A DNA stretch of 60,917 nt. Origin: Cyanophora paradoxa CCMP329. Its lineage: Eukaryota; Plantae; Glaucophyta. The first letter of the stretch is position 1. Every line of letters starts with the position of its first letter. Below are positions 1 to 60,917 of this stretch, piece after piece. The notes under the pieces were generated by a model that saw nothing but the letters and a program-made list of their open reading frames with translations, did no database searches and was not told the DNA's origin. The translations under genes and the position numbers were made by a program. The DNA lies in contig QPMI01000512.1 in NCBI GenBank assembly GCA_004431415.1, positions 1 through 60,917 of the forward strand, written 5' to 3'.

Positions 1-1306
1 TTATTGGGGCGTTGATAAACAATTCAAGCCTTCTCGTGTTGAGGTGCTCCAATTGCGGATCCGGGCAATCTGTTCTCCTCTACTGGTGCTACCACTCGTG
101 TGGTCTTCTATCTCCCTCGCTACAATTGGTGCAATGGTATTAGCCTCCAAGTTACCATTCCATCGGCGAAGGCGCTGACTGCCATCGCCAAGACCTCGGC
201 TGACTGCTCGGCTGATCTATTCAATACTGGATTCGTCCGCGGGCTTCCTGGCTCGTTTGTTCAGCGAGTCAGCATTAAATACGGGTCGTATGAGCAAATT
301 ATTCCCGCTGAGCGACTGGTAGATTACGCTTTCCTGGCTAACACTCCGGCTGAATTCGACCAAAAGAAGCGCAAGCATGGGCTGCATCTCGGACCGAAGG
401 TGGAGGGCGGCAACCAAGCCGTTTTTTTATCTTAAGAGCTTCTCGATGCTGCGCGTGCCCATCGGTGCGCTCCCATCCGAAATCGCGGTCGAAGTATATT
501 TCCAAACCCCTGCGCTGCTCGAAACTGCGGCGGTTCCTGGCGTTTACGCTCAGAATAACACGACTGCAATTACTGCTGCCAATTCGACCGATGGCGAGAC
601 GACGCTTGCTGTTGCGGCTGCTTTCGGAAATATTAAGACCTTAGCTCACCCTAATGCCACTGCGATTTTCGATAGTGCGGCTCTCACACCTACACCTGCT
701 CTTGCGAATCTGGAAATGACGACCCCTCGTATTATGGATGGCTGTTAACATCGATGAGGAAACGATGGGCGAAATCATTACTCGTGTTAAGACCTCTGGC
801 ATCGCCATCCCCTACACTGATATTCAGTTTGCGGATTATACCGGTCTTGCTCTCGGCTCTGGTCTGCGCCTGTCACTATCTCAAATTTCGGGACCGTTTA
901 CGCACTTGTTGTCAAGGTTCGCGACGAAAACACACTGGGCGATAATAAAGGAGGGCACTCTACTGTCCGCACCTTGCCTTCGATGATAATGTCGTGATGC
1001 AAGTTCTAAATAACAACAATTACCTATACTGGTGTGTGCAATCCGCGGCTATGGAGCTCGCCGATAAATTCAAGATGACCAACTGGATCGATAGCAACAA
1101 GCGCCCCATTTACACTGGCTTTTGCTCTCGATGGTAAAGCGGCGCTCAAAGGTGAGAAGGCGACTGGCTACGTCGATCTAACACAATCAGCGTCGAGCTT
1201 CCTAATCCTCACACCCAATGGCACACCCCTCGCCACCTGGACAAAGGTCGGTGTTCAGATCTCGGCTTACTGCCACAATATTCTTGTAATGAATCGGTCT
1301 CAGTAG
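1..1306 (+). pseudogene. PLV major capsid protein (double jelly-roll), 5'-partial, frameshifted
   Basis: Fragments GVDKQFKPSRVEV / VVFYLPRYNWCNGISLQV / GIAIPYTD / SAYCHNILVMN align by eye with the PLV-B MCP (GTNPKYKPFLEQV / AYFDLPRKQLLAGVSLYF / GGIRIPITE / YALRHNVMVLN). Split over ORFs 100-435, 377-748, 738-986 and further. Confidence 0.7.
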
Positions 1307-1424
1307 AATATCGGCATGAGGAATCTCGCGGGCAAAATTTGATGTCATTTTTCTGACGTTTTCCATAGGAAAACTACTTAAAGAAAAGGCAAATACATAG
1401 AGTAAAGGGAAGGAAAGATCAAAA

Positions 1425-2359
1425 ATGCCGATGGGAAAACCTTACACTCAGGAGACATTCATTCAGAAAGCCAATGAAGTTCATGGAGAAGGGCGTTACG
1501 ATTATTCCAAAGCGAATTACTCAGGCTGTTACACGAAAATCACAATTATCTGTAAGAAATTAATTGTTCTTCTGCAAAACATATCTATGGTCAGGGATGC
1601 AATTCGTGCAATCGGAAAGATGGGGTATCCAAGCAAGCACACCGTGTTACTAAGGAAGGCTTTATTGAACGATCCAAAGAAATACATGGAGATAAATATG
1701 ATTACAGCCTTGTGGAGTTTGAAACAATGAAAGACAAGGTCAAGCTCAAATGTAACGGATGTGGGCTGTTATTCGATGTCTCTCCTCGAAACCACATCCA
1801 TATAAAAATGGATGTCCTGACTGTGGACGAAAACAAAGTTCAGAAAGCTCTTCGTTTAACTACTGATGAGTTTATTGAGCGAGCAAATGCAATCCATGGA
1901 AATAGATATGATTATAGAAAGGTTACATATGAAACTTCTGCAACAAAAGTAACTATAATATGCTTGTGGTAAAGAATTCGATCAAACTCCAAACTCACAT
2001 TTGGAAGGGGCTGGGTGTCATCTTGCAACTTATCGAAGGGAGAGATGATTATTCAAAACGTCCTCGAAGATATTGGTCTAGATTTTGAAACACAACACAC
2101 ATTCGAAGACTGTAAACTGCAAAACTGTCTTAGATTTGACTTCTATATCCCAAGCCTTAAAATTGCAATCGAATATGACGGAATTCAGCATTTCAAAGCC
2201 GTTCCATTCTTTGGAGGGGAAGAGCACCTACAATTGACAAAACTGCGCGATAGTATCAAAAGTAGATACTGTGCAACAAATGGTATTGCCCTGCTGCGAA
2301 TTGCATACACCGAAAAAGATGTTAATGGGGCTATTAAAAAATTCTTAATGTCGTTCTAA
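1425..2359 (+). pseudogene. Homing-endonuclease-like protein: DUF723-like repeats plus C-terminal PD-(D/E)xK (Vsr-like) nuclease, frameshifted
   Basis: Repeats 'TQETFIQKANEVHGEGRYDYSK' and 'TTDEFIERANAIHGNRYDYRKV'. C-terminal 'SKGE...LRFDFYIP...IAIEYDGIQHF'. Confidence 0.8.
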
Positions 2360-2405
2360 ATACAAAGATCTTATTTTTATATGTTTCTTATAAGGGAAAG
2401 CAAAT

Positions 2406-3080
2406 ATGACTGGAAACGTGAGTATAGAAGATCTTGCGGAATTCGACCCGGCAAGTCTTTCATTCCCTTGCCGTTTACTTGCTGTCGGAAAAACGGGAGT
2501 AGGTAAGTCAGTATTCTTAAAATACCTGCTTTACCACAACGAGGACAAGATAGATTCGGTGATGATATTCGCTTCCACGATCTGGAACCATCAATATGAC
2601 AATGTCACATCGTATTTGTATGAGGATTTCGATCATAAGCTGATCGACAATATAATACAGAAACGCAAGGAGCGAATCAAGAAAAAGGAGAAAGTCGGTA
2701 ACCTGTTAATCATACTCGATGATTTCATTGACAATCCAAGTCTTCGATGTCAGGAAGAGGTGAACCTATATTAAATCAGCTATTCACGTCGGGGCGCCAT
2801 TTATTCATATCTGTGTGGATTCTGTCACAAAAACTCACTAAGATTTCGCCGACACTTAGGGTTAACTCCGAATATATCTTTCTATTCTCGCTGCCCAACA
2901 GAAAAGAGATGGAGAGTGCTGAGACGAGTTAATCCATACGAAAAGCATTGGTTGAGAAGGTATGACGAATACAGTCACAGCTATCAGGTTATCTGCATTG
3001 ACAACTCGAAATATAGCCTGGAATTCTCTGTGGCAAGGCTGATCCGGTGCCTGACGAATTAAATTCAAGCGGTTCTTTAA
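2406..3080 (+). pseudogene. A32/FtsK-like DNA packaging ATPase (PLV-A), frameshifted
   Basis: Walker A GKTGVGKS, Walker B LIILDD, and 'LFTSGRHLFISVWILSQ...ISPTLRVN'. Confidence 0.9.
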
Positions 3081-3339
3081 AAACGGTGGAAGAGATAAAG
3101 CCCGCTGGTAAACAGCGGTAAAACAGAGCTCCACAGAGGTAAATGGCGACCAACCCCAAACACCGATATAACGAAACCTGTGAGTGGAAACGTCGCCACC
3201 TTAAAGCGATCCACCAAAAGAATAATCGAAGCCGACCTACTTAAAGACCCCAATCTATTGCTGGCATACCAAGAAAAGCGCCGCCCAAAATTTGCAAAGA
3301 AATTGGGTAAATTTGAATAAATTTCTCGCATAATGATAA

Positions 3340-4009
3340 ATGCCACCCAAGAACTCGCGGAAAGCTATCCAAATGGAAGATCAAAGCGCTGTTGTCGCTG
3401 GCAAGATTAATCCTGCGGAGGATGCCGGTCGCACTGGCGGTGCTGCCGCTTTGACCAAATAGATTTCGATCTGATTGACCCGAATACAAAGGTTTCAGAG
3501 CGTGCTCAAAAGGTGGATGCTAAGCGGGAGCCGGTCGATTCCACTGATAGAAAGCTGGCGGATCAATCCCTCGCCGAATCACAGCTCACAGGCGAAAAGC
3601 TAACCGATAATAAGGTGGTAAAAGCCGAAGCAACAGCCGCTTTACCTGCATCGATGGAAGCCCCTAAAAAGCGGGCATCTGTCTATGTGACCAAGGCGAG
3701 AAAGTCGGTCAGGAATTAGAGGAGAAGTTTAGGGCTCTGGAAGCGCGTTTAGCTACCTACGACACTACTGTGAGAGCCTTTGATGATTTCACTAAGGACT
3801 ATAAACAGCGCAAATTAATTAAGCAAGCTGTTCGAGTGGAGATGGAAAAGAAGCGGGCAACTGTTCCCGATGTTCAGACAGTCGAAAGAAAAGAGACAGT
3901 CATAGCTGAAAATGCACCAAAGCCGGGCGGTTTCGTTAACCCATCGGGTGTGCATGCACAGCCGGGTGCCAATCTGTCATCTATGTTCGGTGGGCGTCGT
4001 CGCTTCTAA
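3340..4009 (+). pseudogene. Hypothetical Lys/Ala-rich protein (MPPK... start), fragmented
   Basis: ATG at 3340 follows an AT-rich motif; consecutive + strand fragments at 3513-3719 and 3770-4009. Confidence 0.4.
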
Positions 4010-4209
4010 TGTGCAAGTCGTTCAAACATAAATGAATCCGCCCGTATTTAGAGCGGGTCTTAATATGAATTCCCTTGCAAAAGGGACAGGTCGGCTCCAC
4101 AAACACCATTATAAGGTCGACTAATTCGTATGGGAACAGGCGAGCAAGTAACACCCTCATTCCCTTTTCTTTTCTCCAATATTTAATACGTTGTGCAATA
4201 TTAGGGTCG

Positions 4210-4557
4210 ATGAATTTCATCACACAATGCATTGAGATGTTTCACCTGCATTTCATATCTCACTGTAAGTCCGGATGCTGCGACACAACCGTAGAGTTTG
4301 ACATTTCGGACGAGGATAATGGAGGTAGGCGATCATCTGTATATTCCAACCACAGCGATAATCACGATCGTCCCCGATCTCGATCGCCCTCGCCTGTGCC
4401 TGCGAACTCCAATATAGTCCCACAGACAGCAATAGAAGACGTGCAAGTATCCTATATAAGACGCCGCTCGTGCCCTAATTCCGTGGAAGGTCATTTTCGC
4501 GTTGATTCCCCGTATCCGCCAATAAATCCGCTTTATTTGGGCGAATACGATCGCTGA
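4210..4557 (+). CDS. Hypothetical protein (Cys/His-containing N-terminus, Ser/Arg-rich C-terminus)
   Basis: In-frame ATG at 4210 within ORF 4075-4557. Confidence 0.4.
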   Translation: MNFITQCIEMFHLHFISHCKSGCCDTTVEFDISDEDNGGRRSSVYSNHSDNHDRPRSRSPSPVPANSNIVPQTAIEDVQVSYIRRRSCPNSVEGHFRVDSPYPPINPLYLGEYDR

Positions 4558-4775
4558 AACTATTTTCGCGTTAAATAGTATCGAATGCCCGACCCCGATC
4601 TCTACGCGATCCTATACAGGAAACGCGCGCAATACGCATTGGAAGTCGCTATTAAAAAACGTAGAGAAGAACTCGCTTCGATCACAAAAAATGACAGCTC
4701 AGAAAATGATTTAAAGAAGAAATAGGAAATACGACTGATAAAATATTTTCTCCGCTTATAGTAAGGAACGAAAAG

Positions 4776-5033
4776 ATGACCACCATCGCTGCTGTAAATA
4801 TTGAGGCAAAGCTTGTCACTGAGGACATGAAGAAAGGCGACGGACTTAATTATCGGATCCGTGAAATCATCAAAATGCGGAATCGGTATAACGAGGATCC
4901 CGAATATCGCGAATTCAAGAAGAAGATGGCTTGGAATCGTATTATCGTCGCAAAGCCGAGGAGGGAAGCCATATGGGAAAGCGGGGGCGCCCCCGTAAGT
5001 ATTAGAAAACGCAAAACTCTCGATTGCCGCTGA
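4776..5033 (+). CDS. Small basic hypothetical protein
   Basis: ORF preceded by the PLV-A promoter-like motif. Confidence 0.5.
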   Translation: MTTIAAVNIEAKLVTEDMKKGDGLNYRIREIIKMRNRYNEDPEYREFKKKMAWNRIIVAKPRREAIWESGGAPVSIRKRKTLDCR

Positions 5034-5215
5034 GCGCATTCCTTATTTTTCGTGCGGCTTTCCGATGTAAATCGGGAAGCTCCTTACCATACTATCGATT
5101 GCCCCGATGCTAATCGATTTATCATCGGGAAAAAACTGTAAAGGGATTTAAGGATAATGCGCAAAAAATGAACAACCTGAAAAATATTTTCTCCGCTTAG
5201 AGTAAAACAGAGAAG

Positions 5216-5942
5216 ATGGACGCTATCACGAAATTCGCATTCTCTAATGTCAAGGGCACCTTTCTGAAATGTCTGACTGGTTCTCGCAATACGTCTAATT
5301 TGGTTGAGTTAACCGATGATGAAATTATTGAGCGCATCAATAACTCAAAGAAACGGGACAATATGACCTATCCTACATGGGCGAATGCATACAACCTGAT
5401 CAAGTGACTCGTGTTTATCTGGATCTGGACAAGTTCGTTGATCTGAAACCTGATGTAGCCGACAACTATAAGGAAGCCGAAGAGATCATCAGGGAAATGC
5501 GCAAGAAATTGCAAACCCTGTCGGGATCTACAATTGCGGTTGCTGTTCGCCATCGCCGGGTTCATTTAATCAAAGAGAATGTCACTAAGTTCAAGATTTC
5601 CGGGCATTTCGTATTTACCGATCTGGTCTGCCGCCACGAAGACATTCCAAAGCTTTTTAAAGCGATGGGTCTCATCAAAAATGTCGAGTTCGATAGTGGC
5701 GTTTATGGAACAACTCAAAACCTGATCTGCCTCCGTTGCTGCAAAGGCGAAGCTTTGGACGCTCAAAGCAAATCAAAGCACGATGTCGATAAGAATGTGG
5801 TGTTCACTAAGTTCATTGATTGCGAAAAAGAGGGCATGCACGATGGCTTTTTCCTGGTGCAATGTTTCGATCGCCCCACCAAGTGGGTGGAAGTAGACAC
5901 CATGTCAGCCTTTGCGGTCGATAAACCAAAGGAAGCTACAAA
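5216..5942 (+). pseudogene. N-terminal AEP primase domain of the PLV-A primase-helicase, interrupted by PLV-B
   Basis: AEP motifs RVYLDLD, KISGHFV, FDSGVY. One frameshift near 5375. The frame continues after 16963 if PLV-B is excised. Confidence 0.85.
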
Positions 5943-6130
5943 AGCTGAGCTGTGAGCATTACACCCAAAAATTACCCCAATATAATTTGCCCCTTCAAGC
6001 AATATCCGCATGATTCCCAGTAACCCAATCCCCAATCTCAGTAAATCTCAGTAAGCCTCAGTCACAATCTATTTTATTTAATCGAAGTTATATCTAAAAT
6101 CTAATCAATCGAAGTTATATGCATTACACC
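5943..6130 (+). repeat. Left TIR of PLV-B
   Basis: AGCTGAGCTGTGAGCATTACACCC...GCATTACACC is the reverse complement of 16770-16957. Confidence 0.95.
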
Positions 6131-6492
6131 AAATTTTACCGCATTTTATTTACGACATTCAGTAACAACGAGAGATTCCCGATGATACACCCAATATACC
6201 CATATTTCTCGATTGAATCCATAAAAAACAACAAACCATAACTAACACCCGTTACACTTTAAATTTTCCGATTGATTCACATTACACCCATGAGTTGTAA
6301 GATGACATAATACCCATTTCACGGAAGAGATTAACGCGCTGTTGACATACATAATATCTTCCTTTCTCTTTTGTGTAATTCACCAAATCTTTCCACGGGT
6401 TTCTACACATCATATGTTTTCATTCCATGTTAAATACTTTCTCGGAACCAGAGTAACAGTTAAACCACTCGAACGATTTTTAAATTCCTCTT

Positions 6493-6738
6493 CTATTTCC
6501 TTTCGTTTATTTTCAATTCGTCTAATCGTTTTTCGCAATCTATGTGGTTTAATATCCTCGAATTTCCCTCATCTTCTTCTCTGTTTTCTTCTTCTTTGGC
6601 TCTCTCTAAATTCTGTTCCTCCCGGTGTTTCTCACAATAGACAGTATATCTTTGAGATTCATAGCTGAAAAAGTCATGGGATCTTCGAACTGTGCAGCAT
6701 CCACAATCTTCATATGTTTCCGTCGTTTCCCACCCCAT
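6493..6738 (-). CDS. Small hypothetical protein (CGCC motif, acidic coiled C-terminus)
   Basis: 81-aa ORF with AAAATTGA upstream on the minus strand (6775-6782). Confidence 0.55.
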   Translation of the reverse strand: MGWETTETYEDCGCCTVRRSHDFFSYESQRYTVYCEKHREEQNLERAKEEENREEDEGNSRILNHIDCEKRLDELKINERK

Positions 6739-6835
6739 CGTTATTACTACCTCTCAAATTCCTTTTAAACTCTGTCAATTTTTGTCCCGATGCAAAAAAT
6801 GACGCTCTTTTTTAAGAGTTTATAACTTTGTAACC

Positions 6836-7303
6836 ATGGAACAATACCTTAACTTTTTCAAGCAAAACAACATAACCTATAAGGATGTTTCACATGTATT
6901 TGCGAAAAGTTTCGAAAGAGGATATATTATGATTGCACAGTTAGCAGTGAAAACACCAGAGATGGTTTATATTGCTCAATTGAAAAAAGACACGGCACCA
7001 TGTTTCCGAATTCAGGGTTACATAAAAAATGCTGTGGTTGTTATCAAAAATGAAGATTTCATAGTTTCTCCTGAATTCAAAGAGAACCATGTAAGAGATT
7101 TTCTTAGCCACCCATACAATTGTAATGTTTGTCTCGATGATAAGGAAAATGGGATAAGATGTGATACATGTAATGCTTCCGTTTGTTACAAATGTTGGGC
7201 GGAAATGAGCATGAATACAAATAAGAAATGTCCGGCATGCCGTAAAGATTTAGATTACCCGTTTATAATCCAAAATGGACTTAATACATTCGTTGTTGTC
7301 TAA
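6836..7303 (+). CDS. RING-finger-like protein
   Basis: CNVC...CDTC...CYKC...CPACR. Confidence 0.8.
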   Translation: MEQYLNFFKQNNITYKDVSHVFAKSFERGYIMIAQLAVKTPEMVYIAQLKKDTAPCFRIQGYIKNAVVVIKNEDFIVSPEFKENHVRDFLSHPYNCNVCLDDKENGIRCDTCNASVCYKCWAEMSMNTNKKCPACRKDLDYPFIIQNGLNTFVVV

Positions 7304-7402
7304 ACTGTTATCGTCGTGGGTTCATTACTAATTCTTATTGATTCTCTCTTTTTATCGCTCGTCTCTTAACAAACTTCTTAAAGCCCTTCATATCATCGTC
7401 TG

Positions 7403-8065
7403 TTAGTATTGCCCGATCAGTATATATTTTATATCATACCCTTGCAATCCAGTTATGACAGTTTGGTAATTGTAACCCCATAGTCTATGAAGTTCCTTGT
7501 AAGTCTTCTTATCGAGACCCCCATTATACTCATCAAAGGCGCAATTGAACTCTTTTTCGTTCCCAAGAATATTGAAAAATACTACGAACTCAACATTTCG
7601 ACGAATGGTAGTAGAAATAGAGCATAAACGTTGAGTATTAATAATTACTGTAATCGAATAATGACGGGCTGTCGTAATCAATTTAGAAAGGACAGCTGAA
7701 TTATGCATATCCAAAGAAGAACCTATCATATCGTCTAAGATTATAACCAAATTATTACGCTTCTCATTATTCTCAATTCGTTTCTTTTGCATGCTAATGA
7801 GTTTCACTACTACATTATCGTCCCATTCCTCATAGATATTATCAGGATGCGTTATATCTCTGAATTGACCAGTAAACGCAGTAGAACTAAAGACTACAAT
7901 CTGATCGATCTTATCCCTCAGTTCATAAAGTAGATATTTGCAGTAAGTTGTCTTACCAGAATTGCTGCGCCCACATAATAAAAAACGCGTGCTTAATTTA
8001 ACTGTTCTTGCAGGCTCAAACTCTGGGATGTCATTCAAATCAATATCCATTCCTGTGTTATCCAT
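7403..8065 (-). CDS. A32-like packaging ATPase (PLV-B)
   Basis: GRSNSGKT, VIILDD, ARHYSITVIINTQ, IRRN. Confidence 0.92.
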   Translation of the reverse strand: MDNTGMDIDLNDIPEFEPARTVKLSTRFLLCGRSNSGKTTYCKYLLYELRDKIDQIVVFSSTAFTGQFRDITHPDNIYEEWDDNVVVKLISMQKKRIENNEKRNNLVIILDDMIGSSLDMHNSAVLSKLITTARHYSITVIINTQRLCSISTTIRRNVEFVVFFNILGNEKEFNCAFDEYNGGLDKKTYKELHRLWGYNYQTVITGLQGYDIKYILIGQY

Positions 8066-8144
8066 TACAGTAATAAGATAAAAAACAAAATAAACCCCTT
8101 ACCTACTAATTTTGCGCTTCCTACTCTAACGAAAGAAAAGAACT

Positions 8145-9370
8145 TTAAAAGTTCGAGACTTTCAGGGTAGAGATGTTGTAGCCATTGAGGACCATAACAT
8201 TGTGTCGTAGGGCATAGATGTCAACCTGAACAGGAGCCGCATCAGTGCATCCCGAAACAGTGAGATCCATGTAGCTCGAACTGCTGTTGAAGAAATCCTG
8301 GTAACCCATAACCGAATTGTGGAGCGAATCTTTTCCGGACTTGGAAAGAACAATCCCGTAAACGTTTCCAGACTCGAATCCGTAGGTGGTATTGCCAACT
8401 GAAACACCCTTATAATGGGATGGAATGTGATTCATTGCCGAGAGGAAACCGGAAATGGGTTTGTTGGAGATATCAAGGAGCGATTGTTGTGGAAGATCTG
8501 GAACTGATCAATTTTAACAGCAGATTCATGACCACAGAAATCTGAGTGAGTGTAGGTGTTAAGTTTGTTCACCTCTCGAACAGTCATCAGAATCGAGTGA
8601 ACCAGACCGGAAACATTAGCGAGTGTAACCTCAACCGATTCACCAGCATCAGCGGTTTTGAGCGCTCGGGTCTTCTTGTGAATGACCTCTGTGATTGGGA
8701 TGCGAATGCCACCTTGTTCGTTCGCCATCTTCAAGAGTGTCTCAGCCTCAGCCGAAGCGATGTTAACGAATTGGCAGATCAGAGAGCAATCCGCAAAGGT
8801 AACAGATCCACCGGCAGGAACTTGGACAATCGCAGCATCACGGAAATCCACCTCAATCGTTGGCATATCTGCCAGTGTGCATAGTGGGAAGTAGGCATCG
8901 TCCCAGAAAGCAGCGGGGATTTTGACAATGTATTCCATAGCCTCATCTGTGCTTTCACGATCTGTCTCTTTGAAGTAACCGAGAGAAGCAAACATACTGC
9001 CCATAGTAGCGTGATCATTATCGACCAGGGCGTTTACAGTGATCCAATCACCAGGGATGATATACTTGAAACCACCATGAACGAAGCGGACCTCATTAAT
9101 GAAGGAGGAACCACCATTGGGGAGGGTGCAGGCTACCTCACCACCAGTGGCAATCTTGAAATAGAGGGAAACACCAGCAAGGAGTTGCTTGCGAGGTAGA
9201 TCAAAGTAAGCGGTATTCTTAAAGCCAAAAGTATTGCCTCGGGGACGAACTTGCTCGAGGAATGGTTTGTACTTGGGGTTGGTTCCAATTTGGAGACCAG
9301 GGGATAGATAAATTTGATCGGAACCGGGAGTTACGAGGAGTTCCTTAAGGGTAGTTGCAGTGAGTGCCAT
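8145..9370 (-). CDS. Major capsid protein (PLV-B), one frameshift near 8435
   Basis: About 400 aa when joined. Beta-rich DJR-like pattern (FGFKNTAYFDLPR...FINEVRF...FPLCTL...IEVDF...DIYALRHNVMVL). Lies between the ATPase and the penton gene. Confidence 0.8.
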
Positions 9371-9422
9371 CTCTTATGTTTAAAATACCAAAAGAAATTT
9401 TTAAAATGCTTTATTAGACAGA

Positions 9423-10322
9423 ATGACGCGTCATTACCTTAATATTGATTCTCGGGATCGGGATGATGGAACCCCAACGAACTTCACATACAAAATTCCC
9501 CATGCAATCCAAAATGTGAGAGCCTGCAGAGTGACCAACTTCGAGATGTTCAATAACATTTACAATCTCAGCGAGAATGGAAGTTTGATTACAGGAACCT
9601 ATGATGCTGGGGATGTAATTAAAACTAAGAATAACACTATTTCGAAAGGGACATATACCTCTGATAGTTTGGTTAATCTCCTAAATGCCAAACTTGCTTC
9701 ACAGGTATATGGTGCAGCAGGAACTACCTACACTCGCCATTTTCATGTAACCTATGATCCTGTTACCATGTTGCTAAGGTTCATGTGCGATGCAACATTT
9801 ACCCTCACCTTTGGAAGTCGGATTTTAGCGAACTTCCTTGGTTTCCCAGATCGCAGACCTGACAGTTCTGAAAATGGTTATGCTTCTGCCCTGCTCGATT
9901 CGCCAGTAACAGTTGGAGCAAATACTTATAATTACTACATTGACAGTGTTATACCGCTTGATCTTCTGTTCAACTCTTACATCCTTCTTCATGTTGACCC
10001 ACTCAAAGGCAACTATGTAAGCAAGAACACCAGCGATGATAAAGCCCTTGCGAAAATTGAGATTGACCAAACGGTAGGCAGTCTACTAAAATACGATTCA
10101 TCGAATAATTCCATGATCTTGCATGAGCAAAATGGTTTGGTGGAAGTTGAAACGCTAAAAGTTCGTCTCACATACTGGAATGGTGTTGAAACCGATATTA
10201 CTACAGATTGGTCGATGACTCTCGAACTGATTACTGAAGATGATAAAGATCTGACAAAGAAAGCATTGAAGAATGTCATAAAAGAGTTGGAGGGACTCTA
10301 CCTGCCGTTCTCACGGTCATAG
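9423..10322 (+). CDS. Minor capsid (penton) protein
   Basis: N-terminal 'YLNIDSRDRD..PTNF' and C-terminal 'LKVRLTYWNG...DWSMTLEL', typical of PLV/NCLDV single-jelly-roll pentons. Confidence 0.85.
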   Translation: MTRHYLNIDSRDRDDGTPTNFTYKIPHAIQNVRACRVTNFEMFNNIYNLSENGSLITGTYDAGDVIKTKNNTISKGTYTSDSLVNLLNAKLASQVYGAAGTTYTRHFHVTYDPVTMLLRFMCDATFTLTFGSRILANFLGFPDRRPDSSENGYASALLDSPVTVGANTYNYYIDSVIPLDLLFNSYILLHVDPLKGNYVSKNTSDDKALAKIEIDQTVGSLLKYDSSNNSMILHEQNGLVEVETLKVRLTYWNGVETDITTDWSMTLELITEDDKDLTKKALKNVIKELEGLYLPFSRS

Positions 10323-10358
10323 GAAATACTGTAGAATAAATTTGTCTCGATATTACAA

Positions 10359-11105
10359 ATGGCTCGCAAGACTCAGCCAAAGAATTTCTTAGCCAAACCA
10401 GTTGAGCAAGCAGAACCAGAACGGAAACAGTTTAAGAAATCGAAAGGAACCGCAGCATACGGAACTGGTGATCTCGATAAAAATGTTCACCAGACCATGA
10501 ATGCTCACACAATTGCGCTTACTTCAAACTCAAATGATGATAATGCCCTGGTTGACCAAGTCCCACTGAACCGCATGCCCGGAGCAAAACGAGGAATCAA
10601 GAAAGGGCAGTTCAAATCATCCACAAAGGACAAGGTTGCCTCATCATCGACACTGCTGAAACTGCTTGATGGTGGTGAGCGACTCTACTCAACCTATTCC
10701 GAGAAAGACCATCGCAACCGCTACTTTATTCGATCAACCACTGGCGGACTGAAATCTGTGACATATCAGTATGCGAAGAGTCTTGTTGATGGTATTGCAG
10801 CAGAGACCAAAAACGAAAACAAGATCAAGGAACAGCCAATCACAAAGGAGAAGGTGGAGAAGAAACCAGAGGTAACCCATGAAGTCATCCCTGAACCTGT
10901 TCATGTCGTGAAAGAATCACCAGCAGAACTGATTGCGAAGACAATTGATTATCAAGACTCCAACAAAACGGATTTGCCGGTCCTGAATAAATCAATCCTT
11001 CGGGTTGCCACTTCGCAGGCTGATCCAGTCAACTCGATTCCAAATGCTGCCCCAATGATCTCTGGATTCGCCAAGCTTGGTATAAGACCTGGATATCGCC
11101 GTTAA
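10359..11105 (+). CDS. Hypothetical Lys-rich protein (possible core/virion protein)
   Basis: Intact 248-aa ORF directly after the penton gene. Confidence 0.6.
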   Translation: MARKTQPKNFLAKPVEQAEPERKQFKKSKGTAAYGTGDLDKNVHQTMNAHTIALTSNSNDDNALVDQVPLNRMPGAKRGIKKGQFKSSTKDKVASSSTLLKLLDGGERLYSTYSEKDHRNRYFIRSTTGGLKSVTYQYAKSLVDGIAAETKNENKIKEQPITKEKVEKKPEVTHEVIPEPVHVVKESPAELIAKTIDYQDSNKTDLPVLNKSILRVATSQADPVNSIPNAAPMISGFAKLGIRPGYRR

Positions 11106-11457
11106 GGATCATTTCCGAATTTAAAAAATCTTGAACATTGTTAGCGCTACGTAACCAATCTTATCCCGTAGGCTCAAACACTTTTTCATTTTTATGGAAG
11201 GCGTTGTAGAGCGAAGTGAAATATCCATAGGTAAATCACTTTAATCACCTGTTCTACTGGGTTCAGTGGTAGAAACTTGCAGCCGACAAGTGAACCTTTT
11301 TGGGTATCGGTGGCTTTATCATTTTTCCAGCATCTTCTTTCGTACTGGATGCTCTGCAATCGGGACCAAAATTTGACAGGAGTTTAATCGCTATATACAG
11401 ACAGAAAAACTACTTAAAGATTTCTTAACATATATTAAGAGAGTAGAAAGGGACAAA

Positions 11458-11655
11458 ATGCCAATCAGTGAGGCTCAGAAGCGTGCTACTTACCGTTATC
11501 GTAAAACTGAAAAAGGTCAGGAATATTTAAAAAAGTATAATGCGAAATTCGCGAAGCAAATGCGTGATTTATATCATACTGATGAGTGTTACAGAGCCAT
11601 GAGAATCGTTGAGAGTTCCAGCGTCTCTATGCTTCCAATGCAGTCTGCTTTGTGA
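11458..11655 (+). CDS. Small basic putative DNA-binding protein
   Basis: MPISEAQKRATYRYRKTEKG motif; AAAATTTGA upstream. Confidence 0.55.
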   Translation: MPISEAQKRATYRYRKTEKGQEYLKKYNAKFAKQMRDLYHTDECYRAMRIVESSSVSMLPMQSAL

Positions 11656-11943
11656 AGTATCTCTATGGTGTCCCGTATTCTAACCGTGGTCGCAAATCGA
11701 AATATCTCTGTTAATCGTTTTTCTCAGCGCGATCTGCTCTGAGAAACCCGTGGGAACCGCGCTGGAACCACAAATAAAATCATTCTGTTATTTTTAGAGT
11801 TCGCTGATCGAGCCAACCCTTTGTTATTTTTATGAATGCCCTCGACTAAATTTATTTTGTTGGAGACTTTTGGTTTTGTCGGTAAAATTTGACGCGAGTA
11901 TAAAAGTATTTAAAGAAAACTTTTGTAGGTATATATTAATAGA

Positions 11944-14900
11944 GTGAACAAAGAAATGCCTCGACCAAGTAATCGAATTTCGAAAAATTTGCAGGATGAG
12001 ATTCTTGGCTACTACATGCAAGCAAAAGTAGAAGACAAATTGACCCGAGAGCAGGATATCTATTTCTTGAGAGAATTTACTTTCAAAGCAATTAGAATTC
12101 CAAAGTTGATTGATATCAGAGATACACTGAGAGGTATCGTAGAGCCTCGTTTGTATCGCAAGCAGGAGAAGAAGGAGAAGAGGGCTGAGAGAGCCGCTAA
12201 GAATGTTGAGAAGCAAAACAAGAAAGCGGAGCAAGCGAGAGAGCGGAAGCGCTTTGATCGCAAGCAGAATAAGAAGGCTAAACGTTCCGCTCGTTCCCAG
12301 AAGAATGTGGAAAAGCAGCAAAGTAAGCAGTTCAAAGCGCTGGTAAGGAGAATCATAAGGGATATTGAGGCCCAGGATGGCGATACAGTCTCGCTTCGTG
12401 TGAGGATGGACCAAATATGTCCCGATGTGTGTGATGGACCAAATATGTCCCGATGATTCACTTACCATCAAAGATTGTTTAATCGAAGCATTACATCAGG
12501 TTCTATGCAAAGGGTTTGAGTATGCCCGCAGCATCAAGAAGTATAAGAAGGTCAACTACTCCAAAGACTGGCTCTTTGCTCAGATCAAGGGATATGAACC
12601 TAAGCCTGATTCCGATTGGGGAGTGAGTTTTGATGAGCTTCTTCCTTTCTTGAAAAAGTGGCGCATCAGGTTCATTGCAATTGGAAAGGATGACAAGGTT
12701 ATTCATACTCTTTCCTTCAAACCGAATCGAACCAACTCTCACTTAGTTCCCGCAAGTGTTTATGTGCAGATTGCAAACGACCACGTTTATGTATTAAATA
12801 AGGATCTCAGTAAACTGGTTCGTTCTTTCAATGGAACTGGCGCCCGTGAAACCAAGAAGAGTATGGGTTCAGCAGCCATGAAATACAAGATCAAAACACA
12901 GTTCAACGATAACAGCTTCTTTGCTTACAGCGAGGAGGATATCATCAAGATCATTGCCAGAGAGAAAGATAGTAGTTCTGAAAAAATTAAGATCACATAC
13001 AACAAGCCACTACTTGAGTTGTTGGGAAGCTTCCGAAAGGCTAATCACGAGGTTCACACTTCCATTACTGATGAGGGAACAATAACCTACATTCACTACA
13101 CAATAGAGGATAAAGATGTAATTATCCTTCCACCAGGCAACATGGTGGATATGGAAAATATTGATGTGAACCTTGCAGATGATGCGCATCGCAAGTTGTT
13201 TGATGAGATGAGTCAGATGATGTATAGGGCGCTTATCAACAAACCCTACAAGAGCAAATATAATCCAGAAACATATGCAGCATTTACTAAAGGGCAACAG
13301 AGTGCATTGACTGGGTTCTTTGGATCTGCCTCTGAGGTCCGAACAATGGTAGAGAACATTGCCTATGGATCCATTGATACTCACAAGCTCGACATTTCCA
13401 AAGCATACACACACATCGTTTCGAAAGTGCTTAAGGTGTTTCCAGTTTTCAGTTCATTTGATAGATTCGAAAAAGTCAAAGTGTCTTGCAGCTCGGACAT
13501 CGAAGACAATTCGTTCTATTCCGTGAAAGTGAAAGCCAAACACTTCAAAGCATTCAGAAATTATGGTGAGGCGAATACCTTGAATCAATACAAGAGGATT
13601 CTCGTCGATTCAAAGTATAACCTGATGTATGGTGAGGTTTTGAAAGAGTTTTACGAGGATATTAAGGATGACATCAGCATTGAGGCAGTTCTAAGACCTT
13701 ATCGGATTGCCGAGAATGTCACCTTGCAGGCTTTCAAGCAGTTGTATGCAAGTCAGCTTTCGACCAAGGAGAAGAAAGACATTGCCAACCATCACATTGG
13801 TCTATTTGGTAAGAAGTCCCAGCGAAAAGCAACCACCTACACCTTTTTCAATAAAAATGATGCTCTGAATTTCATTGAAGAGAATGGAGGGACCCTGAAG
13901 TTTATAAGTTTCGATCAAGAGAAGCCAACACACACATCAGTTAAGAATGAGAAGGACATTAAATCGCCCATGATTTGGTATGTGAACCAGGAAGAACAAG
14001 AACGGGCTTTCATTGATGGTTTCCTGCCAATGCAGTGCGTGATTTACTCCACCATGCGAGGCATCATGTATCGCCTATGCAAGAAATTGCTCTCTGAGGG
14101 AGTGGGAGTCCTTGCAATCAAGACCGATGAGCTGACAATCGATAGACCATATCCATTCGAGCAGTTTGACCGAAACCTATTCGAGAACACTGGAAAGTTT
14201 GATGTGAAGCCAGCAAACATGAACTCGATAACCCACAGTAAGAGGACTTCCAAAAAACCAAAGAGCCACATGATCACATTTGATCGACTCAAAACTCGTT
14301 CCAAACCTTTCATCAATGTTGAAAAGATTGTTCACAAGGTTCACAAGTTCCAGGATGAGTATGACCTCCCAGCAATCGTAAATGCTTTGGATGGGCAAGG
14401 TAATGTGCTGATTAAAGGAGTGAAACCGGGAACTGGTAAGACTACTTTGGCAAAGGCAATGGCCAAGAAGTATGGTAAGAAATGCTTGTTCGTTGCGCCT
14501 ACTAATAAGAGATGCAAGGATTTGCGAATGGAACTAAAAGCAGAGTGGGGGCAGGATGCTCCTGAGGTGATGACTATTTATCGAGCCTTGAATTTGAATG
14601 TTGATGATGAGAGAATGAAGGGAAATGTTGGGAAGAAGGTTTCGGAATTATCTAAGTACGATTGCTTTGTTATTGATGAGATCTACCAGTTTGAGATTAG
14701 GGAATTGGAATCTCTGTGCGATGTGATGACTGTGCAGTTCCCAGACAAACTCTACATCGCAACAGGCGACCCCTACCAGAACCCACCCATCCAATTCATA
14801 ACAGTCAATCAACGAGATTACTACAACAAGATCTTCGATAGACTTTTCAAGAACGAGGTTTACCTGCAGGTTGGAAAGCGTCATAAACTGGCTGCAGATC

Positions 14901-15710
14901 AGAAGAAATTAGACCAGTTATGGAGGACTTATTCAGGACTGAACTACCAGTTTCTATTGCTGCCAGACGATTGGGCTTGAAAGTAGTTGATACATTGGAG
15001 AAGGGTGATATCTCAGTATGCAATTCAAACCGCAAGTGTGCAGAGGTGAACAACAAAATGCATAAAATGATTCATGGAGAGGATCCTGTATATAAGACAG
15101 GTGTGGAGCTGATTGCAAAGGTGCGAATGACAACAAGTGAGGGCATCATTCAGCGGGGCTTTGTTTACGAAGTGGTCGAATACAAAGCCAAGGAAATTCT
15201 CACTCTCAAAGACATTGATTCGGGTGAAGTGCATACTCTAAAAAGCGAAGATATCAAGTATTTCGCATTGACCCATGCTTTCACCTGTCACATCATTCAG
15301 GGTGACACAATCAGGGATTCTCGTGTTGTAATTCACGAGACTGGGTCCCCATATGTTACTGCTGAGTGGTTCTATGTTGCAGCAACTCGAACCCAGAATC
15401 TCTCAGATACTGTGATTTTCGTTGATAAATCCGAGGCAGCCACAATGGTGAAACGAAGGAGGATCAAGCTCAGAAAATCGATTCCTACAAATCCCAAGAC
15501 AAACAAGCCAATCGGGAGTTCTCCTTGGCAGAGTATGTTGATTGGGACTGGTTCAAAAAGCAGTATGGGAAGCAATTGGGGCGATGCAGAAGGTGCTTTG
15601 ATATTATGGATTTCGAAGAAGCCACTGTTGATCGGGAGAACAATGCTATCGCTCACATTTCTCGAAACTGTTTCTTGTCACATTGTAGGTGTAACTGTTC
15701 AGCCCAGTAA
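11944..15710 (+). pseudogene. Large replication protein: divergent PolB-like domain, SF1 (RecD/Pif1-like) helicase and C-terminal HNH-like Zn domain; split by frameshifts
   Basis: PolB-like motifs LDISKAY, KDIANHHIGLFGK, AIKTDEL. SF1 motifs GVKPGTGKT, VAPTN, VIDE, GDPYQ, THAFTCHIIQG, YVAATR. HNH-like CRRC...TVDRENNAIAHISRNCFLSHCRCN. Confidence 0.75.
12405..12455 (+). repeat. Tandem duplication GATGGACCAAATATGTCCCGATG x2 (28-bp period)
   Basis: Copies at 12405-12427 and 12433-12455. This causes the frameshift between ORFs 11944-12456 and 12425-14980. Confidence 0.9.
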
Positions 15711-16766
15711 TGGAGAATATTCTATCATACAAAAAATACAAACAGAAGCTCATTAGTGAAGGGAAGGAATTTGATGAGGCGGAACTGAGAAACAAGTATA
15801 AGAATTCCGAACTGCATCAAATTTTCAAGAAGCCTAGGAAAAAGACTACGTTTTTAAGAATAGTTGCCCAGCCATACTCATTTCAGGTTGATGTCATGTT
15901 TTTCAGAAAGTTTAAGACAGCAAATTATGGATACATTAAAGCGCTTAGTTTCATTGACATTCTAAGTAGAAAGGCATTTGTGTATGCTTTCAAGACCAGC
16001 GAAGAGATTCCGGAATACTTAATAAATTCAAGGGCGAAGCAGGTAAGGTTGTAGGATTGGCAGGGGATAATGAGTTTTCCAGTGCGGTTTATCGAACTTG
16101 GTGCAGTGAAAATGGTGTCGAATTGTATACAGATGTTGCGAAAGAAGATCACATTTCTGCTGGGAATAAACTTGGGATAATCGATCGATTCACTCGAACC
16201 TTCAAACAATACATGAACAAACTCATGGTCTCGAGGAATACTTCGAAGTGGGTCGAATTAATCCCAGATGTGCTAAAGGCTTACAATAACTCGCCTCATT
16301 CATCACTGAACAATGATTCCCCAAACCAAGTGTTTGCAAGTCCACAGAAGCAAATGTTTATTTTCCTAAAAACCACCAAGCATAACATGGATGTTAAAGA
16401 GAATCAACCCGATAAAATCAAACCAGGAGATACTGTAAGAGTTTTAGAGGAGAGAGGTGCATTCTCAAAGGAAGGCCCAGGTTCAGTCAGAAGATTTACA
16501 AAGTAGCTGGGAAAGATGCTAATCGATTCAAGGTGCTTGAAGATAATGGAGATGATGCAGAGGAATTAAAGAGACGTTTTAAGCAACAAGAGTTACAGAA
16601 AGTGAAACGAGATGAGATAATGAAAATTCCACAGCAAATGAGGATTCAAGCTGTAAAGAAAACAAACACAGTGAATCGAAAAGTTGCAAAAGAGGGAATC
16701 AAACCAAATCGCAGCAAAGTTGTTAGAAAAAGGTATCAATTAAGAAGCGGATTAACTAAAAGGTAG
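15710..16766 (+). pseudogene. rve (retroviral-type DDE) integrase of PLV-B, frameshifted
   Basis: FQVDVMFF, IDILSRKAFV, GDNEF, IIDRFTRT, YNNSPHSSL, KPGDTVRV. Confidence 0.9.
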
Positions 16767-16769
16767 TTG

Positions 16770-16957
16770 GGTGTAATGCATATAACTTCGATTGATTAGA
16801 TTTTAGATATAACTTCGATTAAATAAAATAGATTGTGACTGAGGCTTACTGAGATTTACTGAGATTGGGGATTGGGTTACTGGGAATCATGCGGATATTG
16901 CTTGAAGGGGCAAATTATATTGGGGTAATTTTTGGGTGTAATGCTCACAGCTCAGCT
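16770..16957 (-). repeat. Right TIR of PLV-B
   Basis: Reverse complement of 5943-6130, followed by TACAAA. Confidence 0.95.
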
Positions 16958-16963
16958 TACAAA

Positions 16964-18854
16964 GCCTGAGGAACCTAAGCAAACGGTGGCGCCCAAGTCT
17001 GTTAAGGACAAGCCCTGTAAAGAACCTGTGAAGAAGAAGGAGGAGGTGTTGGAGGATCTCAAAGATAATAAGGTTTCGTTTGAACTGTTGCAAGAAGTCA
17101 TTATGAGCCTCAGTGGCGAGCGAGCTAATGAATATAAGACATGGATCGACGTAGGTATTGCTATAATCAATACTTGCGAAGACAACAATATCCCTCGCAA
17201 GCAACAAGTAGAGCTATTTCATAAGTTCTCGGAGAAAAGCGAAAAATATGAATATGATGACTGTCATGAGAAGTTCATGAGCCTTTGCAAAGGCAAGAAA
17301 ATGGTGGAAGGGAAGCGAGTCACATTCGGTTCGATTGTTTACTGGCTGAAAAGGATAACAGCGACAGTTATAATAAGCTATTCCCAAGAAATATTCGTTT
17401 CAGCCTGAGGATTCCGACGATATTGACTACAAGACTGCCCCCATTCCACCTATGGTCGATAGCTTTGAAGTCCATCTGCGATATTTAAATGCGAGGCTGC
17501 ATCACATCGAGAGCATCGGCACTGTCATGTATTGGGATGAACAGCTATTATCCTGGCGACCGAAAGATATTACGAAATTGGCGACCAAACATTTTCCCCA
17601 TCTGTTTCACAAGGTGATTCTCAATGAGGGGACTGAGAACCAAACCGAAAAGTGGGTAAAAACGCTACCTGAATGGATTACTGACCAAGGGCGACACGAT
17701 CCACTTATATGGATTTCCTGCCGCCTCCTGCAAAGCTGAGCGCGAAATGCAAGTCTGTGTTTAATCTCTACCCTGGATTCAAGATTGATCATGAAGAATT
17801 CGAGGAGCCGCCCCCCGAGGATGTGACAGAAGAGATGATTCAGCCTTTTCTGACACATCTATATTTAATGTCAGGCGAAGATGATAAGACATTCGATTAT
17901 CTTAAAAAGTGGTTTGCCCACATGATGCAAAAGCCGGGGGAACTAAATAACGTGTCCCTCATCTTCCTAGGTCGCCAAGGCGCTGGAAAGAATATGCTCA
18001 TTGATACCTTTGAGAAGAAGATCCTCGGTGATGCATTGGCATACTCGACAGCCAAGCCAAAGGATGATTTATTCGGGCGGTTTGCTCACAATCGGGAGGA
18101 TAAGATTCTGATCGTTGTAAATGAAGCTTCCGGAAAGGACACCTTTGAACATAGCGACCTTCTCAAAGATATAGTCACAGCCCCGAAGATTGTAATTGAG
18201 CACAAAGGAATAGACTCGTATGATAAGAAGAATTTCGCGCGAATCGTTTTCACAAGCAACAATACTGTCCCTGTCAAGATCGAGGCTGATGATCGTCGCT
18301 TTGTGGTCATTGAGGTGAGTGACAAACAGCGCTGTAATAAGGATTATTTCGCCCCGCTTGTTGAGTGGCTGAATGATATGAGAAATATTCGAAATATCGT
18401 TCAGTATCTCAGGACGAAAGTAAATTGCGAGAAAGTCAATTGGAGTCAAGACAGACCGCTAACAAACCGATACTACTTAGTTCAGCAAGCGGCTGCACCG
18501 ATTATTCTTATGTTTGCGAAGTGGCTTGTCGATAGTGAGCGGGTTACAGAGCTGAAAACCAAGCTGGGCGGTCTTGCATCGACATGGGAGCTGTTCAAAG
18601 ACTTCATCTCTGAAAACAAATATAAAAACGATTATAATAGCAAGCGGTTCTATACTGAGATGCGCACGAATACATATATTCAAGTGAAAACGACCAATGG
18701 AAAATCTAACTATCACTTCCTGTGGAATGAGATGATGTCTGAATTCCGAAAGTTGAAGCTTATCGATGATGATTCGATTAAAGAAGATGATTCTCCTCAG
18801 CCGCAACCAAAGAAAAGGGGCACCAAATTCGAGGATTCAGATGTGGAAGCCTGA
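16964..18854 (+). pseudogene. C-terminal part of the PLV-A primase-helicase: PriCT-2 plus D5-like SF3 helicase, frameshifted
   Basis: PriCT-2 'RANEYKTWIDVGIAI...FHKFSEKSEKY...VTFGSIVYWLK'. SF3 motifs GRQGAGKN, VVNE, FTSNN, DDRRF. Confidence 0.88.
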
Positions 18855-19071
18855 CCCCACCCTACACCCCACCTGGTTTCATTCTAACATTGATATATCT
18901 TATTTTTATAACTTAAAACACATTGAATTTCAGTGTAAATCATGGTTGTTAATACAGGGTGGGGAGGGTGGGGTTGGGTGGGGTCTTTTTTGCCCAAAAT
19001 GTTTGGGTGGGAGAATTTTTTATTGGAACTCAAAAAATGCCCCACCTCACCCCACCCTCCCCACCCTATCG
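18855..19071. repeat. G-rich/C-rich inverted-repeat module, copy 1 (putative origin, G-quadruplex-prone)
   Basis: Arm AGGGTGGGGAGGGTGGGGTTGGGTGGGGTCTTTTTTG (18956-18992) pairs imperfectly with CAAAAAATGCCCCACCTCACCCCACCCTCCCCACCCT (19031-19067). The module starts immediately after the helicase stop codon. Confidence 0.8.
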
Positions 19072-19112
19072 AAAAACAAAAAACGTCAGTAAGCTAACTT
19101 AGGCACTTGCCA

Positions 19113-19607
19113 TTAATGGTATTGTTGCAAGCTCCCAATACGACAAACTGGACAGGTAAAACGTTGTTTATAAGTCATTTTGGATATGCAAGATTCACAC
19201 ACAGAACTATTACACTGCGCACAAGCTAAATCTTCCGTTTCTATAACCTCTAAACAAATCACACACTTAACTTCCCCATCTTGTTTTTTAGAATAGCCGG
19301 ATATAACATTTTGTATTACCTCAATGCATTTCTCTTTCGTAATGTCAAGTGGTATTAACATTTTATATCCTTTGTAAACCAATGCGCATATGTGCTGCCT
19401 ATGCGGATGGTAAAACTGGGAAGCCATATTAAGATGTAAAAACATGTCCTGATGTTTACGCGTTTGTGATATAACAAAGATTACCTTCTTACGCGCATTC
19501 TTCTTTTCCCATTTGAGATAGTTCTTGTCTGTGCATTCTTTTGTTGCTTCTGTTACGGGAATATTTGTAAGTGTCTTACAATATTCTATTATCTCTTGGG
19601 TATTCAT
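19113..19607 (-). CDS. RING-finger-like protein (PLV-A)
   Basis: CVIC...CAQC...CESC...CPVCR. Confidence 0.8.
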   Translation of the reverse strand: MNTQEIIEYCKTLTNIPVTEATKECTDKNYLKWEKKNARKKVIFVISQTRKHQDMFLHLNMASQFYHPHRQHICALVYKGYKMLIPLDITKEKCIEVIQNVISGYSKKQDGEVKCVICLEVIETEDLACAQCNSSVCESCISKMTYKQRFTCPVCRIGSLQQYH

Positions 19608-19737
19608 TGTGTTTCTCTATATCTGATACACATAAAATGTTTTCCTATGTGTCATTTTTTTGAGTTGTCCTTAAATATGTTTCCACATTTTTGAACGCGT
19701 CCTTTCCCGAAATAAAAATGTTCCCTTAAAGTAAAAG

Positions 19738-22700
19738 ATGCCCCGCCAAACTAATCGCCTTATAAAAGAGAAAAAAGACGAAATATTAGGCTTGTTAGGT
19801 AGTCTTTTAGTCACTGGCGAGATCACCGAAGCCGAATACGATCGGAGGGCGGCGATCTTAGATCGAAAACCCCGCTTAGCTAACCTTGGAAATATTGCCG
19901 ACGAGCTCTATAATCGCCTGGAAAATGTGGAGCGCTTCTATACCGAAGGGCGGCGCTTAGCCGTCATAGAACCCGATGAGGAAGACGGTTTTGCAATGAA
20001 TAAAGCATACGCCTGGTATAGCTATAAGGCGGATGAACAGATAATCGTAGATCCGGTGGAATTTCTCACTACCATCGCTGCAAACCTGCCTGGGCGGCTG
20101 AAAGAACGGCTGGACGAGCTTAAAGCTATTAAGGTGCGCCTTACTTTCATCTGCCGATATGTAAAAGTGAGTGATCCTAACGTTTTTATCACTAAACACA
20201 TTTATAGCGATTATTTCGTAATCACAAGGTCGCGCAATATTCTCACTGAGTTAGTGGGTGTAGCTCAGCAAATGAATGAACAGATGATACAGGTCGACAG
20301 CTATCGGCTCAGTAAATTAGATAAGCTACATGTCGTCGTTTTATCATATGCGCCGATGGGCGGTTGCTACATTGAGACCCCGAATGGATTGGATTAAAGC
20401 GAGCCACAGTAAATATTAAGAATATCGATGGTCACGACTGCTTTAATTACGCTATCCTCGCATGGCTGCACAGAAACGACATAAACAGACACAAACGTAA
20501 TGATCCGTTCCAATATAGGCGGTGGATGACTGAGCTGGACTTCTCAGGCATTAATTTCCCGGTGGCTTGCGATGCTGCATTAATAGATCGTTTCGAGGAC
20601 AATAATCCCGAGCTGTCAATTAATATATATGGCGCCGACAATGCGACCCAAACCTTTTATCCACTGCACATGTCAAGTAATCCGCGTCGTAAATCGAAGG
20701 TAAACCTGCTGCTGATCGAGGACGCAAACGGACAGGGTCACTATATTACGATTATGTCACTGAGCCGCCTATTAAAGACCACCTTTGATAAAGCAAACGA
20801 CGGGCGCATTTTCTACTGCGAAACCTGCTTGTCCCGGTTTAGATCACAGGAGAAACTCGATAGCCACACCGACTCTAATCGCTGTATCGATTGGCGGCTG
20901 AGTAAAGGTAAATGCCCGGAGCCCGGAAGCTTTATTACTTTCGGACTGCAACACCTAAGGAAAATGGTGTGGCTTCCTACTGTCTGCTACTGCAAGGTAG
21001 AGATGGAGTCGGTGCCGGTTCCTAATGAACCAAATCGAACCAAGCGAGAGGTAAAGTCGGTGGCACTTAATGTAGTTATGGGCTCGCATGTTGAAAATCA
21101 CGAATTCGAGGGCGTGGATCCGCTGGGTCAGATGTTTACCACGTTAGGGGAACTGTGCCGCGAGATGTTTAATACCCTATTTACTAATACACCTATGATT
21201 CCGCTCACAGAGGCGCAAAAGCAAGCCTATAAAATCACCAAACACTGCTATATATGCAATCAGCGATTTACCCACGAAAACTTCCCTGTGCGCGATCACT
21301 GTCACCAAAGCGGCGATTATATAGGGAAAGCTTGCCGAAAATGCAATTTACACAGGCGGATCTCAAAGCAAACGAAAGTAGCCGTGGTCATTGATCGGAT
21401 GGACGAGTGCGGGCATGCTATATTCAGGAAAATCGCACAGCAAGACGACAAGCTGCGGGTCGAGATCCTAAGTAAGAATTTCGACGAGTATCTCTCTTTA
21501 CAGTGGGGACTTTACAAGTTTATAGACGCCTCGAATTTCATGGATTTTCAGGCGTCCGATGTTAATGATCTCATGGTAAAATTCGGTAAATTCAGCATGC
21601 TCGCCCATGAGCAATACGGACTGGATCCCACGCATTATGTGAGCGCACCGGGACTATCGTGGGACGCGATGTTAAAGCATACGAGGGTCGCAATAGAACA
21701 GATCAGCGATGCGGATCAATACGAATTTATTGAGCGGGCAATTAGGGGCGGCTTTGCGACCATGCCCACACGATATGCCGATGCTAATAGCGAGGATAAA
21801 CATATAGTGCTATTGGATGCGAATAATCTATATGGCTATGCGCTAAGTCAGCCTTTACCGGTCGGGGACTATCGCTGGGACGACACGAGCACAGCTTTTA
21901 CCGAGGTTGTAGGGCGGAGTGCATTTATAGAGGTCGACCTTGCGTATCCGGACTATTTAAAGGGCGACCATCGCGATTTCCCGCTGATCGTGAGTAAAGA
22001 GGTAATTACTGCGGACATGCTCGGGAAATATCAGCGTGGGCTTTTGGAGATTAGCGGCGAGAAGCTCAGTAAAGATCCGAAGCTGATCGCCTCGTTTACT
22101 CCGAAATATAATTACGTGGTGTCTCAGCCGATGCTGCTCTATATGGTAAAAAAGGGGATCGTAGTTACTAAGATCCACCGTGTGCTCTCGTTTGCAACCG
22201 CTGCATTTATGAAGCCCTATATAGATCTGAACACGAAGCTGCGAAAGGAAGCCCGGAATAAATTCGAGAGCGACTTCTTTAAATTAATGAACAATGCTAT
22301 TTACGGTAAATGCCTGGAATCGTGTCGAGGGCGCTCAGTGGTAAAGATCGCGAATAGCACGAAGCTGTTTAAGAAATACGCCGCGAGCCCACTGGTAAAA
22401 GCGACGAATGTATTAAACGAAAGCGCTGTTGCATTCGAAATGTATAGTAAACACGTAAAACTCGATAAACCGGTGGCTATTGGCGCTTATGTGCTGGATG
22501 CCGCGAAGCTGCATAATTATAGCTTCTTTTACGACGTGATCCGACCCACCTGGTCGCAAGCTCAGCTGCTGTTCCACGATACCGACTCGTTCTGTCTGTA
22601 TATAGAGAGCGCGAATCTGGAAGCGGGCATGCGAGAGATCAGCCCTCATTTAGATTGCCCTTATAGCCCCGAGAACCGGATGGTTCCCGGTAAATATAAA

Positions 22701-23000
22701 AATGAGATGCCCGACGTCAAGATAGTGGAGTATGTGGGGCTGCGACCGAAGCTATATGCTTTCCGCACTGAGAGCTACGACAAGGTAAAAATGAGCGGGA
22801 CAGCCTCGAAAGAGGTGCATTTCGACGACTTTAAGCGCTGCCTATTTGACGGGATCACAAAAACAGTAACAGTAGTAAACAAGCAACGGCGATGCCACCA
22901 CTTATATGATTTGGAGAGCAAGCGGATAGCGCTGACCCAATTCGATGGCAAGCGCTGCATATCAGGCGACGGCATACATAGCCTTCCATTCGGCTGTTAG
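19738..23000 (+). CDS. polB: Protein-primed family B DNA polymerase (Polinton/PLV type) with EndoVII-like insertion; one frameshift near 20380
   Basis: N-terminal GGCYIETP..I..KRATVNIKN..CF. VRDHCH...ACRKCN. Motifs LDANNLYG, KLMNNAIYGK, HDTDSF, GLRPKLY. Confidence 0.93.
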
Positions 23001-23403
23001 TCGTCTATCTTATCATGCGTTCTTTTTCTTGGTTTGCGCTCTAATTGAAGGAGCTGTCGCCTTAGGATATGTAAAAGCCATATGCACTTTAATCCGGGGT
23101 CGTCAGGGTCGATTAGGAAGTAATTGGGGATCGGGTGCGCGTCCCATATCGGGGCGTCCATTTTACTGTTTACTGCGCCTTTTTTATTGCGCGTTTTACA
23201 GTATTTACTTGTAAAGTTTACAACAATTGTGAAAATCTTGACAATAAACGCTCAGGTAGCCTGATTTTATTGACAGTAAACGTGAGAATCTCACCGCGGA
23301 TCGTCAAAAATTGAAAGCCCCGTGGGCAACGCAAAATGATTTAAGGAGAACGCGCTACATTTAGGCAACAGGAAAATATTTTCTCAGCTTAAAGTAAAAG
23401 GCA

Positions 23404-24009
23404 ATGGCTTATCGCTTTAATGGTAACCCTATCATTAGTTTCCCTCTCTCTGAAATGTCATTAAACATGGTGGAACTGTTAGATGTCATTTTCTCCTTTG
23501 ATAGTGAGCATGTTCAATTCTCATTTGTGAATACATACATTCGTAGAGAAGATGTGAAGTCGATTGGCTTCTTCATTGAAGAACCGCATAAAATAGTAAT
23601 CCGATCATCAGATAACGTATTCGCTTATGTTAAAGCCACTGGGAACCCTTACAGATATAGGTATAATATCATCCTGGTCGATGATGATACAGGAGGATAT
23701 TTACCTGTTGTGGATTTCTGGGGTCATGTTAGATGCACTCAGTATAGCATGGTAGATGTAGTGAGAGCCATGAAGCGTGAGCATGAACAACAACCGATCG
23801 ACATTCTATATTTCCATGTTAAACGCGATCTGTCCAAATATCATCGGAAATTCGAAGAGCATGGAATTAATATTACACGCCGCACAACGTTGCGTAAATT
23901 CTTAAAAGATAATGGAGCGAAGTGGAGTCGTAACAGCCACATGTGGTATATAAATGGAGCCAACCGAAATGGTGTCGTTGCTAATATCTTCTTCTCTGAT
24001 TTACCGTAA
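23404..24009 (+). CDS. Hypothetical protein
   Basis: Intact 201-aa ORF with AAAATTGA (23307-23314) and the PLV-A motif upstream. Confidence 0.65.
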   Translation: MAYRFNGNPIISFPLSEMSLNMVELLDVIFSFDSEHVQFSFVNTYIRREDVKSIGFFIEEPHKIVIRSSDNVFAYVKATGNPYRYRYNIILVDDDTGGYLPVVDFWGHVRCTQYSMVDVVRAMKREHEQQPIDILYFHVKRDLSKYHRKFEEHGINITRRTTLRKFLKDNGAKWSRNSHMWYINGANRNGVVANIFFSDLP

Positions 24010-24033
24010 ACAAACAAAACCTTCTATTGCCTC

Positions 24034-25515
24034 GTGCATGTAAAATGTTACATTGATCTTTTTTATTGTCTGATGACAAGGATGTCAAGACCGCCAATAG
24101 TAAGACGATCGCAAGATTTAGAGGGGAGCACATTGCCGATCCCCGTGCCGAAAGAGAATAAAGAGAGCCGCATAGTAAAGCGGTCTGATTTAAAGGCTTT
24201 GGTGCCCCGCGACGTGCCCGTAGCCCTTGCTGTCCCGGAGCAATCGAAAATCGCGCGTAAATTCTACGATCCGCAAACCGGTTTCAAAGGGATCACTAAG
24301 CTACGGCAAGAGCTGCCCAATGAGAATTATAAGAAATTGCAAGAGTGGTATAGCCGGCAAGAGGTCGTTCAGATTAATGCGCCGCACCTATCCCGCAAAC
24401 GAGACCCTGCTATACCGATCCGACAGCCTCTCGATACCTACGTAATTGATCTGCTATTCTTTCCCGCTTACTCGAAGTATAATGATAATTACAGTGCTTT
24501 TCTCACGGCTATGGAGAACACATTACGGGTCGGGTTCATTATCCCGATGCGGGAGAAGTCCGCGGCGTCGACCTTAGCCGCCTTTATACAGCTGCAAAAT
24601 AAGGCGCCGAGACCAATTTTCAAAGTGCAAAGCGATGCGGGAAGCGAATTCCGCAATGATATTATGCGCAAATATTTCGAGAATCAGTTTATCGAGCATC
24701 AGATAGCGGACACAGCCGACCATCGCGCGCAAGGGCGCATAGAAGCATTTAACAAGCAAATGCGGCGGCTGATCACGAGCTACTGCATCGCGAATAATAC
24801 GGCGCGATTTATAGATGTCCTTTCGTCTCTGGAATATAATTATAATAATACGGTGCACTCTGCGACCGGCTATATGCCCGCCGAGACCAACGAGAGTCAC
24901 TATAAGCTTATAGTGCAAAAAGAAGATGCGAAATTCAAGAAATCGATAGCTTATTTGGATCAGATTCAGCCGGGCATGTCAGTAAGGCTACGGATCGAGA
25001 AGACGCCATTCGCTAAGGGCGGTAACAATTGGAGCCGAATCGTATATACTGTCGCCGCGCGCGAGGGCTATAAGTTTATGCTAACTGATCCGGACGGCAA
25101 TCGCGTAGAGGGTCGCTTTGCCTTCCACGAGCTATTGCCTGTCCAAGCTGTGGATTACCTAATGGCGCCCACAGTAGATGCATTAGAAGCGGCAAAGGAC
25201 GAGGCGCGGGTCGATGCGCAATTGCGTAGAGAGGGCATAGAAGCCGCCGCGGCTGTGCCGCAAGGCACTCTATTAGAAGATCGCGTGCAAAAAGAGAAAC
25301 GCGTAAATAAAGAATTACAGCGGCTAGTAACAGCCGCCGAGCCTAAGCTATCCGGCGGCGTGAATAGCCAACGATGGTATAAGTCGTTCTCTAATCAAAC
25401 TGAGAGCTATAAAGCGCCGGAAACCAAAGCTACATTAAGAAGTAGTAGAAAAGTAGCAACGGTAGCGCCGGTAGCTAATGGCGATCGAAAAGCGACTTTG
25501 AGACCACGAAAGTAG
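24034..25515 (+). CDS. rve integrase of PLV-A (intact)
   Basis: FYDPQTGFKG, YVIDLLFF (D), QSDAGSEF (D), GRIEAFNK (E), YNNTVHSATG, FAKGGNNWS. True start probably 24073 or 24082. Confidence 0.92.
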   Translation: MHVKCYIDLFYCLMTRMSRPPIVRRSQDLEGSTLPIPVPKENKESRIVKRSDLKALVPRDVPVALAVPEQSKIARKFYDPQTGFKGITKLRQELPNENYKKLQEWYSRQEVVQINAPHLSRKRDPAIPIRQPLDTYVIDLLFFPAYSKYNDNYSAFLTAMENTLRVGFIIPMREKSAASTLAAFIQLQNKAPRPIFKVQSDAGSEFRNDIMRKYFENQFIEHQIADTADHRAQGRIEAFNKQMRRLITSYCIANNTARFIDVLSSLEYNYNNTVHSATGYMPAETNESHYKLIVQKEDAKFKKSIAYLDQIQPGMSVRLRIEKTPFAKGGNNWSRIVYTVAAREGYKFMLTDPDGNRVEGRFAFHELLPVQAVDYLMAPTVDALEAAKDEARVDAQLRREGIEAAAAVPQGTLLEDRVQKEKRVNKELQRLVTAAEPKLSGGVNSQRWYKSFSNQTESYKAPETKATLRSSRKVATVAPVANGDRKATLRPRK

Positions 25516-25885
25516 TAGGCGCCGCGGTGCTTTCGTAGCCGCCAAATCGCGCCCTTTGCGAATCAGACCGCGCCGCTTTGTAGTAGCGTAGAACTACTCT
25601 ATACGCGCACGGTTGCAAAGTATGACTAGTGGAGCCTCATGGGAACGCGCGCCGGCTCTCAGAATGTAGCGGACACCTCGATTTTCGGGCACTTGTGCCT
25701 ATGGCGAATTTGCACTTCTTGCCACGGTTGAGTTAGCTAGTCAAACTAGCACCAACATGCCCGGAAGCAAGTTACGAGCACGTAGCAATTGAGAGCGCGC
25801 CGAGATCGGCTTGCTGTCCAAAGTTATGCCCGGAAAACGAAAGGGGGGGTCTCCGCGAAGTCGCGATCGCCGGTGTTATCGAGTC

Positions 25886-25927
25886 GGGACTCGGGACTCG
25901 GGACTCGGGGCTCGGGACTCGGGACTC
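25886..25927. repeat. Heptamer tandem repeat (GGGACTC)x6
   Basis: gggactc gggactc gggactc ggggctc gggactc gggactc. Confidence 0.85.
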
Positions 25928-26319
25928 CAACTTTGCAACTTAAAATGCAACTGGCAAGTGTCATACTATGATAGTATAGGCTACCGCCGACCGCCGAGTT
26001 GGCTCAGCGGCTCACCGAGTCACTGGGAGTCAGAGGCTTAGAGCCCCGCGATCGCATTTTTAAAAACTATGCATTTTACACATTATTTTTTGAGCCTATG
26101 AAACTTATATGGACGTGCTAGCCTCGTTAAGACGGTCACGGCGCTATTTTCAGTTTTGCAGGGTGATGAGCTGGTGATGAGATACAAGCGTTTGACGATT
26201 TCCATCGAAAATCGGTGTTTTGGTATCCCCCCTTTCGCTTTTCCCGTATGCCCCCTTTCGCCGATTGAATTGTGTGCGTTTTTGATTGGACACCGTAACC
26301 TGAGCACGCTTTATTATAG

Positions 26320-26620
26320 CCAATCCTGATCCTGTCAGCCTGTCCTCAGCCAATCCCGATCCTGTCAGCCTGTCATCAGCCAATCCTGATCCTGTCAGCC
26401 TATACTATCAGCCGATACTATCACCCTGTCAGCCTATACTATCAGCCTGTCAGCCTATACTATCAGCCTGTCAGCCTATACTATCAGCCTGTCAGCCTAT
26501 ACTATCAGCCTGTCAGCCTATACTATCACCCTGTCAGCCTATACTATCACCCTGTCAGCCTACTGTCAGTCTACTGTCAGCCTACTATCAGCCTACTCTC
26601 AGCCTACTGTCAGCCTACTA
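26320..26620. repeat. Composite minisatellite with TCAGCC core (30-, 21- and 11-bp units)
   Basis: ccaatcctgatcctgtcagcctgtc.tcag about x3, then tatactatcagcctgtcagcc about x7, then ctactgtcagc-like units. Confidence 0.9.
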
Positions 26621-27039
26621 TCGATGATCTCTTATCACATTACGATCAGCCATAACAGCTAATTTATCACATTACGATCAGACAACGTAAAAATACTACG
26701 CTATCGCATGCTATATGTTTTCGGAATCGCCGCGATGTGATGACCCCGAATATGTCGGTGACGCCGGTGTATATATGTATATGTCGTGATATGCGAAAAA
26801 AAACAAAAAAAACACAAAAAAGCAAAGTTGTGCGGGATCACACACACGGAGGTGCGGACATATATACGAAATATATACATGACTAAATCGTTATTGTTTT
26901 CATAGAACTCGCATGTAGTTTGCATGTATCTTGCATAGTGGGCGGGGCGCACTTATCCCCTTCGTATCCACTTCGTATCCACTTCATATCCACTTTGTGT
27001 TCACTAAATTATATCGCACTGATTCAGTTTGCATTTTGC

Positions 27040-28058
27040 CCCCACCCTACACCCCACCCTATACTACAATCTCGTTATTTCTATACATATTTACTATCTA
27101 ATTTAATAGAGTTTATACATTGAAATAAGTGAGGTGTATCGATAAGTAATACAGGGTGGGGAGGGTGGGGTTGGGTGGGGTCTTTTTTGCCCAAAAATAT
27201 TTGACCCCCAAAAATTTAAGGGATTCAAAAAAATGCCCCACCTCACCCCACTTACCCCACCCTATCGAAGTCCGCACGATATCATAGTAGGCTACATCGG
27301 GATTGCGATCATATCACAGTGTATACAGTGAGGGTGGTGCCCCACTTTCTCACCCCACCCTATCGATTCGCGATTCAGGGATCGCGAAATATACAGCACA
27401 TGATACTTGTTTTTCTTAGTGATCGCGCCGTTCTAATACGATCTGAATATATCATATCTCGTCGGTATCACGTCGGTTCAATATCGTAATTATTAAATGG
27501 TTGGCTGATACCACTTTCACACCCCACCCTCACACCCCACCCGGTATTAATTTAACATACATAATCTCTATACTTTATACATTAATTACATTGAAATCAA
27601 TCATAAATATAATAAAAGATACAGGGTGGGGTAAGTGGGGTTGGGTGGGGTCTTTTTTGACCAAGAATTTTTGAGGGGAATTATTTTAGGGAATTCAAAA
27701 AAATGCCCCACCTCACCCACCCGCCCCACCCTATCGAAGTTATCGAAGTCCGATAAGTATCAAACCGGAAGTAAAAATAACACATCATGATTTTATGTGT
27801 GCCATCTTAGATTGGACTACCATACCGATACCACTCACACCCCACCCTCACACCCCACCCAGTATTAATTTAACATACTCAATCATACATATTTATATTT
27901 AAATTACATTGAAATCAATCATAGATAAAGAGAATAATACAGGGTGGGGTAAGTGGGGTTGGGTGGGGTCTTTTTTGACCAAGAATTTTTGGGAGTGAAA
28001 CATTTTAGGGAATTCAAAAAAATGCCCCACCTCACCCCACCCGCCCCACCCTATCGAA
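27040..28058. repeat. Three further copies of the G-rich inverted-repeat module
   Basis: About 27040-27268, 27522-27738 and 27840-28058; same architecture as 18855-19071. Confidence 0.88.
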
Positions 28059-28304
28059 GCTACGTAGGTGATACACATGACTATATGAGGCGCGTCCCAA
28101 GCAGCACATTGTAGTTGTTTTAGATACACATCGCGCATCGTAAACACATATCGGCTATATCGCGATTACATATTATATATACATATTTTACAAAGATTCC
28201 ACGATACTTATATTATTTTTATTGATTCATTTACGAACTACCGATAGAATACATATCACATATCGATATACACTATGATAAAAATGCTAATATCTTTATA
28301 TAAC

Positions 28305-31136
28305 TTATAGTAACACACATATAAAAACAAATATTATTATCCTGAGCGGAACGCGAGGGATAATAATATTTGTTTTTATATGTGTTTCCTCTGCCGCCTT
28401 GCGCTCTGCGATCTTCCGCCTCTGCTCTTCTATCTCGGCGTTGCGTCTCGCCGCGTTCTCCTTGGCTTGCTGCTTCCGCTCTTCGATCACCCTGTTTGCG
28501 TACTCCTTGTCCGCTTGGGCCTTTCTGTAGCGCTCCTCGATCTGACTCTTGGCCTCGTCTCCTCTCTTCCTTAGATCGCCCATGAATGCCGTCGTATCTA
28601 TGTGAATCTTGTATTTGGCGGGTGGGTGCTCACGTTTGAAGGCCTCCAGATCGCGCACCATGGCATCGTACTGCGCGAGCCCCTCCGCTGGAATGATGGC
28701 TCTTCGCATTTCCCAAAATTTGCTCAGCTTGCCCACGTAATCGACCATGGAGAGGTACGCGCTCTGTGCGCCCGCGCTCACCGTTTTCGGATTGGCTCGC
28801 AGCTCTGCCACAAACTTTCCCTTTTGCATCCGGTACAGTGACCATTCGAGGGCTCCCCGCCATAGGCTCACTTCCGTCCGCAGTTCGCGGTGCATCTCCT
28901 CCACGTCGCCGTATGCTATCCAGATGGCATCGCTGATGGGCCTCTGAACAGCCTGACGCTCAAAGTTTTTCCACTTCTCATCGGCCATCTTTCTCCTCAG
29001 TTCTTCGGCGTCTTTCTGACCCCTTCCCGTCAGCTGATCCATAACGTAGCTAAAGTCGCGCATGTTCTCTTCCATGGCGCGGACCCTGTCCCCCGATGCA
29101 TTTCCTTCTTTCAGTTTTTTGAGCTCCGAGCGGTAAAAATCCATCTGCGCCCCCCTGAACGTCTCCAGTCGTCGCTTACGCTCCGCTACCTTCGGCTCCT
29201 CCAGCCGTGCAAATTCCTCGTCTGATGCAGTTTGCATTGCCTTCAGTCGTTCCTCTTCTGTCTTGGCAGCTGCCTCCTCGTCCGCCCTGCGCCGCTGCTC
29301 TAACGCGTCGAAGAGGGCCCTCTGATCCTCGAGCGTGAGGCCAATGAGCTCTTCCACCTGGTCGCTCCTACCCAGCCGCGCGAAGGGCAGCCTCTCGGCG
29401 GCCGGCCTCGGATCGGGCCTCGGCGTCGTCTGCGTCTCGGCCGTCCCCATGGGCGAGCGAGCCTCTGCCGTGGCCGCGTACTTGAGCAGCCTCTGTGCCA
29501 GCTCGTCCGCGTTGGCCTTGAATTTTTTCGACTGCTCGTCCGCGCGCTCGGCGGCCTCCTTTAAATTTTTGATTTCCTCCCGGAGCCTGTTCGCCTCCTG
29601 CACCGCCCCCGTTTGCAGCTCTCCTGCCTTTCTCCTCGTTTCCTCTTCCTCTTCCAGCAGCTGCCTTCTCGTCTCTGCCTCCTTTTCCAATTTCTTCTTC
29701 CTATCCTCGATCTCTTTCCTCTGCGCCTCAAGCAGCTCGGTGCCTGCGGTCAGCGCTTCAATTTCCTGCAGCTTTTTCGCCTTGGCGGCTTCCCTTTGCT
29801 CGTTTATCCTCTTCAGCTCCTCCTCGGCGTCGAGTATCATTTTCGTGCGCTCTTCCGCGACCTGGCGCTCTGCCGACCTTAGCGCGGTGAGGGCGCTCTC
29901 TTCCTGCCTTTGCGCGTCTGTCATCAGCTTGTTCGCTTCCGCCTTCTTCTCCGCGACCTCTGTCATTTCCTTGTCTTTCAGCTCGCTCCATTGCTTCTTT
30001 TCGTTCTCGAGTTTGTAGTACTCGCGCTGCGCGTCCTCGGAATCGAATTTTACGGGAGGCCTCGCGTTCAGCTCTGCAAGGTCCTTTTCGTACGCCTTCC
30101 GATCCCTGTAGTACTTTGCACCGCCTGCAATCAGGGCCGCGCCGAAGATTCCCGTTGTCGTACCAAGGATCGGCACGAGCGTACCCCCTCCGCCGCTCTC
30201 TCCGCCCGAGCCGCCGCCACCCGAGCCGCTGCTACCCCCGCCCCCTCCCACGGGCGTACCGCCTGTGCCCCCTCCGCCCGCCGTGCCTGTACCCCCACCC
30301 CCCGTGCCTGTACCCCCGCCCCCGGTGCTCCCACCCCCTGTACCCCCACCCCCGGTGCTTCCGCCGCCCGTACCCCCACCCGGAATCGCGCCCGGCACCT
30401 TGGGCCCGCCGATGATGTCGTCGTACAGGTGGCGGTGCGCCCAGTCCGTGATGTCGGCCTTCACGTGCGGGTGCTTGACGAGCGCGTACCTCTCGTCGTG
30501 GAAGTGGTCCTTCAGCGCCCAGTTCTGGGTTTTCGCCCAGTCAGAGCGATCGGGGAGCACGTCGGGCGCCGCCGGGATGCGGCCCCCGCTCGTCGTCTCC
30601 GGCGTCTCGCCCGTCCTGTCGGCGCTCAGGGCGCGGATGTTGACCTTGAAGTGGTCGAACCACGCAAAAAACTCCTCCCTGTCGCGCCTGTACTGCTCGG
30701 GTTCCATGCTCGGCAGCGCCTGGCGGCTCCAGTAGATGTGGCGCAGCGGGCCCGCGATGCGCTCGAGGGAGTTGTACCCGGGCTTGACATCGCCTTCTGT
30801 GCCCTTTAGCGTCAGTTTCACGAGGTTCAGTGTGGCATCCTTTGCTGTGACGGCGTCTGCAATTTTCACGTCGGCCGCCCTCTTGATTATGTTCCAATCG
30901 ACGCCCGTCTCGGTCGCACCCCCCCACAGCCCCTTGATAATCGCAGTGAGGTCCCCGAAATCTTCGAGCGAGCCTATAGTCGTCAGGAAATCGCTGTACG
31001 TTGCGCCCTTGCGCAGTCGAATCTCGTCCGCGTAAATTCCCCTCACGCTCAGGCTCCCGTCTATCGCGAAGGCGCCGTTCAGCACCTCGTCCGGATTTGG
31101 TATTGCCATGCGCCAAGGGTCGTCGAGCATCGACAT
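28305..31136 (-). CDS. Large structural-type protein: HxH fibre-like motifs, Gly-rich linker, TM helix, long coiled coil; C-terminus probably truncated at about 28386
   Basis: KDHFHDERY..KHPHVKADITDWAHRH; (GGT/GGS)n; LVPILGTTTGIFGAALIAGG; E/K/R heptads. The last 27 aa are read through the AT-rich hairpin. Confidence 0.75.
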   Translation of the reverse strand: MSMLDDPWRMAIPNPDEVLNGAFAIDGSLSVRGIYADEIRLRKGATYSDFLTTIGSLEDFGDLTAIIKGLWGGATETGVDWNIIKRAADVKIADAVTAKDATLNLVKLTLKGTEGDVKPGYNSLERIAGPLRHIYWSRQALPSMEPEQYRRDREEFFAWFDHFKVNIRALSADRTGETPETTSGGRIPAAPDVLPDRSDWAKTQNWALKDHFHDERYALVKHPHVKADITDWAHRHLYDDIIGGPKVPGAIPGGGTGGGSTGGGGTGGGSTGGGGTGTGGGGTGTAGGGGTGGTPVGGGGGSSGSGGGGSGGESGGGGTLVPILGTTTGIFGAALIAGGAKYYRDRKAYEKDLAELNARPPVKFDSEDAQREYYKLENEKKQWSELKDKEMTEVAEKKAEANKLMTDAQRQEESALTALRSAERQVAEERTKMILDAEEELKRINEQREAAKAKKLQEIEALTAGTELLEAQRKEIEDRKKKLEKEAETRRQLLEEEEETRRKAGELQTGAVQEANRLREEIKNLKEAAERADEQSKKFKANADELAQRLLKYAATAEARSPMGTAETQTTPRPDPRPAAERLPFARLGRSDQVEELIGLTLEDQRALFDALEQRRRADEEAAAKTEEERLKAMQTASDEEFARLEEPKVAERKRRLETFRGAQMDFYRSELKKLKEGNASGDRVRAMEENMRDFSYVMDQLTGRGQKDAEELRRKMADEKWKNFERQAVQRPISDAIWIAYGDVEEMHRELRTEVSLWRGALEWSLYRMQKGKFVAELRANPKTVSAGAQSAYLSMVDYVGKLSKFWEMRRAIIPAEGLAQYDAMVRDLEAFKREHPPAKYKIHIDTTAFMGDLRKRGDEAKSQIEERYRKAQADKEYANRVIEERKQQAKENAARRNAEIEEQRRKIAERKAAEETHIKTNIIIPRVPLRIIIFVFICVLL
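28315..28385. other. Perfect 28-bp AT-rich hairpin at the AT/GC junction
   Basis: ACACATATAAAAACAAATATTATTATCC (28315-28342), 15-nt loop, GGATAATAATATTTGTTTTTATATGTGT (28358-28385). Confidence 0.92.
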
Positions 31137-31161
31137 TTTATTCGCGAGAGAGAAAAATTAA

Positions 31162-31637
31162 CTAGCGCTCCGCGTCCCACGTCCACTTCAGCTTGCCGCT
31201 CACCTCGCCCGTTGTCCAGCGGCCCACCGGCACCTGCCAGAAAACGTCGGCGTAGGGGTAATCGGGCCTGATAACTATCTGCTCGTCACGCAGCCAGCGG
31301 TAGGCCTCGGAGGCATCGCGTATTTTCGGCTCCCAGTGCTCCCCGCCCGTGCCGTTCGGCAGCGAGTACCCCTCCCTTGCTACCCGTACCCTGTAGAAGT
31401 GCTCGCCCGTTTCCACGTCTACCCCCTGTACTCGAATTCTACGATTAAGGCCAAGTCCTGCCAAGCGCTCTCACCGAGACGGATGTGACTGAGGCTGTGC
31501 AGCAGCCCGTATTTAATTGGACCAGAGGCGGTTACAAGATCGACTCTGTAAGCAAGGGGCGAGGGGTAGCCAGGCACGCCCGTAAAGGTGCGCGTCTTGA
31601 CGCCCGAGCCCTTCCGCGGAAATATGATCAGGCGCAT
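31162..31637 (-). CDS. Hypothetical protein (ORFs 31419-31637 and 31162-31464, possibly one frameshifted gene)
   Basis: Co-oriented overlapping ORFs; ATTTTC-type motif upstream of 31637. Confidence 0.5.
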
Positions 31638-31657
31638 TTAAGGGGGCCTGCGAAAAT

Positions 31658-32107
31658 CTATTTAGCGTAGGCCCAGAGGCCGAAGTTCTTGACGATGAAG
31701 GCGTTGTTCTTCTTGGTGGCGCCCGTTATGTCGGTGAAGCGCACGCGCAGCTCCTGGAACTTATCGTACGCGACGTAATTCGGGCGCACGGCCATGGGCA
31801 CCTCGAACCAGTAGAGGATGGTGTTTTCCAGGCCGTCGTGGCCCCACGTCGGTATCACGACCTTGTTAATGCACGTGTTGACGTTCGAGATGGTCCTCAC
31901 GTTCAAGTCGGGCACGTCCATCAGCAGCACGTTTACGGTTTTCGCGGCGGTGGGGTCCGGAATCGCGGTCGTGTCCAGCTCCAGGTAGACTCCCTTGATC
32001 TGCAGCGTGTCGATGTCGGCGGGGATCTGGTTCAGCCTGAGACGCCAGAAGCCCTCGGAATCCTGCGTTTCCCCGTTCGACTGGACGTAGAGGTTAACGC
32101 AGGACAT
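31658..32107 (-). CDS. Putative minor capsid (penton-like single jelly-roll) protein
   Basis: Beta-rich 149 aa; N-terminal 'NLYVQS' and C-terminal 'ELRVRFTDITG' resemble penton termini. Confidence 0.55.
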   Translation of the reverse strand: MSCVNLYVQSNGETQDSEGFWRLRLNQIPADIDTLQIKGVYLELDTTAIPDPTAAKTVNVLLMDVPDLNVRTISNVNTCINKVVIPTWGHDGLENTILYWFEVPMAVRPNYVAYDKFQELRVRFTDITGATKKNNAFIVKNFGLWAYAK

Positions 32108-32126
32108 TTAGGGAGGGGCTGAGAAA

Positions 32127-32315
32127 TTAAGCCCGCTTCGGACCCATGTTCAGGAGGGTGGGGCCCACGAAGTAGTAGCCCGCGAATTGCGCGAGGAGGA
32201 TCCGCATCAGGTAGTAGCGCGCGGGCGACATGTACGCAACGGCGCCGAGGGTCAGCAGGCTGCCCAGGTAGCGCGAATCGCTGAGGATGCTGTCGAGGCT
32301 CGGCAGGGACATCAT
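32127..32315 (-). CDS. Small membrane protein
   Basis: Two hydrophobic stretches in 62 aa; in-frame ATG at 32312/32315. Confidence 0.55.
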   Translation of the reverse strand: MMSLPSLDSILSDSRYLGSLLTLGAVAYMSPARYYLMRILLAQFAGYYFVGPTLLNMGPKRA

Positions 32316-32343
32316 TCTCGGGTTTAAGGCCCCTTTCAGAAAT

Positions 32344-32697
32344 TTACTTGGGCATGAAGAAATTCCTGACGCGCTCTCCCTCCTCGTGCAGCGCCCACTG
32401 CAGCCTGTCGATGACGGCGGCCATCACGGGCGGGCTCGCGGCGGGGTTTTTCGCGTACGCCCGGGCGTCCTCTGCCATCTGGGGGTGGTACTGCTCGACC
32501 CGCTTGGCGTAGCTCGCGATGGCGCGGCGGGTGCACCGATCCAGGTCAGCCGCCATTTCCGCCGGTGCCTTCGGCTGCTGCTGCTTCTTTCGCGCGTAAG
32601 TCCTAAGAAGCCAAGGGTAGGCCGTGCTGGTGCTGCTGCTGGAGTTGCTGGGCGCTGGAGCCTCTGCGCTGGGGGCTGGTGTCGCGGGAGTCTCCAT
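32344..32697 (-). CDS. Hypothetical protein
   Basis: 117 aa, in a tightly packed co-oriented cluster. Confidence 0.55.
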   Translation of the reverse strand: METPATPAPSAEAPAPSNSSSSTSTAYPWLLRTYARKKQQQPKAPAEMAADLDRCTRRAIASYAKRVEQYHPQMAEDARAYAKNPAASPPVMAAVIDRLQWALHEEGERVRNFFMPK

Positions 32698-32980
32698 TTC
32701 CCATGTTCTCTAGAAAAAAACGGGTACCGGTTTGCGTCATCTGAATGTCGACGTGGTGCGGCCCTATGTTCTGCGTGCTCTCGCGCCTCTGCAGCTCGGG
32801 CGGGGGCTCCGGCTGCTCGGGTTGCCTACGCCGAGCCACCTTTAGCGCCGCGGCCTTGAGGGCGCCGAATACTGTGTTGGGTCCCACTCGCTCCGAAGAG
32901 CCCAGCAGCTCCGATGCAAGGAAGAGGACGAGGCCAATTACCGAGATAATGTCCGAGTGGGTGCATTCCCCCTCGAACAT
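32603..32980 (-). CDS. Small membrane protein
   Basis: TM segment IISVIGLVLFLASELLG...NTVF; the 3' end may be extended by an indel. Confidence 0.55.
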   Translation of the reverse strand: MFEGECTHSDIISVIGLVLFLASELLGSSERVGPNTVFGALKAAALKVARRRQPEQPEPPPELQRRESTQNIGPHHVDIQMTQTGTRFFLENMGNGDSRDTSPQRRGSSAQQLQQQHQHGLPLAS

Positions 32981-33002
32981 TTTCGCGGGCCCGTCAGATT
33001 TA

Positions 33003-35033
33003 TTATCCGCTACCCCTCCCCCTTCCGCGCCCCTTGCCTTTTCCGCGCCCTCGGCCCCTGGCCCTCAGGTCGCCGATTTCCGCGGCCTGCGGCGCAAAGC
33101 GGGGATCGTCCGCCTGGCCGGCGTCCGCCTGGAAAATCGTGAAGAGGTACCCGTCCGTGTTGTTGTCGGTGTTGTTCGTGTTTCGCGCGTGCGACCACTC
33201 TTTCAGTAAATCGCGCCTCTGCTTGTCGGGCAGCGTCTTCGAGAGGTACTCCTGCAGCTTGCTCGCGTAATTTTCCTCTGGGATCAGCGACGCAAGGACG
33301 GTGGGCGGATCTTTCCCCATGCCTATCTTCTCTTCCGTCAGCATGCGCTCGAGCTCTGCGATTTCCACCATCGTATCGATGCTCGGCTGCGGTCCTGCCT
33401 CTGCCCTCTTCTGGTCTACGAGGCGCTGCCCGGCCGCCGTGAATTTCGCGGACAGAATTTGGTGCAGCCGCTCGTACACGGTCGTGGTGCCCGGCTCCTT
33501 CTCCTTCAGCAGCACCACCCAGTCGTAATTCGCCCACAGCACCTGCAGGTTCGATATGTGATCGATCGTCACCAGCACGTGGGCGTGCAGCGCCCCGTCC
33601 GTCGGCCCCACCTCCACGCCCCCTTGCACGCGAATTCCGATGATTGCGTTGGCGTACGTGTCGTCCTTGTACTTGCCGTTCTCTTCCTTCATATTGAAGC
33701 GTATGAACTTGTAGAATTCTGCGTCCGAGAGCACCTCTGCGAGGCTGTCGCGCAGCGCCGCCGCCTCGAATTCGCGCGCCTCTCCCAGGCGCTTGTGCGT
33801 GTTGAAGAGCACCCAGTAGCGCGACTGGCGCGCCTGTCGTATGTCGTACCGCGTGCTTCCGTCGGGATTCTTTTTGTTGAGGATGAAGACCGACCGCCCC
33901 GTCTCGCTGATTTCCGTGATCACCTTCTCGAGCGCCTCCAGCCCGTTTGCCTGCGCCGCCTGCAGTCCCGTTTTCGCCTTCTCTATGTTCTGCTTCACCT
34001 CTTGCGCGTCCGCGAAGGTTGCCATTAAATCTTCCATGCTCGGCGCCACGATTTTCGCCTTTCTGATTTTCGACTGCGCAGAGTTGGGCTCGATGACGGA
34101 CGATCCGAAGTCAGCGGCCGTATCCTTTGCCTTTTTCGTGGTCTTTGGCTTCGGCCCGCCGAGCACGCTCTCGACCATGTGATCGCGCGTCTGCTTGGAG
34201 ACGGTGGCCGTGTCGCCCCTCTTTCGCCTCTGCAGGCCCAAGATCACGAGCAGGCCCCTGTTGCCGAGCAGCGTGACGCATTTCTGGCAGAGCCACGAGT
34301 TCCTGGGCGACACCGTGGGCACCTGCGCCGGCTTCTTGTCCTTGATGAGGGGGTACGGCTCCTGGCCCTTTTTCTTTCCCTTGCCGTTTTGCTTGGCTGC
34401 CCACGCGTTTGCCTTCTCTATAACTGCAACGTACTCTTCGTACACGGCATCCTTCCTCGCCTGCGCTGCCTCCCTCGCGGCGATTTTCTCTGGCGTGTTG
34501 GCCCCCTTGGCGCTCGGCACGGGCGTGGCTTCGTACATGAGGCGAAGGCAGCGGTAGCAGATTGGCGGCGATTTCTGCGCGCTCTGGTACGTGCGCGGTA
34601 TGGCGCGCAGTCGCTCCTCGGGGAGTTTATCGTACTCGATTTCGCTGTGGATGCTCCAGAGGGTCGCGGGCTCGTGGTATGATTTATCGAGCAGCGATGG
34701 GAGCATCTGAACTTCTTTGGTGGCCGAGAGCTTGATGTAATCGGATATGCTCTTCTGCTGCTGGAATATGCCGTCCTCGCCCTGAACCAGCACGTATCGC
34801 TTCGGAATCTCAACGACGGGCGTCTCGAGCTCGTCCACGCCCGTATCGGGTGCGCCCCCCTTGGCCTTTCCCTTTCCCTTGCCCTTGCCCTTGCCCTTGC
34901 CCTTCGGCTTAGGCTCCGGCTCCTCTTCCTCCTCTTCTTCCTCTGACTCGGAGGACGGGGACGTGGGCTCCTCTTCCTCTGACTCGCTCGAGCTCTCTGG
35001 CTTCTTCTTGCGGCCTCGGCGCTTCGGAGGCAT
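33003..35033 (-). CDS. Long HUH endonuclease (Rep-like) with acidic/basic N-terminus and split Zn motif
   Basis: Motif I RYWVLFNTH, motif II EVGPTDGALHAHVLV, motif III EYLSK; CYRC...CQKC. Confidence 0.82.
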   Translation of the reverse strand: MPPKRRGRKKKPESSSESEEEEPTSPSSESEEEEEEEEPEPKPKGKGKGKGKGKGKAKGGAPDTGVDELETPVVEIPKRYVLVQGEDGIFQQQKSISDYIKLSATKEVQMLPSLLDKSYHEPATLWSIHSEIEYDKLPEERLRAIPRTYQSAQKSPPICYRCLRLMYEATPVPSAKGANTPEKIAAREAAQARKDAVYEEYVAVIEKANAWAAKQNGKGKKKGQEPYPLIKDKKPAQVPTVSPRNSWLCQKCVTLLGNRGLLVILGLQRRKRGDTATVSKQTRDHMVESVLGGPKPKTTKKAKDTAADFGSSVIEPNSAQSKIRKAKIVAPSMEDLMATFADAQEVKQNIEKAKTGLQAAQANGLEALEKVITEISETGRSVFILNKKNPDGSTRYDIRQARQSRYWVLFNTHKRLGEAREFEAAALRDSLAEVLSDAEFYKFIRFNMKEENGKYKDDTYANAIIGIRVQGGVEVGPTDGALHAHVLVTIDHISNLQVLWANYDWVVLLKEKEPGTTTVYERLHQILSAKFTAAGQRLVDQKRAEAGPQPSIDTMVEIAELERMLTEEKIGMGKDPPTVLASLIPEENYASKLQEYLSKTLPDKQRRDLLKEWSHARNTNNTDNNTDGYLFTIFQADAGQADDPRFAPQAAEIGDLRARGRGRGKGKGRGRGRGSG

Positions 35034-35056
35034 ATTTATTGGCCACGAGAAAAAAT

Positions 35057-35899
35057 TTACACGAGCTTTGCAGCACCCGTCTCGAGGGCCTCTACCGTCT
35101 TCGTAATGTACAGCTGCAGCAGATCCTTAAGGTTGCTCTGCGGCAGCAATTTTACGTCTACGTGCATCTGCCTGGCGGTTTCTCGCTTCTTGTAGCCCGT
35201 CTCCTTGCCCGTCCACTGCATGCCGAGGGCGTCCTTTCTCCGTATCGGCCGCACCGCCGTCTTCTGGTACTCCTCTCCGAACCAGTCGTCCTTGTAGAAA
35301 TTCGGCAGGCCGCCCTGCCCCTCCGTTTGCATGAACTTGATGAGGAAATCCGACGCCCGCTTGCCGTCGAATTGCACGCGCGAGTAGTGCACCAGCGTGA
35401 GCAGGATGTGCGCGTGGAGCCGCCCCGACCGCGGCCCGTACTCGATGCCGATGTTTGCGTTGCCCTTCTCCACGTGCGTGTCGTACTGGTCCGACTTGAA
35501 ATCGAAATTCTTGGGGTTCGCCTTGTCGGGGTACACCCCCATCTTTATGCACCGCGCCAGCTGCCTGTCGTCGTAGAAGAGGGCCTCCAGCCCCCTGTGA
35601 AAGGCGTCCTGCACCTTGGCGCCCTCTCCCCTGCTCCGCGGCCTGTAGTTGGTCTGGATGGTGATCATGAAATTCGACTCGCGCTGGGGTCGATCCTCTC
35701 CGTTTATTTTCCTCACGGGCGCCGCGTCCAGCACCTTCTGGAACCACGTCTTGTCGGGCGCCAGCACCTTGTCGTTGATGTTGCCCACCACGATGTGCGT
35801 CTCTACCCGGGAGCGGCCGGAGGCGTCCATGCGGAGGTGCGGGTTCGGGGCTCGGGCTTGCCTGTTTGCTGCTACGCCCCTCGCAATCAGGTTGAGCAT
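35057..35899 (-). CDS. HUH endonuclease (rolling-circle Rep-like)
   Basis: Motif I NFMITIQTN, motif II EYGPRSGRLHAHILL, motif III LYITK. ATG at 35899 is preceded by AAAATTTTCT. Confidence 0.85.
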   Translation of the reverse strand: MLNLIARGVAANRQARAPNPHLRMDASGRSRVETHIVVGNINDKVLAPDKTWFQKVLDAAPVRKINGEDRPQRESNFMITIQTNYRPRSRGEGAKVQDAFHRGLEALFYDDRQLARCIKMGVYPDKANPKNFDFKSDQYDTHVEKGNANIGIEYGPRSGRLHAHILLTLVHYSRVQFDGKRASDFLIKFMQTEGQGGLPNFYKDDWFGEEYQKTAVRPIRRKDALGMQWTGKETGYKKRETARQMHVDVKLLPQSNLKDLLQLYITKTVEALETGAAKLV

Positions 35900-36131
35900 G
35901 TCAGACAAGGGCCTAGAAAATTTTCCGAGGCTAGGGTGAGCTTCCACGTGGGGCCCCGGGGTACGTTCACACCTCACCTGAGCGATCACCTGAGCCTCAC
36001 ATGAATCACCTGAGCAACGCCTTCTGCCACGTCTGCGGCCTCACTTGCGCCTGGGATCCGCTAGACTGCGTCAAGCCGATCTGCGCTTTCTGCAAGGGAA
36101 TAGCTCAGCTGCAGTACGAGGACTCGGAGGA

Positions 36132-36962
36132 ATGGCAGACTCTGGCGAAATCGATCTCCTCCTCCGAAACTTCGAGCAGATCCAGCGCTACGGCGCCATC
36201 CTTCACGACGAGGGGGACCCAGACTTCGACACTCCGGCACCGTACCCCGCCGCCGCCGCCGCCATCACCAGTTCCTACCTTGGAGCCGGAGAGCGCCCCC
36301 GCAAGCGCAACCGCCGCACCCAAGGCCCCCAAGGCGAAGCCGCTGTCCCCTGCGGAAATTGCGGCTCTACCTCCCTCGTTGGCGTTCACCTGGATGGGGA
36401 TCTGGTTTGCCAAGGCTGCGGTCTGGTCCTGGATCTTTATTATCCGGACCATCAACCCCTGGCTGTCAGCGAAATCCACAGCAACTACCTGCGCAAGTAC
36501 CACGTATCTGAGCGACTTAAGCAGCACTGCTTGGAGGATTCTCCTGTACCCGAGGACGTGCTGGCAGCTATTGCGCGGCGCATGGCGGGGAAGGAGTGGA
36601 GCAAAGACAATATCCGCCAAGTTCTCCGGGCTCTGAAGCAGCAGAAGTACATCGAGCGCTGGGCGCAGATCAAGTGGCGAATCACGGGCGAGCGCCCGCC
36701 TCCGATGAGCGCGGAGGATATGGACCGGGTGCAGGAGATGTTCGCCCTGGTGGAGGTCCCCTTCAGCATGTTCAAGTCGCAGGGCAGGAAGAACATGCTC
36801 AACTACAACTACGTTTTCAGGCAGATTTTCGTGCTGCTAGATTTGCCCCAGCACCTCCCCTATTTTCCCTTGCTCAAGAGCAGGCAGAAACTCTCGGAGT
36901 TAGATTCGATTTGGAACAGGATCTGCGAGTACAACGACTGGCATTTCTTTCCTACTCTTTAG
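36132..36962 (+). CDS. VLTF3: Viral late transcription factor 3 (poxvirus A2-like)
   Basis: Zn ribbon CGNCG...VCQGCG; RKNMLNYNYV, YFPLLKSRQKL, IWNRICEYNDWHFFPT. Confidence 0.95.
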   Translation: MADSGEIDLLLRNFEQIQRYGAILHDEGDPDFDTPAPYPAAAAAITSSYLGAGERPRKRNRRTQGPQGEAAVPCGNCGSTSLVGVHLDGDLVCQGCGLVLDLYYPDHQPLAVSEIHSNYLRKYHVSERLKQHCLEDSPVPEDVLAAIARRMAGKEWSKDNIRQVLRALKQQKYIERWAQIKWRITGERPPPMSAEDMDRVQEMFALVEVPFSMFKSQGRKNMLNYNYVFRQIFVLLDLPQHLPYFPLLKSRQKLSELDSIWNRICEYNDWHFFPTL

Positions 36963-37307
36963 CTACTCTTTAGTGATCGCGGCGGCCTTCCGCTCGAGCG
37001 CCTGCTTGATTCCGAAGCTAGCGCTGGTAGCCTTGATTAGCATGTTCGTCTGCCCGTGTGTAAATCCGAGGATGAACATAATTCCGCCGGTGGGGTCGTC
37101 GTCGAAGAACTTGAGAGTGAGCACGTACTTCGAGAGCAGGCCGAGGGAGAGGCCGTTGACGGCGACTTGCGCGGCGAGCTCGGCCGCGTGGCCCGCCCTA
37201 TTTTCGCCTTCGTGCGAGGAGAAGGCGGCGTCGATGAGGGAGCCGGATGCCAGGCCGAGGGCGTACTGCACGATAGCCTGGGAGAGCCCTAGGAGCACCT
37301 TTGACAT
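36963..37307 (-). CDS. Predicted membrane protein
   Basis: Several hydrophobic segments in 114 aa. Confidence 0.6.
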   Translation of the reverse strand: MSKVLLGLSQAIVQYALGLASGSLIDAAFSSHEGENRAGHAAELAAQVAVNGLSLGLLSKYVLTLKFFDDDPTGGIMFILGFTHGQTNMLIKATSASFGIKQALERKAAAITKE

Positions 37308-37342
37308 TTTCCTGGGGCCTCGGAAATTTTTAAGGGGCGCGC

Positions 37343-37687
37343 CTAGGCGTCGGAGTCCTCGTCCTCAGTCTCCTCCTCTTCCGAGCTCGATTCCGAGGTT
37401 GCAAAGTCGTCCGGGTCGCGCACGTAAATAACCCTGTCTCCCTCTTCGTCTGTCATCTCTTCCGAGCTGGAATCCTCGCTCCCCAGGGACTCGGCCGCGG
37501 CCTCGTCCGCCGCCTCCGACGTGAGGCACTCCCAGTTAATTCCCAGCGCGTCGCAGATCCTCTCCAGGGCGCTGCTGACCTCGCCGTCGTTAAAGGGCGA
37601 GGAGGGGTCGAGGCTCGCCTCCAGGAGGCAGTCGTAGGCGATGGACTCGACGCGGAAGACGGAGGCGATGTGGGCGCTGGGAGACAT
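37343..37687 (-). CDS. Acidic hypothetical protein
   Basis: 114 aa with a D/E/S-rich tail. Confidence 0.6.
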   Translation of the reverse strand: MSPSAHIASVFRVESIAYDCLLEASLDPSSPFNDGEVSSALERICDALGINWECLTSEAADEAAAESLGSEDSSSEEMTDEEGDRVIYVRDPDDFATSESSSEEEETEDEDSDA

Positions 37688-37713
37688 GCTTACGCACGTG
37701 GCCTCAGAAAAAA

Positions 37714-38780
37714 TCAGGCGAGGCCGCGGTGCTTCCTGAAATTATCTATCATGCCTAGGAGCGTCTTGTCCACCGTGCCGTCGTCCGGGCCCACGAGATT
37801 TTCTCCGTTGACGGTTTCGCCCTCCCAGTACTCCTTGGATCCGATTCGGAACGGGGGCGGCTCCTCGGCCTTGTAGACGTACAGAACGTCCAGAGGGTTC
37901 GTAGAGTTGTTGGAAGAATCGATGATAAGGCAGTGGTTATCCTGCGTGTATTTATCGAGCAGGTAGTAGAAGGCGCGCTGGGATATGATGTCGCCCCACT
38001 CCTTTGCGAGGGCCTCGCGCTGCATCGCCTGCGAGCACTTGAAAATGACAGCCAGATCAGTATTGGAGCGCAGGACGGGATTGATGCCCTTGGCATACTG
38101 CGTCGTGATAAGGGTCATGATTTTGTAGTGGCGCCCCGCCACGAACAGCTCGTTGAGGGCCTCGTCGTACCGCAGACGCGAGTCGGAAATCACGTCGTCG
38201 AGCAGCACGAAAAATCGCGGATCGACGGGATCTTCCTTTCCGGCCAGCACGTCTTCCGACTTATTGTGCTGCATGATCGCCTGCTGCCTCCTGAATAAAT
38301 GGAAGAGCACCCCGGGTTGTACTTGGGCCAGATGAAGCGCTGCGGGATGTACTGCTTCCAGTACCCGTTCAGGCGATCGGTCTGGCTGATTACGATACCC
38401 CCCGGGAAGGTGCCGGAGAGGTTGAACATGAGATCGCGAAGGAAAAAGGACTTGCCCGTGCGCCGCTTGCCCACGCAGACGACGGTGGCGTCGGGCTTGA
38501 CGGTGTTCACGTCGAACCACTTAAGTTCGGGCAGGCAGGCCATGCGCTCGATGCCGCCCGTCTTCGAGTTGTCGAGGAAGGCGTTGACCTGCTCGGGCGT
38601 GAGCTGCATGCCGTCCTCTGTCATGCCCATGGCGCAGCTGGCGCCGGCGGCGGGGGCGGTGCCCGAGCCCGAGCCGAGGCCTGGCCGGCGGGGCGGGGCC
38701 GCGGGCGCTGCGCCTGCGGGCTGGGCGGCCTGGGGCTTGGCCGCCTTCGGCTTCTTCGGCTTCTTGGGGTCCTTGGCCAT
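37714..38780 (-). CDS. A32-like packaging ATPase; one homopolymer frameshift near 38310
   Basis: GKRRTGKS, FVLLDDV, LFVAGRHYK, TTQY..GINPVLRSNTD, YKAE..PPFRIGSKEYW. Confidence 0.95.
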
Positions 38781-38817
38781 TTTACCCCCTTCATTCAGAT
38801 TTTCTTGTGACCTCGGA

Positions 38818-39294
38818 ATGAAGATTCTCGGCGTGGATGTGGGGGTCATTAATTTCGCCTGGTGCCTCATCGAATTCGATCCGCAGACAAAGGAATCCCA
38901 GATTCTCGACTGGCAAAAGATCGCCCTCTTCCCGTCTGCGCGCTGCTGTGGCCGCCTGGTTGCGCGCCTGGTGGAGGTTACTAGCGCTCATAGCGCCTTC
39001 GGCCTTCCCGACCAGATCGCGATCGAGGGCCAGAGGACGGGAATCAATCGCTGCATCGAGTGCACGCTCCACGCCCTCCTGTACGGGCGTGCGCGCATCG
39101 TGAGCCCGCGCGCCATCAAGCACTTCTTCAAGATCTCGAACCCGAGCTACAAGGAGCGCAAGCGCGGCGCCGTGGACAAGTGCCGCGACCTCGTACCCGC
39201 CCAGCTCTCGGAAATCGCGGATCGAAACGGCAAGCTAGACGACCTCTGCGACGCCTACTTAATCGCCCTCTACGCCGCCCTCAATCCGTTGTGA
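38818..39294 (+). CDS. RuvC-like Holliday junction resolvase (poxvirus A22-like)
   Basis: ILGVDVGVINFAW, IAIEGQ, YKERK..AV, KLDDLCDAYL. Confidence 0.92.
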   Translation: MKILGVDVGVINFAWCLIEFDPQTKESQILDWQKIALFPSARCCGRLVARLVEVTSAHSAFGLPDQIAIEGQRTGINRCIECTLHALLYGRARIVSPRAIKHFFKISNPSYKERKRGAVDKCRDLVPAQLSEIADRNGKLDDLCDAYLIALYAALNPL

Positions 39295-39492
39295 TCCCAT
39301 TGTGATTTCTAGGCCCCGCCCGCCAGATGGGATCTTCGTGTCGCAAGCCCAGGCCCCTCTGCTGTGAAATCTGCCGCCTGCCGCAGACCAAGCGCGGCTG
39401 GGTGCTCAAGGCGGGCGTCTACGTCTGCTGCGCCCGGTGCGCCGTCCGCTACTACGCACTTTTTTCTGAAGGCTGCTACATCCGTAGCTAGC

Positions 39493-39888
39493 ATGGAGCA
39501 CGCCCACTACTGCTTCAAGTGCCGTTCCAACACCAAGCTCGCCAACGTCGAGGTGCGTACCAGCAAGAACAACCGCCAGGTGGCCGTCGGCTCCTGCACG
39601 CAATGCAGCGGCCGGGTCTCGCGCTTCATGCGCCGGGTCCTCGAGGAGGGGGCCCGGGAGACCAGCCCCCCGCCGCAGCGCCCCCAGGTGGCCCACGCCA
39701 CTGGCCCGGCCGCCGGCTCGAGCCAGGCACCGGCAGCCCCTACGGTCCCGAAGCCCCCCGCGGCGCCCCGGGCGAAGAAGACGGCGGCGCCGGCGGACGA
39801 CCTCGCGCCCACCGAGAACCAGACGCAGAAGCGCCAGCGCGCGCCGAAGAAGGCGGCGAGCGAGCCCGCGATTGCAGTTCAGATGTGA
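39493..39888 (+). CDS. Zn-ribbon protein (DUF5679-like) with Pro/Ala-rich tail
   Basis: YCFKCR...TSKNNR...GSCTQCSGRVSRF. Confidence 0.7.
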   Translation: MEHAHYCFKCRSNTKLANVEVRTSKNNRQVAVGSCTQCSGRVSRFMRRVLEEGARETSPPPQRPQVAHATGPAAGSSQAPAAPTVPKPPAAPRAKKTAAPADDLAPTENQTQKRQRAPKKAASEPAIAVQM

Positions 39889-40110
39889 TTCGGCGGCGCA
39901 ACTGCCCCTGCCACTGCTTCGTCTGCGACTACCCCCCCACCTGCTTCCCCGGCCACCTGCAGTTCGGCCACGAGATCACGGTGGCGCGCGTGGGCGGGCG
40001 GGCCCGCCTCGTCTGCAGGCGCTGCGCGCGCGGCCTCTTCGCCGACTTTCGCAGGATCCGCGACAGGGAGCTCACGGGCAGTATTTCTAAGTCCCTCCCC
40101 AAATTAAGAA

Positions 40111-40374
40111 ATGGCCTCCCTGCTGTTCGATAGGGATATGTACCAAATGCGCAACCACTTCGAGGGCATCTACCCGCCGCGCGTGCCGCAGGAGCAGTTT
40201 CCACGCCCGCACTACACGGACCACCGCACGCACGGGCTGAGCAGGCCTGGGGCCGCCCAGCTGCTGCAGCACCACGGGGGCGCGGCGGCGGAGCGCGACT
40301 GGTCGCCCCTCTGGATTATAGCGGGGATCCTGGTGGGGTACCTCCTCTTCCGACCCAGTGTAATTTCTCAGTGA
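40111..40374 (+). CDS. Small protein with C-terminal TM helix
   Basis: WSPLWIIAGILVGYLLFR. Confidence 0.6.
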   Translation: MASLLFDRDMYQMRNHFEGIYPPRVPQEQFPRPHYTDHRTHGLSRPGAAQLLQHHGGAAAERDWSPLWIIAGILVGYLLFRPSVISQ

Positions 40375-40386
40375 CCCCGTACCCCG

Positions 40387-40725
40387 ATGTCTCGATCTGC
40401 CCCTTACTGGGCCCCAATTGATACGCAAATTGAGATGCTGCGCGCTCGCATGCAGAAGCTGACGCTCGAAGAGGATCCCACGGATGTGCCCGAGCTGAAG
40501 GCGGGGCTGACCACGCTGCCGACGGATATCGTCGAGAACATTCGCGATTGGGTGTACAGACTGCAGGGCGAGGTCCGTGCACGGCTCTGGCAAATCGTGA
40601 TGGGGCAGAGGGCCGCGGCCTACCGTAGCTTCGGTGACCAGAGGGACGCGGCCACGCGCAGGTGGGAGAGACAGTTCCCCGAGACGTACGGGGGCGCGAA
40701 CCCATATTTTTCTGGTAACGGTTAA
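40387..40725 (+). CDS. Hypothetical protein
   Basis: 112 aa, upstream AATTTC motif. Confidence 0.55.
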   Translation: MSRSAPYWAPIDTQIEMLRARMQKLTLEEDPTDVPELKAGLTTLPTDIVENIRDWVYRLQGEVRARLWQIVMGQRAAAYRSFGDQRDAATRRWERQFPETYGGANPYFSGNG

Positions 40726-40727
40726 AT

Positions 40728-41006
40728 ATGCCGGAGCCGCAGAAAAAGCCCGCGAAAAAGGCGCCCACGAACGGGCAGGAGAAGCCGACAAAGGCGGAGG
40801 TGAAGGAGGCGAAGGAGAAGCTGAAGGGCCCGCCCGAATTTCCAAAGGGGCCGAAGCCGCTGTACGAGGACGTCTCGCCCGGCGAAATATTCGTGGCGAT
40901 GCGCCCGACGAAGCAGGGGAAGAAGGGCGGCGACAAGAAGGACGGGAAGGACGACAAGGCCAAGACCGATAAAATTTCAAAGCCCACCCCTAAGAAGAGC
41001 AAATGA
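40728..41006 (+). CDS. Small Lys-rich protein
   Basis: 92 aa, highly basic. Confidence 0.6.
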   Translation: MPEPQKKPAKKAPTNGQEKPTKAEVKEAKEKLKGPPEFPKGPKPLYEDVSPGEIFVAMRPTKQGKKGGDKKDGKDDKAKTDKISKPTPKKSK

Positions 41007-42856
41007 GGGGGCTCGCCTCGCGTTTCGCGCCCCGCAACGTGCTGGCGGTCCCGGGGGGCGGGGACTCGCACATCACGCCTTTCGAGAGCGAGAAGTACGC
41101 GCGCTTCCAGCAGATGGCAAAGACGGCCTTGCACCGATCCGACGACGTGCGTCGTATTGAGGATAGGCAAAAAGTCGATAAACTTGCAGAGGTAGAGGCG
41201 CAGGCAATTGCAAATGCGTACTACATCAACAAGTTCAAAGACATGGAACAGGAAATCGACGGAGAGTATGAGGAGGGCTTCCGCGCTTGGCTCATGGGCC
41301 AATCTGCCTTCACGTCTGGAACAAAAGCGCTGGGGGCCGGTGCCTGCAACGTGGACGGTAAGAATCTTACCGTTCTACCGGGCGTGCGTGAATTTTGCAT
41401 GTCGAAGGAGGACCAAGTCACGGAATTTTTGAAGCGCAAGAAGAGACTTGAGACGCTCGGCCCAATGAACCTTGACGATGCCTACTATTACTACAAGTAC
41501 ATTATCAATGGCGAAGAGTTCAAACCCACTAGCATTTACGCACACGCGGAATTCCCCGACGGCAAGCCACCCGATTATTCGGAGAGAAATACATACAAAC
41601 CCTTTGCCCAGGCCGATCCGCCGGACGAAGACGATGAAGGCCCCGGGCCCAACGAGAGTCGCCAGCGCGATGAACGTGCAGAGATCCGACGCCTGAGCAA
41701 GAACCTCTCGCGGCTCAGCGGAATTTTAGAGAAGGAGAGGGACCAGCGTGCACGGCTTACGCAACGCGACAACGATGCCGTCGATGAGCGCGGCGTTCAG
41801 GCCCTTAACGGGAATGGCGCCAAGGAAGCGCTCATCCAGGCAGAGCTGCCGTACAAGAAGCCGAGCGTGGCCTTTCGCGCCCCCCGCAGGCCAAGGCCGC
41901 CCCCCGGCGGCGGAGACCGCGATGTAGATATGGGCGATGGAGGAGGACGGCCCAGCGGCGCGCCACCGAGGCCGCCGCAGACGCCCCCACTGGCGCCCCA
42001 GCCCGGCCCTTCCCAGCCCCCGGCGACGGTGGCCAGGCCATCCGCGCCCCCCGCGGAGCAGCAGCCCCCGCCCCCGCCCCCGCCCGAGCCGCAGGCGGGG
42101 CCCTCGCGCCCGCCAGAGGTGGTAGCGGCCGAGGCTGCGGCCACGGCTGCGGCCAACGCCGTCGCGCAAACTTTTGCCCCGGCGATGGCTGTACCCCAGC
42201 TCTTCGATCCCGGTCAGGGGCCCTCGTCACCGCGCGCGCCCATCGAGAACCTCATCGATCCCAAAGAGAAACGCAAGGGGGGTTCGAAGCAGGGCGCCGC
42301 CGCATCCATGCTTCTGCAGGGTTACAACAGGCGCACGGACATAGCCAGCGAACGGTTGGGACAGGGCCGCGAAGAAGTGCTCGCAAAGCGGCGCAGCGGC
42401 ACTGCGGAGCAGTACCGCGCCGTCGTAAGGGAAGACCATCGCCAGGAACTGGAGGCGGCGGTGGGCCCGCCAGTTGCGATGGAAGAAGAGGCTGTGAATG
42501 AGGCTGTGCAGGCACTCGAGGCAAGCATCGCGAACGAAATCGAAATGGAAGATGCACCCGAGACTGCCGAACGTGAAGCCATCCAAATGGAGGAGGACCT
42601 CAAAGCGGCAAAGGTGAGAGTCGTGTTCGACGAGCTCGTGGCGAAGGTTCAGCGAGCCGACAATCTGGAAGAGTTCCAAAAGACGGAATTGAAGAAGAGG
42701 TTCGTGATAAAAGCAAAGATGCTGCTGGACTTGCCGAACGACATAATCGAGGCCGTTCCCGAAATTGCAATTCGAAAGTTCATGAGGGGTGACTTCGACG
42801 CGCGTAGCCTGTACAAGGTTGCCGAGCAAGTGAAACGGGCTGGCGGTGCCTCGTAA
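41003..42856 (+). CDS. Hypothetical protein upstream of MCP (globular N-terminus, Pro-rich linker, helical C-terminus)
   Basis: Intact 617-aa ORF. Confidence 0.7.
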   Translation: MRGLASRFAPRNVLAVPGGGDSHITPFESEKYARFQQMAKTALHRSDDVRRIEDRQKVDKLAEVEAQAIANAYYINKFKDMEQEIDGEYEEGFRAWLMGQSAFTSGTKALGAGACNVDGKNLTVLPGVREFCMSKEDQVTEFLKRKKRLETLGPMNLDDAYYYYKYIINGEEFKPTSIYAHAEFPDGKPPDYSERNTYKPFAQADPPDEDDEGPGPNESRQRDERAEIRRLSKNLSRLSGILEKERDQRARLTQRDNDAVDERGVQALNGNGAKEALIQAELPYKKPSVAFRAPRRPRPPPGGGDRDVDMGDGGGRPSGAPPRPPQTPPLAPQPGPSQPPATVARPSAPPAEQQPPPPPPPEPQAGPSRPPEVVAAEAAATAAANAVAQTFAPAMAVPQLFDPGQGPSSPRAPIENLIDPKEKRKGGSKQGAAASMLLQGYNRRTDIASERLGQGREEVLAKRRSGTAEQYRAVVREDHRQELEAAVGPPVAMEEEAVNEAVQALEASIANEIEMEDAPETAEREAIQMEEDLKAAKVRVVFDELVAKVQRADNLEEFQKTELKKRFVIKAKMLLDLPNDIIEAVPEIAIRKFMRGDFDARSLYKVAEQVKRAGGAS

Positions 42857-42881
42857 AATTTTCTCAACGCACCCCTAAACC

Positions 42882-44327
42882 ATGGCTTCCGCGCTCATCT
42901 CCGCCCCCACCACCGCCCTCGCGCAGTCGCTCCTGAGCTCGAACTCGTCCGTGCACGTGAACGACTCCTTCGACACCGCGACGCCCTTCGTGGACGAGGT
43001 GCTGGAGGTCAGCCCCGTCCAGAGCGGCATCAGCTTCGGTCAGACCCTCGATTTCATCATCCCGCACTCGGCGCCCCTCATCAACGATATTTGGCTCAAG
43101 GTTAAGCTGCCTGCGGTGGCCTCCGGCAAGATTTACCTCCCGAAGGCCGGCCTCATCCTGCTGAAGAAGGTGAAGGTTTTCGTGGGCACGCAGCTCGTCC
43201 ACGAGTACGAGGGCGCCTACGATGCCATCTACGACGAGCTCGAGCAGGATCGCTCCGTTCCGCACACGGTCAACCTGATCAACGAGTGCTGGGCGACGCA
43301 GGTTCTGCTGCGCCGCTCCCAGCGGGCGCAGGTGCTTCACATCCCGCTCCGCGTTCTCACCGGTTACGGTCGCAAGTTCGCCGTGCCCCTCTACAAGCTC
43401 CGCGGCTCGGGCAACGACCTCAAGATTCAGATCACGTACGCGAGCCACAAGGATGTTACGGCCACCTGGGTCACCACCGGTCTCCACACCGACAGTGGCC
43501 TGGCGGCGACCACCGACCTCGATTCGAAGCTCGTGCTGCGCTACACCCACGTGAGCCCGTACGAGCTCAGCCTCCACCCCAACAGCGTCACGTGGGCTGG
43601 CAAGTACATGCAGTCGTACAACGTGCGGTTCACGAGCGGCACGAGCTTCCGCCTGCCGTTCACTGGCGTCTGCTACGAGATGGTAATTGTCGTGCGCGAT
43701 GACGCCGCGACGGACAAGGGGTTCAATTTCTGGAAGTTCCGCCCCTTGAGCAAAATCGACCTCAAGTGCGACAACATCAAGGCGCTCGACAGCTCTGTTC
43801 ACGATGCGCATTTCCTGCGCACCGCCATCGCGAACCGCGAGCACCGCAACGTGCCCACGCGCAAGTACCTCGAGCTGCTGCAGGGCTTCGCCGACAACAC
43901 CGACGCCAACGGCGCAAAGGCCCTGGCGGAGGCGCCCGATTCGTCGTATGGTGCCAACGAGGTTTCCATTATTAATGCGCTGCGCAATGCCCTTCACCCG
44001 CACCCGTGGTCGGGCAACGACACCACTGTCACCGACCTCGACACCCAGGATTACAACAACAGCGACATCATGCCAGCGGTGCAGAACGGCGCGGCAACCG
44101 CCGCCTCCGCTCAGTACGGCACCGAATTCATCTACGCTATTCCCTTCGGCACCGAGGTGGCAGACGACACCAAGATGTTCGGCGGCCTCGACTTCGGCGC
44201 CTTCAAGACGATCGAGCTCACGCTCACCACGGCGAAGACGCTGACGACGCCGATCGCCGACATCTACTGCCGCTACTACAACGAGATCAGCTTCATCAAC
44301 GGCGGCGCCTACCGCCGCTTCCATTAG
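42882..44327 (+). CDS. Major capsid protein (NCLDV-type double jelly-roll)
   Basis: SFGQTLDFIIP...LINDIWLKVKLP, LKKVKVFVG, LHIPL, GGLDFG, YNEISFINGG; strong C-ending codon bias. Confidence 0.9.
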   Translation: MASALISAPTTALAQSLLSSNSSVHVNDSFDTATPFVDEVLEVSPVQSGISFGQTLDFIIPHSAPLINDIWLKVKLPAVASGKIYLPKAGLILLKKVKVFVGTQLVHEYEGAYDAIYDELEQDRSVPHTVNLINECWATQVLLRRSQRAQVLHIPLRVLTGYGRKFAVPLYKLRGSGNDLKIQITYASHKDVTATWVTTGLHTDSGLAATTDLDSKLVLRYTHVSPYELSLHPNSVTWAGKYMQSYNVRFTSGTSFRLPFTGVCYEMVIVVRDDAATDKGFNFWKFRPLSKIDLKCDNIKALDSSVHDAHFLRTAIANREHRNVPTRKYLELLQGFADNTDANGAKALAEAPDSSYGANEVSIINALRNALHPHPWSGNDTTVTDLDTQDYNNSDIMPAVQNGAATAASAQYGTEFIYAIPFGTEVADDTKMFGGLDFGAFKTIELTLTTAKTLTTPIADIYCRYYNEISFINGGAYRRFH

Positions 44328-44416
44328 ATTGCCAGCTAGCCAGAGTGTGAGGGGGCGAGCCTCGGCCGCCGATTTGAACCAATAAATTTTCCCACTGGGA
44401 TCCTAACCGAGGCACG

Positions 44417-45535
44417 ATGACGAAGGGCCATTCCATGATGGACATTGGGGAGGGCTCTAAGAAGCAGCGCCAGTCGCTGAAGAACGACCTGAAGGGCGAG
44501 GTGACGGGCATCATTGAGAAGTATGCGCCCGGCACGATCCTACCCGAGGTGCACGTCACAGATCCGGGCAAGGCGGACATCTACACGCCGGAGGATCAGG
44601 CGCGGGGCCTCGGGTTGACGGCCCTTCCCACGAAGACCCTGCCCGCGATGAAGTACACCCCGCAGATGGAGAAGCTGATGCGGATGGGCATTCGGCAGCA
44701 GCTGCAGAATGCCTATCCCAACCGCCAGATCAACGAAGAGGACGTCGAGAATGCGTTCGCGCTGCGGAAGGAAATCATGATTCGCGATTTCGACCAGTGG
44801 GCCATGACGGCCTTCGACCTGAAGCAGCCCGGCGTGGCTAAAATGCTCGAGGAATATTACCCCGAGCTGCTCGAGCGAATTACGAACATGATCGAGCAGG
44901 ATATCGAAATTCAGCGTTTCGATAAGTACCAGAAGGTTTTCTTCCCGATGAACTACGACGATCTCGTCATGAAGTGGGCACGCGAGCGCGGCTGGATCAA
45001 GACGATGGAAGAAATCGAGAAGGAGAACCTGCTGGGGCCCGCCGGGCGCTACGGCCCCGTCGATGCTGCCGGCAAGGGCGGCTTCCGCGCCGGCTACACG
45101 CCCGACCTCTCGCCCATGTTCAACGCGCAGACGGCGAACATCAGCAGCGAGCACAACAGGCCGTACGGACGGAACGACGTCGACTTCAGCAAGGGCAATC
45201 CCTTCGGAGCAATGCTCATGGACCAGCAAGGCACGCGGGGCCCTGCGCTGCCGACGGCATGGCCGTATGCGGACCAGAATCTGCTGCCGAGGGTGGTGAA
45301 CCCCAACAATCGCGTAGGGAAAGACTTTACAACCTCGGATCAGCGCGAAGCTCTCAACCAGGTGCGACAGGAGGGTACTGTCGCAGGGATGGAAACCGAC
45401 GATCAGTTCGACATCCAAAAGGCATTCCAAGCCATGGTCGTGGAGACTCAGGACAGACAGAAGAACATCCGACGGGAAACCAACGCACGCATGGCGGAAA
45501 TGTACCAAAAGGCGGCGGCATCCCTGGCCCGCTAA
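44417..45535 (+). CDS. Hypothetical protein downstream of MCP (probable virion protein)
   Basis: Intact 372-aa ORF. Confidence 0.7.
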   Translation: MTKGHSMMDIGEGSKKQRQSLKNDLKGEVTGIIEKYAPGTILPEVHVTDPGKADIYTPEDQARGLGLTALPTKTLPAMKYTPQMEKLMRMGIRQQLQNAYPNRQINEEDVENAFALRKEIMIRDFDQWAMTAFDLKQPGVAKMLEEYYPELLERITNMIEQDIEIQRFDKYQKVFFPMNYDDLVMKWARERGWIKTMEEIEKENLLGPAGRYGPVDAAGKGGFRAGYTPDLSPMFNAQTANISSEHNRPYGRNDVDFSKGNPFGAMLMDQQGTRGPALPTAWPYADQNLLPRVVNPNNRVGKDFTTSDQREALNQVRQEGTVAGMETDDQFDIQKAFQAMVVETQDRQKNIRRETNARMAEMYQKAAASLAR

Positions 45536-45557
45536 TTTCTAAAGCCCCCTTAGCGAC

Positions 45558-45887
45558 ATGGCAGCGACGGAGGCGACGCTGGGCGAGCAGATCGAGGCGC
45601 GCTGGGGCCGCTTCCTCGACCTGCTGGAGCCGGAGGCCAAGGAGCCGGGGGTGCGGGCGCAGATCCAGTCGCTGCGCGGCATAGGCGCCACGGCGGTCAT
45701 CGTTCTCTTTAGGAGGCACATCAACGCGGAGGCCGAATTAATTAAGGCGCGGGACGACGGAGTTTTCGAGAAGCTGCCGCAGGAGTACGCCTCGGCCGTG
45801 CGCTCGCTCTTCTACGGGAGCGGGCCCGAGCTGCGCGAGAAACTGTGGCTTTACATCGAGCTCTTCGTCGAGCTGACGTCGGAGTAA
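45558..45887 (+). CDS. Hypothetical helical protein
   Basis: 109 aa. Confidence 0.6.
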   Translation: MAATEATLGEQIEARWGRFLDLLEPEAKEPGVRAQIQSLRGIGATAVIVLFRRHINAEAELIKARDDGVFEKLPQEYASAVRSLFYGSGPELREKLWLYIELFVELTSE

Positions 45888-45922
45888 AAATCCGAGGAAA
45901 TTTCTAAGGGGCAAGCGTAACC

Positions 45923-46725
45923 ATGGACCCCTCGGCGATGCTGGGCTTCGACGCGCTGGCCGTGGACGGGCCGAACCCGGTGGGGATCCCGCAGCCTCGG
46001 AAGAAGGGCCGCCCCGCGAAGGAAGGCAAGGAAAAGGGCGAGAAGGCGCCGAAGGCCGACAAGACGTCGCTACCGGGCGACGGGCCCACGGTGCCGCCGA
46101 CGGCGCCGAGCAAGGGCGCGAGCTTCAGCGTGCAGGAGCACATCGAAATGACGAAGAAGAAGGAGCAGAGCGTGAAAAAGGCGCTGGGGATCGACCTGCA
46201 GGAGAGGCCGCGCGACGAGGCGCAGGTGGACGTGGACGAGAAGAAGCAGGTTCTGCGGCAGATCGCGCAGTACAGGCGCTCGTTCGGGGCGAGCTGACGT
46301 CCACGAAGAAGCTGAGCCTCGCCACGCCGCTGGACGAGCTGAAGGAAGAGTACGAGGAAATTCAGCGCGAGCTGAGCACGCGGGGTTCGCTGGAGGCGGC
46401 GCGCCTCTTTCTGATCGCGGGCATGCACTCGCTGGAGCACCTTAACAAAGCGTACGATCCGATCGGCCTGAAGTTAGACGGGCTCGGGCAGGCGACGCTC
46501 TCTTCCATGGACCAGGTGCAGCCGATCTTAGAGGAGCTGGTGATTAAGTACTCGCGCTACGTGACCCTGGGGCCCGAGGCGCGCCTGGGGATGGCCCTGG
46601 TGCAGACGGTGCTGGCGGTGCACGCGGCCAACGCGAACCCGGAGATGATGAAGGAGGTGACGGAGGCGGCGGCCTCGACGGCGGCGGAGCCCAGGGCGGT
46701 GGGCGGCAAGTTCAACGGCCTCTGA
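45923..46725 (+). CDS. NCLDV-conserved protein (DUF5767-like), frameshift near 46290
   Basis: GLKLDG...ILEELVIKY...GPEARLGMALV..VHAAN matches the DUF5767 pattern as recalled. Confidence 0.55.
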
Positions 46726-46766
46726 TTGTAAACGCTTGTAATCAATTGCACCAGAGAATTTACAAT

Positions 46767-47561
46767 TTATTCGTCTAAACTACTGCATGGGGTGGTGTAC
46801 ATAGACTCGGGGTTTAGGTAGGGCTCGAAATCGGCCTCGTTGTCGTAGGGCTTGAAGGCCAGCTCGGGCGTGCGGCCGGCGAAGCGAAAGGCGCCGACCT
46901 TGCACTGCTGCACGGCGAGGAAGGACCACTTGAGGCCGAACTTGCCCTCGGGGATGGCGTAGGCGGTGTCGATTTTAACGAGGGCCGCCACCAGGTCTCC
47001 GGTGCCGATGGTGGCGCGCTCGGTGATGAGGTAGTTGGACATGTCGACGACTGGGATCGTCTTGCGCTTGCCCGCCATCGTCTGCGTGCGGATGCGCATG
47101 TTGAGGTACTTGTAGAAGGCCTGGCCCGACTCCTTGTCGACCTTGATGCGCACGCTGGGCGTCTGCAGCACCGAGATCTGATCCTTGGAGAGGGCGCGCC
47201 CGGGCGAGACCTTGAGCTTGGCCTGGTTCTGCTGCACGAACTCGCAGAATTTCGCGTCCAGGGCCTCCAGCAGCTTGAGGAACTCGTCCGCGGCTGGGTT
47301 CGTCTGGCCGTCGACGGCGCTGAGATCGGTGAGGTCCAGCGTGTAAAATCCGCCGTTTTCTTCCATGACGAAGGCCTTCTTCTCGTCGCTCCACGCCTTG
47401 CCTTGCTCGGTGTTGATGCACGGGTTGATCGTGACCATGGGCGGCGCGTACATCATGAGGCCCTGCAGGCCGTCGTACTTGGCCTTGATGCGGCCGTTGG
47501 CATCGATTTCGAAGGCGAGCTTGGCGGGGTCGATCTCGGTGGCGTTGCGGACGGTGGCCAT
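46767..47561 (-). CDS. Single-stranded DNA-binding protein (NCLDV OB-fold, DUF2738-like)
   Basis: YTLDL...EFLKLLEALDAK, GDLVAALVKI..Y....KFGLKW....Q; acidic C-terminal tail. Confidence 0.75.
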   Translation of the reverse strand: MATVRNATEIDPAKLAFEIDANGRIKAKYDGLQGLMMYAPPMVTINPCINTEQGKAWSDEKKAFVMEENGGFYTLDLTDLSAVDGQTNPAADEFLKLLEALDAKFCEFVQQNQAKLKVSPGRALSKDQISVLQTPSVRIKVDKESGQAFYKYLNMRIRTQTMAGKRKTIPVVDMSNYLITERATIGTGDLVAALVKIDTAYAIPEGKFGLKWSFLAVQQCKVGAFRFAGRTPELAFKPYDNEADFEPYLNPESMYTTPCSSLDE

Positions 47562-47625
47562 GTTGTCTGAGCTTAGTGTGCGATCAGCCTAGCGCTAGAA
47601 AATATTTAAGGCCGCCCACCTGACT

Positions 47626-47964
47626 TCAGGCTGACCTCGGGTGAGCGCTCAGGTGATTCAGGTAAAACACGTGTTCAATTCGTCTCACTGGGGAGGGGAG
47701 AGCCTCAATCACGGCTACGCGAATATTCGAGAGTCTAAATCTGGCGCTGGGGCTGGCGACGGCGTACAGGGTGATCTCGTTCTTGGCGGGATTGAGCATG
47801 ATGTGCTGGAAGCAGTCGCCCTTGCGGCACTCCAGCGAGATGTTGCGCAGCAGCCTGCAGTAGTTGAAGCAGATCTCGCCGTTCTCGTCGAGATCCTCGT
47901 CCATGGCCTCGTACTCGAAGATGCCGAAGGTCAGGCAGCAGGTCTCGTACTTGGGGGCGCACAT
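47626..47964 (-). CDS. Hypothetical protein
   Basis: 112 aa. Confidence 0.5.
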   Translation of the reverse strand: MCAPKYETCCLTFGIFEYEAMDEDLDENGEICFNYCRLLRNISLECRKGDCFQHIMLNPAKNEITLYAVASPSARFRLSNIRVAVIEALPSPVRRIEHVFYLNHLSAHPRSA

Positions 47965-48070
47965 TCTTGATTTCTCTTGGCTGTGAAGTGTGAGCGAGGG
48001 CGCGGCGCGGCTGCGGTTTTGAGGCCGTTCAGGTGAGGGTCAGGTGAGCGCTCACCTGAAGAGGGGGGGG

Positions 48071-49509
48071 GAAGTGACGCGGACGCGAATACGTCATAGT
48101 CGAATACGTCATAGTCCAAAACCTGGACTCGGGACTCGGCCCAGGCCCCGCCGGTAAAAAAATAAGCTCGGACTTGGCGCCATTTTCTGAACCCCGGCTA
48201 GCTGCTTAATCCAGTACCATGGAGCCCGCCATCTCCCAGCTAGTCTCCCAGGGCGCCAAGCTCGACAAGGCCCTCAGTATCTACCTTCAGCTGATCGAGC
48301 TGGCCTGGCCGGAGCCAATGATAGCTCAGGCCTGCAAATCGCTCCACGTGGCGTTCGATGCGCCGTTCTCAGGTGACCCGACTCAGATGACATCCTGGAC
48401 CAAGGAGGAGATAAAAGCCGACTTCGAGGCGCTTTTCTCATTTATGAGCAAGAAGTATGCCGAAATCGAAGCAGCTAAAGCCGCAGCCGCAGCCGAAGAC
48501 GAAGGCGCAGAAGGCACCGAAGCCTCAGCCGAAGGCCCTGCCGGCGACGAAGGCACCGAAGTTCAAGGCGCTGGGCCCTCTGCAGAAGGCCAAGGCCAAG
48601 GCCGACCTGCTTCCGCGTAGGCCCAAGGACATAGCCAAGGAGGCCAGCAGCCACAGGCCCGACTGGCCGGCGCCGGCGCCCTACCGCTACCTCAAGCTGG
48701 ACAAGCGCAACGATACCGGCTTCACCAGGAGGAGGTGGCCTGAGCCCCTTCGGTGGCTGAAGCCAAGGGAGATCAAGTCTGGAGGCGGTATCGAGCTAGC
48801 GCTAGCGCTAGGAGGAGGCGGTGCAGACTTAGAGGAGCAGGCGCTGCTAGATACCATCAACTTGGGCAGGGTAGAGCTGAGCTAGCTAGCTGGTATCGAT
48901 ATCTAGCTAGCCTAGCGCTAGCCCAGTGCTTAATTAATTAACTGAAAGGTTGCGGAGGTTGCGGACGCGTCACAAATACGTCATAGTCGAATACGTCATA
49001 GTCCAAAACCTGGACTCGGGACTCGGCCCGGGCCCTGCCGGTAAAAAAAAGAGACTTGAACAAAAACACCGTACCCCGGTATTTAACTTGAAATCATCAT
49101 GACATCATGTTCAAGTTGCTATGACATTAACTACATTCAAAAGCAATGAATGCAATAGTGTAGTCAAGCGATCGCGAAAGGATAGCGATAGGATCGGGAT
49201 AGGATAGGTGACACGATAACGATAAGATAAGCTTGCAGATAACAGGGGTACAGTATTATTATTTGAAACTTGGCGAGAGTCTGGGCCCAGGTCCCAAGTC
49301 CAGGTTTTGGACTATGACGTATTCGACTATGACGTATTTGTGACGCGTCCGCAACCTCCGCAACCTTTCAATTGGACATTTGGACATTTGGACATTTGGA
49401 CATTTGGACATAACATGTACCCCCCTCCCCAGGGCCCGGGCCGAGTCCCGAGTCCAGGTTTTGGACTATGACGTATTCGACTATGACGTATTCGCGTCCG
49501 CGTCACTTC
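48071..49509. repeat. Nested inverted repeats with doubled 15-bp iterons AATACGTCATAGTC(G/C)
   Basis: Copies at about 48071-48160 (+), 48943-49050 (+), 49281-49370 (-) and 49431-49509 (-); (TTGGACAT)x5 at 49372-49411. Confidence 0.88.
48219..48620 (+). CDS. Hypothetical protein inside the outer inverted repeat
   Basis: 133 aa, upstream ATTTTC motif; overlapped by basic ORF 48457-48885. Confidence 0.55.
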   Translation: MEPAISQLVSQGAKLDKALSIYLQLIELAWPEPMIAQACKSLHVAFDAPFSGDPTQMTSWTKEEIKADFEALFSFMSKKYAEIEAAKAAAAAEDEGAEGTEASAEGPAGDEGTEVQGAGPSAEGQGQGRPASA

Positions 49510-50242
49510 TCCCCCATCCTACGTTCGCAGCCGCCGGGCACCTCCCACAATTTTCCGAGGTACCCAGCAAGCATGGACTTTACTGACTGCGCAGGTATCA
49601 AGCAGGAGCCCGAGGACCTTCTCTCCGCCGCCGCCGCCGCCTCCGCCCCAAGCAGCGCCGCCGCCGCGGGCCCAAGTCCCTTAGCTCCGAGCCCGAGATC
49701 CTGGCGACGCCGGCCCGCGAGCCAGAGACCGTGGACTTGACCCTGGAGGAGCCCGCGCGCGGCCCGCCGCGCCTTCTGATCCTGGCCGCCGCGGCCGCCG
49801 CGCTCTACTACGCCGCCCGGCGCCTGGGCCCGCAGCTCTCGGGCCTGGCCCGGAACCTTTTCTAAGTCTTGCCCAATGGAGGCCCTGCTAGATCTCATGG
49901 CCTTTGCGCTGCCGATCTTCTTCCTGGTGGGCCTCAGCCGCATGGAGCGCGAGGCGCGCCAGCCCGAGCGCGTCGAGCGCGGCCTCACCCCGAAGAGCAG
50001 CGCGGCCTCACCGAGTGGGACCTGGCGCTCATGGCCGGCCGCATGCTCAACGGCGATCGGCTCGAGGCGGGCCACCGCCTCAAGCTAGAGGACGGCGGCA
50101 CGGCCGTCTGGACGGGCGAGGCCTGGACGCACGACTCGACGGGCGAGCCGATGAAGCTGCTCGCCTCCGGCAACAAGTACTGGCGCGGCGACTCGATGGA
50201 GTACCGGCGCCCGTGATTTTCTAGCCCTTCTACCAGCAAAGA

Positions 50243-50428
50243 ATGGCTGACCCCTCGCCCGACCCGGCCGCAGGCGTCGAGAGCGCTGGCAGCTCGGACG
50301 AGTACTCGGAGCTCTCGGATCCGGATCCCGACGAGCCCTCCGACGCCTTCGCGACCGAGAACGAGCGCTCCCTCATGCGCATCTACGAGTCCCTGCGCGA
50401 AGCTATCTACTGGAGGACCCGCGCCTAG
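50243..50428 (+). CDS. Small acidic hypothetical protein
   Basis: 61 aa, upstream ATTTTC motif. Confidence 0.5.
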   Translation: MADPSPDPAAGVESAGSSDEYSELSDPDPDEPSDAFATENERSLMRIYESLREAIYWRTRA

Positions 50429-50962
50429 GGACCCTCATGAACTTCTCCAAGTTTGCCGAGTTCATGTTCGCTATGACCGTGCCCTTTACCCGAGTCGTGC
50501 TCTGGGATAGGAACAGGAACTGGTAGTATTGAGTACAGAGCCCTACGAGCTAGAGCTGCTATCGCCCGAGTCCAGGCGCGCCTTCTTGGCCTTGGAGCGG
50601 CGGAGGCGGGAGACGTACTGCAGGCGCAGGTTGCGCACGAGCAGCTCGCCGGCCGTGGTGCCCGGCAGCCCGGGAACCGCGTCCGTGGGCAGCAGCTGGC
50701 CCTCGCGTATCGCCTTGTACGTCTTGCGCTTGTTGAATGCAACCTTCTCCGTATCTTCCGTGCCGTCGTACTCGGACGTGGGAAGGAACTGCGAGGCGGT
50801 CTTGGGGACTTCTAGAACCAGCGCGCGCTTGGCCTTCTTGACGGAGACTGCGTTCGCGCGCTCCAGCTTGACGCCGGGCTCCAGGGGGGTAGCGGCGACT
50901 TCGTTCTCAGCGAAGGAGACACGGGGGGAAGAGCCGCCGCGGGCATGGTTCGCTCGCTTTAC

Positions 50963-51289
50963 CTAGCGTTTAGAAAATAGCGCGCGAGCCTCGAGCACCA
51001 GGAGACCCGCCACAACCGCTGCGGCGATGACCACGGCAACCTTGAGCCAGTGCCAGAAGCGCTCGGCCACGTCCGTGAGCGCGCGGCCCGCCTTGCCCGG
51101 TGCGGTGAGTGCGGAGCCCAGCGCGCCCGCCGCAATGTCCGCCCACGCGCCTCCGTCGCCGCGCAGCACGTTCTCGCGGTTCTTCATCTCGACTGTGGCG
51201 CCGATCGCGGCGTTGAGCTCACCGAACTGCAGCCGCGGCGCGCCCTTGGGCCCAAAGGTCTTGGTGAGCAGCGCGTCGAGCCAGCTCAT
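50963..51289 (-). CDS. Small protein with C-terminal TM helix
   Basis: WHWLKVAVVIAAAVVAGLLVL. Confidence 0.6.
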   Translation of the reverse strand: MSWLDALLTKTFGPKGAPRLQFGELNAAIGATVEMKNRENVLRGDGGAWADIAAGALGSALTAPGKAGRALTDVAERFWHWLKVAVVIAAAVVAGLLVLEARALFSKR

Positions 51290-54200
51290 CTCTACTAGCT
51301 AGCGCTTCGAAAATCTATCTAAATCGCGAAGCCGCGCAGGTACCAGACCATGAGGAGCGAGCCGCCGAGCGCCACGAGCAACGGCAGGTGCCCGTCGACC
51401 GCGCGCCGCGCCTCCCAGGCCCAGATCTCCTGGCGGCTCAGCTCGTTCGCGCCGTCGAAGTAAGCGCTGACGCCGTACTCGCGCGCGGGCGCAGGCTGCG
51501 ACCAGAGGCCGGCGCTCAGGCGCGGCGCCCCTCCCTCTGCTGCTGCGAGGCCAGCGCCGCCGTCGCCGCGTGCGCCGCCTCGCGCTGGCCCGGGGCGATC
51601 GCCACGAGGGGCAGGGGCCCGACGCCGCGGCCCTTGCCCGCAGCCTTAATCGACTTTAGCGCCGGCGGCGCCGGGTCCGCGCCCCTTATCTTAGGCCCCT
51701 CCGCCCGTCGCCCCGCCCCCGCCCTTGGCAGCCTCGCCGATCTTGCTGCAGCGCGAGTCCGATTTGAACACGTACACAACAGCTTCTCTACGGCGTTGGC
51801 ATGTTTAGACGTGTACAGACGATGAAGAAAATTTAAATGCAACGGACTCAAAGGACGTCGCAACTTTGAAAAGGGAAAGGGGGGAATGGAACTTTGAAAA
51901 GGGAGAGTTAACGCCCGCGGGGCGCATGCCGGCCGTCGCCATCGAGACGGAGCCGGGGGCGTAGAGGGTCTTGGCGGCGTAGCCGAAGCCCACGCCGATG
52001 ACGGCCGAGGCCGTGGGGTGCCGCCGAGGAGCCAGGTGAGGGTCGCGGCGAGGGCTCCTAGCGAGTAATGCGGGGATAGCTGTCAGCGAGGGCCATCGCG
52101 AGACCGATTGGAAGGGGTTGAGAAAAAATACCGCCTCGGGCCTCAGTGGTGGAGGTGCCGGAAGCGCGCGTTGTCTCGGCCTCCTCGCGCTCCGCCTGTC
52201 CTCCGCCGCGTCGATCTCCGCCGCGAGGCCTCCAGCGTCGCCCGCCGCGCGTAGGACTGCGGGACGGCCACGCGCCGGTAGGCTGGCGAGGTCTTCGACA
52301 GCCCCGCCGTCTCCGCCTCGAACGCCCGCCAGTCTCCGAGGCCTCCGCACCGGAGATCTGGCGGGCGCGGAATCCCGCCTCCAGCTCGGCGCGGAAGGCG
52401 AGGGTGCGCTGGAGGCGCTGGGCCCGAGGGCCTGGCGCCGCTCCTCCGCCTCGCGCGCCTGGCGCGCCGCCAGCGCCTGCCGCTCGGCCTCCTGCTGGGC
52501 CCCGAAGCCCTGGATCGCGGAGAGGACGCGGGCCGGGGCGCGCGTCGGGGCGGGGACGGGGGCGGGGCTGCGTCGGCGAGGGACGGGCTGGGCGCGCGTG
52601 GAGGGGCGACCGAGCGCTGCCGCGCTCGGGTCTCCTTGGATCAGGAGGGGGGCGAGGGGAGGGGGGTACAGGGAAGCGGGGGTACGCGGGGCCGGACCTG
52701 GCGCGGCAGCATCTCGTCGATGCGCTGCTGGCCGGGGCTGCTGGCGGCGTGCTGTGGCGTGCGAGGGGGGCGGGGGCGGGACGAAGGCGGGGCCGAGTTG
52801 CGGGTGCGCTTGCCCTGCCGCGGTGAGGCCTTGACGGGAAGGGCCGTTCTCCGGGTCCGCCGGCTCGAAGAACTGGATGGCCTGCAGCGCCGGCTGGCTC
52901 TCGCCGAGGGAGAGGGGGCCTTGGGGACGATGCCGCGGATGTAGGTCTGCCAGATGCCGCCGGCCTGTAGGAGAAGAGGCGCACTGGGGCCGAAGGCGGC
53001 GATGGTCTCGTCCAGCCGCCGTTCTCGATGTCGGCGGCGAGGGCGGCGGAGGCGTCCGGGCCCTCGGTGCGCGAGACGTACTCGCAGATGCCCGCCACGC
53101 TCGTCATGCCGCCCTCCGTCTCCGAGCCGACGAGGTAGGTGGTGGGGTCGACGACGCAGTGGGTGATGATGAAGCGGGTGAGGGGGCAGGCGGCCGTCTC
53201 CTGCCAGAAGGCGAGGCGCTTCTCCCGCAGCCACACCGGCTCGAAGGCCTGGATGCAGGAGGCCTGGCGGCCACCTGCGGCGCGGGCGACGTTAGCGCGT
53301 ACGACGTCGGGACGGGCGGGGAAGGTGCGCGGCTTCGAATCCAGCGGCTCCCCGCGAAGCTGCCTGCGGCCCAGTGAGCGTGCTGCGAGCGGGAGGTGGG
53401 AGGGATTGGGCGGGCGGGCCTGCGTCCAGCGCTGAAACGTAGCTCCACTGATGCTATCCGCGATGCGCGTAGCCCGCGACTGGCCGCGGACAAGGGAGGG
53501 CTTAGCTAGGACAAGAACGGGTGTGGGGCGCGGGGCTGGAGGCGCGGGAGGCGAGCCGGAGCCGCCGAATCGATGCGCGGGCTTGAGAACGAGATCTAGA
53601 AGCGTGCGCAAGTCGCCGCGAACGTCGGCTCGAGTTGCGGAAGGCGCGGCGGCCAATCTCGGCACCTGCTCAGAGACCAAATGTCAGCGGACGCGGGCGA
53701 ATCGAGCGCGAGGTTGCGGGGCATGTTCTAGGTGCTAAATGCAAGGGATAGAGCGGCAAGAGAGCGAGCTGGCACCTGCGGGATGCGGCGGAGTGCTCCG
53801 GCTCGGGCGCCATCGAGCTTTCGAAGGTCCGCGGCCGGCGCGAGCGACCCTGCGCGTGGCGGCGTGAGTGCGGCGTCGAGAGAGCTTTCCAGCGCCCAAA
53901 ATCTGAGGTCCGGAGCTAGCCGTGGTGCGGAGAAAGAGGTTGCGAAGTGAGGCGCACCTCCGAATCGAAAGGAGCGAGGCGGCGGCTCTCCGGGCTGAGC
54001 GGAATGCAAGCTAGTGCCTCTGGCAAGTGCTGCAAGGAGCGCTGGGCCCGGGCGCTGCGAGATGCGCTGCCCGGGCGCTTTTTTTCGGGTTGGGGTACTG
54101 TGTTTTGAGTCGAAACACGTGGAGCAACCGCGTGAGCCCAAAACTTTCTGAGCTTAGGAGCAAAGGCGGTCGAGCGCTCGGCCGCGCAAGCTAGCTCCGG

Positions 54201-54418
54201 CGCGCTCTGCCTTCTCTCTACACGTGTCGCATTCACGTGCGCTCAAAACTTTCTAAGCTTCGGTCAAGCAAGGGGCTAGCGCTTCCGAAGTTCTACGCGC
54301 GCGCCTCCCCGTCCGCCGGGCCGACGGTCTGCGCGTCACATCGTCCGCTGCGCCAAGAAGGAGAGATCAAGACGGTGTCAACCGGGTCTAGTTGAGCGCT
54401 TAAGGTCGGACCAAAGCC

Positions 54419-54553
54419 TGTCCCGACCCTCCCAGATCTTTAAATTAATATCTCAGAAGGTCGAGACAGCCGCTGAGCAGTCCGGATCCAGACGGACCAG
54501 AGCCTGTCCCGACCCTCCAGATCTTTAAATTAATATCTCAGAAGGTCGAGACA
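54419..54553. repeat. Two roughly 50-bp palindromic units with AT-rich core upstream of the UL9-like gene
   Basis: TGTCCCGACCCTCCCAGATCTTTAAATTAATATCTCAGAAGGTCGAGACA at 54419-54468 and 54505-54553. Confidence 0.9.
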
Positions 54554-54643
54554 GCAGTCCAGACGTCGACTATAGCTAGCCAACAGACGTTGACTAGCCT
54601 AGTAGATCTAGAATTTTCCAAGCCTAGCTATAGAGAGACGACC

Positions 54644-57600
54644 ATGGCAACCGGACGCGTGTCTCTCGACGTCGACGCCTTCCTGGCCCGTATGCCCGGG
54701 CCCGGGGTACAGCAGATAGATCTGAGCGAGCAGGAGTGCAGCTTTTTCGTTCGATTCCCTCTCGTCGAAGTCCAGAAGGCCTGCAGCCCGACCCTGGGGA
54801 CGGCTTTCTGCGTCTTCCACCCGCCCTGCATCACCCCCAGCCACTTCTCGGGTGCCGAGGATGAGACGAGCACCGCGGCAGCCTGCGCCTTTGCAACCAA
54901 GTTCGGAGGCTTCACTTTCTCTCGCCCCTTGGATAATGGATTCAAGGCTGCCTACGTCCTACAGAGCCCGGAGGCTTGCGATCTCATGGCATGGTTCTTT
55001 GGGAGCTCGAGCGGCCTGGAGCTCGGTGTGGATGGCACGGGGGCTACGTTCTGCGGGGGCCGGCGCCCGGGCCGCGAGCGGAGCTCCTCCCCACTCCATC
55101 CAGAAGCTCGGCGCCCCGCGCTAAGCCCATCCCGGAGCCGGGCGCTCTCCTGGATTCGAGCCCAAGCCTGCCGGCCTTGGAGCGGCTCCTGGACCGCCTG
55201 CGCAAGAACAAGGCGGTGAGGGACGAGATCTGGAAGGCGGGGCAGAGCTGCGCGCGGACCTTGGCCTGCACGACGCCCGCCGCGTTCAGCACCTTGGAGT
55301 CGAGCCCGACGGGTCCATCACCCTCGTCCTGGGCGGGAGTCAGCCGGGGGCGCCGGCGGCTCGAATCTCCATCCAGGCGCACGGTATTGAAGTCGAGCTC
55401 GAGGGGAGGGACCGGAGGGGAGTCGGGCAGCGTGGCACAGACCCGCTATGTGACCGATCCCTCGCAGCCTGTCGCCTTCGACATTGCCCTCCCTCCCTCC
55501 TGATCGCGCTCGAGTCGACGGGCCTGGAGGCTTGCGTCAATGCAGTGGATGAACGCCACCTCTCGTGCAAGATCCTTACCTCCGCATTCGGGGCGCTGGA
55601 GCAGAACCCGAGATCCGCTCAGCCGCAGGTCGACGTCATCTGCTCGGGACTCAACACGGGGAAGACGCAGGCGCTGATCGATGCGTACCTGGACCCGGCC
55701 CTCGCAGGCGGCTGGCGAGTGATCCTCGTGACTTGCCGCCGGGCCTTCTCCCGCGACCTCAAGCGTCGCATTGATGCTGCGGAGTTGTCAAAGGACGCCG
55801 TGCTTTACATGGACATCAAGAAGCCACCGGAGAGCTCAAAGGGATCGCATGGCAAGTGGGGCTTCCGCCATGAGGAGTGCAGGTGCGTCGTCATCACATG
55901 GGACTCGCTGCACAAGGTGCTCGAGGACTGGGAGGGCTGGTCGACGGCGCCGCTACTGGTCGTGCTGGACGAGCTCTCCTCCCTCACGAAGCACCTCACC
56001 TCGAGCGGCACCCTCGAGCCCACCGGCCTGCACCTAGGTATGCGGTCAGTGCCTCGAAACGCGCGCTGCGTGGGCCTATGGCGCGGCGTGATGAAGGCAT
56101 CGCGCATCGTGGCGATGGACGGCTTCGTTCGGTCGGTCGATCTCGCGTACCTGGCAGAGTCGGCGCAGGAGGTCGGGGCGCGCCTGGGGCTCCTGTACAA
56201 CTCGCATCGCACCTGCGACTGGAAGATGCGCGTGTCAGACAGCCCGGCGCACGTCGAGGCGGACATCATGGTGCAGTGCCGACCTGGGCGCTCGCGGGCC
56301 ATGATCATCGCGGAGACGCCGGCCAAGGCGATCGAGCTGCAGGAGAAGATTGCGAAGCAGGCGCTGGAGCAGCTCAGCCTGGGCGGCGCTCAGTACGTGA
56401 CTCAGCTCGAGGCAGGGCCCGAGGACGGCAGCGGCGCACCGTTCACGATCGGGCTCATCGTTGGGCAGGCCAAGGAGAAGAGCGTGCGCTTCACGAACGA
56501 GGGCCCAGTGCGCATCGTGTCGATCGATGTGTCTGAGGAGGGCGCGTACAAGGCCTGCGACGTGCTCATCGCAACTTCCGCGCTCGGGGCAGGCGTGGAC
56601 TTTTCGGACGCGCACTTTGACAAGGTCTACGGCGTGTTCCAGGCGGAGCCCGCGCAGCTGGAGGCGGACGACATCGTGCAGCTGCTGTTTCGAGTCAGAA
56701 GGCTGCGCAAACGCAGCACGCCCGACGGGAGCACCTGCTCGTCGCCGTGCGCAAGAACCGGACGCCCTCGGTTGCGGTCGGCGCGGCGGCTGCGCACTGG
56801 CGTGAGAGCGACGACGACGAGAGCTCGGACGACATGCAGCGCTACCTGGACCTGAAGGCTAGCCACCGCGGGAGCCGCCGCGCCGGCATGCCCACTCGGC
56901 GCCTCGCAGTGGCAGCGCGCCTGCGGCTGATGTCGACCTGCGCGCTGATGAACGTGCAAGTCACGGAGGATCAAAACCCGAGCGGACCGAAGCAGGAGAA
57001 GGAGCAGCGGCTGCGCGAGATCAGGAGCGTGCTGGAGGCGGGCGCGCTGGAGCCCGTCGATCTGTGGAGCACGGTGCTGGCCTGGAGGCAGTCCCGCGAG
57101 TCTCTCGCTAAGCTGGACATCGAGAAGGTTGCTTCGCTTGCTCGCACGTCGATCGCCGCGTTCCTGGCCAAGGATCCGAGCGAGCTGACCGAAGGAGACG
57201 TCGCCTGGATGTGGGATTCGTTCTACTCCATCCCGCTCACTGCCGTGGTCACGCTGGTGCTGAAGCATGGCGCGGACGTTGCCGAGATCGTGCCTACTGC
57301 TGAGCGCCTCAAGGTATCGAAGGTCGTCGCGCTGTTCAAGAAACTCTTCGGCTGGCGGGGTATGGAAAGCTCGCGGGGCGTGCTCTGTGGTCGGACGAAG
57401 CCTACGCGGCCCTGGCGTCGCCGGAGGGTCGGGAGGCGTACGCGGCTCTGCAGAGTCTGGACGAGCGCGCGCCCCGCTTCGATGCAGCGGACGGTGAGAA
57501 GAAGCGGCTCTCGCAGCAGTCTTGGCAAGTCATCAAGTACCTGCTGGAGAAGTACCTCGGAGTGAGACGCGCTTTCTCCGACGCGGACGGAGGGCAAATG

Positions 57601-57759
57601 GGCAGCCGAAAGCGACGCTACATCACGTGGGAGGAAGACATGCTCGACGACGCAGTAGAGCGCCAGGCTAAGCAGGCAAGGGCAGGCATGGCGCCAAGCT
57701 TCCCAGAGGTTTACAACGTTTTCTCCGACTGCTATGCTCTCATTCACAGGCGCGTGTGA
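54644..57759 (+). pseudogene. UL9 (herpes origin-binding protein)-like SF2 helicase, several frameshifts
   Basis: VICSGLNTGKT, ILVTCRRAF, ITWDSLHKV, VVLDELSS, IVAMDG, IATSALGAGVDF, QLLFRVR (core ORF 55545-56855). Confidence 0.82.
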
Positions 57760-57860
57760 TTGTCGGATGTCACAGTGTGGACTTCGCGAACGGGATGCGC
57801 GTGCCAGTGTGTAAATACGAACGTGCGAATTCAAGTGACGTCATGCATATGATCAATGAA

Positions 57861-58467
57861 TGTCTCGACTTTTTGAGATATTAATTTAAAGATCTGGGAG
57901 GGTCGGGACATTGCGAGGGCGGACGAGAGTGAGGGCATGCACTCTCTATGTGTCCCGACCTTTTCTGAACAACTCATGATTGCCGTATCATCGATCTGCA
58001 TTTACTCACTTCGTTCTCTGTCGCTTGCACATGCGCGGTGTGGGATTACTAATTAGATCTAGTCTCCCTAGCCCTCTGCGGCCGCCTTCCTGCCCCCCTG
58101 CAAAGAGCAGCTCAACCAAATCCTGTGGGGTCTGATTCATTGCAGACTCGCCTTCCCCGCCTGGGCCTGAGCTACACCAAGCTACGGTGAGTCCGACCAA
58201 GAGACGTGTCCGGACCCTCCCTACTTTCTTTATAGATTATTGGAAAGGTCCGGACACTAGAGGAGGGAGGGCGTACATAAGTAGTCTGACCAAGAGACGT
58301 GTCCCGACCCTCCCAGATCTTTAAATTAATATCTGAGAGGGTCGAGACACTAGAGGAGGGCGTACATAAGTAGTCTGACCAAGAGACGTGTCCCGACCCT
58401 CCCAGATCTTTAAATTAATATCTGAGAGAGGAGTCTGAGACAGCTAGACACTAGAGGAGGGCGTACA
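57861..58467. repeat. Further palindromic units (one inverted, three tandem) downstream of the UL9-like gene
   Basis: 57861-57910 (inverted), 58207-58256 (variant), 58300-58349, about 58389-58442. Tandem units include CTAGAGGAGGGCGTACA, the YqaJ 3' end. Confidence 0.88.
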
Positions 58468-59116
58468 ACTTAAACTCGCGCAGCGCCGCCTGCTCCTCGC
58501 TGAGGTTCTCTGACTTCATTCGATCGCTGTAGGGCTCGGGCGGAGTTCCAGCCTTCACGTGCGACCAAAATAGATGTAAGCACCGCCGCATGAGCTGAAT
58601 GTACCTCTCGTCCCGTCTGACGTACCACGTTCGCACGCGCAGAGGCGTGAAGCAAAAAAGTTCGGCCCACTCGCGGCCCGTTATGTCTAAAAGTCCTTGC
58701 AGCTGCGTCATGTAATAGGTAGGAACCTTGTCGTAGAGTTCTTGTTTGTACGGACATTTTATTTCGAGTATGCGATCGTTTCCGATTAGCCCGTCCGGGC
58801 TCCCCGCCAGGAAGGGCAGTTCCTTATGTTCGTGCAATCCAGTATGTTGCACGTCCACGTTATTGTTCAACGTTTTGTAGAGAGAGACCGCGAAGGGCTC
58901 ATAGTCATGCCCGTAGGTTAGGGCAGGGTTGTCAAAGTTGTTTTCCTCCGCTATCCCGCTTAGCTCCGCCCACAGGCGGGCCCTGGATTTCCAGGGGTTT
59001 ATACCGCACGCAGCCGCAAAATTAGATGCAGTTAGTTTTTCACGGCGCGCCGCGTGCCACGCCGCGCTCCCCTGTTGTAAGTTCTCGCAAGTCTCGCAAT
59101 CTGTATCGGTATGCAT
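58451..59116 (-). CDS. YqaJ-like (lambda-type) exonuclease/recombinase
   Basis: QGSAAWHAARREKLTAS, YGHDYE, LAGSPDGL, LEIKCP, YYMTQLQ. Confidence 0.95.
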   Translation of the reverse strand: MHTDTDCETCENLQQGSAAWHAARREKLTASNFAAACGINPWKSRARLWAELSGIAEENNFDNPALTYGHDYEPFAVSLYKTLNNNVDVQHTGLHEHKELPFLAGSPDGLIGNDRILEIKCPYKQELYDKVPTYYMTQLQGLLDITGREWAELFCFTPLRVRTWYVRRDERYIQLMRRCLHLFWSHVKAGTPPEPYSDRMKSENLSEEQAALREFKLYALL

Positions 59117-59167
59117 AGCTTAGCCTCGCAGTAGCGTTTAGAATTTCTTGATGTGTGCGAATGCATA

Positions 59168-59897
59168 TGTCTGATAATCAGACTACCCTCCCACCGCTAT
59201 CGGGGTACATCCGAGATTACACTAAGCAGGTAAACGGGCTGATCGGCTGGGTGAAAGAAGAGATCCCCAATACAATGCGAGACGGGGGCATGGCTGCGAC
59301 GTATTTGCGCGATGTGGCACGCAGAGGCCTCGGGTCCAGGGTAGACATCCGAACGTATGAGCCGCCGGTGTACGAAATCGAACACAGGGACGACATGGGC
59401 AGGGTTCGCGATGAACTTCGCAAGCTCTGGTGGGCGTTCGGCTCGCGCAAGAGCCCCATGACCTACCTGCCCCAAGACGTTCAGAGAGTTATACTGGATC
59501 TCTTCCTGAATGCGGGCACTCGCACGGAGATCATCAATCGCCCGCTCAATATTTTGAAGCACTACTTCCAAGGCTTCGTTCACCACGCCAAAAACAAGGA
59601 AGATGAATGGGTGGTACCCTATGTCCCCCATCGGATTTGATCCCTGAAGGATGGGACGAAGAACAAGACAATATGGAAGAACGGTTCAAGAGATACAAGT
59701 ATAGAAAACTGACGCCTGCCGGCCCACCGTACGGCCCACCGGCGCCCACGGCGGAGCAGCGCCAAGAGATACTGCGGGAGGGTCAGATTCGCAGGTGGAT
59801 GGAGTACAGCAATGATCCGACGAGCTGGTCGCCAGACGAGGCCGAGCTGCGGAAGCGCGCGAGGCTGCCAGGCCCTCGATACCCCGACCGCGAGTAG
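59168..59897 (+). CDS. Hypothetical protein, paralog 1 (frameshift near 59635)
   Basis: Shares segments with 59933-60671. Confidence 0.55.
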
Positions 59898-59932
59898 GGG
59901 GTACAGGTAGAAATTCTCACCGAGCCGCGAGC

Positions 59933-60671
59933 ATGGCGCGAACACGCGAGTCCGACGTGCTGTACAACAACGGCGACCTGGACGGGGAGATTCGACAGCG
60001 GAACGTGGACTTGGAGGATGCGAACGCAGTGCTGGAGGGAGGCGCACGTCCTCAGGGGCGGCTCGCCGGCGGAGAACTTCATGGAGCGCGTGCTCTACCT
60101 TGTGCGCTGGATTAGAGACGAATTCCACGACGAGCGAGAGCTCCCGGACAGGGAGATGATCAGGGCCGCGGGCTTGATGGGTATGACAGAGAACCCGAGA
60201 TCGTACCTGAGGCGCGAACGCAGGGATCTGAACGGCGATTGGGCCGACCTGCAAGCGCTGTGGACGGCCTTTGCGAACCGCAAGAGCCAGATCCTTGCCC
60301 TGCCCGCGCAGGTACAGCAGCGTATCATTGATTTCGTAGCCCCCTGGCGCGACGAGTCCCTCCAGCAGCCATTCATGCAACCACGCTTCCTCTCCGGGCT
60401 CAGGAGCGCGTTCTTCCACTTGGCCGTGAGCAGCGACCGGTATTTCACACCGCAGAGGATCGTTCACGGCGAATTCGGCATACCCCCCGAGTGGCTGAAT
60501 TTTGCCACCGTACCCCCTTCCCCACCCCGCCTCGAAGGCCCCCCCTCCCCTACCCCCGAGCAGCGTGAGTCACTCAAGCGTCAGAGGGAGGTACGCGAAT
60601 GGATGGACGACACCAGCCACTGGGTACAGGGCGAGGCCGAATTACGCAAGTTCGGAAGGTTCGGGCAGTAA
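59933..60671 (+). CDS. Hypothetical protein, paralog 2 (possible frameshift near 60030)
   Basis: LQALWTAFANRKS..LPAQVQ and GPPSPTPEQR..EAELRK match paralog 1. Confidence 0.55.
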
Positions 60672-60917
60672 CAGCGGGGGGTACAGCATTCAGTTAGAGC
60701 CTGAGCATCGTTAGAGGCCGGGAGGCCCCCCGAGGGGTACACCGGCTGTTACTCCCCGCGTCGGTTAGTGCTAGCCCCCCTGTTAGTGCAGCGTGTACCT
60801 GATCGCAATATAACACCCAAACCTCCGCGACGCGTGACTCATGCAACCTCCGAGGGTTAACAATGCATTGACAGCGAAGGGGCAAGCTCGAGAGCTCGAC
60901 CCTTGGCAAGAGCCCAC

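Follow-up and report, generated by a model that had tools for sequence, protein, structure and literature searches.

Three viral genomes meet in the window, the 60,917-nt stretch of Cyanophora paradoxa DNA analyzed here, and it is likely that two ordinary, untargeted integrase insertions into already viral DNA brought them together: one Polinton-like virus, PLV-B, in the primase-helicase gene of another, PLV-A, and PLV-A, whose end cuts a fibre-like gene, in a likely chromosomal copy of a mriyavirus-like genome, one of tens. This reading builds on features that were observed directly, namely, the PLV-B insertion scar, the PLV-A terminus, an uncut allele of the fibre-like gene, and an outer family spread over multiple contigs. 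A preliminary description of this DNA had placed PLV-B in PLV-A and PLV-A in a mriyavirus-like gene, and both placements are supported, while the provirophage association that it drew from them is not. The data agree best with its alternative, a hotspot of endogenous viruses in a protist genome, given a family on at least 48 contigs, a PLV-crowded genome, and nesting expected by chance.

RESULTS

Three separate genomes in the window

Three capsid genes (85 to 1294, 8145 to 9370, and 42882 to 44327) and three packaging ATPase genes (2406 onward, 7403 to 8065, and 37714 to 38870) lie within the window and correspond to three separate genomes, in line with the three MCPs and three A32-like ATPases counted previously. 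Judged by sequence comparison, these capsid modules are independent in that they belong to separate genomes, not in having unrelated folds; the PLV-A and PLV-B capsids are distantly related, and the outer capsid profile aligned weakly with the PLV capsid profile (probability, 20%). Neither a host gene nor an end of the outer virus was found within the window, and an Rfam search gave no match. One PLV-A open reading frame (ORF) and one ORF of the outer element share an 11-residue match, which we rejected as evidence of gene exchange because it is too short. The window contains many indel errors of a kind typical for long-read assembly. Decay is a less likely cause of the frameshifts, since gaps without substitutions point to assembly errors, although some may be indels of this copy itself.

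PLV-B lies in the primase-helicase gene of PLV-A

PLV-B is a bounded element of 11,015 bp (5943 to 16957) with AG...CT ends. Its left terminal inverted repeat of 191 bp (5943 to 6133, plus strand) differs by one mismatch from the right arm (16767 to 16957, minus strand), and the 6-bp target-site duplication TACAAA stands on both sides (5937 to 5942 and 16958 to 16963, both plus strand). The insertion point is the PLV-A primase-helicase gene, whose frame is continuous across both parts, so that the clean insertion into a PLV-A gene described earlier is borne out by the inverted ends, the duplication, and the same reading frame left and right. A target duplication of 6 bp is within the 5 to 6 bp of mavirus and Polintons (PMC8547959).

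The genes of PLV-B include an A32-like packaging ATPase (7403 to 8065, minus strand; Pox_A32, E = 2e-14). A gene at 9423 to 10322 (plus strand) encodes a putative minor capsid protein, which we take to be the penton from its N-terminal motif; this candidate had no match in the profile library and no solved structural relative. An SF1-type helicase with a long N-terminal part (12425 to 15756, plus strand) matched AAA_19 (E = 4e-9) and UvrD_C_2 (E = 0.004); read by eye, the N-terminal part may be a polB remnant, which would make the gene a polB-SF1 helicase fusion of the Tlr1 type, and it gave no match to the polB of PLV-A. Frameshifted pieces of an rve integrase follow (15710 to 16763, plus strand; rve_3, E = 0.003; tblastn with P0028, E = 5e-11). 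The major capsid gene, in two pieces (8145 to 9370, minus strand), was found by tblastn with a C. paradoxa PLV capsid protein (E = 2e-17), and its 312-aa piece appears as a confirmed MCP in Table S2 of PMC10120064. With its capsid, packaging ATPase, integrase, terminal inverted repeats, and target duplication, PLV-B is by these sequence features a Polinton-like virus.

PLV-A carries its own replication and integration genes

To the left of PLV-B, PLV-A occupies positions 1 to 5942, and its left end is outside the window. Its major capsid gene, in frameshifted pieces that start at or beyond the window edge (85 to 1294, plus strand), was detected by tblastn with P0053, a C. paradoxa PLV capsid protein (E = 4e-37). 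Also on the plus strand are a homing-endonuclease-like gene in pieces (1425 to 2359; PHROG 559, E = 2e-32) and a frameshifted A32-like packaging ATPase (2406 to 2929; Pox_A32, E = 3.5e-6), the second piece of which matches the other ATPases. The primase-helicase gene has its 5' part, interrupted by PLV-B and in frame with the 3' part, at 5216 to 5942 (plus strand), with what we take by eye to be primase motifs. Its 3' part (16958 to 18854, plus strand) matched PriCT_2 (E = 7e-14) and DUF5906 (E = 9e-20). Read contigs from all four runs compared differed from positions 17000 to 18068 (1,069 bp) by 0 substitutions and 3 gaps. Downstream lies a protein-primed DNA polymerase B (19738 to 23000, plus strand; DNA_pol_B_2, E = 1e-11), in which contigs of the same number of runs (4/4) have one extra base relative to the window at 20377.

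The rve integrase (24073 to 25515, plus strand) had been described as intact, and it is indeed an unbroken 480-aa frame with D-D-(35)-E spacing, with a weak match to Pfam rve (E = 0.03). The remaining region (25516 to 28385) is noncoding, contains tandem and palindromic repeats, and is likely one terminal inverted repeat; it closes in a perfect hairpin with a 28-bp stem, the right terminus (28315 to 28385; z = −9.75, 0 of 200 shuffles). The PLV-A end was not found in metagenome contigs, and a protein search for PLV-A copies returned a single relative at an E value of 1e-20 or better. Based on the presence of capsid, ATPase, replication protein, and integrase genes, PLV-A is a Polinton-like virus as well.

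The outer element is mriyavirus-like

The remaining 32.5 kb (28386 to 60917; GC, 0.62) belongs to an element of which neither end is seen. Its first gene, a large coiled-coil, predicted fibre-like gene (28386 to 31136, minus strand), is truncated by PLV-A, and its 943-aa ORF reads on into the PLV-A tail. Long relatives extend about 770 to 830 aa further, with phage-tail repeats at the end, and about 2.3 kb of the cut gene is missing from the visible element. A 676-aa protein with a C-terminal HUH-motif domain (33003 to 35033, minus strand) is 28% identical (E = 5e-9) to the adjacent short HUH-motif protein, a predicted rolling-circle initiator with HxH and YxxK motifs in translation (35057 to 35899, minus strand); HUH motifs II and III are visible in both paralogues. 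The short protein scored 0.93 against a cluster of rolling-circle Reps in the ESM Atlas, where recognition stayed below threshold, and neither its poor structure model (pLDDT, 40) against the PDB nor an HUH profile search gave a match.

Further along are a VLTF3 late transcription factor (36132 to 36962, plus strand; Pox_VLTF3, E = 9e-25) and a frameshifted packaging ATPase (37714 to 38870, minus strand) with Walker A in translation, which matched Pox_A32 at only E = 0.075 and the two PLV ATPases by BLASTP at E = 1e-6 and 7e-6. These are followed by a RuvC-like (A22) Holliday junction resolvase (38824 to 39294, plus strand; Pox_A22, E = 1e-6) and an NCLDV-type major capsid protein (42882 to 44327, plus strand). 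The capsid matched Pfam Capsid_N at E = 9.5e-5 and 22.5 bits, just under the curated cutoff of 24; it scored 0.98 to Nucleocytoviricota capsid clusters in the ESM Atlas, and NCLDV capsids were the top Foldseek rows from a poor model (pLDDT, 39). No solved structural relative was found for 46767 to 47561. Around an AT-rich spacer, a repeat of 55 to 90 bp occurs in four copies, two direct and two inverted (48065 to 49515), and this cluster is possibly an origin or genome junction. The rightmost genes encode a frameshifted UL9/origin-binding-type SF2 helicase (55518 to 57565, plus strand; Herpes_ori_bp, E = 2e-9) and a YqaJ-like PD-(D/E)XK nuclease (58451 to 59116, minus strand; YqaJ, E = 1e-29). 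No DNA or RNA polymerase or integrase was found among the ORFs scanned in the 32.5 kb, and VLTF2 had no Pfam match among 62 ORFs scanned; the outer genome is incomplete here. By its gene set of capsid, ATPase, VLTF3, RuvC-like resolvase, PD-(D/E)XK nuclease, and helicase, the outer element is mriyavirus-like.

The PLV-A end meets the cut gene at a single base

Over 300-base flanks, GC is 0.30 before 28386 and 0.58 after it, with the best change point at 28387 to 28389. The 943-aa ORF departs from native sequence exactly at the junction 28385/28386, so the loss previously placed at about 28386 holds to the base. In independent short-read data, from which runs with small shares of the window's words were left out of the contig comparison, PLV-A contigs end at 28385 in four of four runs; one run has a different flank at this end, and in one run the window's next base is carried by only about one-fifth of the end depth. 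A search for the empty site, proposed earlier as a check, recovered the uninterrupted gene in all six runs examined, in each of which it is the dominant allele. Among 38 proteins examined, 21 of the 22 relatives reaching the site are likewise uninterrupted at 28386, and 0 have the window's tail. The empty-site allele and the exact element terminus thus support the earlier claim that PLV-A integrated into a gene of a mriyavirus-like genome.

No contig bridges 28385/28386 in any of the four runs, among 32 of 81 pieces listed, and in these pieces, the depth immediately to the right of the junction equals that of junction-lacking contigs in all four. Across the four runs, however, the multicopy PLV-A end has only one other flank among those listed, which means that short-read contigs drop most flanks and that the missing bridge says little. 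With the left end of PLV-A beyond the window and no junction-bridging contig listed, we infer that PLV-A lies inside the outer element, which would resume to its left.

The outer family is abundant in a PLV-rich genome

Relatives of the outer virus occur on at least 48 contigs labeled Cyanophora paradoxa. The 13 relatives of the capsid and the 23 of the fibre protein that were recovered all bear contig names of one EukProt assembly with this label, and searches for relatives of the outer element returned no reference mriyavirus among the matches; scans of viral and metagenome contigs likewise returned no relative. Capsid and fibre genes are at most 20 gene numbers apart on all 14 contigs having both, and gene order is kept on the 8 of 8 contigs with all three genes. 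One contig has two fibre genes 162 gene numbers apart and hence spans at least 163 genes. The copies form subfamilies whose capsids are as distant as about 60%. Sixteen DNA runs contain 0.64 to 0.66 of the window's words, and no RNA run was among the listed runs that contain them.

Over 99.94 Mb of C. paradoxa genome, 366 PLV-type capsid loci are reported (PMC10120064, Table S4), PLV-B's own among them, and methylated giant-virus-like regions are reported as well (PMC12344493). Assuming 30 to 70 outer copies, about 4 to 12 of the 366 PLV loci would lie inside an outer copy, so that several such insertions are expected by chance; for a family of 12 to 18, the chance is 0.12 to 0.44, again with assumed copy numbers.

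DISCUSSION

The two insertions can be accounted for by ordinary steps. Each PLV would have been inserted by its own rve integrase, the outer copies would be chromosomal, and the insertions would persist since they are cheap for the host; PLV-B may have entered either before or after PLV-A moved. This copy of the outer virus is without its predicted fibre tip, and PLV-A is without its primase-helicase; each would therefore require complementation in trans.

The association advanced in the preliminary description, taken here to mean that PLV-A is a provirophage-like parasite that targets the mriyavirus-like genome, relies on late transcription factors of that virus, and is carried along with it, seems unlikely to us. 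The PLV-A insertion does lie in an outer-virus gene, the copies look young by their lack of substitutions, and some PLVs are documented to depend on larger viruses. An upstream motif of the outer virus, noticed by eye before its test, scored higher than shuffles do across the 10 upstream regions of PLV-A (P = 0.002), but not clearly across 9 of PLV-B (P = 0.09); the former value rests on three near-duplicate segments, and P rises to 0.01 to 0.2 with one of them kept and to 0.1 to 0.5 with none. A 15-mer common to the PLV-A tail and the outer repeats, striking against whole-window shuffles, was discarded because 36 of 100 Markov simulations also give one. Moreover, the empty site dominates, loss of the predicted fibre tip through the insertion would stand in the way of cotransmission, and PLV-A encodes a polB, primase-helicase, capsid, and ATPase of its own. 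RNA polymerase is the resource that virophages take from a helper. Mriyaviruses lack this enzyme (PMC11253617). Integration into a replicating helper also finds no support in an outer virus that is a multicontig family of one algal assembly, in a PLV-crowded genome where chance predicts nesting. We regard as similarly improbable a bolder scenario, in which a still-active mriyavirus enters and multiplies in C. paradoxa chromosomes via its HUH proteins without an integrase, and PLV-A is a dedicated nuclear parasite that draws on the late transcription factors of this virus via a promoter motif common to both and integrates in the mriyavirus genome; if true, PLV-A would be the first parasite of virophage type found with a dwarf member of the Nucleocytoviricota.

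It is quite unlikely that the join is an assembly chimera or rearrangement and that PLV-A merely adjoins a broken outer copy. The unbridged junction and the window's indel errors would suit such an artifact, but PLV-A contigs from independent data stop at the very base of the join, a position that a mis-join would not favor, the join has no sequence homology to the cut gene, and the dropped flanks leave the absent bridge little weight. Very unlikely, finally, is that the outer virus persists in the culture as an extrachromosomal infection whose DNA was assembled into many contigs, with PLV-A in one free genome: the window is without host DNA, many carrier contigs, judged by gene numbering, seem short, and persistent coculturing nucleocytoviruses are described from other protists, but the divergence of the capsid subfamilies, the contig that bears two fibre genes and spans at least 163 genes, and the methylated viral regions reported in the C. 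paradoxa genome (PMC12344493) argue against it.

Two untargeted insertions into likely chromosomal viral DNA thus remain our preferred reading. Nesting alone is ordinary, as viral DNA gathers further viral insertions. The useful part is the outer family, tens of syntenic, recent mriyavirus-like copies in a cultured glaucophyte, with no integrase in the part seen. It adds glaucophytes to the hosts of mriyavirus-like viruses and makes testable, in one strain, both the route by which mriyaviruses become endogenous and whether any PLV depends on a dwarf virus of the nucleus rather than a giant virus of the cytoplasm.

Comparison with known systems

Provirophages of the Sputnik type reside in mimivirus genomes. 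PLV-A resembles them in being small, having a capsid and an integrase, and sitting in the genome of a larger giant-virus relative; unlike theirs, the outer genome here is likely host integrated, is without RNA polymerase in the part seen, and lost a structural gene when PLV-A inserted. Viral nesting in three tiers has been published already, and so have endogenous mriyavirus-like viruses; we found no publication that describes a PLV within a mriyavirus or the multicopy C. paradoxa family. In Halocafeteria seosinensis, viral DNA is described as an insertion hotspot with frequent viral nesting, including a three-tier case (10.64898/2026.07.28.741278); all tiers there are virophages or PLVs, whereas the outer tier here is a Nucleocytoviricota relative. 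Phaglo-G-type endogenous NCLDV-like dwarf viruses (10.1101/2022.07.28.501842) are likewise GC rich (61%), small, and found in an algal assembly that also holds AT-richer PLVs; in the available part of that work, they differ in their haptophyte host, the lack of a PLV inside, and no stated high copy number. The endogenous C. paradoxa PLVs (PMC10120064; PMC12220804) include the PLV-B capsid, and the PLV-A capsid matches PLV capsids of the same genome; the accessible parts of these studies list capsids and gene content without describing this nesting or the outer virus.

Mriyaviricetes (Yaraviridae and 'Gamadviridae'; PMC11253617) have genomes of 35 to 45 kb without DNA or RNA polymerase. They share with the outer element the NCLDV-type capsid, packaging ATPase, VLTF3, RuvC/A22, PD-(D/E)XK nuclease, helicase, and, as predicted from motifs, HUH proteins and, over the 32.5 kb seen, the lack of DNA/RNA polymerase and integrase. 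What sets the outer family apart is that a single glaucophyte assembly holds tens of its copies in synteny; the main text of PMC11253617 contains neither "integrat" nor "endogen." VLTF2 occurs in all gamadviruses and some Yaraviridae, and a UL9-like SF2 helicase is reported only in a subset of Yaraviridae (PMC11253617). The short and long HUH-motif genes are as in 'Gamadviridae', but the helicase is SF2, not SF3_hel2, and since the two are mutually exclusive in mriyaviruses (PMC11253617), we do not place the outer element in that family. Its two HUH-motif genes and UL9-like SF2 helicase form a gene mix that fits neither described mriyavirus family.

Results

Base composition divides the window in two: the left part is AT-richer (GC about 0.43), the right part is GC-rich (0.62), and the change point falls at 28387-28389. 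The window carries three capsid genes alongside three packaging ATPases, which confirms the three capsid modules of the preliminary description. PLV-B, the inner polinton-like virus (PLV), occupies 5943-16957 and is bounded by 191-bp inverted ends with AG...CT termini and by an identical six bases on either side. The reading frames of the primase-helicase gene of PLV-A, the second PLV, match to the left and right of PLV-B, and in two runs an unbroken contig extends 1,285 letters leftward from 17000, which we read as the uninterrupted PLV-A gene. Thus, the inverted ends, the six-base duplication and the matching frames bear out the earlier view that PLV-B sits cleanly within this gene. At just 11 kb, PLV-B retains a capsid, ATPase, helicase, and integrase; its observed/expected CpG ratio is 0.77, versus 1.1 for PLV-A and the outer element. 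Each PLV also carries a RING-finger gene (6836-7303 and 19113-19607), and the two are weakly alike.

PLV-A terminates on the right in a hairpin at 28315-28385, a 71-base palindrome with a perfect 28-bp stem that ends at 28385. Terminal hairpins are uncommon among protein-primed elements. The terminus of PLV-A is GTGT, compared with AG...CT for PLV-B. PLV-A contigs end at 28385 in 4/4 runs; in one of them, roughly a fifth of the depth at this end continues into the next base of the window, and in another a different flank lies beyond 28385. Because contigs stop there and their flanks differ, 28385 is the element end of PLV-A, used at several sites. Elsewhere in PLV-A, a palindromic CCCCAC-rich element of 120-220 bp (18854-19073 and 27049-28062) is present in one copy after the helicase gene and in three copies in the terminal region. 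The tail also contains a 7-base tandem array (25881-25929) whose length varies between read contigs; a 15-mer common to this array and the repeats of the outer element is within chance expectation and provides no evidence.

Immediately to the right, the visible part of the mriyavirus-like outer element (28386-60917) opens within a large coiled-coil gene (28386-31136, minus strand), which had been described as a 943-aa gene losing its native sequence exactly at about 28386. The junction was compared in 6 of 16 high-share sequencing runs, and in all six a contig starts at 28386 with different preceding letters, which encode the continuation known from relatives. Moreover, 22 of the 38 related proteins examined extend to the insertion site; 21 read through, and none carries the tail found in the window. 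The loss of native sequence and the existence of an empty-site allele are therefore both upheld. On the other hand, no piece bridging 28385/28386 was found among 32 of 81 contig pieces listed, and in four runs the depth to the right of the junction leaves no space for a hidden bridging contig. This is weak counter-evidence, since contigs lose rare variants and nearly all other 28385 flanks are absent too; it would also be explained if the strain differed or the insertion were recent. Altogether, the empty site and exact terminus favor the proposal that PLV-A lies inside a mriyavirus-like genome, while the missing bridge and a left end outside the window keep it from full confirmation.

Long relatives of the interrupted gene run on for about 770-830 residues past the site and terminate in phage-tail repeats (PHROG 14, E 1e-9), which suggests that the gene likely encodes a fibre. 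High-depth read contigs omit 29438-30069 and 30074-30198, pointing to a family with coiled-coil length variants. One catalogued C. paradoxa PLV is described with tail repeats fused to an H-lectin (PMC12220804), which is reminiscent of the interrupted gene's family.

The outer element encodes an NCLDV-type capsid, ATPase, VLTF3, A22 resolvase, YqaJ nuclease, a UL9-like SF2 helicase, and two adjoining HUH-motif proteins. A motif derived from 21 upstream regions on the left side of 48.3 kb scores as well in nine such regions located beyond 49.5 kb (p 0.002), suggesting that 28386-60917 is likely one genome. This gene set matches that of Mriyaviricetes (PMC11253617), with HUH assigned by motif and placement by gene content; no VLTF2 gave a Pfam match among the 62 ORFs scanned. 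In that source, gamadviruses are characterised by two HUH genes, and the SF2 helicase occurs in some Yaraviridae; since both are combined here, we use the label mriyavirus-like without a family. A repeat with two direct and two inverted copies surrounds an AT-rich spacer at 48065-49515, a layout reminiscent of the origins to which UL9-type helicases bind; it marks a possible origin or genome junction. A second repeat family, direct and inverted (54405-54555, 57861-57910, and 58190-58467), flanks the SF2 helicase region, accompanied by an 89-bp tandem array, and the helicase may lie in its own cassette. Across the window, several small ORFs (40387-40725, 59161-59640, 60018-60671, and 3981-4232) share by eye an F-box-like 'LP..V...I' stretch; a Pfam search of them returned no match.

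EukProt contains the exact outer capsid sequence; the 13 capsid and 23 fibre relatives listed all bear contig names from a single assembly, which is labelled Cyanophora paradoxa. Relatives of the outer family occur on at least 48 contigs; capsid and fibre genes lie no more than 20 gene numbers apart on 14/14 contigs that carry both, and gene order is kept on 8/8 that carry all three genes. At the empty site, contigs reach ~50-90x the depth of the rarest variants, a rough hint, as depth does not equal copy number. Over 17000-18068, contigs differ from the window by three gaps and no substitutions in 4/4 runs, which suggests that many window frameshifts are likely assembly errors and that the elements are likely young. 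Short ENA metagenome contigs hold relatives of the PLV-A integrase (62%) and of PLV capsids, and kin of both PLVs may exist outside this culture.

Discussion

Each PLV encodes an rve integrase that would drive its own insertion, and the PLV-B scar fits the 5-6 bp target duplication given for such an integrase (PMC8547959). A published survey counts 366 PLV-type capsid loci within the 99.94 Mb of the C. paradoxa genome (PMC10120064). With a 1-3% genome share for the outer copies, based on assumed copy numbers, about 4-12 of these loci would fall inside them by chance, and the expectation would be higher if insertions into silenced viral DNA are tolerated; methylated giant-virus-like regions have been reported from this species (PMC12344493). 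We consider the nested stack quite probably an endogenous-virus pile-up. The preliminary description instead favored a provirophage-like association of PLV-A with a mriyavirus, and named an endogenous-virus hotspot in a protist genome as the alternative. One hint points that way, namely, the outer upstream motif ahead of PLV-A genes (p 0.002); however, this signal hinges on three near-duplicate segments, and the motif was spotted before testing. Overall, the anatomy described earlier stands and its interpretation is supported in part: the PLV-A terminus at an interrupted outer gene is upheld, and the provirophage-like relationship, with that single hint, is improbable.

A literature search, with subscription journals, figures, and preprint supplements mostly outside its coverage, found neither a PLV within a mriyavirus nor the outer family in a glaucophyte. 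The interest of the stack rests mainly on the multi-copy outer family. Earlier reports already include endogenous dwarf NCLDV relatives (10.1101/2022.07.28.501842), mriyaviruses said to have endogenous members and no integration genes (10.64898/2026.06.19.733378), catalogued C. paradoxa PLVs (PMC12220804), a Tlr1-type fusion (PMC12721341), giant-virus and adintovirus insertions found together (PMC11244446), and, in Halocafeteria, virophages and PLVs nested in three tiers (10.64898/2026.07.28.741278).
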